A stretch of DNA of 64,000 nt, taken from NCBI RefSeq assembly GCF_963676685.1, contig NC_092348.1:37014001-37078000 (forward strand), written 5' to 3'. A program made the translations under genes and the position numbers. The stretch comes from Mytilus edulis (Eukaryota). Under the pieces are notes generated by a model. That model saw only the letters and a list, made by a program, of their open reading frames with translations. It did not search any database and was not told where the DNA came from. Numbering within the stretch: the stretch's first letter is position 1; each line of letters begins with the position of its first letter. Of this stretch, positions 1-64,000 are shown piece after piece.

Positions 1-1037
1 TGCGTTTTCTCGATAAGATTTAAATTATGATTTCATTATAAATATATAGCAAAAAACATTGTCCAAGCAAAAACTTAAAAAAAACATGTTACATAAAACT
101 TCAAGGTTATGAAAGTTTTCAAATTTGGAAGAAACAGATTAATAAAAACAGCGACTTTACTATTTGTTTAAATATCCCCTTAACTAATCATATAAGTTGG
201 GAAATTGTCCGTTAATTTAATTTCATACGAAAACAAACAACATTTTTAACAAAATTAAATACACAATATATTAATATCTGTGTGTCTAGGACCAGTTTTC
301 CCCGACATAATTGACATCTACATTAAGAACCTATTTGTCAAATTTCGGTAGAGTAACTAAAAACTTTCATTTTATAGACAAAGATGAATATTTGTATTTC
401 TGAGTCCCTTAAATTGTACATGCATATTCATAAAAATAGGTTCTGTATAATTTTACACAATGTCATATGAATATGATGCATTTTACAGTGTATCAGCCAT
501 ATTTACTTTGAATAAAAAGAAATACATATGGAATGTTCATTTAATAATGATTTTTAAATTTTAAAAGGTCTTTAATAGTTCATCAAATCAATAACTATGC
601 TTATGCTTATGAAATCAGAAACCCTTACATTTAGGAAAATTGAAATCTTCATTTATCAACTTCAAAGTTGAAGGCTTTCATGAGGTGTATATTTCTCTGT
701 TCAAAACATATTAACAATATTAAATTGCGTACATTTGTTCTTGAAGTTAGATTACAGTCGGGGACAAGCTTAGAATGTCAACGAAAATTTAACCATCCGA
801 ACAGTTTTAACAATTTGACTTCTGAACAATGATTTTAATAACAATTACGATAATGCAACGGGAAGTTTTACAATTTTGATAGTTAAATTATTTCGAAAAC
901 TTATTTCCCATTTTATATGACTGTTTACCCTTAATCATAAAAAAAAATTGAAACAAATAATTGCAAGTATGATAATGTTATAAGTAATACTAGAACAAAT
1001 GTGTTTTTCTTGTCTTTACATGTTACGCAAAACTAAG

Positions 1038-1928
1038 TTAACCACCATTGTGTCGTGGTGGCCTTGATGGGATGCACATTTCAGTCTTCGTTGGCAAAGG
1101 GCAGTAACTCTGAGTAGATGGCTTAGTTAATGTTAGTGTGGTACATCTTCCTGGGAGTGTGGTTGAAGTCATCATTTCAGTTTTACAAAGCTGCATTTCT
1201 TTTGATGCAACAAAGTAGTCCGTTTCTTGGTTGATACCTTTAACAGACTTACACTGGTGAAGCTTAAGTTGTCGGAGCCGACGTCCTGGCCGATGTACAT
1301 AATCTGTCATGTCATCCAGAAATCCCATTTCTCTGAAGAAAAGTTTAACATTATCAATAGACTTTTGAACTATTTGATTATGTTCATCTACGAGTTGTTG
1401 TACCTGTTGAAGTTTTAAATTAAAATCCCCTCCAATTAACAGCTCAACTCCAGAAATCCATCCTAGATATTGTGCCAACCATAAGTAACGGGACGCAAAC
1501 TTATACAGTTCCTGTGATGTTGTCTGCGTCAGCTCCCAATGCCAACTGATACAATGAAACTGTTTGACGATATGTTGAGTAGGTTTCGGAGCCAGGATGT
1601 TAACTAAAGGATACAACAATTTGCCTTGTGTGATCCCAGGAACCACTAAAGATGATACAAGCTCGTGAGAGTTTGGGGTTTGCAATTGCAATCTCTTTGT
1701 ATCGTATAAAAGTACTGTATCTTCATTATGAGCGACTTCGGCTTGACGATAATCAGTTAACACTGGTGATGACATATCAGGCTTGTCTCCCGGCAAAAAT
1801 AATAAATCGGGTTGATTTTGTCCGACGACATCGTTTAGATAAGACATTCGGTAATCCTGAAACTGCCTTCCCTTTCTTCCAGAAGCGTTCATGCTAATGA
1901 TGCTTAACCTGTCGGCTTCTCTTCCCAT
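1038..1928 (-). CDS. EEP/DNase I-like fold protein with C-terminal GG tail, paralogue 1 (296 aa)
   Basis: Open 296-aa ORF with EEP-type motifs in the expected order: IISMN (first strand Asn), PDLLFL, CISWH, LLIGGDFN, TDYFV. It aligns end to end by eye with three other ORFs in the window and ends RPPRHNGG*. Confidence 0.85.
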   Translation of the reverse strand: MGREADRLSIISMNASGRKGRQFQDYRMSYLNDVVGQNQPDLLFLPGDKPDMSSPVLTDYRQAEVAHNEDTVLLYDTKRLQLQTPNSHELVSSLVVPGITQGKLLYPLVNILAPKPTQHIVKQFHCISWHWELTQTTSQELYKFASRYLWLAQYLGWISGVELLIGGDFNLKLQQVQQLVDEHNQIVQKSIDNVKLFFREMGFLDDMTDYVHRPGRRLRQLKLHQCKSVKGINQETDYFVASKEMQLCKTEMMTSTTLPGRCTTLTLTKPSTQSYCPLPTKTEMCIPSRPPRHNGG

Positions 1929-4900
1929 GTTATATTTATGTAAGTATATAATACAATCGTTATTTTAGTAAGCAATTCTTTCAACATTTGGTAGACGTAT
2001 TACGTAGACAAAAGATTTAATTCAAGGGAAGTCAGTCATGAGCACAACCGATACTTACAGAACTTTCGGAGGGGGTTTTATGGATATATATACGGATTTT
2101 GACAATAATTCTTATTTTTTCGCATAAAACAAATAAGAAGTTTATATATAATTCATAAATCGTTTCCTGTTATCTTTAAAGCATAGAACGATGGTCATCT
2201 TCGCTGACTAATGGTTGTTCTTATTGAATTGTCAACCAACTGCTTATATATATTTATACACAAGATGATAATATAACTGTACACACAAAACCACTAATGT
2301 AGAAGCAAATCAAATCATGTTCAACGGGGAATAAGTTTGAAGTTTTCTTTTTTATTTGGATTTGCAATGTCGACTATTGAGTTTTTTGGCTTCTTTGTTT
2401 TTCAATTTTCTGTCCTAAGTTGGTTGGTATGTTTTGATTATCCACATTTTAAGTATTTGCCTTACTGGTTAATAACAGAAACAGTAAAACGTATTGCTTG
2501 CACGAAAATAATATCATTGGATTTTAATTCCTTGAAGTTGGTACCGCTTTGTTTGTGATATCAGATACCGATGATACTTTACACCTAGAAGCAAACGGCA
2601 AATTATATTTAATTCTTTATTTAACGAAAATAGTATAAAATAAAACAATAAACAATTTTTCCATAAATTCAATTTACAAATAGTAGAAATTTTACATTGA
2701 AGAATTAAAACAGAAGGCTTAGATTAATTAGGAAACTATGGAATTTTTATTAACAAAATCTAACTAAATTACTTACTGTTTGCTTCTATTCGTCCTTTTC
2801 AATATTTTCAAATTTGAATCACCGTTTGCTTTGCTCAAAATATACACTTAACTTGCAAAAACAAAGTGAAGAAAGTGTATCAATATCCTAAATGGTGTTT
2901 TTTTTTGCATTATATATAGATATTTGTTATTATTGAAGTGTGTAATGATTGGATAACAGTATAAATATAAATAGATCTTAGAAGGTATGATATGACCAAA
3001 TAAAAATTGTCATTACGACATGAACACGTGTAGTAGCATGACTCAAAGTACAATGCTTACGTAATTCTATTTTGGTTTTTGATGATGTGATTGGACTTTT
3101 TATCACCTTTTACGAATCAATGCAACTTATGTGTACATGTTTACCATACTAATTGTTAGATTTGAAAGATCCAAAAACGTTTTTATAAAAATACCGAATT
3201 CCTAGGTTAATTAAAAAACGGGGGAATTTCCATAAAAACTTGAAGATATCATAATTGAGAGTATGTAAGCAAACAAAACGAATAAAAAAAACTGTTATAA
3301 ACCTGAATTAGAACAGAAACTTCGAATGAGGACAAATAAGAAAAAAAAGTTTTTTAAGCAGGAAATTCATACAGTGTGTTTATTGCTAATTTAACTTTGC
3401 TACATAAGTGAATTATAAACAATAGTCAATAAAAATACTCCTTTTTTGTTCATATGGCATAGTGTCTGCATATTTTTACATGTCTGTCTTTCAAAATTTG
3501 ATATTAAAGCTTTCCAGATGAAGGTGAAATCGGAAAACCGCATCGGACGGACCAAATATCTAATCTTTACATTCATTTCGATAACTATCAAATCATTATT
3601 CTCAATACACATGTTACACTTTATATCTGTTCCTTCGTACATGTCCAGTCATTCATGATAAATCTTTATCCTTCAATGATGTTATTTAATTTATATCTAC
3701 TATAATTATGTTATTACTTTCTAAAGTCATGATCAAATTGCTTTTTCAAAGGAATTTTTATGCACATATATACATATAAACAAAGTCGATTGTTGTTGTC
3801 TGATCTTTGGTCGAGTTGTTATCTCTTTGACACATTACATATTTCTATTCTCAATTTTATATTAACAAAGTCGGTATATATAGTTGAATGCTATTTGTTT
3901 CTTATGATAAATTTTAGCATCAAGAAAAAGAGAGAATTCATAAAATTAGACCCCTCAAAATATGCATATCCTGCATGATGAATAGTAATTTAAGGTATCT
4001 TGAATAATCTGAAAATATTACTTTTATGTAAACCTAAGCTTAACTAGAAATGAATCACCAATCCTGAAACAATTACGAACAGTACGTCAGCCTACCAAAT
4101 GTACAATGCATATTAACGAAATATGTTTTATAACTGCTAAATCCTTCAAATATTAATCAAGTAAAAAAAAAGAACCTTTATAAAACAGTCTTTAGAGCTG
4201 AGGGCATTGCTTGTATATAAATATACATATGTGCATGTTCAACTGAGTTATTTGTGTTGTTGTGACTTTTGTTTATGTCCCAAGTATCATTTTTACTTAT
4301 ATGACAATAAAAAAAATATAACTTCTTAATAAAATTGTCAAATGAGTATTTCCGATCAGTAGCCTTGAATAGACTTTTGAATTCCGCGTAAATTATACAG
4401 AAATACCATTGAGAGAACGAAAGGCAAAATTTTCAATAAATCATCGTGTAATACATATTTATAGTTTGAAGATTAGATTAGTACCAATATTTAGAGAGGG
4501 TTAATCGAATAAAGGTAATGAAAGTGTATTAATGTTATTACGTGCAACTCTGCAAGATAACAACATATTAGATAACATATATGTTAGAAAGTTTCTAAAC
4601 GTAGTGAATACTGCATATGTATAGTACAAGTAAATTATACGTTTTTCACAATTTTTGTGCGATAAGATGGTCTTCAAATGTATATTTATGTATAGAAAAA
4701 AAAAACAGTTATTACGAAATTGCCCCCCAAAAAAACTCTATATTTTAAAGACTAATCTGTTGAAGTCATATATTACCTGTATTATCACTGGTGGTAAGCG
4801 GATGGTCGTAACTAAAAGTTACGACCATCCGGAGATGGGAGACAACTCTAGAGATAAGTTTTTCTTTTCCTATTTTCATGCAGTAAAATGTTCATTTGAG

Positions 4901-5270
4901 TCAAACCGCTTGTCCCGTATATACTATTCGGTGGTTCGGAGATATTGAAACCAAATTTGATGCATTAAAACATTCCTATTTTCGTAAAATAGTCATTCAA
5001 AAATTCGAGCATGATGGTCGTAACTAAAAAAACAAAAATGTTGAGGATGGTCGTAACGAAAATTTGTGATGGTCGTAACTCTGTTTTAAATAAGACCGAA
5101 TAAGGCAAGTCAAGAGTTTTTAACGTGTCTTTTATTGTATGCATATATATTATATGTTGTATTTCTGAAGATTTTTTTTAAATTTTTACATACAACGTAA
5201 AATAAAGCAATTTCAATCCGTGTAACACTTATCAATTAAAATTTTAAAAAAAGTTTTCAAATATTGGTTT

Positions 5271-6164
5271 CAGGGGTGTGAAAATGCTATGCCCGACTCG
5301 CCCGACTCGTACATTTGAACAACCGGACAAGTAATAATTTTTGTCGTGGTTGCCCGTGGACAAGTAAAAAAATATACAACATGTACAAGACAAAGTTCAA
5401 ATCCAACAAAAACATAAGATTAATTTCAAAACGTATAAAGATGTTTAATTTATGTAAAAGAAACCAATCTTCAGCAAGTAAAAACATCAATGTTCATGAC
5501 GATAAATATTACATGATACTGGAAATAGATCGATTAATTTACCAAAATAAATAAAAATAAGTATGCGAACCAGAGTCGCGTTACATAAACATTGCATTGG
5601 CTTTGTCCATTGACCCTGGATCGTCGATTAAGTTTTATCCATCATTTACCGGTTGTGTCATTTCTTTAAATTTTGTATCGAGATTCAGATTGACAAATAC
5701 TTAATAAAAAGCTGGGCAAGCAAGACAAAAAGCATCATGAGTCGAGTAGAAAACCTTAAATGCAAACGGAGGACACAGAGTATTTAAAAAAAAGAGAAAC
5801 GGAAGCTAGAATCATTGTCCTCAAATTTAGTATATTATGTACCTACTGGCTACAATTTTTATTCCAAAACTGCAGCAAAATTGTCCTTTACATGTCATTT
5901 CATTGGTTGGCTTCCTGTTAGGTTTCTGTCCCACTGATGTTAACCCATTTCCTACTTTCCTAATTTTTTACACATATAAACAAATGGATTTCATTCATTT
6001 GTGATGCACAAAAGTGCCAAGTAAGAATCATATATTAGCTAACAAGAAATACTTCAATATTTATTGGGATCATCAGGGCAAGTAAATTGTTTTCTGGACA
6101 AGTAAAATTTTTAGTTTTACTTGCCCAGGGACAAGTGCTCACAACAAATATTTCCACACCCCTG
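5271..6164. mobile_element. Non-autonomous DNA transposon (hAT-like termini), nested
   Basis: 15-bp TIR caggggtgtgaaaat / atttccacacccctg with one mismatch. Subterminal gg(a/g)caagt repeats at both ends. No clean TSD seen. Confidence 0.6.
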
Positions 6165-6886
6165 AGTTTGGGGGAATTTGATTAAAGTTTCAAATCGGTT
6201 TAAAATTCCAAATTTTTAAAATGTTTTGGACCGAACAAGGCAAGTCAAGAGTTTTAAACATGTCTTTTATTATATGAATATATTATATTATATATTGTGA
6301 AGTTGTTTTCACCAATGATAAAATCTAAAGGAAGTGAAGAGAGGGGTACATGTAAAGTGCGAAACGGAAGAAAATTGGAACAAATCGAACGAAACAATAC
6401 AAAATGAAATGACAGTCATATATATATATATACTGAAAATATAATGTATAAAACTAACCAGAGGCAAATAGTTAAATTAATGTATAAGCAATTAAATTCA
6501 TTAACAATGTAAATTTCTCAAAAGTGGAGAATTCATTTTAAAACAAAAAACACAGCCTTGGTTATGATAATTTTTAGTTAGAAATAAAAAGCATGAAATG
6601 TATCAAATAATTTTAATTACAAAATAAATGATTTTAAGGAAAGGCATTTTTAGTAAAATGGACATCACATGAAATAACAGTATCCTGGTGGTTTTTTTTT
6701 TCTTCTTTAGATTTTGCATCTTTGTTAAAGATAAACATTGTAAAAACTTTTTGAGGATGTACCTACTAGTTGATTTTTTTTTAAATCTACAATTTAAGAT
6801 TGATACATTAAGTCGAAAGAGCATTAGTAAGGAGTCAAAATAATCTAAAAGTTAATATTGATAGGTTATGAAGGTCGTTATCTAGA

Positions 6887-6930
6887 CTAGACCATTCCCG
6901 CGAATTCGCAGGTCCGTACCTGAGTTAAAG
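6887..6930 (-). mobile_element. Helitron 3' terminus, nested; 5' extent unresolved
   Basis: The minus strand reads ggacctgcgaattcgcgggaatggtCTAG|T: a GC hairpin followed by CTAG, resembling the 3' end at 23650. Confidence 0.55.
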
Positions 6931-7407
6931 AACACACGCTTTATTTTTAGCCTGGATTTTTAGAAGTCATATTGTTTTTTGGTGAAATCAAGCTGATAAT
7001 AAGGTGGACAGTTATGTCCATTACGAAGTCCATGAGTAGCGTGTAGCCATTCATACAATATAAACATATAACATACACATAATGTTCAATCTGCATACCG
7101 TGGGGTTTGTATGTGATAGTTGCCGCTGTACATTTAGTTCTACCGAAGTCTCTGACATATTATCCTGGTTACAAGCTTAAGCCTGGCTTCAAACTAGTAT
7201 TTTATTTTACTCTTAAAGTCAGCGCGTGTAGAAGTGTAAAATATATATATCAACAATATTCCTACTTTCGAGAGATTAATATAATTTTCATTGCAACACA
7301 ATGGATTCAGTTTTCATTCCGTACAAATACTTAGAACTAATATCAATGATATACCGCTATATATAATCGTTATGTAATCGATAAACAATAGACAGCACGT
7401 TAAAAAA

Positions 7408-7548
7408 TCCTGGGTTGAGTTCAATATCGTAGCGGCTACGTAGCTGCTATCAATATCTATGTAGCAACTAGTCTATAGCTACACATTCAATAGTCAAAAT
7501 CTACGTAGCACTATACGCAGCTGCTACGATATTGAACTCAACCCAGGA
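7408..7548. mobile_element. Palindromic MITE-like element (~140 bp)
   Basis: Inverted arms tcctgggttgagttcaatatcgtagc / gctacgatattgaactcaacccagga. Confidence 0.65.
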
Positions 7549-10199
7549 CTCCGAAGTGTATTTGTGGATTTAATTTCCGCATGAACCACCAAAAGCCGAA
7601 TATTTGAAGGCCTATAGTTTATAAGAACTGCAATAGCTGATTAAAAGTTAACGATGATTGTTCAGAATTGTACGTTTAATAATTTCATCTGCCGATACGA
7701 TTGCAGAAAAAAAGTCGAAAATAAAAAAAAAAATATGAGGGAACACACGTGCATTTGATAATTTTATGCCTTAACGTACAGTAAAAAAAATATTAATACT
7801 CAACCCAAACATACTTTTTCGCTTAATGCGAGTTGAACAGTTTTCACTGTTCCTCCTAAATGATGAGCGTTTTGAATACATCAGAACTGTGTGTGTTTAA
7901 TAATTCTCTAGCTCAATTTCTGCATACCATTATCATGGTAACACATAATATTGTTTGTAACAAATCATGTATGACATCTGAGTTTATTACTTTTACTTTT
8001 AAAATACATTAATAAAAGTTTGTCTAAATACTCGAGTTACGGTCATCTTTCAAAGTTACGACCATCATCCAAAATATTATAGTTGAATTTACGACCATCA
8101 CACATTTAAAGTTACGACCATCATGCTCCAACTTTTGAATGACTATTTTACGAAAATTGGAATGATTTTGTCTATCAAAGTTGGTTTCAATATCAACGCA
8201 CTCACAATACGTGTATATGAGACCAGCGGTTTGGCTCAAATGAACCTTTTACTGCACGAAAATATGAAAAGAAAAATTTATCCCTAGAGTTGTCTCCCAT
8301 CTCCGGATGGTCGTAACTTTTAGTTACGACCATCCGCTTACCACCAGTGGTATTATACCTTTTGTGTTTAGCTGTTTTCAAGGGAATCAATGGAGTCAAA
8401 ATTCATACCAATTTCCGTCTGGTGGTGGTTTATTTTAACTCTTGGTTTCATTTGAAGTTTTGGTTCACTGTTAATAATTTATACAGGCAAACAGCTATTT
8501 AAGGCAATCTCCTTTCACTTAACGATTTTGATAATTGAAAGTACATTGGGCATTTAAGAAAATTGTATGCTCTAAATATTTTAACCAGCTTATTGTATTC
8601 CATAAGTATTGTGAATGTTTTTTGTTTGTCAACGTGCACAATATCCGTGTATGATGTATGTATACTTACAATAACAACAATCCAATGGTTCGGAGTAAGC
8701 TAAGTAGAACATCTCATATATCATATACATATCAAGAACATTAAGGTTATTTATAAATAAAGTGTTGATTTAACTGTGTTGGAAAAGTACTTGACTTAAA
8801 AAATTTGTTCAAATGCACCATACCAATGTAAAAAATGTCGGCACTTAAATCACATGTATGCCTGCTGGATTTCTTATGCTTTAAGAGATCTTTTTGACAT
8901 AGCGAAAGCAAACGTAAAACGACGAGTTTACGAAAACAATCTTGTTATGCCATGACCTACATGAATACAAATAGAATTTATATTCTAATATATGCAGGTA
9001 AATAACAACAGGACTGTTGGTGATGTGTGCACGGTTTCAAAATAGAGACTTTTTGTTTTAGATTATTATGAATATAAAGGTATGAGGCAACATCAGTTTA
9101 CATTATTATTTTAGTAGATGAAGCTAAGAAGATGAAACTGTAAGAACTGTCAATAAACTTATTCATTCTTACATCCACAATCACCCTTCAATGATACATG
9201 GATGTCAAATGAAACACAAATGAGACAAAAAGAAGGCACATAACAAGCGATCTCACAAAAAAAATATTATATGCTGACCGTTTATTTATATAGATCAAGT
9301 CATACAACTATGCAAGGAGAAGTACATACAAATTGTGCAAACCGAACTACGTTTATCATATAAAAACACTTGCGATCTCATCATAAAACGGAAGGTATGT
9401 GATTGGGAGCAAAGTGAAGTTATCATGGTTATTTAATTTTTCACAGTAATCTATATCATCAAATTCATATTGTTTTACTTAAAATAAAAATTGTAACTCT
9501 AGTCCTTCATGTTATCTTTTTCCTTCCTTTAGCAATAAGATATTCAAAGATAGACTAAACCAGAGCGATATTGCCCTCCAAATAATTATATGAAGTAAGT
9601 CGCTAGTTTGCAATTTAAAACTTTCACTGGCAGAAATTTAGATTTTCACAATTTCTTAATAAAAGTTCTTGTCACTTGATATAAAATGTCGACGTATTGA
9701 ATATGAGGAACACTAATGATTTCACCAGTGAAGCAGTGTCTGCTTATCTTACCAGAGGATATGACTATACACACAGTTTTTAATTGGATGTGCGTTTTTA
9801 GTTTTCTATAGAGGTTAGTGAACGTGTTTGTCTTTCTGTCATCTTTGCCAGTTTTTACAAGCAATTTTATGTAAAATGTACCTTTTTAAGGTACATAACT
9901 CATGTCAGTGCCCGTGTTCATACTCATTCGAAGCATCAACCTATTTTTGAAATTTCTGACAATTCTTCACTCGAGTGTCATATTTTTGTATTGTAATTGA
10001 CCCCTGCTGATTTTCAAACTCGTCAAAAATGATAACCGCTGATTTCCGGACTTCCATAAATTGCTGATGCAAAACTTCGAATCGATATGCATTTCATAAC
10101 AATACTCCAAAATGTTGTGGTTTGAATTCGATTTCCGAACGTGTCCAAAACATTTGATGCTATAAACCCTTGATTGACACTTATGTTCTTAAACGAAAC

Positions 10200-10890
10200 A
10201 TAAATCGAAAATAGACTGACAACACCATGGCTGAAACAGAAAAAGACAAACAGACAAACAATAGTACACAAAACACAACATAGACAAATAAATACCAAGC
10301 AAAAACCACATCAAAAACTGGGGTTGATCTGAGGTGTTCTGGAAGAGTAAACAAATCCTGCTCCCTGCTCATGTTAGTACAGATATGGTAATAAGTCTAA
10401 TTTGGTAGGTCACATTTGTGACAAGGGAACAGGATTGTAGAAACGACAAAAGGAACATATCCGCTATCATCTGTGAAACGGATATTTCATACCGGTCAAC
10501 AAACTCGTGATGGTGTCCCTAAAATTTACGACGGTATGGTTTCAACTTCATCATTTTGGAACTCTTGGTTTTTTAGCTTCCTTGTGAGCAGCAACCCTCT
10601 ATATAGGAAATAATTATAGGATATGAGAAATACAAGCCCCGCAATTTCGTATTAATTGGGAGATATATACTCAGTATGCTGGCGCTGTTGGAATGTTGCT
10701 ACAATGAAATGTGCTGAATTGGGAAGCTGAAATCATCACTTTTGTCGCAAAAAAAAATGTTTTCAACCAACCTTCATTGTCAATTTCTAGATGTATTTCA
10801 AGATATGAGGCATACCTTACTTTACCTGTTGTATCCTTCATCTCTCTCGCCCCTCTTGTATCTGTAGGTCGATGGGATAGATGCGTTCAA
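10200..10890 (-). mobile_element. Decayed 3' fragment of a Penelope-like RT retroelement (family A)
   Basis: The reverse complement matches 34700-35400 and 47355-47886 (RT C-terminus plus 3'UTR). Confidence 0.75.
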
Positions 10891-12416
10891 AATAGTCTTC
10901 AAATTTGGAATAAAGTGTTGAAGTACATTAAAGGCCCCAAAGTAAAATCATTTTCGATACACATATGTTGTCAAAATTCAATGTATTGTGGGTTTTTTTC
11001 GGAATAAGAGACTTAGAGACGAAGAAAAACATGGGCCGCAACCAACGATCTACCATGATCTTATTAAAACAATTTCAATGTCCATCATAATCACTTATAT
11101 TTTTATCATTTAAAGGGTTGATTTCTTTTAAATGAGTTAATTGACACATATATCTATTGAACTGTATTTAGCGCCATGATGCATGTAACAATTTTACTTA
11201 ATTACTTTTACATAGATATAAACCGTATTTTAACCAAATCATTTATCAACCATAATACACACAAAGTTCTTACCATTAGAACCTGAATTCATCCCGATTA
11301 CCGATAGCACTCATGTCGCCCAATGTTTATTTTCAATATTAAGTTTCAGTGCGGCAAGGGGACTGCAATATCTGCTCAAAAGTTATTGATTGAGCAATGC
11401 AATAATTTGTATCATAGCTTTTTTTCAATGTATCGTAGATAAGTGAGAAACTAATTAGAAACTATGAATGGAAATAAAAGTTGACCTGAAGCAAATGGAC
11501 TATTCGTTTTCTGCTTCTTAGGTGAAGCAACACTTTTTATATTCAATTCTAAAGTATTTATATATCCTCGGCATGTACACATTTTGGTTTGAGTGTTCAT
11601 TGTGGATGTATATTCGAGAAAAAAAACCTTGCTATTTATAAAACGTTCTGTAGTTAACTAGCATATATGAATATGTTTTTACATTTAATAAAAATAGGAA
11701 AAAAATCTTTGTACACCAATTTATTCACAATCGTATCAGACCGATAATAACCGGTCATGAATAAATATCAAAATTATTATGTCAAGAAATGTTAACACAG
11801 TTGAATTAAATAAACACCTACAAATGTAGTAATACACATTTTTTCCATTATGATCTAACAATAATGACGTCATGTCTAAATATAGTTTATATTTTTATAA
11901 GTTGTAGACATCTGATATATAAAGAACTATACACAATTTCAATTGATGGTGCAATACAAAATGTACACAATAAGGGTATTGCTATATCATATATAGTATA
12001 TGTTAAAATTGTCACATGAACATTATCTCCTAATCACATTTGCACAAATCTCACCACGACAAATCAAATTGCTGTATTGATGATGTATAATGATTTCTAC
12101 GAAACTTATGATATGACATATAGCATGTATAAGCGCATAACAGTATTAATTTATTCGTAACAGGCATTTTTATTTCTTTTAAGCTATTTACTATTTTGTG
12201 TTTATTTCAAATGTCATATTGCAAGGGAATGAAGTAGCTCAAAATTACTGTAGTTAGTTATAGCTTAATAGGAGTTTGTCTTTTTTTCCCTTTTTTTATA
12301 AACTTTTTTTTATTTTAATCAAATATTTCAAATATATTTATTATGTACATGTATATGTGGAATAGGATTGAATTTGCGAAATTTATTTGTGAGACATTTT
12401 TTTGAAATAAAATATT

Positions 12417-13304
12417 TTAGCCGCCGTTATGTCTTGGTGGCCTTGCTGGAATATGCATCTCTGTCTTGATTGGCGGAGGACGCTCGTGTTCAATTTTCTG
12501 TTTTATCACCGCCGATTGAGCGCATCTCATTGGAACATTTGATTCTGAAATTATATCAGTATTACCAAGTTGCATTTCTTTTGATGCAACGAAATACTCA
12601 GTTTGGTTGCTTCCATCTGTAGAGATGCACGGGTGTAATTTAAGCTGACGGAGGCGACGTCCTGGTCTATGAGTATTATCCGTCATACTATCATCATACC
12701 CCATTAATCTGAACATTGGCTTGACATTTTCAATTGTTCCCTGGACGAATTTGTTATGTGCTATCAAGAGGTCCTGTAATTTTTGGAGTGGCAAATTGAA
12801 ATCTCCTCCAATAAGAACTTCTACGCCATGTGTCCATGCCAGGTATTGCGCCAACCATAAGTAACTTGCAGCACGTTGTTCTAGTTCCTCAGATTCTGTT
12901 TGTGTGAGGCTATAATGCCAACTTATGATGTGGAACTGCTTGACAACATGTTGAGTTGGTTGAGGTGATAATATATTCATTAATGGGAAAATCAATTTGC
13001 CTAATTGAACACCAGGTACCTTTAGAGTTGGTATTAACTCAAACCAATTTTGTATTTCTAACTCCAATCGTTTGGAGTCGTACAGAAGGCCCGTCTCCGA
13101 ACTGAAAGCTAAATTTACAGGGCGGTAATCGTTAAGTTTGAATGAAGTCATATCTGAATTGTCACCTGGTAGCAATACCATATCGGGTTCATTCTGCCAG
13201 ATAACATCATTCAAATGAGACGTCCGTTCAGATTGACACTGCTCTCCATTTCTACCAGCAAGTTTCATGCTAATGATGTTTAGTCTATCTGTATGTTTCC
13301 CCAT
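12417..13304 (-). CDS. EEP/DNase I-like fold protein with C-terminal GG tail, paralogue 2 (295 aa, most divergent copy)
   Basis: The ORF track starts at 13334, but the ATG at 13304 (MGKHTDRL) aligns with MGREADRL/MGRDTDRL of the paralogues. Motifs: PDMVLLPGD, IISWH, VLIGGDFN, RPGRRLRQLKL, TEYFVASKEMQL, RPPRHNGG*. Confidence 0.85.
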   Translation of the reverse strand: MGKHTDRLNIISMKLAGRNGEQCQSERTSHLNDVIWQNEPDMVLLPGDNSDMTSFKLNDYRPVNLAFSSETGLLYDSKRLELEIQNWFELIPTLKVPGVQLGKLIFPLMNILSPQPTQHVVKQFHIISWHYSLTQTESEELEQRAASYLWLAQYLAWTHGVEVLIGGDFNLPLQKLQDLLIAHNKFVQGTIENVKPMFRLMGYDDSMTDNTHRPGRRLRQLKLHPCISTDGSNQTEYFVASKEMQLGNTDIISESNVPMRCAQSAVIKQKIEHERPPPIKTEMHIPARPPRHNGG

Positions 13305-16300
13305 ATTGCCTTTAAGTAAAATGGTTTTTTTCATAATTATTAATCATTTATACATAATCTCTAGATAGAATGTAACAATAAAACGTAATAAAAGTTATGT
13401 CCATTTCTATTAAACAGAACATTATCTCCATGGTACGCTCGTTCTGAATTGCAAGGATGTAAAGATTGCTTCAATATTCATACGAGTATTTATTTTTCTT
13501 TATGAAGTTTATGTTACTAGCTATTTCTTTCCTCTTTTTTTACATGTAGCATATACAATAGTAGATCCTTATTTTTTGTGTTAACACGGCGTAAAGACCC
13601 CTTATATATCACAGAAGAAATCGTATTATGAATGCTATCATTCAATCAAAAGCAATATCTATGATTATTGAAGAATTTTTATGTCCATAAACTCGCCCAT
13701 AAATGATTTTATCAAACTGATTTTCAGAAAATGTAATACAATTCTATAAATAGATTTGTGAATCGATTATGTAACACTACGAATTGAAAAGAAATCATGT
13801 GTTATATGATAAAATGGAATTTGTTAATACTAAAGGTAGAGTAGCTTTGTTTTAAACAAATGTATATGTGTTGGTAAAAGAATAATACATTTTTCAAAAC
13901 CTCTTCATACTTTACGATCCACATTCACCTTTAGGATATATGTAATGATAAATAAGAAAATTTTTAATAAAAATTGGTCGCAGAATGATAACGATATATA
14001 GTCTTCCTAATACAAAATGTACCATTGGTTATTTGCTACAAAATCTAAATGTCCGTAACAAAACGTCAATATTGTTCAATTTGGTGAATTATCATGCATT
14101 GACTTCCCTCGTTGTATTTTTACTTATAATTATATATCAGTAAACTTTTAATGATATTTTAAATGGAAAAAATATTTAAAGGAAAGGAATAAATAGACTG
14201 CAATTAGGTTATGTCCATAATCACGTATAACTCCCTGAAATAATTTAGATATTTCAAGACTAAATTATTCGAGCACTTATTAATTTCTTAATATTATTAT
14301 TGATTGATATATTTCATTTAACTTTTAGCATTTTGAAATATTTAGAATATTGTACTTTTGAATAAAATAACTCATATTGTAATTTTCAAAATGACATATG
14401 ATTATTTACTTAATCTCGTGTGCTGTTCAAAACTCCTGAGTAAATCCTCGTTTTGTTGAAAAAGCTTCCAAGTTCGTTGCGAAATCTACGATGAGTCTAT
14501 AATAAAGAATCATTTAATTACTTATTTTCGATAATGTGATAGAACAGGGATAGTAACAACAATCACGTAGGTCCAACATCTGATCATAAACAATTTGAAA
14601 GACGATTGAAAGGTTAAATACTAATATTTGTTAGTAAGTAAAACCCTCTTTAATGTATAATGATGTTAGTCAATGTTCCAATATTCTTCGGTTGTGATTT
14701 ATTGTATACATACAAACAAATGGAAATTGTTCTTGACTCACAACCGACACCTATCCATAACAATTTTCCGCCACTGCAGCTTTTTCAACAGAATAATGTA
14801 TTAATACTATAAAAGACGCACCAATTGTATAAAGTAGTGTTCTTATTTAAGTTTCTTATACATTGTTCTTACATAAAATAATAGCGGTTCATTTGAAAAT
14901 ATTTCATGAAGTGCCTGGCATTTTTTTCAGTTAATAAATCTATGGTAAACTGACATGATTTAAGCTTTAGAAAAAAGGTCCAAATACACCAGCACCATTT
15001 TTACGATTTTGGCAACAGTATCCACAGTAGCAGGGGTCAAGAAAGATTTTTGAAATTATATGACATGCCTGATAAAAAAAAATTCACTCTAATGCACTAT
15101 ATGATATGATATTATATTATTGTTGGAGGCCGTATGATGAGACTTATAGTTGATCACATCCACGAAGATAGTTGTCTCATGAGAAATCATACCGTACCCA
15201 GTCTGTTTCTTTAACATTTACACAACATATGTTTAGGTATTTCCTTCCGTCGCCTATTAAAACGGTTTAAGAATTAGGAATGTTCTGAAGCTAAAATTGA
15301 GTTTTTTTTTTCACTAGAAGCACTTGCATTGTGTTCATTCTGTTTGAATATATACAAATATCTGTTAGACATTAGATAAGAAAGTAATGAATTAGACAAA
15401 CTTATAATTCTTACCTGTACATGTATGTCAGCTTATCGAATGTAGCATTGCCTATAAGAAATATTCTACGCCGCAAATGGTTTTAATTACAATATCAGAA
15501 AAGTTCCAACTATAAATAGCTTGTTTTCTAAAAATACGTAGCGGATTTTTCGTTTCCTTATATAGTTGTAGATAACATACAATGTTCGGGAAAATACCCA
15601 AAAAAAAATAGAAGGAAAAGAGTGAAATAAATATATTACTTTTAATAGTACGTATTTTTGGCATTTCATAGACAAATTTTAAATCTAAAACTGGTATTGC
15701 CTACATTTGACATGTGAAAATAAAATAATATAATGCCTTAACGATTGTCTGTAAAGTCATGCAAACAGTGACAACCGAAAGTAATTTTTTAGTATTTCAA
15801 GGATCAACTTTACAAATAAGAGTTACAAAAAGAAATATATGGTTATCTGAAAAAATGTTAATAGTCTTATTAAGCCCCATTGTTAATAACATAACAGTTA
15901 CCAAATCAGGTATATAAAAGGCTCTGAATATATCAAGCGTACAATCACGGACCAACACAGTCGGAACAAAAGACAAACATCGACGTAATAAAAACATTAG
16001 TAAATATATAGGTATATGTTTGTATGCTCATATAAAACTTGTTTCTCGAAGGCTTGCACAACAATAGCTTAGTTGACGAGCAAACGTAACGTTACATCAT
16101 AATCGAAACCAGGATAATGTTTAAATTAAACTATTTATATCAATGCAAAAGATTGTGATTACCGGGATATTTTGTTCATATTAGATTGGGAAGGTTTAAT
16201 AAATGATGATATGTGCCTAAATACATTGTAGTTCTATTTTGGTATGATTTTAGGTTTAGCTTTGTGCCATGGTATTTTTGTTTTGTATTTGTTTTTGTTT

Positions 16301-16954
16301 TTTTGTATTCTTCAATTTTTTTCATTCCCCTTTACTATCTATCATCTTCCTTTTGATTTTGTAGCACTTGTTTCTCTTGACTTCTTATTTGTATTGTTTG
16401 TTTATTTCCCTCCAGATAGTGAGTTTGATACCCCTTTTAGTTTATACACTGTAACCTCGATGAAAAGTATTTATTATTTACTTCATTCATAATACAGTAA
16501 CGGTGTACAAAATTTCCATGCATTATAAACAAATCCCGCATACAAATTTTACATTTTATAAACATATATAAGACGAACAATGAATTAAAACCTGGTTATT
16601 CATGAAAATATATAAAACGATGAACCGAGCAGATGAACAAACTTATTCTATTATTTATAAATTCATGCACGTATGTAGTTTTTAGTAAAACCAGGTATCA
16701 ATGTCCATGATGTCATGAATATATATTTTAATCAGCTTTTTGAAAACTCAAAAGTGAAAGTAGAATTTAAAAGAAGTACTTTTATCTAATGTTCACTTAA
16801 TGTGTACTACAGTACATGCTAGTTATACGATATAAATAAAAAGAGGACATTTGAATAAGGGTAATGATTAATGAAACAAAATCCTTACGATACACTGACA
16901 GAGGCAAACAAAACAGTGCTCTACTTGATGTTTGTCTTATTTCACAGTCATAGT

Positions 16955-17900
16955 AGTTCAAACACAGCAAACGAATGGATTACAGCTGTCATATTCCGAA
17001 CTTGGTACATACATTTTTATATGTAGAAAATGGTGGATTGAACCTGGTTTAATAGCTAGCTAATCGCTCACTTTTATGGCAGTCGCATAAAATTCCATTA
17101 TTTTGACAACGATGCGTGAACAAAACAAACAGACACAATAGGAAAAAATGTCAAAAGTAGGGGTACAGCAGTCACCATTGCGTTATAAACTTTATCTTTT
17201 TAAAAACAAACAATTGTAACAAAGAAGCACAAAATTCATACATCAAATTTAAAAACTCATCTATTGCTTTTTTTATTATACGAATTTATTTATATCTATG
17301 TAAAATATCCACCGATAAAAGATTGAACGATTTTAAGCACTGGGATCAGAACCTTACCCTGACAGGTACATAATGAGATTAACATTTACTCTGAAGTAGA
17401 ATGGCGGTTAATAATATTGCTAAAACGACAACACTAAGAGACAGAAATACAGTACAAACAAACTCAAGAACACTCAACACAGAGAAACGCAATAATAAAT
17501 GATATAATACTTGTTACAACATGTAAACCGCAGAATAACTAGGAACCTTTTCCTTTAACGTTGGACAGTACGACGTCAGAATAGGTAACTAAAGAAACAA
17601 AGCGAAATGATAGTGATACATACATTAACAGTTACTGACATGCCAGCTCCAGACATCAATTTACACTGATTGAAAGATTATTTCTTCATCATATGAAAAT
17701 CGAGCACACCCCCTCCCGTTAGGGGTTTAGTATCATACCGCCAAAAAACATATGAGAAGAATATAACCCGTATCATGCGAACAACTGGTTGTAGTATACA
17801 TGTGTTTATTTCCGATGCAAAGACACTATGAGTGAATCAGAATCATTGTTAAAACATAAATATACCACCTTCAATGACTTGACAACAATATCGCTCAACT
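16955..17900 (-). mobile_element. Dispersed retroelement-derived repeat (family B 3' region plus common tail)
   Basis: The reverse complement matches 26800-26940 and the repeat at 25490-25825. Confidence 0.65.
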
Positions 17901-18129
17901 ATAGAGTATCAAATACAGCCAAAATCACAACTTCAACTTTTGTTTTATCTGTAATGATCTTTAACTTAAGTGATAATTATGTTTCACGATTTAGTTTACA
18001 TTTACGCTTATTACGAGATCAAACAGAGTTTAATAGAGAGTTTTCAAAGACTCGTGTCAAAAATAAAAGCATTGAATCAACTTTCTTTCATGGTCAGGTC
18101 TATGTTGCACAGTATTTAGTTGTCTATAA

Positions 18130-18193
18130 ATTGTTTTGTTTTGTTTTTGTTTGTCTTTTGTTTGTTTGTTTGTTTGTTTGTTTGTTTGTTGTT
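18130..18193. repeat. (TTTG)n microsatellite
   Basis: Directly visible. Confidence 0.9.
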
Positions 18194-18914
18194 TCTATGC
18201 GTTCTCCTCTACAACTTGATCTGGCTAAATAATAATACAAATATGATATGTAAACAGTAGCTTTATTTATAATAAATAATACAACCCAAACATATACAAT
18301 TGTGTTACACCCCCACCCCCCCCCCCCCACTAAACATGCTAAATACCACAAATAAAACAGATTAAATGTAGTTTCTTGTTATATTATCACACAGTGTAGC
18401 AAGAACATCAAAAACGTTTATAGTATTAACATGTGTATGTGTAAGTCTATACTAAGTCACATGAAGTTTACAGTTTATTTTAGATTTATGTGTTTGACTG
18501 TCCCTTTGGTATCTTTCGACCCTCTTTTACAAGTGCAAATACAATGTCATCGTTAACAATTTAACAACCCATCAGAGCTTTGATAATGAATATGATGAAA
18601 TCATACAATGAACACATGAAAAGTTTTGATTAATATAGTAAACAGACTTTTTTTTACAAAATATATATACGCAATTGTTATAGGGCTTTGCGTTTTGAAT
18701 TTCCTTAGAGATTTTTTACAAAATATTCACGATATTTACTACTTAATAAACTTGTTTTAACAATTTTTATTCTTTTTTTCTACATTTTACATTTTCTATT
18801 TTTTAATTATAAATTATAAATATATATACATGCTGATATACAAAAATGAAACTTAACAATCAGATAAATAAAAAAGACTTAATACATGTGATTAAAAAAT
18901 AATAGGGAATGCTT

Positions 18915-19805
18915 TTATCCACCGTTGTGTCTTGGTGGCCTTGATGGAATGCACATTTCTGTCTTCGTTGGCGCAGGACAGTAACTCTGAGTAGCTGGTC
19001 TGGTTACTGTTAGTGTTGCACATCTTCCGGGAAGTGTCGAGGCTGTCATCATTTCAGTCTTACATAGCTGCATTTCTTTTGATGCAACAAAGTAGTCCGT
19101 TTCTTGGTTAATACCTGCAACCGACTTACACTTATGCAGTTTAAGTTGTCGGAGTCGACGTCCAGGACGATTTACATTGTCAGTCATTTCATCCATGTAG
19201 CCCATTTCCCTAAAAAATGGTTTGATATCTTCAACTTGCTTTTGGACAAGTGTATTATGTTCACTCAGGAGCTTTTGTATCTGTTGAATTGGCAAATTAA
19301 AGTCGCCTCCAATCAGGATTTCCACTCCAGAAATCCAACCAAGATATTGCGCCAACCATAAGTAACGAAACGCAAACTGGTAGAGTTCCTGTGTTGTTGT
19401 TTGAGTCAGCTCCCAATGCCAGCTTATACAATGAAACTGCTTAACAACATGTTGTGTAGGTTTAGGAGCCAGGATGTCAACTAAGGGATACATCAGTTTG
19501 CCTTGTGCGATGCCAGGAACCACTAAAGATGGTATCAGATCGTACCAATTTGGTGTTTGCAGTTGTAGTCTCTTAGTATCGTACAAAAGAACAGTCTCGT
19601 GGTTGTGATGGACTTGTGTTTGACGATAATCTTTTAAAACAGGTGACGACATATCAGGATCGTCTCCCGGCAAAAACAATATATCGGGTTCGTTGTCTCC
19701 GATTATATCGTCAAGATAAGACTTTCGATAGTTCTGGTATTGTCTTCCCTTTCTCCCAGAAGCATTCATACTAACGATTGTAAGTCTGTCTGTGTCTCGT
19801 CCCAT
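18915..19805 (-). CDS. EEP/DNase I-like fold protein with C-terminal GG tail, paralogue 3 (296 aa)
   Basis: Same length and motifs as paralogue 1. A candidate splice acceptor (ttacag) lies 9 nt upstream of the ATG. Confidence 0.87.
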   Translation of the reverse strand: MGRDTDRLTIVSMNASGRKGRQYQNYRKSYLDDIIGDNEPDILFLPGDDPDMSSPVLKDYRQTQVHHNHETVLLYDTKRLQLQTPNWYDLIPSLVVPGIAQGKLMYPLVDILAPKPTQHVVKQFHCISWHWELTQTTTQELYQFAFRYLWLAQYLGWISGVEILIGGDFNLPIQQIQKLLSEHNTLVQKQVEDIKPFFREMGYMDEMTDNVNRPGRRLRQLKLHKCKSVAGINQETDYFVASKEMQLCKTEMMTASTLPGRCATLTVTRPATQSYCPAPTKTEMCIPSRPPRHNGG

Positions 19806-20860
19806 ATTTAATTTCTGTAATTAATTTGAAAATATCATGTAAATGACAACTTTAATGTAAATTTGATACTTGATGCATAGATCAACTAAAATCATGAAAA
19901 TATACACCAAGAAAAAGTTTGTGTCTGTTAACGCGTCCATAAATTGATAGAATTAATTTTCAGAAAATATACACTTATCTAAAAATAAACCTGAGATCGA
20001 TTACATAACTTTAAACACAAAATAGTTAATAGATATGTTGCGCATGTATCTGGATGTATTTACAATAGGCTGTCGGTATGGTTAAAATACTTTTTGATGT
20101 TATTCAATTTAATTTTTGTTTTCTTCTCCACGCACCAGGGCTCTCTCCTTTGAGAACTCATACGATTCCTGCTGGTTTCGTCTTTTATCTTTATTTTTGT
20201 CTGTTTACTCATGTTACTCTTGTTAATGAAATAATGATATTTTAACATTGGTTAACTGTACGAATGTATGTTGGTTTATTTTTTACATATGAGACATGAA
20301 ATGAGATAATAACAATTTACTACTTACTTTTCTGACCTTCTTTATATTGTTGTTCTTTTAATTCCTTTATTTGATTTGAAAGTTACGCAATTTCTGAAAA
20401 AAAGAAAATTCTTTATTTTACAAAGTTTTTACATGAATATATTTTTTTATTTTCTTGCAGTCCATTTTTTATCGATTTCTTGTTTGTGAACACACGTACG
20501 ATTTAACTTTTACTTTCACTATCATCAAAACGATTGTTTGAAAACTACTGTCATAAATGCACATATTTCATATATTTGTAAGAAAATACAACGTAAGAAT
20601 ATATAGTTTAGTAAGGCATTATGTTCTTATAAAGTGATATGATTTGTTACCAATTCTATAAATAGATATCACTATTTAGTAATAAATATTATTGCATAGC
20701 AATATAATATTTCCCACAGAAAGAAACCAAAGGTTAGCGTGCAATAAATTATATTATTGCACTAGTGCAATAAATCTTCAAAAATTCATGACGTCATCAA
20801 CGACAAAATCTTAGCTTAAACCAATTTTTACTTTCAAATATTATATTGCTATACAATAAA

Positions 20861-20984
20861 AGGGTTTTGCATGAATATTGGGAAATATTGTCCCTCGTAG
20901 AACATATATATATTGCACTCGCAAGCTCGTGCAATATAAAATTCTACTCGGGACAATATTCCCCAATATTCATGCAATAACCCT
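20861..20984. repeat. Long hairpin palindrome, part of a likely non-autonomous element (~20690-20987)
   Basis: agggttttgcatgaatattgggaaatattgtccc ... gggacaatattccccaatattcatgcaataaccct, with inner arms tatattgcac/gtgcaatata. Confidence 0.7.
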
Positions 20985-22893
20985 ATATCATAAAATTTAC
21001 ATTACAAAACGAATATAAGAATATGCTCACAAACATGCAACCAAGTGCAACGATTACGTAATGCTTTTTGTTTAACATGTCTAATTATGTTAATAAAATG
21101 CTGGTTTCATTATTTAAAAAAAAAAGTCGAAATCTTATAGAAAGATACACATTTGTTACACTTTTTTATCGTTGACTTTATTTTTATCATTTCTTGTATG
21201 CAGTGATATACTATTCCTTTTTTAATCATTTATTATCAATATTTCTATAACTTGTATATTTTGTGTTTTTGATAATCAACACATTTTATAGTAAAGTATT
21301 TTGTTTTATATGTTTGTAATACATTCTGAATCATTGTTACTTTGCATCGAAAAATTATTACAAGACCAAAGAAATATCTTTTTATACTATTTGAACTAGA
21401 TACTATTAACAAACGTTGCATGGAATTTTACTCAATCTATATACTTTTAGCTCAGACAGTAACATGAGTAAAGATACTAGTAATGTAAAATTTGAAACAC
21501 TAACCTGTAGTTCTGTCGTCGAATGCACAACTGCAATACTTAATAATGTGCGCAGTTATTAAATGTAATAACTGAAAACTTTCAGATGAATTTAGAATTC
21601 GATCATGAGCCTGAAATAGATTTGGGATTTTCCACATAATTATTTTATATAAAAATAGCTTTCGAGTTGATAAAACTCAAAACATCAATATACCAAATCA
21701 TTTACGATGTGATAATAATTTATAGATATGTGGATTTCGTATGTGCATTACAGTCAATTAGCGCTTAAACTGTTCCGGTAAAATTACATGCAATTAGCAT
21801 TCAACTATTAAGCATTCAGCGTTCCTTATGAAGATAAATCTACACAATCACTTTAGAAGCATGAGCTAATAACGTGGTGTTAAAAAAATTTGTACGAACT
21901 GATCGATGTAATTATGATTGATCCTTTGGTAGGGTTTATATTCAATAAAGTTAAAACTATTAGTACAGATTCGTCAAAAAAAATAATAATTTAATATTGA
22001 AATAAAAATATTTTTTTTATTAAACTTGTAATAGATAGAGGATCATAAAGGCAACAGTAGTATACAGCTGTTCGAAATTCATAAATCGATTGCGACAAAA
22101 AACAAATCCGGGTTACAAACTAAAATTGAGGAAAACAAATCATATATAGAACGTTTTATTAGTGTATTTAGTTTTCACCATCTTTATTGTAAAATGTAGT
22201 TAGATTTTGAAATTGAATGCATACAATGTGTCTTTATTAGTGTCCGTGTTGCATTTGTTTCAACGTTTACACTTGTTTGGAAGTTAAACACGACCTTTCC
22301 CTGATTTGAATTTTAATCATAAAAAAGTAAGCATACCATGTAGGTTATGCACGTCATGTATTTAAACATTACTGTCTTTGTTATATATAATTCATTCAAT
22401 TTTTTGGCACATATTTATAATACGTGCATGCCTCACAGACTTTTCAAAAACTTGATGAAAGTGAAAGTGAAAGTTAAATCGAGAGTTAACAAACAGTGCA
22501 TAAGTTGACATCATTTTGAATAGGATTCATACAATTATAATTAAATTCAAAACAGTAAATATGAATATAAGCATGATAGGAGGGAGTGTGTATGATTTTC
22601 ATATTACGAAGACATACTTTATCAGCATGATCAATCACTTTATTTTAGGTCTGAAGCTGGAATGTCCGAAACTGCTAGTTGTTCTTTGTTAACGTATTTA
22701 TCATTGTCATTCTGCTTTGCTTTTTTCCGTTAACCATACATCGGAATTTTAAACTGTTTTATTGCGCAAACTGCTGTGTGTAATGTTTTTTTTCTAAATT
22801 GGTTTCTGAGGTAGAACTAGATATCTCACAAAACCTGCTTAATCCCATCGCATTTTATACCTGTCCCAAGTAGGGAACCTCTGACCTTAAGTA

Positions 22894-23650
22894 TCTATGA
22901 TACTAAAATTACGAGGTCCAATTTGTCAGCCGTCATCACGTAAAAACGACGAATCAAAGAATTCAACTTTATATATAACTAATATAGTACTAAGGTGTAG
23001 ATTAAAAATGACACCACTCCAGGCCCTTTTGTTTTCCACGTAATTAACATTGCCAATAATTAAGAAGTTCCGGGTCGAGTCCGATACCGATACCAATAGT
23101 ATATTCACCTGTTACCTATTACCTTATCTGTACGTTCCGCATCTGACAGGCGCACCAACAAACGGTGTATTCAGGATTAATATGCTATATACACGGGTCA
23201 TAATCACAGGGTTGACACTACTAAATTGTCGATTAATTACCTATTGTAGTATTTTAATCAGTAAGACTTTCTAAGATAACAATTCGAATACTAAAAATCT
23301 GGACTAAAAATAAGGCGTATAGGTACAGTTTTCAATTTGTTAGCGGGCATGACGTAAAACAGCGAATCAAAGACTTCAACTTTATCTATAACTAATATAG
23401 GACAATGCTGTTGATTAAAAAATACTCCATTCCAGGACCTTTTCTTTCCAAATAATTAATTTTACCAATAATTGATAAGTTCCAGTTCGACGGATTCAAA
23501 CAGAAAGATTTGAAAGCAGAGAAAACTGTGTATCTTATAACCGGTTTGACTTTATAAGATGACAATACTAATACTAAAATAAGGCTTACGCATAGTTAGT
23601 TATATACTTTAATTCAGTCACGGACCCGCGATATCACGGGTGTGTTCTAG
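22894..23650 (+). mobile_element. Non-autonomous Helitron
   Basis: A|TCTATGATACTAAAA 5' end. 3' hairpin cccgcgatatcacggg followed by CTAG|T. Inserted between A and T with no TSD. Internal direct duplication (~22900-23080 vs ~23290-23490). Confidence 0.8.
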
Positions 23651-24068
23651 TATTTCTAATTACTTTACTTTCTAATGGAATCAAAAGCATTCACATCATT
23701 CAAAGTTAAATCACAAAGTACTGAAATCCAAAGGAAATTTAAAACGGAAAGTCTCTAATCAAATGGCAAAGTAAAAAGCTCAAACATATTAAACGAAATG
23801 ATAACACCTGTTATATTTCTGATTTGGTATAGGCATTATCTAATGCAGAAAATGATGGATTAAACCGAGTGTTAAAGCTAGCTAAACCTTTCACTTGTAT
23901 GACATTCGCATCAAATTCCATTATATTGACAACAATGTGTGATAGAAACACACAGACAAAATAGGTAAAAATGTCAATATAGGGATAAAGCAGTCGACAA
24001 AAATACCCAAAATATAATATCTTTGAAGAATTTTAAATAGTTTTTTTTCTAAAATAATCAAAAGTGTC

Positions 24069-24446
24069 AAAGCGATTCGGACGCAAGAAATTATTAAACG
24101 TCATGTTTTCAATTTTATACTCAACTAGGTCGATACCTCTGATGGTGGACTATCAGTCCCCGAGGGTATCATCATCTCAGTAGTCAGTACTTCGGTACTG
24201 ACATGATTTAACAAACGTTACTAAATTTTGAAATTTTTAAGAAACTAAGGTTTCAACTCCCTTAGGCAAAGTTGGCTTTATTTGAATTTGGCTATTTATT
24301 TTAGGTATTTTTGACATATAGCTCTTCGACGGTTTCGGTACTTATACATCTGCGGATTTCAAATGTTTGCTTTGAGCGTTCCTGATGAAGGTAAATCCAG
24401 AAAAGCGCTTCGGATGCAAGAAATTATTAAACGTGTTGTTTTCAAT
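24069..24446 (+). mobile_element. Retrozyme-like unit (333-nt period) bounded by hammerhead-ribozyme repeats
   Basis: Terminal direct repeat aaagcg(a/c)ttcgga(c/t)gcaagaaattattaaacgt at 24069 and 24402. A full hammerhead-like motif sits at the 3' copy. Internal hairpins are present. Confidence 0.65.
24376..24417 (+). ncRNA. Type I minimal hammerhead ribozyme-like motif
   Basis: Stem I gcgttc/ggatgc; core CTGATGA (24382-24388); short stem II (gg/cc, atypical A.A closing pair); GAAA (24400-24403); palindromic stem III agcgct; UC cleavage site ending at 24411. Confidence 0.6.
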
Positions 24447-25489
24447 TCTGTACACATACGCTGTTTCTCATGAACAATGTTGTATTTGCAATGTATCATT
24501 TATTTCCGCTTGCATTATAAATCAAACTACTAGTTACATAGTGGGTTAGTGACCTGATATAAATACGGGGTCAGTAAATTCCATATGAAGTGGAAGCCCT
24601 ACATCCCTACTAACCTAATATGGAATATACACGGTCTCCATGCGGACGCTATTAACCAATCATATAGGCCCAAGCCCATAATTAATGACCCCGCTTTTCG
24701 TTGTTCACGTATATAGTTCTCTTTAATTATAGTGGGTTTTTTTTCTTTCCCTTTCTCATACATTTCTTAGTTTTTCGTAGATGGAAATGAAAGAAGAGAG
24801 CTTAAATAAACTTTTGGATGTTTTATTTTTACTGATTTTGATGAGGAAAGAGTGATTAGGCCAAGTGCAAAAAGATAATATTTACACTTTTCGAAATATC
24901 TCTTGACTTGCCTTTAAGGCTATAGATGTGTATTGGTCAAATTTGTATGATGTAAACATGCAATGTGTCTGAAAATTGCATATATTTTGGGACTTGTACT
25001 GTACATTACACTCACAAAAAATTAGACAAAAATAATAGGCAAATTTTCATCAAAATTTAAAAACGGGATCAAAACTGTATCGTTTGCCCTTAAATTCCTT
25101 ATATTCTTATATCTTTTTTACCACATACGTTCATCATTATTATCATTACTCTGTCTCTATTTATTTTTCTTTTCTGCATTATTGATCTAGTTTATAATTA
25201 TGTTGCGATGTCATATTTCGACTTACGATAAAAAGATCTGTGCAGAATTACATAATCTTTAAATTATTTCAGAGCAGTTGAAACTGACTTGTATCGAATC
25301 AGTTTAATGCAAAGTCAAAAACCTAAACGGAAAATTAGATAGGAAATGAATGCATAATGTGGGGTTTCCGGGATGTTTATCTGTAAATCTTTAGTAGTTT
25401 ATTTTTATTTATTCTGACCAGCATCTACTGAGCAAAATAAAATTGTTAAATTTGATGTATGCCCTTTTGTGCTTCTTTCTTATATTTTT

Positions 25490-25825
25490 TTTGTTTTTAT
25501 AGTGGTTAAGATGATAACACAATGTTGACTGTTGTACCCCTATATTTGACATTTTTATCGATTGTGTCAGTTTGTTTTGTTCATGCAACTTTGTCAATAT
25601 ACTGGAATTTGATGCGACTGTCATACAAGTAAGAGGTTAAACTAGCTTTAATACCAGGTTCAATACACCATTTTCTACCTGAAAAAAATGCCTCCACCAA
25701 GTCAGGAATAATATGACAGTGGTTATCCATTCGTTTGATGTGTTTGAGCTTTTGGTTTTGCTATTTAATGAAGGAATTTCCTTTCTGAATTTTTTTCTGA
25801 GTTCAGTTTTTTTGTTATTTTACCT
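25490..25825 (+). repeat. Dispersed SINE-like/retroelement tail repeat; other copies at 23705-24000 (-), 25935-26030 (+), 58430-58652 (+)
   Basis: Shared core gaatttgatgcgactgtcatacaagt..ccaagtcaggaat..ccattcgtttgatgtgtttgagctttt. Confidence 0.75.
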
Positions 25826-26299
25826 TCTTGTGTTATGAAATACTTTTTGAATTCACATTTTACACATTTTTTAAAGTAAATATTGCACAACAAAAGTTAT
25901 CTTAGTTCTGCAGGTTAAAAAAAAAAGAGAAAGTATGATGTGTTTGAGCTTTTAATTTTGCAATTTGATTAGGGACTTTCCTTTTTTACTATTTCTCGGC
26001 ATTCAGTATTTTAGTGATTTTACTTTTTACATACATATTGATCTGTATTTAAATTGCATAAATGAACACAAACACTTGTGTTGTTTGGCTTTATAGTTTA
26101 AGCTTAATTCAAAATAGTTCATGTTATGAAATCAACTGTTTTGTAAAATTGAATTTTTAAATGTAAAATAAGACGAGACAATTGGCATAAATGATAGACT
26201 ATTTCAAATTGATTTATTCTGCCCAACTTTTATAAAGCGTATATTAATAATTAACACTGCCTTTTCCTGGATCTTGATACCTTTATCTTCAACAGGAAG

Positions 26300-26960
26300 C
26301 TGATTTCCAAAATGTGAGATAAAAGTGACGATTTGTGTTACTTATCGATTTTTAAATGATGACGTTTCCTTGTCAGCTTCTTATAATGTTTATATATCTT
26401 AACTTGTTCGATTTGCACATGACTGTGTGTATAACAACGTATTTGATTTTAGATAAAGAAATCTCTGTATAACTGAAACATTATTTCAACAGGGTTTTTC
26501 GATATCACAAACTAGTCAAAATATAACTAAATGTAATCATCGGTACAAGGACACCATTTGTAAAATAAATCAGCAAGCAGACATCTTTTACGTCTAGGTA
26601 TTTCGCATCCGAGTTTATTTGGCAATATTCTTTACAAAGCACAAACCTGTCGGCATTCACCTTAAACAAAACAAAACAAACCATAAAACAGACTTATTTA
26701 GAAGGGATATAGTTGCTATACTGTTGTCAGGTCAATAAAGTTAGCATATTGTGGTATTACTATTGATTCACCCATAAGATCTTTTCAACGGAAATAAACT
26801 CATCTATTCTAAAACCAGTTATTGGCATGATACGGGAGGGATTGTGCTTGATTTTTCTATTATGACGACAAAATCTTTCAGTCAGTTTAGTTGAAGTGTA
26901 GAGCCGGCATGTCAGTAACTGCTTGTAATCACTTGTTTATTCATCTATCCTTAGTTTCCT
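26300..26960 (+). mobile_element. Decayed Penelope-like RT fragment (family B)
   Basis: Degenerate translation DVSLSASYNVYIS*LVRFA resembles the family A motif. Its 3' part matches 17630-17790 on the minus strand. Confidence 0.6.
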
Positions 26961-28943
26961 TTGTACCCATAAATTGTAGCTTTTAAATTTGTACTGTAAT
27001 TTTGATTCAAACAAATCCAATTTAAACTCGAAAATGAAATCTTGTGTGACAATGCTGTTTTTCCTGTGATACAACCATTGACAAATTTCATCAAGTTGTG
27101 CATTTCCATGTTCCTTTTTAAAATTTTTTATCACAAAACAAGTGTTGTAAATCACACAAATGGAGTTGAATCTAGCTTGTACTAAGTTTTATCTGTAGAC
27201 ATTTCTTTGCATGTGGTATTATCTTTGTCCTTAAGTTTCGTTGTTGATAGCTGTGTCATTGATTATCATCCCAAATCCTCGGATTTTTATATTGTGATGG
27301 ACTTTTTTTCAACTGCAAATCCTAGTTGTAATATTGATGAAGAATACTAATGATAACAGAAAACAATGAAATATGTTTTATTTACAATGTAAGATGGTAC
27401 AAAAATAATAGTTACAATATTGTTACACATATATCTAAAGCTTTTGACCTTTTGGTTCTAATATGAAGAAATGATTAACAAAGACACATGTAAAACAGCC
27501 ACTTATATTTTAGAAATGAGTCAAATGCTTTGTTACATATATAAGCTTTATCTGTCTTTCCATACATCAACCAATACATCAAATATTTGTTTACTTGTAG
27601 TTTACTTAATAAAGTAGCAAATACAGATAATGGATATGTTTTCAAAGGAGATTCATTTTCGAAAATTCATCTCATCAACAAAACGAAACTTGTCAGTAAA
27701 TATTCACAGCTTACATCAATATATATATAACCTTTGGTCTTAACCTTTCGCTCCAGGATTGACGGGTACATAGTACTCATTCACTTAAAGAGGAAACAAT
27801 TATCAAATGTAGGACTTTGAACTTATTTATTGATATGTATTTTGCATGCAGATTTTTCTTCTCTTTTTTATTTCAAACACTTATTTTTGCATCAATGCAT
27901 ATCAACTAATACCATGATGCTAACATTGTTGTTATCATTTATACAAAGGATATTAATAAATCATGTAAATAGCAGTGACTCATAACAATGATACCATTTT
28001 TTCGGTCATTATACTAATAATTATGAATTTTATTTTTCAACAAAATTTAGGATTGCTTAATTGCATTAAAATAAACATATGTCATAGAAATAGGAATAAA
28101 AAGTTTAGATTACCTCTAAATTATCTGCTATTAATCTAAATTGATTTTAAGGGTTTATATAAAGTACTTATGAAGATGTACATACAAATGTTTTATAAAA
28201 ATGTAAAACATCATACCTGTCTACAAGTATATGACACTTTGAAATGTTTTTTTCGAAATATAATAAAGAAATTGACCATATAAAACAAATTACAAAATGT
28301 TGTTTTTTAAACCATAGAATTGAATTTCACAGCGTAATATGAACATGTGCAATAGTACAGTCTATGAACACAAATTGTTAACTATCAAAGTATCAATTAA
28401 ATGTAACAGTTCATAAACTTAAAGTAGATATTTTGTTTAAACAAAAATGTATTGGAATGTTAATTAATACTCAAACTTTGTGCTTTGCATCCTAAACAAT
28501 ATTAAGGTTTGAAATGTGATTCAGTGGTATTGAAAACAACACCTGAATATTAACAAATGAATTATACTTTCATCTATTGTAAAGATAACAGTTCTCGCGA
28601 GTTGTTTATTTTTTTGAAAAATTGTTCAATCAATTTAAAATTGTTCTTTAAGAAAAATCAAAACTGGGAACTCGAAAATAGAAAATAAAACCTTGCAGAC
28701 AATGAAGGTATGTTTTTCATCTTCAACAGGTTTAAGCCAATGTAATGCAACAACTGTCCCATATACATACGAGCGATCATCATTTAAAAACTGAGGGTGA
28801 AAAAACTTAATATTGATTTTTTTTCTATTTTTTTTTTTAATATATTCTTTTAAGAAAACCCAAAAAAGAATACTCACGACATCAACATGATAAATGATAT
28901 AGATTGGATACAAAATATGACCAAAAGCTATGTAGAATTTAGT

Positions 28944-29834
28944 TTAACCACCGTTGTGTCTTGGTGGCCGTGCAGGAATACACATCTCTGTCTTCACTGG
29001 CGCAGGACAGTAACTATGTTCAGCGGGCCTGGTAACTGTTAGATTCGTACATCTGCCTGGAAGTGCCGAAGTCGTCATCATTTCGGTATTACATAGCTGC
29101 ATTTCCTTTGAGGCAACAAAGTAGTCGGTTTCCTGGTTAACTCCTGCAGAAGATTTACACTTCTGGAGTTTAAGCTGTCTTAGCCGTCGTCCTGGTCGAT
29201 GAATATTATCCGTCATTTCATCCATGTATCCCATTTCCCTGAAAAATGGTTTGACATCTTCAAATGCCTTTTGGACGAGTGTATTATGTTCATCTAGGAG
29301 CTGTTGTATCTCTTGGATAGGTAAATTAAAATCACCTCCAATCAGGATCTCCACTCCAGAAGTCCAGCCAAGATACTGAGCCAACCATAGGTAACGAAAT
29401 GCAAACTTATAACGTTCTTCTGATGTTGTTTGAGTAAGCTCCCAGTGCCAACTAACACAATGGAACTGTTTGACGATATGTTGTGTCGGTTTAGGAGCCA
29501 GGACATCGAACAAGGGGTACAATAGTTGTCCTTTTGTGATGCCAGGTACCATCAAAGATGGAATCAGATCGTACCCTTTTGGGTTTTTCAATTTCAGCCT
29601 CTTCGTATCGTACAAAAGTACAGTCTCGTGCTTGTAAGCGACTTGCTCTTGACGATAATCAGTAAGGACTGGTGAAGACATGTCTGGCTCGTCTCCCGGC
29701 AAAAACAATATATCTGGCTCATCGTGTCCGATAATTTCGTTCAGGTAAGAATGCCGATAGTTTTGATACTGTTTTCCATTCCTACCAGAAGCATTCATGC
29801 TGATTATCCTTAATCTATCTGTATCTCTTCCCAT
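28944..29834 (-). CDS. EEP/DNase I-like fold protein with C-terminal GG tail, paralogue 4 (296 aa)
   Basis: Same length and motifs. A candidate acceptor (ccctttcag) lies a few nt upstream of the ATG. Confidence 0.87.
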   Translation of the reverse strand: MGRDTDRLRIISMNASGRNGKQYQNYRHSYLNEIIGHDEPDILFLPGDEPDMSSPVLTDYRQEQVAYKHETVLLYDTKRLKLKNPKGYDLIPSLMVPGITKGQLLYPLFDVLAPKPTQHIVKQFHCVSWHWELTQTTSEERYKFAFRYLWLAQYLGWTSGVEILIGGDFNLPIQEIQQLLDEHNTLVQKAFEDVKPFFREMGYMDEMTDNIHRPGRRLRQLKLQKCKSSAGVNQETDYFVASKEMQLCNTEMMTTSALPGRCTNLTVTRPAEHSYCPAPVKTEMCIPARPPRHNGG

Positions 29835-30203
29835 TTTTTCTGAAAGGGTTAAAATGATGTCTGTTATAAAGCTTTCTATTTTTATTCTTTACATAGCTAC
29901 CTTTTTTAATATTAATAGTGAATTGCAGTGTAAATAAACATGTTTTCTTTATTCCCTAAAACTGTTTTTCTGAAAAAGTAGTAAAATACATTAACAGATC
30001 AATGGTATGCAGTCCAATAATTCAGTGACTGAATATGAATATAAATTAGTAACATAAGAAATGCAATTCATGTAAAGGCAAAGTAGATATTATAATGTAT
30101 TTGAAATTTATTGATCTGTATTTATTCTTATTTAATCTTATCCTATCTAGTTTCACACATATTCAAAAGCTAAAGCTAAATTCTAATGACATAATTCGCT
30201 TAC

Positions 30204-30271
30204 CTTTTTACTTTTCTTCAAAGGTATCTTTGTTGAAATTTTGCCCGTTAAATTGATAACACAGTATTTAC
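30204..30271 (-). other. Putative non-coding 5'UTR exon of paralogue 4
   Basis: Minus-strand acceptor ttatttcag|G at 30271 and donor AAG|gtaagc at 30204/30203. Confidence 0.4.
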
Positions 30272-30394
30272 CTGAAATAACATTAAAATAAATGAAGTTA
30301 GTTCTCATGTTCTATAGTAAATTTAAAACAGTTGGTCTTATACTATTATATATATTTTTTTCCTTTATAGATTGATCTTAATTATTTTGAAATA

Positions 30395-31665
30395 TCAATT
30401 ACTTTTCCCAGAGTTTGACTCCGTATAATTGTTAATTCCTTTTTTGAGTATTTCATTGATTTGATTATGATAAATAGTTTTTAAACGATTTAATGTCAAA
30501 TATCTGCTTACTTTTCGAATGCACCTGTGAATATACAAGGTGCAATAAATAAGGATTATTTATGTTTCACTGAAAAACAAAAGGGGTAAAGAAGAAATCC
30601 TTGGTAATTGGTAATTGATAAATTGAGTATTTTACATTAATACTCTGATAAAAAAAAATAAACAAAAAAAACGGCTTATATTATTTGTATATTTGCGCAC
30701 TAATATTAATCCAACGTCTAACGTTTTTCTGAAAATAAGAAATATATGTTACATACGTATTGATCTAAATATATATTGCATAATAGGTGTGGAAATTTCC
30801 ACCAAACAAAGTTTGTTATTACATGTGATAGTATTGTTATGCATTCTTACTAAATGGCATTTAACTTCGGAAATTAATTGAAAAATGAAAATGTATAATA
30901 ATGACTTCTGAGTTACGACAATTGACATACCCAATGGACATAATACAACTAAGAGGTATTCGTAATACATTTACGTTTATGTTGGGTTTTTTTCATATTT
31001 TTTAGTTACTTAATAGGGATTTCCGTTTTATCAAAATATACAGTTTGAAAATGTCTATCATTTTATATCGAATTCAACATAGCAAATGTTGTATTTAGTT
31101 TTAAATTTCGAACTATTAGCATATAACCGGCATGATACAATGGTTCCATGTAATTCTGATATAATATAACAAATATAATATTCATAATATATGGGTGGTT
31201 TTTTTTTTTGGTAATATCTAGCTCAATTACCTGTTACGATATATATTTTTAGATTAATCCGTATGTAACATACGTCTCTTATTTTCAGAAAACGTAAGAA
31301 ATTGGATGATCATTTAATAATAGTGCGCAGAAATGATTTTTGATACATATGCCATTTTGGTTTGAAATATATCATCGACAATATATAAATGATATGAGCC
31401 GCATTTTAGATTAAAAAAAAAACTAAAAAAACTCAATATTATCAATTACCAATTAACAAGGATTAATACTTTATCACTGTTGTTTTACAGTGAAAATATA
31501 AATATTCCTTCTGTATTGTTCCTTGCATATTTACAAGTTCGTGCGAAAAAAATAAAGTAATTATTTGAACTTAAATTTAAATTAACTATATATCGTAAAA
31601 TGGTTAATAAAATATTTTTTTTAAAGTTAATACTTCTACGGGAGTCAAACTTTGTGAAAGGTAGT
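30395..31665. repeat. Old, degenerate long inverted repeat (arms ~30395-30800 and ~31225-31665)
   Basis: gagtttgactccgta/tacgggagtcaaact; ggtaattggtaattgata/tatcaattaccaatta; ttctgaaaataaga..atgttacatacg/cgtatgtaacat..tcttattttcagaa; tgcgcacta/tagtgcgca. Confidence 0.75.
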
Positions 31666-32079
31666 CAATATAGAAGACATAATGTACGACACGAGGGGAA
31701 AGTGCACTTTGTTTACAACAAGTATAAGAATAAAAAGATGTGCTATGATTGCCAAGGAGAAAACTCTTCACAAGAGACTAAATGACAAAATAAATGAATG
31801 AATTATTGGTCACCGTATGACCTTCGACAAATTAGCATATGAAACTATTTCTCTTACTTTTTCTGGATTAACTGACATTGTGTACGGTTGGCATCAATAT
31901 TTTTTAAAGCAAACTTAACCGAGTTAAAAAAAATCTGCCTCATTAACTAACTGTTTGAGCAGACTTACTTTTTTTAAATATACAAAAAGTTGGTCATACT
32001 TTATTTTTAACAAACGAACATATGACATATGTGTTAAATAGATTATAATAGATACAAAAATAGTTTGAACACTTCTTAC

Positions 32080-32190
32080 CTTAAACAACGTTTATTATGT
32101 ATGATCCTTGAATGGTGAACTGAATTTGCGCAATAATATGCACAATGGCTGGTTTTAAGGCAGATTTTCGGAAACTTTCAGCTATATAAA
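32080..32190 (-). promoter_or_regulatory. Putative first exon and TATA-like element of paralogue 4
   Basis: Strong minus-strand donor TAAG|gtaaga at about 32080. TATA-like tttatatagc at 32181-32190. Confidence 0.3.
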
Positions 32191-34529
32191 TAGATTTAAT
32201 CATCAAGGCTAAAAATAGATGTCGGATTTACCTTGATCATAAAATAGCTTTACATGGATGAATTTAAGTCAATGAAAACAACAGATTGAACTTAAAAACA
32301 TATGTTTTACTTCATTTAGCTTCTAGAATATTTTAGACTGATCTGTTAACTACCTAGAAGAGAAGTTGAGCAATTTAAATCAAGAACTAAACATATGACC
32401 GTTCATCCATATAGGGTAAAGATAAAAATGATGAGAATATTTGTTTACATGCGGTACGAAATTTCAATAATGGAAGAGTAACCGTTCAAAACGTTGAAAA
32501 ACAGACAAAACAACATTTAGAAACCAGTATTACGAATGAAACCAGTATTCAATGCAAACCGATATACACCGGACTTTATCAAGTTGGCAGTATATTATAT
32601 TAATGGACAGAGTCCGAGTGATCTCATGTACATGCACAATGCATAAGATGTTTAATGGTACGTCTTCGTATATAATAGTTATGACCTACTTCTGATTTAA
32701 TTATCAATATTGAGGAAGTGACCAAGGCAGTCCAGTTGAATTGATGAAATAATAGAAAATTCTGAAGTAGCGATGCAACATAACGGTGTGTACTTGAGCA
32801 AAATAAAAGGTGACTGGATGTTTTCAATAGAATTTAACCTCATTTCACAAGAAAAAATATCTAAACATTACTTCAGATTTATAAAGTACATTGACACTGC
32901 AACTATCAATAATGATGTAGACCGTAGAACTTGTTAAGTGGTCATTTCTGAAAATTTTCAAACTATTTGTAATAGAGGGGCAAATGATACAAGAGGGGCA
33001 TTCAAACTGATGGATCGTAATCAAACTGACAACGCCATTAGCTTAAAAGAGAAAGACAAACAGACATCAAATAATAGTACACGAGACAAAAGACACAACA
33101 CAGAAAATAAATGAAGTGTTATCTATGTACATGTATGTCCTCAGTCAGGAGCGTGACTTTTTCAGGGTTGTGTTGCATATTTATATTTCGTTTATTATTT
33201 AAAAACTTCATCAGTTCGTTGGTTTTCTCTTTTGAATTGATTCACATTTGGTCAGACCGGAGCATTCATAATAGCTTAAAATTTACTATAAAGTATTGTT
33301 TTTACTCGATGTTCAAACCGATTCACTTTTCATCCTCTGTCTTGGGTCATTGCATTGGTTGTTCAGTTATCTAATTTGCTACGTAAATCTTGAAAAATGT
33401 ATTCAATGCATGCCTTTCTGATATCAGTATGGACCTCAACAATAAGTAGTTTTTTGTGTTTGACAAAGGTGGTTTTAAGGTTCAACTTTCCATTCAATAT
33501 TTCGATAATTGGAAGACCTTCAATACAACAAACGACAACAGCTGTGAAAAATGTATATAATTTATATAATAAACATTAGATTTGAGTTAACACATCTTAA
33601 TAAATAATTTATACCATTCAAAGATATAATAATCTGATTGGACAAAAATGACAATGTCATTACGCTATTGAGTAGCTGATGTTTTCCCTCGAATCTAATT
33701 TGTTACCCGGATTTGTTTCGCTTAATCGAGTTATTGAACAGCGGTATACTGCTGTTGCCTTCATTTATATCAATCCCATTCATATTTGTTACAAATCTTA
33801 AACAACATACATAATTATTATTATGCAGACGGATAATGGTTTTCGTAAAATCATTTACGAAAGTAAAAGTCCTATATTGCGTTGTTAATATTTTTTATAG
33901 AACATGAAAATAAACAGTTGTTTATTATATCAACATATGATGTAGAACTATATACAAAACTCAAACAGTAGAGACGACACATTCAGTGAATAGTTAAATT
34001 ATTTCTATTGACATCTTTTATCTAATTTGAACGTTTGGTGCGTCTGGAGCGCTTTTTAATTAACAATCATTTTCAAATTCAAACAATGTTAAGACAATCA
34101 CATATATTCACGTGAATACGTGAGTGACGAAACGAACTGAAAAACAAAGAGAAAATTAAACATTTAACAATGCGTTTGGAAGAAGACGTGGGAAAACTTT
34201 TTAAATATTTACGATGCTTGAAAATCTTCTTAAGATATTCTAAGTAACACTGTTTCTAAAGTAAAAAAAATGAAACGTATTTCACAGTCCTTATTTGACA
34301 ACTCTTTTATCTTCAATCAAACATTTCAGAGCAAAAGTTTGAGTATTTATGAAAGTCTGCATTTGGTGTGCAGTTATTTTATTATGGATTTACATACTTA
34401 GACATATTTTGAATAATAAAGCAAGTGGGATTGATGAAAAGATGATCAATTTGTTAGATTGATATGCAGTTTTTAGTAAAAGTACATATTAAACCTCCTG
34501 ACCCATGACAACACATAAAAGATATAAGC

Positions 34530-35420
34530 TTATTCCAATGAGAACCAATTGTGCCCCTCTTCTTGCCGACTTAGTTTTTTTTTATCAATATGAGGCTGAC
34601 TTCTTACAGGAATTTCGTGGGAAGAAAGATAAGAAGTTAGCAATATCCTTTAACTTTGCTTTCCGGTATATACATGAAGATGATGTTCACTCACTAAAAC
34701 TTTGGTGACTTTCTTGAATGAATCTATCCCATCGAACTAGAGATAAAGGATACAACAGCTCCAGTCAATTCTGTCTCATATCTTGACTTACATCTAGGAA
34801 TTGTCAAAGTGGGTCGGTTGAAAACAAAATTTTACGACAAAAGAGATGATTTCAGCTTTCAAATTGTGAATTTACCATTTCTATGTAGCAACATTCCAGC
34901 AGCGCCTCATACGGAGGATATATCTCCCAATTTATACGATGTTCCCGTGCTTGTATTTCCTATCATGATTTTCTTGATAGAGGGTTGCTGCTCACAAGAA
35001 AGCTATTAAACCAAAATTTCCTAATGGTGAAGTTGAAATCATCCCTTCTTAAATTCTACGGTTGCCATCACGAGTTGGTTGACTATTATGGAAAAACCGT
35101 TTCACAGATGATATCGGATATGTTCCTTACGACGTAAATACAATTCCCTTGCCTTTTCACGAGTTTTAGACTATTAACCGGATTAGTAATAACATGAGCA
35201 ACACGACGATAGCCACATGTGGAGCAAGATCTCCTGACCCTACCGGAGCACCTGCGATCACCCCCAGTTTTGGTGGGATTCTTGTTGATTCGTCGTTAGT
35301 CTTCATGTTGTGTCTTGTGTACTATTAATTGTCTGTTTGTCTTTTTTAGCCATGGCGTTGTCAGTTTATTTTCGCTCTATGAGTTTAACCGTCACTTTGA
35401 TATCTTTCGCCCCTTTTATT
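34530..35420 (+). mobile_element. 5'-truncated Penelope-like RT retroelement fragment (family A), frameshifted
   Basis: Translations include IPMRTNCAPLLADL, FRYI..DD, and KFYDKRDDFSFQIVNLPFLCSNIPAAP. The 3'UTR ends gatatctttcgcccctttt. Confidence 0.8.
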
Positions 35421-36532
35421 GTACCCCTGTTTGTATGATGTTTTCGAGGACAACCTTACACACATGCACGAAATTTGGTTAAAATGATTAAAAAGGATTG
35501 CATGATAAACAATATGATGCATTAAAGTAATATAGTATAAGTATATGTTCAGTAATCTTTTTGAAAAATGACAGTGACAATATCACCAAGCACAACAATA
35601 TCAGTTCAAGTACTCGGCTTTTCATAATTTGTATCAGTGTTGTGATATGTGTTTGCCTTTTTCTGATATCTAATCTTTTATATAGTTACATGGGGTGTAA
35701 ATCAATATCTTAAGCTTTTCTTATTCATGTTTATTGATTTGGTTTGAGTTTCATATTTGAATGTGTGCATTAGGGGAAATAACCGTGTTGCACAAATCGA
35801 CAAAGAAACAACTCTTCGGGTTAAGAATAATTCATTGAATTCACGTTTGCAATTCTAAGCTCTGTTGAATTAACTTGCATTGAATATGCGTTAATGGAAT
35901 ATAAAGAAGGGTTGATTTGTTTTTAATGTCCACTGCTAAATAGTATGTTTAAATAAAGACGAGAACATGTCAATGTAATTTGAATATTATAAAATTGAGA
36001 ATGGAAATGGGGAATGTGTCAAAGCAGAAAACAACCCGACCAAAGAGAAGAAAACAGCCGAAGGCCATCCAGAGATTTTTATTACAGCGAGCACATTTCC
36101 CACCCGGTGACTGTGTTCTGTTTTACTGTACTAGTTCACAAAGTAACAATTCACAGGAAGTTATTTGACATACATGTTCCGACTCCGAGCAAATAATTCA
36201 ATTGACAGTTTTACGTCATCATGCGATCTTCAATAAATAATAGATTGGTGTCATTGCTTTTAATTGTTGTAACCGCAATATTATACGGTCCTCTTTTACT
36301 TGAATGTGACCTCCCGAATTGCACATATCACCGGGTGTGTACTTACATCCGCAACATACAACAGATGCCACATGTAGAACAAACTAGATCTGCTTACCAT
36401 TTCGAAGCACCTGACATTACACTGATATTTGGTGGGGTTCGTGATGTTAAGTCTGATGTTATCTTCATATGTTGTTTCTTTATTGCCCTTTTCCGTTTTG
36501 TTTTTGTTTTTTGTTTTTTTGTTTGCTGAACC

Positions 36533-36985
36533 ATATAGAATGAAATTCAAAACAGTGTGGCTGTGGCCATTGATTGACACATTAAATTCATCCATTGACT
36601 GGGACAATTTACGTGAACGTTTGTCTGTAACGACCACTGTTCACGACGTACATACGATAGACATTTAAACTGTGGGGTCACCAAAGGTTTCTTAACGCCT
36701 TTAATTATAAAATAATTCCAAAAATTAATCAGGAATAACCTTTATGTTTTGATTTATATAATTGATATAAATCAAAACATCGTGTTATTTCTGATTAATT
36801 TTTCGAATTACTTTATTAAGGTGTTGAGAACCTTTGGTGACCCCATAGTTTAAGTGTCTTTAAAAAGTTCATATTGAGCAGTGGTCGTTACATACAAACG
36901 TTCACCTAAATTGTCCCAGTCAATGGATGAATTTAATGTGTCAATCAATGGCCACAGCCACACTGTTTTGAATTTCATTCTATAT
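36533..36985. mobile_element. Fully palindromic MITE (~450 bp)
   Basis: atatagaatgaaattcaaaacagtgtggctgtggccattgattgacac... is mirrored at the right end. Pairing continues to a central loop near 36762. TA at both flanks. Confidence 0.85.
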
Positions 36986-37873
36986 CGTATTAGGTCACTA
37001 GCACACTATGAAACGAATTTATCTTGACTATTTATCTTATTTACCGACTATCTTGACATGTGATATTTAGAATAGTGAATAGCCTATAAAAGTGATTGAG
37101 TCTTCAATACTGTTAGTATTATGAACCATATTAAAAACCAAATGTCAACAATAACAACTTGTTAGCTTTAAATGTGTTGTAATGAATTATTTCCAATCCT
37201 TCATTGTCCATTTAATTGTGTTGAAACTAAGATTTCGTTCTCACCGCCCTGTTGTTTGTATAAAGGGACACAACTCCACTACTAACCCAATATTGACTTT
37301 ACTAACCTAATATGGAATATAAACGGTCTCTACGATGTTGCTCTTAACCAATCATGTTCTTAGAAATGTATACAATATGGTATAGGAGGTAAGATAAGTA
37401 TTTTTCTCCTCATAAACTATGTAACGCTCAATATCGACCCGAATCGACAAACGTTGTAACTGGTCTACAGTATTGTGGAATACACCAAATTTCTACTATA
37501 TAGAAGATAACAATTTAAAATGAAACAAACACTAATGATGAGGTTCCTGGAATGAATTAAGCAAATGAAAAGGCAGGTAATGTTGAACTGTTCATCTACT
37601 TGTACATTGCCGACTACTATTCTCTATGAATCGATAACAAAAGAGGTGACAAGGCGATGATATAATAGTGTTTAACAATGTTCTGATGTCAGAGGTTTTT
37701 GAAATACATCATATAATGATTTTGAGTCGCTGTTTCTATACATCGGGTCAAACGTTTGAAAAGTCTTGCACACTCTCAGAGCATAAATCTAAAATCAAAA
37801 TAACTCGTCTCAAATCATCATAAGAACTTTAATCCTTATTTGTATTACAAAAAAAAGCAAAAAATTATATAAC

Positions 37874-39028
37874 TTAGTTCTCTCTAACTTCTATACTCGT
37901 ACTTATCTTTTGATGGAGGAGAATGAGAGTCTGAGCAGCTGATTTTCTTTTCGTTGGAATACGTAAAATTTCTCTAAGCCTCTGTCGAAAAGAGGAACTC
38001 ATTGTCATAAATATAAAGAAATTAGATAAAAATCCTATATATACGATTAGGTTGAGGATTGTGGCGGATATGAATCTGCTCTCTATATCTAATTCTGATC
38101 GTGTTGGGTCGGGTTCTACAATTATCCATGTATAGACAACAGCAAATGGTAGTTCCGTTACCAAGAAACATACTAAAATAATAATAATTGTTTTATTAGT
38201 TCTGTCTATGTATCTAAATTTACGTCTCTTTGAAGCAGTCTCAGTTTGGAGCCTTGCCATTTCATTCTTTGCTTCTTTAAGCTTGAAAATTAGCACAACA
38301 GTGACCACAGTAAGGATGCAACAGGGCAGTATTGTTCCTATTGTATCTTTCATCCATGTTACAACTAAGTTTTCTTCTTCTGATGTATCCCGTCCACTAC
38401 ACACACAAATATTGCTGATGAATTCATTGTCGTCTGTGTTGTATAGTGTGATAGAGCGATATATTTTGCTGTGTAAAGTTGGTATGATGTTTATTGAAGC
38501 AGAAAATATTACTATGAACACTATTCCCAGAATTGAATTTTTCATGGTTGCAATCCTTCGACCACTGAATAACATAGATACCACGATAAGACGGTGTATT
38601 GCTAATGTTGTTGTCAGCCATTTTGAAATGCAATGAAACATAGAGGCTAAATAATAAGAAAGATCGTGGAAAATACAAAACGGATATTTCATAACTTTGA
38701 AATTGTTTTCAAATCCATAGACAAGAATAAACGTTGGACTAATAACTAATATTCCTAAACTGTCTGAAAGCGCAAGTGCGGTCAGTAGAACATTTGTTGG
38801 TGATTTCCGGTTTGTTGTCATGAACACGGTGATGGCTAATGAGTTAAGAACCAACAAAACTAATGCTATGATAGGAATCACGTACCCATATATAGGGTTT
38901 GACAAATACTCTGATTTATTATATGTCAAACATAGTTGATGATAATACTCTGAAGCGTTGTCACTGTTTATATGCAAGAAGTTGCTCAAATTGGAGGAGT
39001 AAAAGAATGCATTGTTGTTGTTCATCAT
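37874..39028 (-). CDS. Class A peptide GPCR, sex-peptide/FMRFamide receptor-like (Srw-type), intronless
   Basis: Seven hydrophobic segments; N-terminal N-glycosylation sequons; LN in TM1; LALSD in TM2; SKWLTTTLAIHRL in TM3; LP in TM5; VTELP in TM6; NFFIFxxMSSSFR in TM7/helix 8. This pattern is typical of the family. Confidence 0.85.
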   Translation of the reverse strand: MMNNNNAFFYSSNLSNFLHINSDNASEYYHQLCLTYNKSEYLSNPIYGYVIPIIALVLLVLNSLAITVFMTTNRKSPTNVLLTALALSDSLGILVISPTFILVYGFENNFKVMKYPFCIFHDLSYYLASMFHCISKWLTTTLAIHRLIVVSMLFSGRRIATMKNSILGIVFIVIFSASINIIPTLHSKIYRSITLYNTDDNEFISNICVCSGRDTSEEENLVVTWMKDTIGTILPCCILTVVTVVLIFKLKEAKNEMARLQTETASKRRKFRYIDRTNKTIIIILVCFLVTELPFAVVYTWIIVEPDPTRSELDIESRFISATILNLIVYIGFLSNFFIFMTMSSSFRQRLREILRIPTKRKSAAQTLILLHQKISTSIEVREN

Positions 39029-40232
39029 TGGAATTTGTCTCTTTGGTAAAGTGTTAAATTATCGACTTCATATTTTACTAGTGCTTGTCCAAACAACTTC
39101 CTGTGTTCTATATTGATTATCTAATCAGATAATAAAAAAACATTCAACTTTATATGTTTGAGTAGTATATTTAATCAAATTTAAAATCAGTTTATACATA
39201 ATAAAACAAGCCATTGGACACAAAAATTGTTTCCACATATATTTCAATTTGTACGTCAATGGTCAATTTTCGATATAAAACGGTCCTCTAACAACTATTG
39301 GTTCCATATAATTTTTGTTTATTTATCAAATACGTAACGGAGCGGCTTGTTTAAAAGTGCGGAACATTAGTTTGTGCCTCTTTATGATGTCCGCTACTCC
39401 GTTTCAAAATAACATTTTTATCAGATGACTGTTATAAATTGATAGTATATAAATTAAGGAACTGAAAACGCGGAAAAAAGGGTCCTTTTTCTTGTTTTCG
39501 AGATATAAGCATTGACATTTTGGCGGGAATTAATTGTCTCTAGAATTTTTATAGATTTGACAGCGATATCCTTTTTCTTTCATATAATGTGCAAACACGG
39601 CTTTTTAAACTGTACATGTATGTTATCAAATTATGAAAAGAAAAATAAGGGGTATCGGTAAAATTTGTTTAATGGCACTACATGGACAAAACTGGGATGA
39701 TTTCTTATGTTTGGCAAGAACTCAATAACAAAATTTCTTTCATATCGAATCAATTTGTAAACCATCAACGTTTTTCTACCTTTCACCAAATGAAACTTTC
39801 CTAGTTACTCTCAAAAACATACTATTTCTTTACACATAAAATAAAATTCAAAAAGTGCATTGGATTTAAGCTAGATTTTTATAAAATACGAAAACTTTTC
39901 ATGCTTTTTCAGTAATTTAAATCAATACATAGTTTATAAAAAATACTCACTCATACATTCGAATTTCAACTTCGTTATGATAGAATTAGTTGTTCAACAA
40001 TCAGATTACCCCATTGTTTTGTAACTGTCATGGGCGAACAAAAGTGAGTGATGAAATATATATTTCCAAAATAGAAACATGTAAAACGAAATGACTTCAT
40101 TTAACACATGACACCTCCTGACACCTGATATTTCTGGTATGACAAAAAAAAACAGAGTTATTTCTACTTGCGAAACGTGTACCTCGATTAGGGGTATATG
40201 TTCTGCCATTGATTTTCTTTTCTATGTGTTAT

Positions 40233-40509
40233 GAGGGGGAGGACAGGGGTAAGGGAGACAGGGAGAAAGGGGGTAGGAGACAGGAGAAAGGGGGTGGGAG
40301 AAAGGAGAAAGGGGTAGGCGAAAGGAGAGGAAGGCTGGAAAAAAGGAGAAAAAAATTGGAGAAAGGAGAAAAAGTTGGAGAAAGGAGAATTTTTTTTAAT
40401 TTGTCTCAAAAGGAGATGTTTTATTTTAATGGGAGAAAGGAGCACGGGGGTAGGAGAAAGGAGAAGAGGGGTGGGAGAAGGAAGAAGGGTACCCCCTGTC
40501 CCCCCCCTC
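40233..40509. mobile_element. G-rich MITE with 6-bp TSD
   Basis: TIR gagggggaggacagggg / cccctgtcccccccctc. The direct repeat tgttat is at 40227-40232 and 40510-40515. Internal ggagaaa repeats. Confidence 0.7.
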
Positions 40510-41877
40510 TGTTATTATCTTTCGCAATATTAACGTTAGGACACGGACACATATTATCGTTTTGATTTAATATTTTATGATACAACGGACAAAAGAGTTC
40601 ACGTAGCAATGCAATCAAATTGATATAATACCATTTTGTTTATCACCAGACAACATATCGAAAAGAAGGTTTCAAAATTTGCGGTAAAAATGCATTAACA
40701 GTATTAACAGTAGGGACTTAGCTTTGATACAAACGTCTGAACGTACGATTTTTTACTCACTCCTATTGATTGATAAAGGCTAGCAGTACTAGAACGTGCT
40801 TGTCGAACGATTTTGCATTTAAAAGTTTGACACTTGTATCTTTTTTTGTTGTTAAAACCATGATAAAGAGGAGTGGTGTAAATTGTATGTTGTCGGTTGA
40901 TTTCTGAACGATAGAGCAGGGCGGTATAAAGGGCGAAGGTGAGGATGATTTTCATAAAATATTTGCCACTGGACTCTTTTAAAACATCCAAAGAAATATC
41001 AATTCATGACATTACGGATAATTTTCTGTGACACTGCTATCATATTTATTTATATTTTACAGCCGAAGAGCACGCCCAAAACAAAAACTAAGAGTAATGT
41101 GGAAAAAAATACAGAACAGATAGATGGATAGACAAACAAGCGAATTGATCCTGTCGTCGAAAATCGCGGTTTTCTGCAACATCCTGAACATATAAACACC
41201 AGCACAACTGGACTGAAGTTTTGTTACCAACCGTGTTGTTCGAAACTTATACAGTATATTTTAGTATGAGGACAGCAATTTCAAACATTTTACAAAATTG
41301 TGTTTGTAATATTTAAAAAAAAAGAGTTCTTATTAGAAATGACTAGTTGCTTTTTAAATTGAGATTATATTTAATCTAGCCAATTATCAACTACGAAAAA
41401 GGCGAAATACGTATAATAACGAATTTTTCAATCAAAATAAGAAGAAACGTTCTCCAAGTTCATTTTGCACATTGATTGATATATAAGGTCTTCAAACCCT
41501 TTATGTTACATATGTTTAAATCTGAAAGAATTGAATTATTTTATTTTTAAAGATACAAGATAAGCATCTTTGATCCACTTTATCATTTTATTTGGATACT
41601 TGCAGATATCTTTTCAAAGTTCAAGATAACATCAGAAAAAAACCCCGAGTAAAACCAATAAGTTGGGGTGCTACAAATGTATAACCAAACAACCCGGATG
41701 TTGAATCAGTGACCATGGTTTTGAACCAAAGAACCCGGATAGAACCAAGGTTCAGAAGCACAAGACCATGATACAACCAAGGTTTTGAACCAGAGTGCCC
41801 GGATAGAACATAATTGCATTACCTTTGAAGAATTTCCCAAAACTTTTATTTATTTAGTATATTTTTATATAAATCAC

Positions 41878-43270
41878 TCCCTCTAACACTCTCACCTCCT
41901 CTCTCACACAAACTCTTCCTCTTACACACACTCTCCTCATCTCTTTCTCACACAATTTCATCCTCTTACACTTTCCGCCACTCCTCTCATATACATTCTC
42001 TCCTCTCACCTCTCTCTCACACTCTCCTCCTCTCTCACACACTCTCTTTTATCACACTCTCCTCTCACACATTCTGCTCTCTCACACACTCTCCTCTCTC
42101 ATACACTCTCCTCTCTCACACACTCTCTTTTATCACACTCTCCTCTCACACATTCTGCTCTCTCACACACTCTCCTCTCTCATACACTCTCCTCTCTCAC
42201 ACACTCTCTTTTATCACACTCTCCTCTCACACATTCTGCTCTCTCACACACTCTCCTCTCTCATACACTCTCCTCTCTCACACACTCTCCTCCTCTCTCA
42301 CACACTCTCTCCTATCACACTCTCTCCTATCACACTCTCCTCTCACACATTCTTCTCTCTCACACACTCTCCTCTCTCACACACTCTCCTCCTCTCTCAC
42401 ACACTCTCTCCTATCACACTCTCTCCTATCACACTCTCCTCTCACACATTCTTCTCTCTCACACACTCTCTCCTATCACACTCTCCTCTCAAACATTCTT
42501 CTCTCTCACACTCTCTCACAGTCTCTCCTCCTCTCTCACACATTCCCCTCCTCTCACTCACACACACTCTTCTTTCACATACACTCTCTCCTCTCATCTC
42601 TCTCACACTCTCGTCCTCTCTCACACACTCTCCTCCTCTCTCACACACTCTTTCTTATCACATTCTTCTCTCTCACACACTCTCCTCTCTCCTATCGCAC
42701 TCTCCTCTCACACACTCTCCTCCTCTCTCACACACTCTTTCTTATCACATTCTTCTCTCTCACACACTCTCCTCTCTCACACACTCTCTCCTATCACACT
42801 CTCCTCTCACACATTCTCCTCCTCTCTCACACTCTCTCCTCCTCTCACACTCTCTCCCTCCTCTCTTTCTCTCTCCTCCTCTCACACTCTCTCCTTCCTC
42901 TCTCACACTCTCTCCCTCCTCTCTCACACTCTCACACTCTCTCTCTCTCTCACACTCTCTTCTCCTCTATCACACTCTCTTCTCCTCCTCTCTGACACTC
43001 TCTCCTCCTCCTCTCTCCCTCCTCTCTCACACTCTCTCTCACACTCTCCTCCTCCTCTCTCACACTCTCTCTCACACTCTCTTCTCCTCTCACACTTTCT
43101 CCTCCTCCTCTCTCACACTCTCTCCTCCTCTCTCACACATTCACCTCCTCTCACTCAAACACACTCTTCTCCTCTCACATACACTCTGCTCCTCTCATTC
43201 ACTCTCCTCTCACACACACTCTGCTCCTCTCATTCACTCTCCTCTCTCACACATTCTCCTGTCTCACACG
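41878..43270. repeat. CT/CA-rich minisatellite, including an 81-bp higher-order unit
   Basis: Almost entirely C/T/A on the + strand. actctcttttatcacac recurs at 42041, 42122 and 42203. Confidence 0.9.
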
Positions 43271-43404
43271 CCCAACCGTTTACTTTAGCCAAACCCTTAA
43301 CACCCCTCAACCTTAACCTATAGACAGATAACCCTCTTGACACTTAACCTTTTTCGCCATCATACCCACCTTCGCATATCTACCCGTATAAACCACTTTA
43401 CTTT

Positions 43405-43560
43405 GCTTACCCCTTACTATGTTTACCCCTTACTATGTTTATGTTTACCCCTTACTATGTTTACCCCTTACTATGCTTACCCTTATCTTTACCTACACGT
43501 AATCATACCTATCCATAAGCGCCTAACCCATTAACCATAACCCATTAACCATAACCTACC
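43405..43560. repeat. Short tandem repeats (ttactatgtttacccc; ccattaaccataac)
   Basis: Directly visible tandem copies. Confidence 0.8.
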
Positions 43561-44534
43561 ACCTACACCCTTTCATTTCCTCTACCCTACGCGAAACTTA
43601 ACCATTACTGCTATACATGAGCCAAAACCTCTCCCAATAAATGCTCTGTATATTATGACTGTTTCCCACCCACATGAGAAATATCAATATGACAGACATT
43701 CCAAATGTCTACAACAGTACAGGAGTTCTACTCCTTCAGGGCTGTGGATACCACAGTCCATCGGGGAGGACACCACTGTCAACCAATGCCTGGGAAAGGT
43801 TAGTACTCGTCCCTTCAGTTAACCTTCATTAGGTAAGAGTACAACACCAAATAAGAAAATCTATGCTTTTTATTGCAATGAAAATGTCATTCCTCATCGG
43901 TCTTTTATCATTTTACAATTTGCAATATATACCTGTATGAAGAATCTACTTATTTGTTTTTATTTTCATATCACTTTTTTATTATTCTTGACCCTTTTTA
44001 TGTTCAGTTAGCTATAAAATTTCTTACACTTTGTATGCGAAAAAAATATTAAATGAGATGAAATCAAGGGTGCTAACTGTGACAATCCTTAAGTATTTTA
44101 ATATATAACGTAACAAATGTACGGCTAATTAACAGATTGTACAATGTATGTTAAAATCAGTTCACTCTTAATCACAGTAACCACTGAACTGTACAAATTT
44201 CAACTGAACATTAATATCTTAAATTTTAATTTGTATTATACAGATTTTTCTAATGAATAACTTTTTTTATATCTGACTCTCAAAAACTCTGTTGAATAAT
44301 AACAGCTCCTGTTGTTTCCTATTATCTTTGGTTGGCCCATTTGTTCATCATATTTGTGATGATTCAGTCATCTTTTGAATAACATATTTTTATTGTTGAA
44401 TTCAACTGCACTTGGTTGTATTGGGACTTTCCAGTTAATGTCTGCTAAAGGGGGATGGGATGGATGGTCTTTTCTGAGGGGTGTAAAATTTAAACATCTT
44501 AGGGGTGTAATTTTTTTTTTTTTTTTTTTCATCT

Positions 44535-44913
44535 GACACGTTTTCAATTCCTTTTTCGCGTATTCCTAGTGGCTAGGTATCAAGTGTTTAAAACACGGGA
44601 ACTAGGCTCTCAATTCCTTTTTCGCGTATTCCTTAAACTTAATTAGGTCTCAAGTGTTTTAAAACGGGAACTAGGCTTTCAATTCCTTTTCGCGTATTTC
44701 TTAAGCCTAGGTCTCAAGTGTTCAATTAAACACGGGAACTAGGCTCTCAATTCTTTTTTCGCGTATTCCTTAAGCCTAGGTATCAAGTGTTTAAACACGG
44801 AACTAGGCTCTCAATTCTTTTTTCGCGATTTCCTTAAGCCTAGGTCTCAAGTGTTTAAACACGGGAACTAGGTTCTTAATTCCTTTTTCGCGTATTCCTT
44901 AAGCCTAGGTCTC
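44535..44913. repeat. Tandem repeat, ~60-bp unit, about 6 copies
   Basis: Unit aacacgggaactaggctctcaattccttttcgcgtattccttaagcctaggtctcaagtgttt. Confidence 0.9.
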
Positions 44914-46974
44914 TTATAATATAAACTCTAAAAGTCAAAAACCTTTTTTAGATGCAAACGCGTATCTAAATAACTATAAACGTTGTTTATCGTTTCTATT
45001 TCGTGTAATCAATCGGTATAGATGAACAATCGTTTCTGACAATAAACAAGGCGAGGTTTCATTTCAAATCAAGGATTCTGATGTGATTAGAATTGTTCCC
45101 CTTTGGACAGTTTCACGGAAAATTTCAAACTTAGTATCGAATGGTTGTAGAAAAAACTAAATATTACAGATTTTTTTAAACGATGATTTACATCCAAACA
45201 TAAACTCACAGAATTAATCTTAATCTTATGTCTCTATATAACGGATTGTTTTGTGATGTTCATTTGCCTGATATGTTATATATAAATAAATGAAATGAAA
45301 ATAATTCTTGAGATTGCGTTTTATTTTTTTTATTTTCATTCTAGTTCTCTCCATCTTATAAAGAAAGCCCTTCCAACTTTCATGAAATTGTCCCACATGA
45401 CATCTCTTTTTTTTTTTAAAGTACAGACTATCGATATATCATGATCTCCTTCCAAAGGTCTTTAAGATCAACGATGGCTGCTAAAATAAAAAAAAATAAG
45501 CATGACTTTCACATCCTAACCTGCATCCCCCCACCCCCCCCCCCCCACCCACCATCCACTTTCCCTCCAAAGAACTGTGATGCTGTAGTACTCAGCCATA
45601 TTCAAAAATATTAAATATGTCGTTCATATAACTACTCATTCGTATTAGCAAAATCATAAGATGAAATGATAGTTACACGCGGGACTTTTTTTCTTTGCAG
45701 GCCTATTAAAAATAGGCAAGTTACAGTGTTTTCCGTGACTGAAATTCTGGATAATTGTACATTTTGTACCATAGTATTGTATCGGAATCAGACGAAGACA
45801 AATCTTTATTTTATCAGATAACGAACTGTGAAGACACAATCCAGTCAAGTCCATCAAAGATGAAGTCAAATAAACAAATCGTTTATTTCAGCGAAAATAG
45901 GGTTGATCTGTTAAATCATTTTTCGCTATTGAAAACTGTAAGAGGTACAAAACAAATTTCACTCCTATATTATTTTTTTTTTTGGTGTACTTGTATGTAA
46001 GCACTAAATTATAGCGGTTACATTCAGACATAATTTAACAGGACAAAACAGTTATAAAATATTCCAAAGGATTAATTTTCATGATGGTTGACTACGTAAG
46101 AGGGTGAGATATATATATTTTTTCAATTTCTTCGAATCTAGGACTTATTACGAATTAATTGTTATTTTTTTTTAAATAAAATCATGTATTTCGCTTCATA
46201 TAATTTTGTTTGATTTTTGTTTGTGTTTTTATACTACTGCCGCAGGTTATTGAATGATTGGGCGCTTACGAACGTGTGTTACCGCTCCAAATACTTTTTT
46301 TTACAAACTGTCAAGAGCTTGAAATAATTTGGTTTTCGTTGGTTGTTGTCTATCCTATTGGTTTTTATTTGTTCTTTAAAGTTAACTAGTCCATTGAATT
46401 CTTTGTTTAAGTATTCAGATTGTGCCATTCCTAGCTTACTATGGAACATGTTTTGCTCATTGCCGAAGAACATACGACAAGACAAGGTACTGTAACAGTT
46501 GAATTCATCCTCGTACTCTAGTGTCTGGCGAAAGTTGTGTCATTGGGAACCGAACCAAATGTCCTAATCCGTATGATAAAAATCGCATTACAATGCAAAC
46601 GAAAAAATCAAAATTCAAAAAAATAACGCGAAAGCTTACTGCATTTTAATCACATGTTAAACACAGAAAACACCTCGTACTCCTATTTACATTACTATTA
46701 GGCAGTAGGATGAAAGGGAAGATGTACAAATTGCGGATATACTCATGCTCCACAGTAATAAAATGGGTGCATGACTTTGCATGTTAACCATGATTAACAT
46801 CCCTACACTTTTTATTTTTATGATATAGTTTTCCTAATCTGTAAACTTTTATTGAAAGCCACTAAACATTGTAAGGAAGTGGTGTTGACAAGGTTTTTGC
46901 ATGATGAACATACAAATCTACACTAAAACGGACATATTTAAGGGGCTAGATCGTATAAAAACTTTATATATACC

Positions 46975-47980
46975 GTGCGTTCGACGCGCTTTTATGAATT
47001 TTCATTCAACAGAAACGCTGGAATTGAAACATGCGGTAAGCCAAGAAACATGTAGAATGCAAAACATATTCCTTGGTATTTTCCTACACAATTAATAGCC
47101 ATGTTTTTTACATCATTCGAAAGGAAACAAACACGTTAAGAGTTATATAACAAAAAGTGACTTAAAAGAAAACAAATGCATCTACAGGCAACTTAGCACG
47201 ATGGAGTTTGATTCTAAGTTTTTACAGAGAATTTAAAATAGTATGATGAAATTCATGTCAGTACCGGAGCAATGACTACAATTATATACTGAGTTAATGA
47301 TACTCCGGGAGTAACAATCCATGGCCATTAGTAGTGGTACATTGTATCGATCCACAATGAGGGTCGGTTGAAAACAAAACTTTACGACAAAAGAGATGAT
47401 TTCAGCTTTCCAATTGTGAACTTTCCATTTCTAAGTAGCAACATTCCAGCAGCACCTGCATACGGGGTATATATCTCCCAGTTGATACGATATTCCCGTG
47501 CTTGCATTTCCTATCATGATTTTCTTGATAGAGGGTTGCTGCTCACAAGGAAGCTATTAAACCAAGAGTTCCAAATGGTGAAGTTGAAATCATCCCTTCG
47601 TAAATTTTACGGACGCCATCACGAGTTGGTTGACCGTTATGGAAAAACCGTTTCACAAATGATATCGGATATGTTCCTTACATCGTAACTACATTGCCCT
47701 TCCCTTTCATGAATGTGACCTACCGAATAAGACCATTTACAGGATTTGTTATCACATAAGCAACACGACGGGTGCCGCATGTGGAGTGCTGTTGTTTGTT
47801 TGTCTTTTTCATTTTTAGCCATGGCGTTGTCAGTTTGTTTTAGATTTACGAGTTTGACTGTCCCTTTGGTATCTTTCGTCCCTCTTTTGTATCGATCCAG
47901 TGCTAGTAAATAAAAATAATACTTTGTAAATCTCGTGCGTCCCAAACAATGTTCTAGATATTTCTTCATCAGGAAGACTC
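46975..47980 (-). mobile_element. Decayed second copy of the retrozyme-like unit, interrupted by the Penelope-like fragment
   Basis: Minus strand: cctgatgaaga..ggacgca at 47975-47935; gtagtca..cggtactgacatga at 47280-47253; agcgtttctgttga..aaaagcgcgtcgaacgca at 47030-46976. All match the 24069 unit. Confidence 0.55.
47355..47886 (+). mobile_element. 5'-truncated Penelope-like RT fragment (family A) with 13-bp TSD
   Basis: ORF 47368-47688 (LYDKRDDFSFPIVNFPFLSSNIP..YGVYISQLIRYSRAC) is an RT C-terminal region. The direct repeat ttgtatcgatcca is at 47342-47354 and 47887-47899. Confidence 0.85.
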
Positions 47981-49126
47981 CCTCCAAAATATTTGAAAAT
48001 GAGTATGTATAAAACTTAAATATGCGAAGAACTTAGCCGTTGCGTAATTTTTTGTGTCTCGTTAAAAAGATGAGGTAGTTAGCGGATTTTTAGCATTCAG
48101 GCTGCTTTCCTACACAATAGATATCAATGTTCTGCGTTGCTCATTTCGATGCCTGTCTAACGTCATTTAATAGTAGGTTAAATTTTATAAACGGTTACAA
48201 CAGTATTGTACACAATTGAAGAAAAATGGTACATATCACTATATAACTACCGAAACATCGACAGTTTTCCTCTGTTCAATAAAATGTCCCGATAGACAAT
48301 ATTACACATAGTAAAAATTGGAGGCTATTTATTAAAAGAAATGGTACTTGATTACTAATTTTGTTAGCTCCTTTTAACTGATATGAATGGAAATTACATT
48401 TAATTTTGTAAAATGGTATGATATATATTTTTTTTTGAACTGCAGGTTGAAAATACGTTATGATCTAAGATGTCCGATGACCTGTTACCATAACTGTAAA
48501 TTGATGTTGACGTCATTGAAACGCTAAACATTCATCAAAGTAGATCTGCATTGTATAAAAAACCATGATGCAAGTAAACAAGACATTATTAAACTCGGAT
48601 ACAATGTTATTAGTCATAAATTTGTTCTCTTTACGCGGAGAACACAATTGGTGCTCCATTAGACCAAACCCCTCAAGTTTAAATTTACATACAAATGTAA
48701 TTTGCATATCTTAATCCTTCGTCAACAATTGCCCTTAAAAAAATTAAACAATTAAGCAATTTTTTGTAAATATTTCTTGATTAAGCTTGTTTTTTTTTAT
48801 TACGAATTTGCCAGTATCTTGTCATATTTTTATTGATCGTACCTTCTCCATAACTATTACGCATTGGCAAATAATCATTTTTAAAGTATGTTTTAAATGT
48901 TCACCTTTCACCTTTGAACCTTTGACCTTAACGAAAATTAACTTGTAGGTTTTGTTAACCACCATGAAATCAAAAATTACAGATAATAAGATTTTGTTTG
49001 TTATAGTATTATGCTGTGCGTTATGTTGTTGCATCACAATATGAAGTTCGTCTTTAAATAAGATTGTTTTTAAATTTCACTCGACTGTAAGTGATAGAAA
49101 AGTATTTCATTATTTTCTATTCTTAA

Positions 49127-49558
49127 TAAGCTATAAGTACCGGGCCACGTCCACTTGTATGTTTGTCCATCTGAAGAGTTAAGCCTTTTTCAACTGATTT
49201 TTATAGTTCGTTCTTATGTTGTACTGTTATACCACTGTCCCAGGTAAGGGGAGGGTTGGGATCCTGCAAACATATTTAACCCCGCCACATTATTTAAGTA
49301 TGTGCCTGTCCCAAGTCAGGACCCTGTAATTCAGTGGTTGTCGTTTGTTTATGTGTTACATATTTGTTTTTCGTTCATTTTTTTACATAAATAAGGCCGT
49401 AAGTCTTCTCGTTTGAATTGTTTTACATTGTCTTATCGGGGCCTTTTATAGCTGACTATGCGGTATGGGTTTTGCTCATTGTTTGTTAATGTCTGTGTCA
49501 TTTTGGTCTTTTGTGGATAGTAGTCTCATTGGCAATCATACCACATCTTCTTTTTTAT
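49127..49558 (+). repeat. Dispersed SINE-like repeat
   Basis: Contains tttaaccccgcc..cctgtcccaagtcagg and the tail gtctcattggcaatcataccacatctt. Decayed pieces recur near 15170, 22860, 27250 and 31730 (-). Confidence 0.6.
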
Positions 49559-49683
49559 AATTAATGTTTCGAATGATAAACAGGAAGAATGACTTCTGAT
49601 TCAAGTCGGATTTTTTTTTAATAAAACAACTCTGAATTCTTAGTATGAAATGAATGATTTGGTTATTTTTTCGAGGACTAGTT

Positions 49684-50420
49684 ATGAATACTAACAGTAT
49701 CATCAAGAATTATACATAATGGAACGACGACATAATAGGAAGCCGAATTAAATATTATAGTACTTTCTCTTTATCTCGGTCTTAGTACATGTGTACTTGT
49801 TTTGTTGGTCTATGATGAAAACTATTGCATATCAGTTTTAGCTTTCTTTGATACGATAGCAACAATATATCTTTAAATGCGATATATATATTTCAGACTT
49901 GAATCAAGCTACATTTTCAAACAATTCTTTATGTTAAACTGTGGTGTTTTCGCTGGATTTAGTACTTGTGATCCCGTTTACAAATTGGTAAGTATTGCAG
50001 TACAGCGATAAATGAAAATACTTTTTCTCTGAAACAGAAAATTTCGTCTTAATTGACTTCGTTCTTTATCACAGCGTTAAGTATGTGATATCTTGTATCA
50101 GATGTGGAAAATTGGAAGGTGGACATGTTTTAGAAAGAAACAGACATGCAGTTGAGGCGTGTGTGTTCTTTGCAGTAATAGTAAAAGTACTAACCTTTTT
50201 TTATGGAAAAAATGTCCGTAACCTAAAAATAATTAAAGGCGAGCGACATAAGAGTAAAATAAAAGTTATGGAAACACATTATGAAAGTGAAAGTATTGAT
50301 ACAGAATTATCAAGCACAATCAAAAAAGCAGAAAAACAGTCACCTAATACGAAACTTAACTGCGACGGAGAGTTGTACAAAAAAATTCGTATCGTAAATA
50401 AAGTATAATCATTGTTGTGA
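49684..50420 (+). pseudogene. Decayed paralogue of the 53490/59623 GPCRs
   Basis: The DNA from atgaatact at 49684 tracks the start of the 53490 gene (tggaacgacgacataata, gtactttct, cagttttagctttctttga, ttttcaaacaat, attgcagtacagcgata) with stops and deletions. ORF 50085 RCGKLEGGHV..HAVEACV matches RCGRLREGHA..HAIVACV. Confidence 0.8.
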
Positions 50421-51069
50421 CTTCGAACTTTAAATTATTTTTAGTTAAAGACATTTTGACTGCGTGTGATTTCACATGAATGGCGAGTGGTGCATGCATA
50501 TCACAAGGCGCTTAGCCTCTCGACGCAACCACTCTGACTCCCTTTTGGAGTTTATTCGGTTCCTTTGGATATTTTTGTTGCCTTTATGGCTTTTTTTTTC
50601 TAACAATTTACGCGATTTGAACATCGGTTAACTTCTGTCGCCTTTATCTATCAAGGATATTTTTCAATATAATATCCAAGCCTGTAAATCAAATCAAATG
50701 AGTAATTCAAGACATGACATTATTCTATTTTTGTCACAGAAATATATACCGTTACAAGGGTTTACTTAGTTTAAAGATGGTATGTACTATGTTTTATTTA
50801 ACCTCCTATACATTTCTAGGAATATGATTGGATAAAAGGAATTGGGTCTATATTTTGTATGGGGTTTGTAGGCGTGTTTTATTTCAATACACGATTAGTA
50901 TTGGTATTACGTCCCTTTTTAAAAACAACACAGTGTTGAGGGAAATTCCGAAAGGTTTCAATAGATGATTGAAATAAATTCTTTAAACACATTTTAAAAA
51001 AGCTTACAAGTTGTTATTGTTGGCATTTGTTTTTCTATAGACCAATGTTAGTATGTTCTTTATAGTTGA

Positions 51070-52049
51070 AGCCTCGGTCACACCTTACCGGATAGCTCGA
51101 ACGGACGCCTAACGGATAACTTTTTTCAATCCATTCATGTCCGTTAGACGTCCGTTCTTATCCGTTAGACGTCCGTCCATATCCGTTGCATGTCCGTTAA
51201 GCGTACGTTTTATCCGTCGACGTCCGTTCTGTCCGGTGGAAAATTTTGAGCATGTTCAAAACTTTGAACGGACGTCCAACGGATAAAATGTCCGTTGAAA
51301 ATCCGTTAGGCGTCCGTTTTGTACGGTACTCGTCCGTTTCGTTTCCGTTTTGTATCCGTTACGTGTCCGTTATACATCCGTTGGAGGTCTGGAATATAAA
51401 TTCACCAACGGAAATCTACCGGACGTTTAACGGATAAAACGGATGTTGAACGGATGAGAAACGGACTTCTACCGGACGTATAACGGATAAAACAAATGAT
51501 GAACGGATCTGAAACGGATAAATGCCAATTGAAAATTTAGAAATGCCAATTATTGGTATATCAGATTTCTTACGGGTCATGAATTCTTATTATTCAGTAT
51601 CGATCTTAGAGTATAGGCACGCCTTCACAATCAATCAGTTCTTATTCAGGCCAGACACTGCCCTTTGGCGGAATTTTTGAAGAACAAACCAAAACCAGTT
51701 ACACAGAAACATTTTGAATATTTATTCGATTTACATGTTTTATTATTGACGCCTTTGATTTTTCCGTATATCTTGTTCATCCGTTTTATCCGGTACGCTT
51801 CCGTTAGGTGTCCGCTTTATGCGGTACTCGTCCGTTGGATGTACGTTCGACATCCGTTCTGTCCGGTACGTGTCCGTTTCTCGTACGTTGCATATCCGGT
51901 GTGTGCCTGTTATGCATCCGTTAAACGTCCGTTTTATTCGGTCACTACATCAACGGACTCCCAACGGATAACAATTTTGTCAACGGACAACTTTTATTTT
52001 CATCCGTTAGGTGTCCGTTCGTGCCATCCGGTAAGGTGTGACCGAGGCT
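51070..52049. mobile_element. Non-autonomous PIF/Harbinger-like DNA transposon
   Basis: 24-bp perfect TIR agcctcggtcacaccttaccggat / atccggtaaggtgtgaccgaggct. Flanks tga/taa are near a TWA TSD. Interior dense in AACGGA/TCCGTT. Confidence 0.8.
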
Positions 52050-53489
52050 TAAGACTTGATCAAATTTTATTAGGCTACTAGCTCAAATACGACATGCGAA
52101 GATAGTCGGATATAGCATTGGTTTGTAGATATAGGAAGATGTGGTGTGAGTGCCAAGTTTTGGTTTGTTTTGTACTTAATTTTTTTTATACTCATAATTA
52201 GTAAATGCTATTAAAATTGCAGTTTTAATATGTCTTTAAACAATTGCAACTTGAAAATGCATAAAATAACAAACATAATAGGAATAATCATGTGCAAATA
52301 TATGTATTGTCTAAATGTGCATCTGGTGCAGACACAAAACTGGTATTGTTAATGTTATCGAATGGGCAGGATTGAGAAGCAGGGAGTACTTTGTCCAACC
52401 TAGGTGTTGTTTTCTTCTATAAGAAAAAGGTTAATACAACTTTAAAGAAATTCAGTACTAGTATTTGGAAAATGAAAATCTTTGAGAACGCCTACTGGAA
52501 CGTTCAGAAATTTTTCAATTTTAAAATTATTTTTCACACGGTTGACCTTCAATATTTTATTGACGATTCATATATTTTTTCAATCATTTGTATTTGTTCG
52601 GCGATGGAAACAATTTTTCTCTAATTTTTGTGCTATTTTTCACATTTCCTGACCGGTGTGAGAATTTAAGATATTTCTCCTCACAAGTGAAAAATCTGTT
52701 CTCGGCAAATGATTAGTCAAAATTTGATTATGACGTCAAAATGTTTTGTTTTATTCTAAATTTTCCTATTGTGACGTCACAAGCCTCGCGCTTTAAATAA
52801 TAAAATTTAACTGTCTCGAGTGGAAAATATCGTAATACACTTGTTGCAGTGTAGGAATCTATATTTTTATAATAATAATATGAGGCAGTCATTATCAACC
52901 TACATGACCTACCCAGGGTTATATATTTTGGATGTTTATTTAAATAGGTAACATTCCTTTTAGCAATCGGATAAACAAATTTCCCAAAAATCAATTCCTA
53001 ACTTTGATGAATTCAAATATAAATATGCAGGAAATCGTTTGCTCCTTTTTGATGTTTAATGAAAAATCCCGATCAAAATGAAAAGCAGAATGAAATTAAA
53101 CTACCGCCTTATAAGTGAAGGTTTCTCATCGTCAAAGTATAAACTAGACAAAATTAATCCATCATTCAATGATGAGCAATCACTTAAAATTCACCGTTTT
53201 GAAAAAGAACATGGTGCATTGAGATCAGAAGACCATTTGTGTGCGACTTCAAACGTATTTTAAATTTGAAAAATATCCGGGAAACGTAACCTACTTTGAT
53301 TAAATTCATTGTTAATGAGGAAAAATTTTATTCCAAATGTGCTTTTTTAAACTGATTTCAAACGTTTTAAAAATTATACAGGAAAATTGTTTCTGTTTTA
53401 ACCGGAAAAAAATGATTATAATGTATTAATCAATTAATATGTTAATATGACATAAATTCTAATTGTGATCATATCACCAATGTCTAGAT

Positions 53490-54650
53490 ATGAATACTAG
53501 CGATATTGGCAGTAATATTACATTTTTGGAATGGAATGATGAAATAACAAGAAGCTTGATACCAAACATAATCGTACTTTCTGTCTATCTCGTTCTTGGA
53601 ATATGTGGAAACTTCATTGTTTTATTGGTGTATGGTTTTCAGTTCAAGGAACCATCAGAAGAGAGATATTTTATACCAGTTTTAGCGACATTTGACATGA
53701 CAGCAACATTGTACCTTGCAGTGAATTATATATTCCAGTGTTTTAATCAAGTTACTTTTTCAAACAATTTTGGATGCAAGACTCTCGTGTTTATCACTGG
53801 CCTTGCTACCACCAATCCGGTATTTATATTGGTAATTATTGCTGTTCAGCGATACATGAAAATATGTGTCCCTTTTAAACAATCTATGTCGATTTTAATG
53901 AAACGAATGGCATTGGTATTAACAAACGTCGTTTCCTTACTTTACGCCATGCCTTTGCCGTTTGTGTATGGTTCTGTTCCTTATCGCAGCGTCAGGTATG
54001 GAATATCAGGAATGAGATGTGGGAGGTTGAGAGAAGGGCATGCTTTCATGAGTAATTTACACGCGATTGTGGCTTGTGTGTTAGTTTTTGTTATAGTAAT
54101 AACACTTACCATACTTTATGGCAGAATCGGATATACAGTTTTTCGTAACTTAGAAATGAAAAAACGCTTTACTAGAGATGAAAAAAATATCGAAACAAAT
54201 TCTGAAGGCGTTAGTACAGAGGTTCGAGATGACGGTATGTCAGCCACAACAGATAAAACATCAAATCTTTCTCAAGATAAGTATGACGGACAACGTCCAA
54301 TTGAAACAAACGAAAAGCCAACTGCATCAAAGAAACGAAGAAAACACAATCGTCGTGTTAGCCATAAACTCACAATTATGTTTCTTGTTATAACTTTAGT
54401 ATTTTTACTTTGTTTTCTACCAAAAGTGATAATTTTACTTCTTGAAGGGATGTACGAAGATTTTTGGGAACAATTATCAATCTTACAGAGACCGGTTGTG
54501 ATGCTTTTGTACCATATGTTCGTCATCAATAATATTGTGAACCCAATAATATATGCTTTTATGGATATCAAGTTTCGAAATGAAGCAGCGATACTTTTGA
54601 ACTGTATGTTTAGAAAGCCGTGTATTTGTTGTAGAAGATCCATACTCTAA
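53490..54650 (+). CDS. Class A (rhodopsin-like) GPCR, intronless, CCK/orexin-receptor-like molluscan expansion
   Basis: GN in TM1; LATFD in TM2; Cys at the top of TM3; IAVQRY (DRY variant); ECL2 Cys; CFLP in TM6; NPIIY; FR helix 8; Cys-rich tail. Confidence 0.9.
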   Translation: MNTSDIGSNITFLEWNDEITRSLIPNIIVLSVYLVLGICGNFIVLLVYGFQFKEPSEERYFIPVLATFDMTATLYLAVNYIFQCFNQVTFSNNFGCKTLVFITGLATTNPVFILVIIAVQRYMKICVPFKQSMSILMKRMALVLTNVVSLLYAMPLPFVYGSVPYRSVRYGISGMRCGRLREGHAFMSNLHAIVACVLVFVIVITLTILYGRIGYTVFRNLEMKKRFTRDEKNIETNSEGVSTEVRDDGMSATTDKTSNLSQDKYDGQRPIETNEKPTASKKRRKHNRRVSHKLTIMFLVITLVFLLCFLPKVIILLLEGMYEDFWEQLSILQRPVVMLLYHMFVINNIVNPIIYAFMDIKFRNEAAILLNCMFRKPCICCRRSIL

Positions 54651-55073
54651 ATCAATACATCGCTACGTTGATCGCAAGTGTATATCTTTAAAAAAAATTG
54701 TTAAGTACATCTGTTCAAACAAGAAAGGACAGTAATGAGCTATCTTTGTTAGTCATTATCTCTTTATATGTTGTAATTAAAAAAAAAACCAGATTTCTAC
54801 CTACCTGAGATTAAAACAATAAGCGAAGATGTAATATATTTTAGTTTCTTTCAAAATATTCATATAGAATTAAAAACTTTCAGAGAAGTATTGGACAAAG
54901 TTAATGTCAAATGACAGATTAAAACGTTTCGTATTTATCTGTTTCGCACTTTTTAAAAATATATTCAAAGAAATTTAAAAATAAAGAAAGATGATATGCC
55001 ATGATAAAATAAAAGAAATAGAATCTTATAAAGCCCACATATACACTTTATTGTGTAAAGTTTAAACGTTGCT

Positions 55074-55496
55074 AGGGAAAACGGTACTATTACATTTTCC
55101 CAGCATTAGGTTGGCCTTTTGTGTACCCAAGACAGGTGAAGGAAGTCAACTTAGGAGGGCTGTGATTGGATGTAAGGGTACAAAATATTTTTTTATTTAT
55201 CTATGAATAACTGCAGTGTGTAAATTTACAATATAAATTTTAAAACCTATTGAAATATTTTCTAGAGAATTATTCCAAAAGGCTTCCAAAATTTCATAAA
55301 TTTGGTGCAAAATGACGGTGGGCATGGATAATTGGAAATTGGTCATGATACTATTTGGCTTCAATTTTTAAAATAGATTAATAAAGTACTAACATCACAC
55401 ATAACTGTTTTATGCAGGTTATTATTATAAAAACTGGAAAATTTAGAAAATGTTAGTATTGTCGTCTATGGCAGAATAAATAGTACCGTTTTCCCT
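55074..55496. mobile_element. MITE with 18-bp TIR and 3-bp TSD
   Basis: agggaaaacggtactatt / aatagtaccgttttccct, with gct on both flanks. Confidence 0.75.
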
Positions 55497-56215
55497 GCTA
55501 TGTCCATTCTTTTATTTCAAATAACAAAACATATTCACATCTACAGACATATTTATAAGATCATGTAACAATATATTACAATTAAGAAGGGGAATTTATG
55601 TTAAAATTTTATTTGTTAAATTTGTCAAATTAGCATCTAAACAGGATGTGAAGCAATTTTATAAAGAAATAAACATAAAACGAGGTTATTTATCAAAGAC
55701 CGAATTTGAAATATTTACATATACTAATTCTGTCCATTTATTGATATTTAATCATAACACAAACCGATAAACACTGCATACATGCAGATGATTAACACGT
55801 GTATTGATAGAAATGAATCTTTGAAATCATTGAAAAAAGAAGCTTACAGCACTAGATAATTTTTTTTCAGTTTTTAATTAATTTCTGTAACATATTTTAT
55901 TTAAATCAAGTGTACGACATATGTTCTGTTATAATTAGTATCTGAGGAGTGAAAACACTACTAAATCATTGTGTATTAATTGACTGAAAACAAGTTTCAT
56001 AATAAATGTGTTCTCAATTGTGTGAATTTCATTTGTATACGTAGAACTAGTATATATTAATGGTTATGGGGAAGCTGAATCCCGCCTCTTGGAGCAGGAT
56101 TTTCTCGCTGCGTTGAATAAACAAGTGATAACCCCTGGTTGAATTTTCCTCTCTCGATAATACTATTACTGTTTAAGCATTTTGCTGCCTGTTTCTGTTG
56201 AACAAAATTCAATAT

Positions 56216-57694
56216 CAGACGTTACGCACGGTATTCGGTCTATGTCTCATTTTATCATCTCTTGATCATAAGTAGGACAAAAACAAATCAATTCTGCGTA
56301 TTATTTTAAAAACAGTAACTTGTCTTGATTCATCATTTGAATCGAAATAAAAGAAAACCTGATTTTAATAAATTTAATGTAATGTATTATTATATAATTA
56401 AGCAATGATTCCGTGTACATAATGCCATTTTTGCCGTGTAAGACGTAACAACAATAACTAACCTTCCAAATATAAGCGAAGAAAAAATGCAAACTGCTGA
56501 ATGGATTTCGACGAAATTTGTATAGGTGGGATATAATATAATCATATTTATAGTGTGACACGGTCACAATGAATATCACGGTAGTTCGTCATCTAGCGGC
56601 GATTTTCGAAATTCCATTGATCTGTAAGATTTGAAAATTCGAGTATGCAAAAATGAAAGTAAGCACTTTGACATTACAATATTTTCACATAAATTATAGA
56701 AAAGGTGTGCCCTCTCTACATGAAAATGTAATTTTATTGAATTTTACGAATACATTTTTATTTCTAACACAGCTTCTCTCATTTTATTTTATTTTCAGTA
56801 TTTTCTATGTCTCCCTTAAATGTGACCACATAACCATTGTTCAAGATTTTTTATTACCATGCTAATTTATGGTATTTTAGATTTTGTGACAGACAAATGA
56901 ACTATGAAAACAAATGTTACTACAGAAAAGTGATTTTTTTAAAAGATTTGTTTAAGCCTTCAATGTTACGGAAACGCTAAATTTTTCATCAAGTCCCATC
57001 AAATTGTCCGTGTCTCCCCAACATGTTATCACGTCCAAATTGAACGTAATATGTATAATTTTATTTTCCTTTGACTGAAAGTAAAGCATGTTTGTATCTT
57101 TAGCATTTTACACGTTCTATGTAATGATATATTTTAGTGATAATTTTAATAACTTCTGTTAAAAGGTAATAAATCAAAATGAAAATTTGACTTCCATCAA
57201 AGTTTTGTAAACCATGTGCTGATCTTAAAGCAGTCAAAGTTTTTGATAAATAATAAGTTTTCTTTAATATCAAACCTTTCTACTTTGGAATCTATAGTAA
57301 CAGACATCTTTCTGCTAGTACAGTCATTTCCATGCATCTGACAAACAGATGAATGTGAAAATACTAATTCAAGGACTGTAGATCACTTTTTAATCTTAAA
57401 TAAAATGAACAATTCCAAACTCCGGTTTTCATTCCAAAATCTGAGGATGAAATTGAAATTACAGATCACGAAAAGAGAGGATATATAGTAGTTGTTGCTG
57501 CCATTGACCCAAACGATGATTATTTTGTCAAAAAAGTCTAGTTTTGTTTTTATAAGTAGTTAAACATCAAAATGCTAGCTGTATTAAAACATAGTGAAAA
57601 GCTTCAACGTTTTGTACAGAAGTCGATTAAAATAATTGAAAACTACGTCGAGTAACGTTACCATTACTAAATCGAACACTGTGCGTAACGTCTG
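56216..57694. mobile_element. Non-autonomous TIR element (~1.5 kb)
   Basis: cagacgttacgcacggtattcg / cgaacactgtgcgtaacgtctg, two mismatches. No TSD recognised. Confidence 0.55.
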
Positions 57695-57854
57695 AGCCAT
57701 AAAATAGTGATTCAATATTTCGACTAGAAATACTGATAGTACAATCTTTATGCATTTGTATATTTAAATAATTTTCAATTAAATGGAAATTGGAAAATAA
57801 GTTAAAAAAAATGTATGTTTTATGTATAAGTTTATACTAATTAACGTCATAAAT

Positions 57855-57935
57855 AACAGCCTATTGCCATACATAATCATACTTTTCGTTTATATTAGTC
57901 TGAGTACCTATGGCAACGTCTTTGTGTTGTTGGTT
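57855..57935 (+). pseudogene. GPCR TM1 fragment of the same family
   Basis: NSLLPYIIILFVYISLSTYGNVFVLLV versus HSLLPNIIILSVYLALGTCGNFFVLMV in the 59623 gene. Similarity stops after TM1. Confidence 0.7.
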
Positions 57936-59622
57936 AAATGTGCTACTAAAACACACCGCGAAATCGTGGGTATTCAGAGCTTGGTTAAATGTATGTATGT
58001 AAACTGTTGTAGGATGGTTTTTTGTAAAATGTTTTATGTCTAGAGAATTTCAGGAGAGGTATCAAACTAAGTCATAGAGTCTCTATATTTTATAGGATTA
58101 TAATCTATAATACATGCAGAATAACGAGAAAATAATTGTCCTGTCCCCGAGTAATCAAGTTATAAAAATATGTTTAAAGGGGGCCACTATCTGCATAGAA
58201 GAACTCTAAATAAAATTGACATTTCACGATGAATGAACAATTAAAAATGTCTTGCACGTTGAACTTTTTATCGATTTCACGAAACACTGTGAATAATAAT
58301 TTTTCATGGCTACACGTTAAATAAAAAGTGGCAAAACACGTTGCACGAAAATAATCCTTTACCCCCTATTTTAAAGTTTAAAATTGGAAGTTTTGGGTAT
58401 GACTGAAAAGTCGTTTAATAGTATAGATGCGTATAATGAAATTTGATGCGACTGTCATACAAGTGAGAGGTTTAGCTAGCTATCAAACCAGTATTAATCC
58501 ACCATTTTCTACCTAAGAAAATGCCTATAAAAAGTCAGGAATTTGATAGTTGTTATCTATTCGTTTGACGTGTTTGAACTTTTGATTTTGCTGTTTGATT
58601 GGGGACTTTCTTTTTTAATTTTCCTCGGCGTTTTTTTGTGATTTTACTTTTTAAGATAATGGATCCCTAAGGTGAAAGACATCCCGAACCAATTTTCGGC
58701 TTTTTTTTTATATGATGGCAACAATACATATATTTCTGTGTTTCGCTTGACTTGGAATTGTCAATGAAATCTTTTATTTGACAAAATTAGCTTATTTATA
58801 AAGGATTTTATTATAGCGGTTCAGACATTGGTTCTGGTCTTTTCGGGAGAAAGAAGATCTATTCGCTTAAATGCAGTTTCCATCAATACTATACTGTTCT
58901 TTTTTTTTTCTTTAAAATTATTTACTGTTATGTATTGCTAATTGCATTGGATCATTCTTCCGGTACTGATTATCATGTTAATGTTTCCTGATATAACGAA
59001 AGCATTGCAAAAATAAAGAATTGATAGAAGGCTAAGTATTAAATTCAAATAAGAAACTTAAAGCTTTTAGACAACAAAATCGTGACCAAATAGTTTCGAC
59101 ATTTTCAAATTTGTCAAAAGTCATTGAAAACCCCATTATAAACTCTTGATCAAAGTAGAATGTTTATTCGTTGATTGACTGTTTTCCGTCTTATCTCTAG
59201 ATGACTTTTTGGTTTTTAGTGACTTTCAGTAATTATGGGACGTCAAAAGACTTAAAAGCAACCGTGAATTTTATAACTTTAATATTAAAGTGAATACCAT
59301 GAAATAAGATATGTGAGCGTGTTCACCGGTGTTTGTGTGTTTTGTTTAACTAAATGGATGTTTCCTTATTTAACAGGCGCATGCCCAACACTTTTTTTTC
59401 TGTTTCATAATTGTATTTACCTTAAAGTTTTTATTTAAATTATTTCATCTGGAAAGATATACATGTTGATAGAAATGGTTATGTTATAAGGACATATTAT
59501 GCATTGCAATTTTTCCTGGATATAGGTTTGCAAACTAAAACCCTTAGTTTAATAGAAATACGAAACTCGTAAGTACATTATAGAACTTTATAATTTTCAA
59601 AGTGATTTGAGTGCAAGGCAAA

Positions 59623-60795
59623 ATGATTAATATGAATATTAACACAACTTTAAAGAATATAACTTTATCAGAATTGAACATGGAAATAACACACAGCCTA
59701 TTGCCAAACATCATCATACTTTCCGTTTATCTTGCTCTTGGTACCTGTGGAAACTTCTTCGTTTTGATGGTTTATGCATTTCAGATGAAGAAGACATCAG
59801 ATGAAAGATATTTCATACCAGTTTTAGCTTTCTTTGACATGATAGCAACATTATATCTTGGAGTTCATTATATAGTTCAGTGTTTCTTTCAGACGACATT
59901 TTCAAACAATATCTTATGCAAGTCACTTGTGTTCTTTGTTGCAAATACTACCTATACGTCAGTTTTCATATTAATCATTATTGCAATTCAGAGATACATG
60001 AAAGTATGCATGCCGTTAAAACCATCCATGTCGATTTCGATGAAAAGAACTGCATTGTTTCTTGGAATTCTCCTATCATTACTTTTTGCTTTAATTTTAC
60101 CATTTGTATATGGTACAATTCCGTACCACAACATTAAATATGGAATCGTAGGAAAGAGATGTGGCAGATTGAAGAATGGAAACGCATTTACCAGTACTTT
60201 ATATTCCGTAGGTATTGGAACGCTAGTCTTTGTCGCAGTAGCATTACTTGTTATTCTTTATTACAAAATTCTGAACGAGGTGTTTCGTAGCTTAAAAATA
60301 CACAAAAAAGACAAAAGTGGCAATAAAAAAGATACCGGAAAAGAAGATGAAGACGAAAATTGTCGTGATATTTGTTGTGGTGATATTGGGATGTCAGAAA
60401 CTAAGCCAGACCCAGTAGGACAGCAAGACATTAAAAATAGTCATGTTGCAAATGATTCGGTATCAGCTGTATCCAGAAAACGGAGAATCATCAATCGTCA
60501 AATAACCAATAAACTCGCGTTAATGTTTTTCATTATCACTGCCGTATTTATTCTTAGTTATATACCAAAGGTGATAGTCCTGTGTCTTGAAGGAATCCAC
60601 AAAGATTTTTGGGAAAATCTCTCTAACTCGCAAAGACCTGCTGTGACGTTCCTATACCATATCTTCATAATCAATAATATAATAAACCCTTTAATTTACG
60701 CTTTTATGGACATCGAGTTTCGCGATAATGCAGCACTTTTGTTGAAACGCATGTTTTTTAATCCTTGTATTTGTATTGGAAGAATTCGTGTGTAA
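59623..60795 (+). CDS. Class A GPCR, paralogue of 53490-54650
   Basis: Collinear with the 53490 gene (SLLPNIIILSVYL, ERYFIPVLA, IAIQRY, NPLIY). The ORF track uses GTG at 59611; the first ATG is at 59623, with an alternative at 59632. Confidence 0.9.
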   Translation: MINMNINTTLKNITLSELNMEITHSLLPNIIILSVYLALGTCGNFFVLMVYAFQMKKTSDERYFIPVLAFFDMIATLYLGVHYIVQCFFQTTFSNNILCKSLVFFVANTTYTSVFILIIIAIQRYMKVCMPLKPSMSISMKRTALFLGILLSLLFALILPFVYGTIPYHNIKYGIVGKRCGRLKNGNAFTSTLYSVGIGTLVFVAVALLVILYYKILNEVFRSLKIHKKDKSGNKKDTGKEDEDENCRDICCGDIGMSETKPDPVGQQDIKNSHVANDSVSAVSRKRRIINRQITNKLALMFFIITAVFILSYIPKVIVLCLEGIHKDFWENLSNSQRPAVTFLYHIFIINNIINPLIYAFMDIEFRDNAALLLKRMFFNPCICIGRIRV

Positions 60796-62851
60796 AATCA
60801 AATGTGTATATGGAAAAACTGTTATAATTTGTTATGTATTGATTTGTTTTAATCTAACCGTCTGCAACGAATTGTGGGAAACATGGAATCTACCAAGTAG
60901 ACTGAACAAAATGTATTTTGAGCATCCTGGACCCGAAAAGATAGTTCGTTTGAACCATTTAGTTACTTGTTTCAAAGCAAAATCCTAGATTTTGAAATCA
61001 CATATAAAAAGTCTGATCGTGTTTCTTTTTTTTTTCGGCACATTTAAGCTGCAGTCGTCAACTGTGATTGTTTGCTTATCACAGAAATATGGAAATTTGA
61101 CATACGCGGAAAACTTACTAACCCAAAATGAGCACGTATGTAAGACCAAAATTAAATCTACATATCACCCATTTTTTTTCAATCGATTTATAATTCATTA
61201 ATACTATGGGGGAAAAAACTCGATTTAACAGTTTAAAAGTTTTACCCTGAATCATATTGCAAGATCCTAACCAAATGTGGGAACAAATTTGTTTTTATAA
61301 TATATGTTTAGGTCATTGGAAATAAATTACTATATTAAGTTTCTGTTCAATGTATTTCAACGGGGAAAAAAATCTACATAAATACGTTTAAAGATAATCG
61401 TTGATTATCTCAACGAGATTGATTTTCTCGCTTGAGTCGGTAAGGCGAAACTAAGTAAAAACAATCGAGTTGAGATGACCAATGATAGTCTCTATTTTTT
61501 TTTTACCTATGACGACGTTGTCAATTTCATGTCAATTTCATTAGCAACGACATGTGCCCCCTTATTTTCTAGCGATAATTTTCATATCATTCGACTCCTC
61601 TTAGAAAGAAAATTATCAGTCGGCAAGATCAAAGGAAAATTTCGTAAAATAGCGATAAATGTAGATATTAGTGACATGATGTCATACATATTAATTAATA
61701 TATAACGCCTTTCCAACCGTGACTGCTATCTATGGTATTATGACATACAGATTAGGGGTTCGATTAAGTCTTTTAAAACGTGACTGATATCGAAATTATC
61801 ACGGTTGGCTGATAGAGCATAATTGTAAATGATTGAAGTACGCTTACAATTTACTTCTTTTATCTGTTAAGTATATAATAAAAGACCAGGATGTAACACA
61901 ATTCTTTAGAAAAACATTTCTGCTCAACAAATAGACTTCTTCAGTTGCAACGATTTCATTCAACACGATAGGTGTTTATCTGTTGAATAATCTCGTTTAT
62001 TCAAATTTTAAAAACTTTTGTTCCTTGTGAAATCTAAATTAGAACGAATAAAGGTGAATAAAAAAATATGGTCTAGTCTGGACGAAACGCGCGTCTGGCG
62101 TATTAAATTTGAAACCTGGTACCTTTTCTTAGCTATTATTCGTATGTTTCTCTGTCCTATATGTTCTCTCATTTATTTGTATTGTAGTTCTGTCATGTAA
62201 TGTTGTCATTTTAATGTTATATTTGACATTGCCATAAAAGTGGGAAGTTTCGCATGCAATGGCGTAGCTTACGTTGAGGCAACCGAGGCAGAAAAAAAAC
62301 TTTTATAATAAGTGATTATCACCTCATGCGGATTGCAGCAGATTTATTTAGTCATATGTATACCCCATTCCAAGCAGTTCAGTAGAATAGAAAGATGAGG
62401 ATCCAACTCTCGAGACTTCTCGGTCGAATCACTTTACCATTAAATCAGGTGAATTTCTGAATTTGTATCATGTATGAGAATAATTCCTCGTATATGAGAG
62501 TCTGGTGAGGTTTGTAGAAAATAGAAAAAAATTACCTGGAATTTCAAATTTAAACTTAAAGGATAGAGATTTAAAATGGTGCTAAAATATAATAGAAAGG
62601 AAAATCAATGAGTATAGGCGACAATAGTTGAAAATAAATATTTGATAAACCCATTCTGCGAATTCAAACCCTCATTTATAACTGTGAAGTCTGAAATGAA
62701 ACATCGTTGTATGTTGACATCTTTTTCTACGTGTAGAACTTTAAATGCACAGAATTTCACTGACTTTAGTACCAATCAAAATAAAGTATGCATCAATCAA
62801 CATGCACAGTTTGACATCATTCATATACGAAAGCCGACAAGGCTCACCTAA

Positions 62852-62909
62852 AATTCAGAATTCAGCATTCAGAATTCGGCATTCAGAATTCGGAATTCAG
62901 AATTCGGAA
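62852..62909. repeat. 7-bp tandem repeat (aattcag/aattcgg)
   Basis: About 8 visible copies. Confidence 0.85.
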
Positions 62910-63488
62910 ATCATTTTTATCAAATGTTATAACATACATAGTTTTTCGTATTTGTTATCTTTAATTCTTGGTTCTGGGTTTGTTTGTGTCTCGTGATTTT
63001 CCTCATTTTTTAATGACGCTTCATTTGTTGCCATTTTTTGCGACAAAATTAAATAACACTTAGTTGAGTGATACAAGGCTGAGGATAAATGTGTTACGAC
63101 CACAGAGTGTGGGAAGGGTTATCAAACTCGGGTATATTTATATTTGTAGTTAACAGTGGTGAAATCTCGCTCCCTTGATACGAAAAAGGGGAACAAAAGA
63201 TTAGTTAAACACGGGGATTAGAACTGCGCAGAATGACAATGGACACACAAACGCCGAAAATTTAAGACAAATACAATACCCGGGCCGTAATAAGAAAAAG
63301 GGGACTAGGATAAGGACTAACCTGTTTGCAATAAGCATGTGTATCTCCAAGGAACTGATACAAATATCCAGGAAACATCCAACATGAGAAGAATAATAGG
63401 AATAAAAATGGACAACCACAAATAATATTGAGAGTGAAGTTGGTCATTTAAGAGAAAATTAACCCATAAAGTTAAGACAGATGCATTT

Positions 63489-63558
63489 TCGGAATAATGA
63501 GCTGTCGGAATAATGAGCTGTCGGAATAATGGGATGTCGGAATAATGGGATATCGGAG
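63489..63558. repeat. 16-bp tandem repeat (tcggaataatgagctg)
   Basis: About 4 visible copies. Confidence 0.85.
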
Positions 63559-64000
63559 TAAGTGGTTGTAGGACAAACACGATGTCACCTTACCGTGTCC
63601 TATCAGGCAAAATATGATGCGAGGTTGTGTGGATGTTTTAAAATAACAAAAATCGTTTTTGAGTTATTGTAAGAAGTGTGGACGACGGACGATGGTTTTA
63701 CAACACTACCGTGATATTTTTTTTAAAAGACATAATTATACGAATATTTGATCCTTCAAATTGAATTTCTTCAGCTATAATACCATTTCAACTATTGAAA
63801 TCTATCATCGTTTTTGTGAAATATAAAATTAACATTTTGAAGATATTTTTGAAGATATTATGATACATGTATAAGATAACTATATTGTGTTGATACTCAT
63901 ATGGTTCAGCTGGTAAATGTCCTATGGTACCATACGTGAATGGCCCAGACGTAAAAAAGTATAACAACAGACTACGACAACAAACAACTGTGTAAAGTTT

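What the first reader, a model, noticed from the sequence alone, without database searches (positions are those of the whole stretch)
1038..29834. Tandem array of four uncharacterised EEP/DNase I-like genes: candidate new protein family
Seen: four same-strand ORFs of 295-296 aa with uninterrupted coding sequence, spread over 29 kb. All are intact while their flanks have diverged and filled with transposons, and many visible differences are synonymous, which suggests purifying selection. Known: the order of the motifs first-strand Asn, PD-hydrophobic strand, xxH, GGDFN and (D/E)YFV is the signature of the EEP superfamily (DNase I, APE1/ExoIII, L1 endonuclease, CdtB, CCR4, sphingomyelinase). Inference: they match no named animal EEP gene I recognise. 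They have no signal peptide and no RT domain attached, so they look like a lineage-expanded stand-alone intracellular family. An immune or nucleic-acid-handling role, or an origin by domestication or horizontal transfer, is possible but unproven.
Basis: partly seen in the sequence, partly recalled or inferred. Interest (0 to 1): 0.8.

Follow-up and report, generated by a model that had tools for sequence, protein, structure and literature searches.

The report
Bivalve nuclease-like proteins with di-glycine tail
These mussel genes belong to an uncharacterised family found in mussels, oysters and clams that has the shape of a DNase I-type enzyme, has lost key catalytic residues, and always ends in two free glycines, a tag that cells normally avoid because it marks proteins for destruction.

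Summary
Confirmed: four intact genes on the minus strand (295-296 aa), part of a six-copy cluster (one more intact and one frameshifted copy upstream), under purifying selection (dN/dS 0.13-0.16 among the three closest copies). Two copies have spliced contigs. The model has the EEP fold (Z 17.4 to TDP2). Of the six EEP catalytic motifs, the Mg-binding Glu is absent in 51 of 51 aligned homologues (QE became LPGD), and Asp-His is mostly Tyr-x-Pro. Clam members have also lost DxN. The best-kept segment is a C-terminal P-x-R-P-P-[KR]-H-x-G-G: 49 of 51 end in GG, against 0 of 67 in a catalytically intact sister family. The family spans mussels, oysters, clams and a freshwater mussel, and its tree follows host clades, so it is an old bivalve family, not a recent transfer or a retroelement endonuclease. 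Best reading (0.4): a non-catalytic EEP binder whose free di-Gly end is a KLHDC2-type degron; a KLHDC2-like gene keeping the GG-binding arginines is in this genome. Ligand, partner and immune role are not shown.

The parts
1038..1928 (-). g1, intact 296-aa EEP pseudo-enzyme gene ending in GG. The splice acceptor 9 nt before the ATG in g3 (TTACAG) reads TTACAT here.
   Evidence: expression not tested (outside the stretch laid)
12417..13304 (-). g2, intact 295-aa copy of the divergent subgroup (Asn14 replaced by Lys, Asp237 by Glu), ending in GG
   Evidence: covered by contigs in run X1
13310..14409 (-). 5'-UTR intron of g2 (GT..AG, 1100 nt)
   Evidence: joint 13308/14409 CT..AC in one contig of X1; ends read
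15410..15518 (-). conserved non-coding segment ending in a CAG|GTAAG donor, shared with the two upstream copies; probable first exon of g2 (inferred)
   Evidence: 77% identity over 112 nt to the upstream copy
18915..19805 (-). g3, intact 296-aa copy, the protein that was folded (P0001)
   Evidence: covered in X1 at mean word depth about 400-520
19815..20327 (-). 5'-UTR intron of g3 (GT..AG, 513 nt)
   Evidence: joint 19814/20328 CT..AC in X1 contigs; ends read
20328..20393 (-). 5' non-coding exon of g3. It has an in-frame stop before the ATG, so the MGRD start is the real one. One X1 contig extends it to 20714.
28944..29834 (-). g4, intact 296-aa copy with an acceptor-like TTTCAG 5 nt before the ATG
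   Evidence: depth 0 in all four runs laid
18915..18947 (-). C-terminal tail of g3, P-S-R-P-P-R-H-N-G-G-stop. The motif is present in all four copies, with differing Gly codons.

Best explanation
The genes encode cytosolic, single-domain EEP-fold pseudo-enzymes of an old bivalve family. Shown: the fold, loss of the Mg-binding Glu and of the Asp-His motif, an insertion of about 35 residues between motifs iv and v that the model folds as helices and that carries a basic RPxRRLRQLK patch, an invariant C-terminal PxRPP[KR]HxGG, purifying selection, and splicing of two copies. Inferred: (1) the family arose from the catalytically intact 'SWHG' EEP family and gave up Mg-dependent hydrolysis; (2) the remaining pocket and basic helix bind, rather than cut, a phosphorylated ligand (nucleic acid or nucleotide most likely), as EEPD1 does; (3) the free di-Gly end is read by a GG-binding Kelch receptor (CRL2-KLHDC2 or CRL5-KLHDC1), which keeps the protein short-lived or removes it when the tail is not masked by a partner, as for MIC19. 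Tandem copies arose separately in mussels and oysters and are expressed conditionally.
For: Fold: pLDDT 83, pTM 0.83; the top 38 VIA rows are EEP-fold proteins, best TDP2 Z 17.4, rmsd 3.6, 215 aligned, and the next fold scores 7.2. Column mapping to the intact sister family: hhalign probability 99.3, E 1e-20, QES opposite PGD. Motif counts in 51 aligned sequences: Gly 49, Leu 1, Tyr 1 at the Glu position; Y-x-P in 30, H-x-P in 3, other in 18 at motif vi; in the 18 sequences below 60% identity, motif iv Asp in 7, Glu in 9, Asn in 2, and His(iii) in 7. The sister family keeps QE in 56, GDFN in 64 and a DH-type motif in 58 of 67. Tail: GG end in 49 of 51 and in 59 of 62 hits that reach motif v, the three exceptions lacking the tail region; 0 of 67 in the sister family. 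Residues 294-296 have pLDDT under 50, consistent with a free end. PMC8013793: di-Gly ends are scarce in eukaryotic proteomes (about 50 human proteins), over 95% of GG-ending random peptides were degraded, and MIC19 keeps a conserved GG degron. Two exons at G000:C3 near 4.88 Mb match KLHDC2 best (E 9e-21, 2e-13) with Arg at the 236 and 241 positions, and a KLHDC3-like exon is present too (E 5e-36).
Against: Mussel and oyster members keep Asn(i), His(iii), DxN(iv) and mostly Asp(v). PMC12988330 section 32 calls DxN the critical pair and says the other motifs only improve efficiency, so residual or altered activity is possible. An invariant Asp48 lies next to the lost Glu. KLHDC2 holds residues upstream of GG by backbone contacts (PMC11568203), so a degron alone does not explain the near-invariant P, R, P, P and His. 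Only 5 of 10 GG-ending human proteins tested were KLHDC2 substrates. Residues 281-290 are modelled with confidence (mean pLDDT 82), leaving about 6-7 free residues for a pocket that takes seven, which is borderline. Overall charge is near neutral (33 K+R, 31 D+E). No ligand, partner or half-life was measured. The MIC19 parallel is weak at the N-terminus: Gly2 in 43 of 51, but Asp at position 6 in 37.
Confidence: 0.4

Rival explanations
1. Atypical active phosphoesterase. In mussels and oysters the retained Asn14, His130, Asp168, Asn170 and Asp237, with Asp48 as a shifted metal ligand and Tyr or the tail His293 in place of His(vi), still hydrolyse a phosphoester (nucleotide, sugar phosphate, or a DNA/RNA end).
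For: Four of six motifs are intact in g1, g3 and g4. Asp48 is kept in 48 of 51 and His293 in 46 of 51. DxN is the critical pair per PMC12988330.
Against: Glu(ii) coordinates the required Mg in L1-EN, APE1 and DNase I (PMC8565326 passages). Clam members lose His(iii) and DxN yet keep LPGD and the tail, and the g0-like copies have GNFN. The tail follows the last strand, which in this fold runs away from the active-site edge (recalled topology), and 291-296 has mean pLDDT 48.
Confidence: 0.2
2. Pseudo-enzyme scaffold whose tail is a specific ligand for a dedicated partner (a peptide-binding domain, or a groove in its own oligomer) rather than a degron. The whole motif, including His and the terminal carboxylate, is read side chain by side chain.
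For: Ten-residue conservation beyond what KLHDC2 needs. Oyster copies are joined in gene models to vWA-MIB/HERC2 genes, and MIB/HERC2 is a peptide-binding domain of E3 ligases (recalled).
Against: No partner was identified. The MIB/HERC2 neighbour is not seen near the mussel array: no tblastn hit in 164 kb, and none of 6 genome matches is on C5.
Confidence: 0.22
3. Inducible innate-immune factor whose GG tail mimics a ubiquitin-like C-terminus: it is either conjugated to targets through the last Gly, or acts as bait or inhibitor for viral deubiquitinases.
For: Free R/K-H-x-G-G end like that of ubiquitin-like proteins. Tandem expansion with one dead copy. Contigs of g2 and g3 in X1, but mean depth 0-0.15 over the coding bins in three raw RNA runs of 7-9 million reads. 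Two IRF-like GAAAGT repeats within 2.7 kb upstream of g3.
Against: E1 enzymes recognise the ubiquitin fold, which is absent (established knowledge). The IRF-like pattern was chosen after it was seen and is not found upstream of the other copies. No expression data under infection were found. The tissue of each run is unknown. dN/dS shows no sign of an arms race.
Confidence: 0.1
4. Domesticated retroelement endonuclease or a recently transferred bacterial or viral EEP gene.
For: Uninterrupted coding sequence. The nearest Atlas clusters are Bacillota EEPs at 0.95, but share only 152-156 of 256 features. Bacteroides EEPs tie with TDP2 in the fold searches.
Against: The tree groups mussels with oysters, clams together and Sinanodonta apart. 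Motif iii is His, whereas L1-EN has Tyr115. No reverse transcriptase is attached. No relative in viral contigs or PHROGs. GC3 of 0.36-0.40 is unremarkable for this AT-rich window. An ancient transfer into the ancestor of the sister family is not excluded.
Confidence: 0.08

Closest known systems
Unnamed bivalve 'SWHG' EEP family (P0083 at G000:C12, P0097 Potamilus, P0171 Mytilus; Pfam PF03372)
   Same: Closest relative by profile (probability 99.3); same fold; single-ORF genes, some in tandem.
   Different: Keeps all six motifs, has a motif iv-v spacer of 20-45 aa instead of 66-83, and never ends in GG (0 of 67). It is uncharacterised itself.
TDP2 and bacterial EEPs (4fpv, 3g6s, 3mpr, 3l1w)
   Same: Best structural matches, Z 16.2-17.4, 13-15% identity; His-type motif iii.
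   Different: They carry QE and DH; no N-terminal UBA domain here; the top rows are tied, so no subfamily assignment follows.
EEPD1 (EEP pseudo-nuclease, PMC12988330)
   Same: EEP domain kept without nuclease activity and used for binding; Z 14.3 to 9yxy.
   Different: EEPD1 lost Asn(iv) but keeps Glu(ii) and His(vi), has two (HhH)2 domains and is a dimer; this family lost Glu(ii) and His(vi) and has no HhH domain.
MIC19 and other full-length KLHDC2 substrates (PMC8013793)
   Same: Conserved C-terminal di-Gly on a non-ubiquitin fold; often Gly at position 2.
   Different: MIC19 is myristoylated and mitochondrial and was shown to be a substrate; nothing of this is shown here, and position 6 is mostly Asp.
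Pseudomonas Crc and Cimex nitrophorin
   Same: EEP folds used without catalysis (recalled); Z 13.4 and 10.1.
   Different: No sequence relationship was found; precedents only.

Membership tests
EEP superfamily (fold) | four-layer alpha/beta sandwich | tested here: met
   AlphaFold pLDDT 83; VIA Z 17.4, rmsd 3.6, 215 aligned to TDP2; Foldseek E 2e-8
EEP superfamily (fold) | Pfam PF03372 above the gathering score | tested here: not met
   g3 15.7 bits against a cut-off of 24.5; 17 of 51 members match at E<=0.1, best 6.4e-5
Active EEP hydrolase | motif i Asn | tested here: met
   48 of 51; Lys in g2
Active EEP hydrolase | motif ii QE (Mg-binding Glu) | tested here: not met
   0 of 51 have Glu in that column; LPGD instead
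Active EEP hydrolase | motif iii His/Tyr | tested here: met
   His130 in all four window copies and 40 of 51, but 7 of 18 non-redundant members
Active EEP hydrolase | motif iv DxN | tested here: met
   met in the four window copies; Asp in only 7 of 18 non-redundant members and lost in the clam members
Active EEP hydrolase | motif v Asp | tested here: met
   g1, g3, g4 Asp, g2 Glu; 32 of 51
Active EEP hydrolase | motif vi DH before the last strand | tested here: not met
   Y-x-P 30, H-x-P 3, other 18 of 51; one member has N-H-x-P; the segment before it (256-272) is low-confidence in the model
Active EEP hydrolase | phosphoester hydrolysis | not testable with these tools
   needs an assay
Non-LTR retroelement APE endonuclease | fused to reverse transcriptase, Tyr at motif iii | tested here: not met
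   stand-alone ORFs with their own stop; His at motif iii; no long RT fusion among 39 hits
EEPD1 | two (HhH)2 domains plus EEP | tested here: not met
   the EEP domain spans residues 5-286 of 296
KLHDC2 di-Gly C-degron substrate | free C-terminal Gly-Gly | tested here: met
   49 of 51; GG followed by TAA in all four copies
KLHDC2 di-Gly C-degron substrate | about seven accessible terminal residues | tested here: inconclusive
   291-296 mean pLDDT 48, 281-290 mean 82
KLHDC2 di-Gly C-degron substrate | receptor present in the organism | tested here: met
   two exons best matching KLHDC2, with Arg at 236 and 241; KLHDC1 was not told apart and the whole gene was not assembled
KLHDC2 di-Gly C-degron substrate | receptor-dependent degradation | not testable with these tools
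   needs a stability assay
Ubiquitin-like modifier | beta-grasp fold before the GG | tested here: not met
   the whole chain is accounted for by the EEP fold

The most novel reading that the evidence does not exclude
The family is a bivalve-specific, inducible protein modifier or decoy: a dead EEP domain that binds foreign nucleic acid or a nucleotide signal and uses a ubiquitin-like K/R-H-x-G-G end either to be conjugated to targets or to trap viral deubiquitinases. This would be an ISG15-like function on a non-ubiquitin fold.
Probability: 0.08. Interest if true: 0.88.

Novelty: new variant of a known kind. Interest (0 to 1): 0.5.

Why it matters
Eukaryotic proteomes avoid C-terminal di-Gly (PMC8013793), and few natural full-length substrates of that pathway are known. 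A family that has kept the motif in mussels, oysters, clams and freshwater mussels (a split of over 400 million years, recalled) while losing its catalytic residues offers a clean test of what a conserved GG end does outside ubiquitin-like proteins. It is also a new EEP pseudo-enzyme with an intact sister family as a control, in farmed animals whose lineage-specific genes are poorly annotated. UniRef labels some members 'endonuclease/exonuclease/phosphatase domain-containing', which hides the loss of the active site.

Tried and rejected
Homodimer prediction gave no answer (score 0.00, alignment not used); it is not used as evidence.

PHROGs gave nothing for 5 proteins; NCBIfam gave only sub-threshold EEP hits for 2 sister proteins. 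Sequence search of the PDB with the family profile gave no significant hit (best E 0.19; the best named hits are EEP enzymes). Viral contigs: no relative of the family; the 2 weak hits for the sister family (24%, E 3e-4) look like a generic viral EEP. The prokaryote genome collection was not scanned, so prokaryotic relatives were tested only through the protein searches. The metagenome scan gave 1 locus, with no IRF-like repeat seen by eye in the 1.18 kb upstream.

No run holding the gene is on record as RNA; X1 is a guess, supported here by spliced joints.

Literature: 0 papers for six LOC identifiers; none of the listed titles describes the family; no hit in the supplements of four oyster papers (5 of 16 files of PMC8917759 not searched); supplements of two OsHV-1 papers were not available and may hold expression data. 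Earlier findings of this scan: none.

An IRF-controlled promoter was considered and left as a weak lead (post-hoc pattern, not shared by other copies). N-myristoylation was judged unlikely from Asp at position 6; no predictor was run. Longer forms: an N-terminal extension from the exon at 20328-20393 was rejected (in-frame stop); other N-extended database models and the oyster fusions to MIB/HERC2 domains are probably gene-model joins but were not tested.
Full report
Observation. The four ORFs are present on the minus strand at 1038-1928, 12417-13304, 18915-19805 and 28944-29834. Their similarity stops close to the coding region. A search of the genome found the cluster to have six members: these four, an intact 284-aa gene 3.7 kb before the window and a frameshifted copy 38 kb before it; the only other match was a distant EEP gene on another contig, and a clam query found the same six places. 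Pairwise dN/dS is 0.126-0.158 among g1, g3 and g4, with bootstrap upper limits of at most 0.23; pairs of g2 or the upstream gene with these are saturated, and g2 against the upstream gene gives 0.41. The spacers carry high-copy non-coding repeats. The named homologues in the 90% cluster of g3 are all Mytilus.

Expression. Contigs of run X1 (RNA is a guess by the tool) cover g2 and g3 and join across GT..AG introns at 13310-14409 and 19815-20327, which shows spliced transcripts with 5' non-coding exons. g4 has depth 0 there, and three raw RNA runs from another species label (7-9 million reads read each) give mean depth 0-0.15 over the coding bins. Expression therefore looks conditional, but the tissues are unknown and the three runs come from one study. 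g1 was outside the stretch laid; its acceptor position reads CAT instead of CAG.

Fold. AlphaFold on a 51-sequence alignment gave pLDDT 83 and pTM 0.83. The top 38 rows of the wide structural search are EEP-fold proteins (TDP2 Z 17.4, rmsd 3.6, 215 aligned; Bacteroides EEPs Z 16.8-16.9; next fold 7.2), and Foldseek agrees. Pfam PF03372 is only sub-threshold. No subfamily can be assigned, since the top rows are tied.

Active site. PMC12988330 (section 32 read) lists six motifs: N, QE, H, DxN, D, DH. A catalytically intact sister family found here aligns with probability 99.3 and sets QES against PGD. In the 51 aligned members no Glu remains at motif ii (Gly 49), and motif vi reads Y-x-P in 30, H-x-P in 3 and other in 18. 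Mussel and oyster members keep N, H, DxN and mostly D. Among the 18 members below 60% identity, His(iii) is kept in 7 and Asp(iv) in 7, the clam members having Glu. The Glu is the Mg ligand in L1-EN, APE1 and DNase I (PMC8565326, passages). Against a fully dead site, the EEPD1 paper treats DxN as the critical pair, and Asp48 beside the lost Glu is kept in 48 of 51. The family also has a motif iv-v spacer of 66-83 residues against 20-45 in the sister family, modelled as helices 173-200 and 205-219 with a basic RPxRRLRQLK stretch.

The tail. The C-terminal P-x-R-P-P-[KR]-H-x-G-G is better kept than most catalytic motifs: GG ends 49 of 51 aligned members and 59 of 62 hits that reach motif v (the three others lack the tail region), against 0 of 67 sister proteins. 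The Gly codons differ among the four copies, so the constraint is on the protein. The last three residues are low-confidence in the model. Di-Gly ends are scarce in eukaryotic proteomes and are the KLHDC2/KLHDC1 degron; MIC19 is a precedent for a conserved one (PMC8013793, passages and section 9 part 1; PMC11568203 and PMC7458402, passages). Of 16 Kelch loci fetched from 81 matches, one has two exons that match KLHDC2 best and keep Arg at the 236 and 241 positions, and another matches KLHDC3. The degron reading has limits: KLHDC2 does not need specific upstream side chains, only 5 of 10 GG-ending human proteins were substrates, and the free part of the tail may be barely long enough.

Range and origin. 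Named homologues come from Mytilus, Ostrea, Magallana, Saccostrea, Mercenaria, Mactra, Dreissena and Sinanodonta; many hits are unnamed, and no named hit outside bivalves appeared except one transcriptome record identical to an oyster protein. HMMER over 1.84 billion representatives gave 39 hits, only one longer than 336 aa. A tree of 37 family and 20 sister sequences (chosen from the hits, not all of them) separates the two at 100/100 and groups mussels with oysters, clams together and Sinanodonta apart, with separate expansions in mussels and oysters (midpoint root). This fits vertical descent in bivalves. His at motif iii and the lack of a reverse transcriptase argue against a retroelement origin. 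An ancient transfer into the sister family's ancestor remains open (Atlas neighbours are bacterial but with low feature overlap).

Mechanism and verdict. The best reading is a non-catalytic EEP binder whose free di-Gly end couples it to a GG-reading E3 receptor (0.4). Rivals are a dedicated tail-binding partner (0.22), an atypical active enzyme (0.2), a ubiquitin-mimicking immune factor (0.1) and a domesticated or transferred gene (0.08). The immune idea rests only on tandem expansion, conditional expression and two post-hoc IRF-like sites near g3. I found no description of the family in the searches or in the supplements; most subscription papers are not searched. It works like EEPD1 in principle (EEP fold without catalysis) but is not a member of that family, nor of any active EEP subfamily tested. 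Novelty: new variant of a known kind; interest 0.5.

Noticed in passing
window 20499-20517 (-) and 22463-22481 (+): A 19-base IRF-like element (GAAAGT repeat plus a shared tail) occurs exactly twice in the 1.37-Gb genome, inverted and 1.9 kb apart, upstream of g3; the second has three GAAAGT units. The pattern was chosen after it was seen.
   Followed up: partly
G000:C12:66.67-66.71 Mb, C12:9.35 Mb, C4:78.80 Mb, C2:68.79 Mb (L020-L026): An uncharacterised sister EEP family with intact catalytic motifs, tandem on C12. One member is a double-domain ORF with a long 12-residue repeat insert; the C2 member has separately lost His(iii) and DH.
   Followed up: partly
P0103, P0117, P0105 (oyster gene models): Oyster copies are joined in some gene models to vWA-MIB/HERC2 genes, with the join inside the terminal Gly codons. 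The link was not found near the mussel array.
   Followed up: partly
window 1938-1940 (upstream of g1): The acceptor used by g3 (CAG, 9 nt before the ATG) reads CAT in g1, so g1 may be mis-spliced or silent in this haplotype.
   Followed up: no
window 27423-27671 and 27206-27259: X1 has a contig at 27423-27671 between g3 and g4, and one database model of g3 starts at 27259; possibly a distant first exon or another transcript.
   Followed up: no
window 37874-39028 (-), 53490-54650 (+), 59623-60795 (+), fragments at 49678-50405 and 57801-58040: Intronless rhodopsin-family GPCR genes, two intact paralogues plus fragments of further copies.
   Followed up: no
window 41877-43269 and 44544-44913: A 1.4-kb TC-rich simple repeat and a 64-base tandem repeat of 5.6 copies.
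   Followed up: no
G000:C5 about 36980930-36982000 (L012): Reverse-transcriptase-like open frames between the two upstream copies (identified by eye).
   Followed up: no
P0115: A protein in the same 90% cluster as oyster members is filed under a Mikrocytos transcriptome, most likely host carry-over.
   Followed up: no
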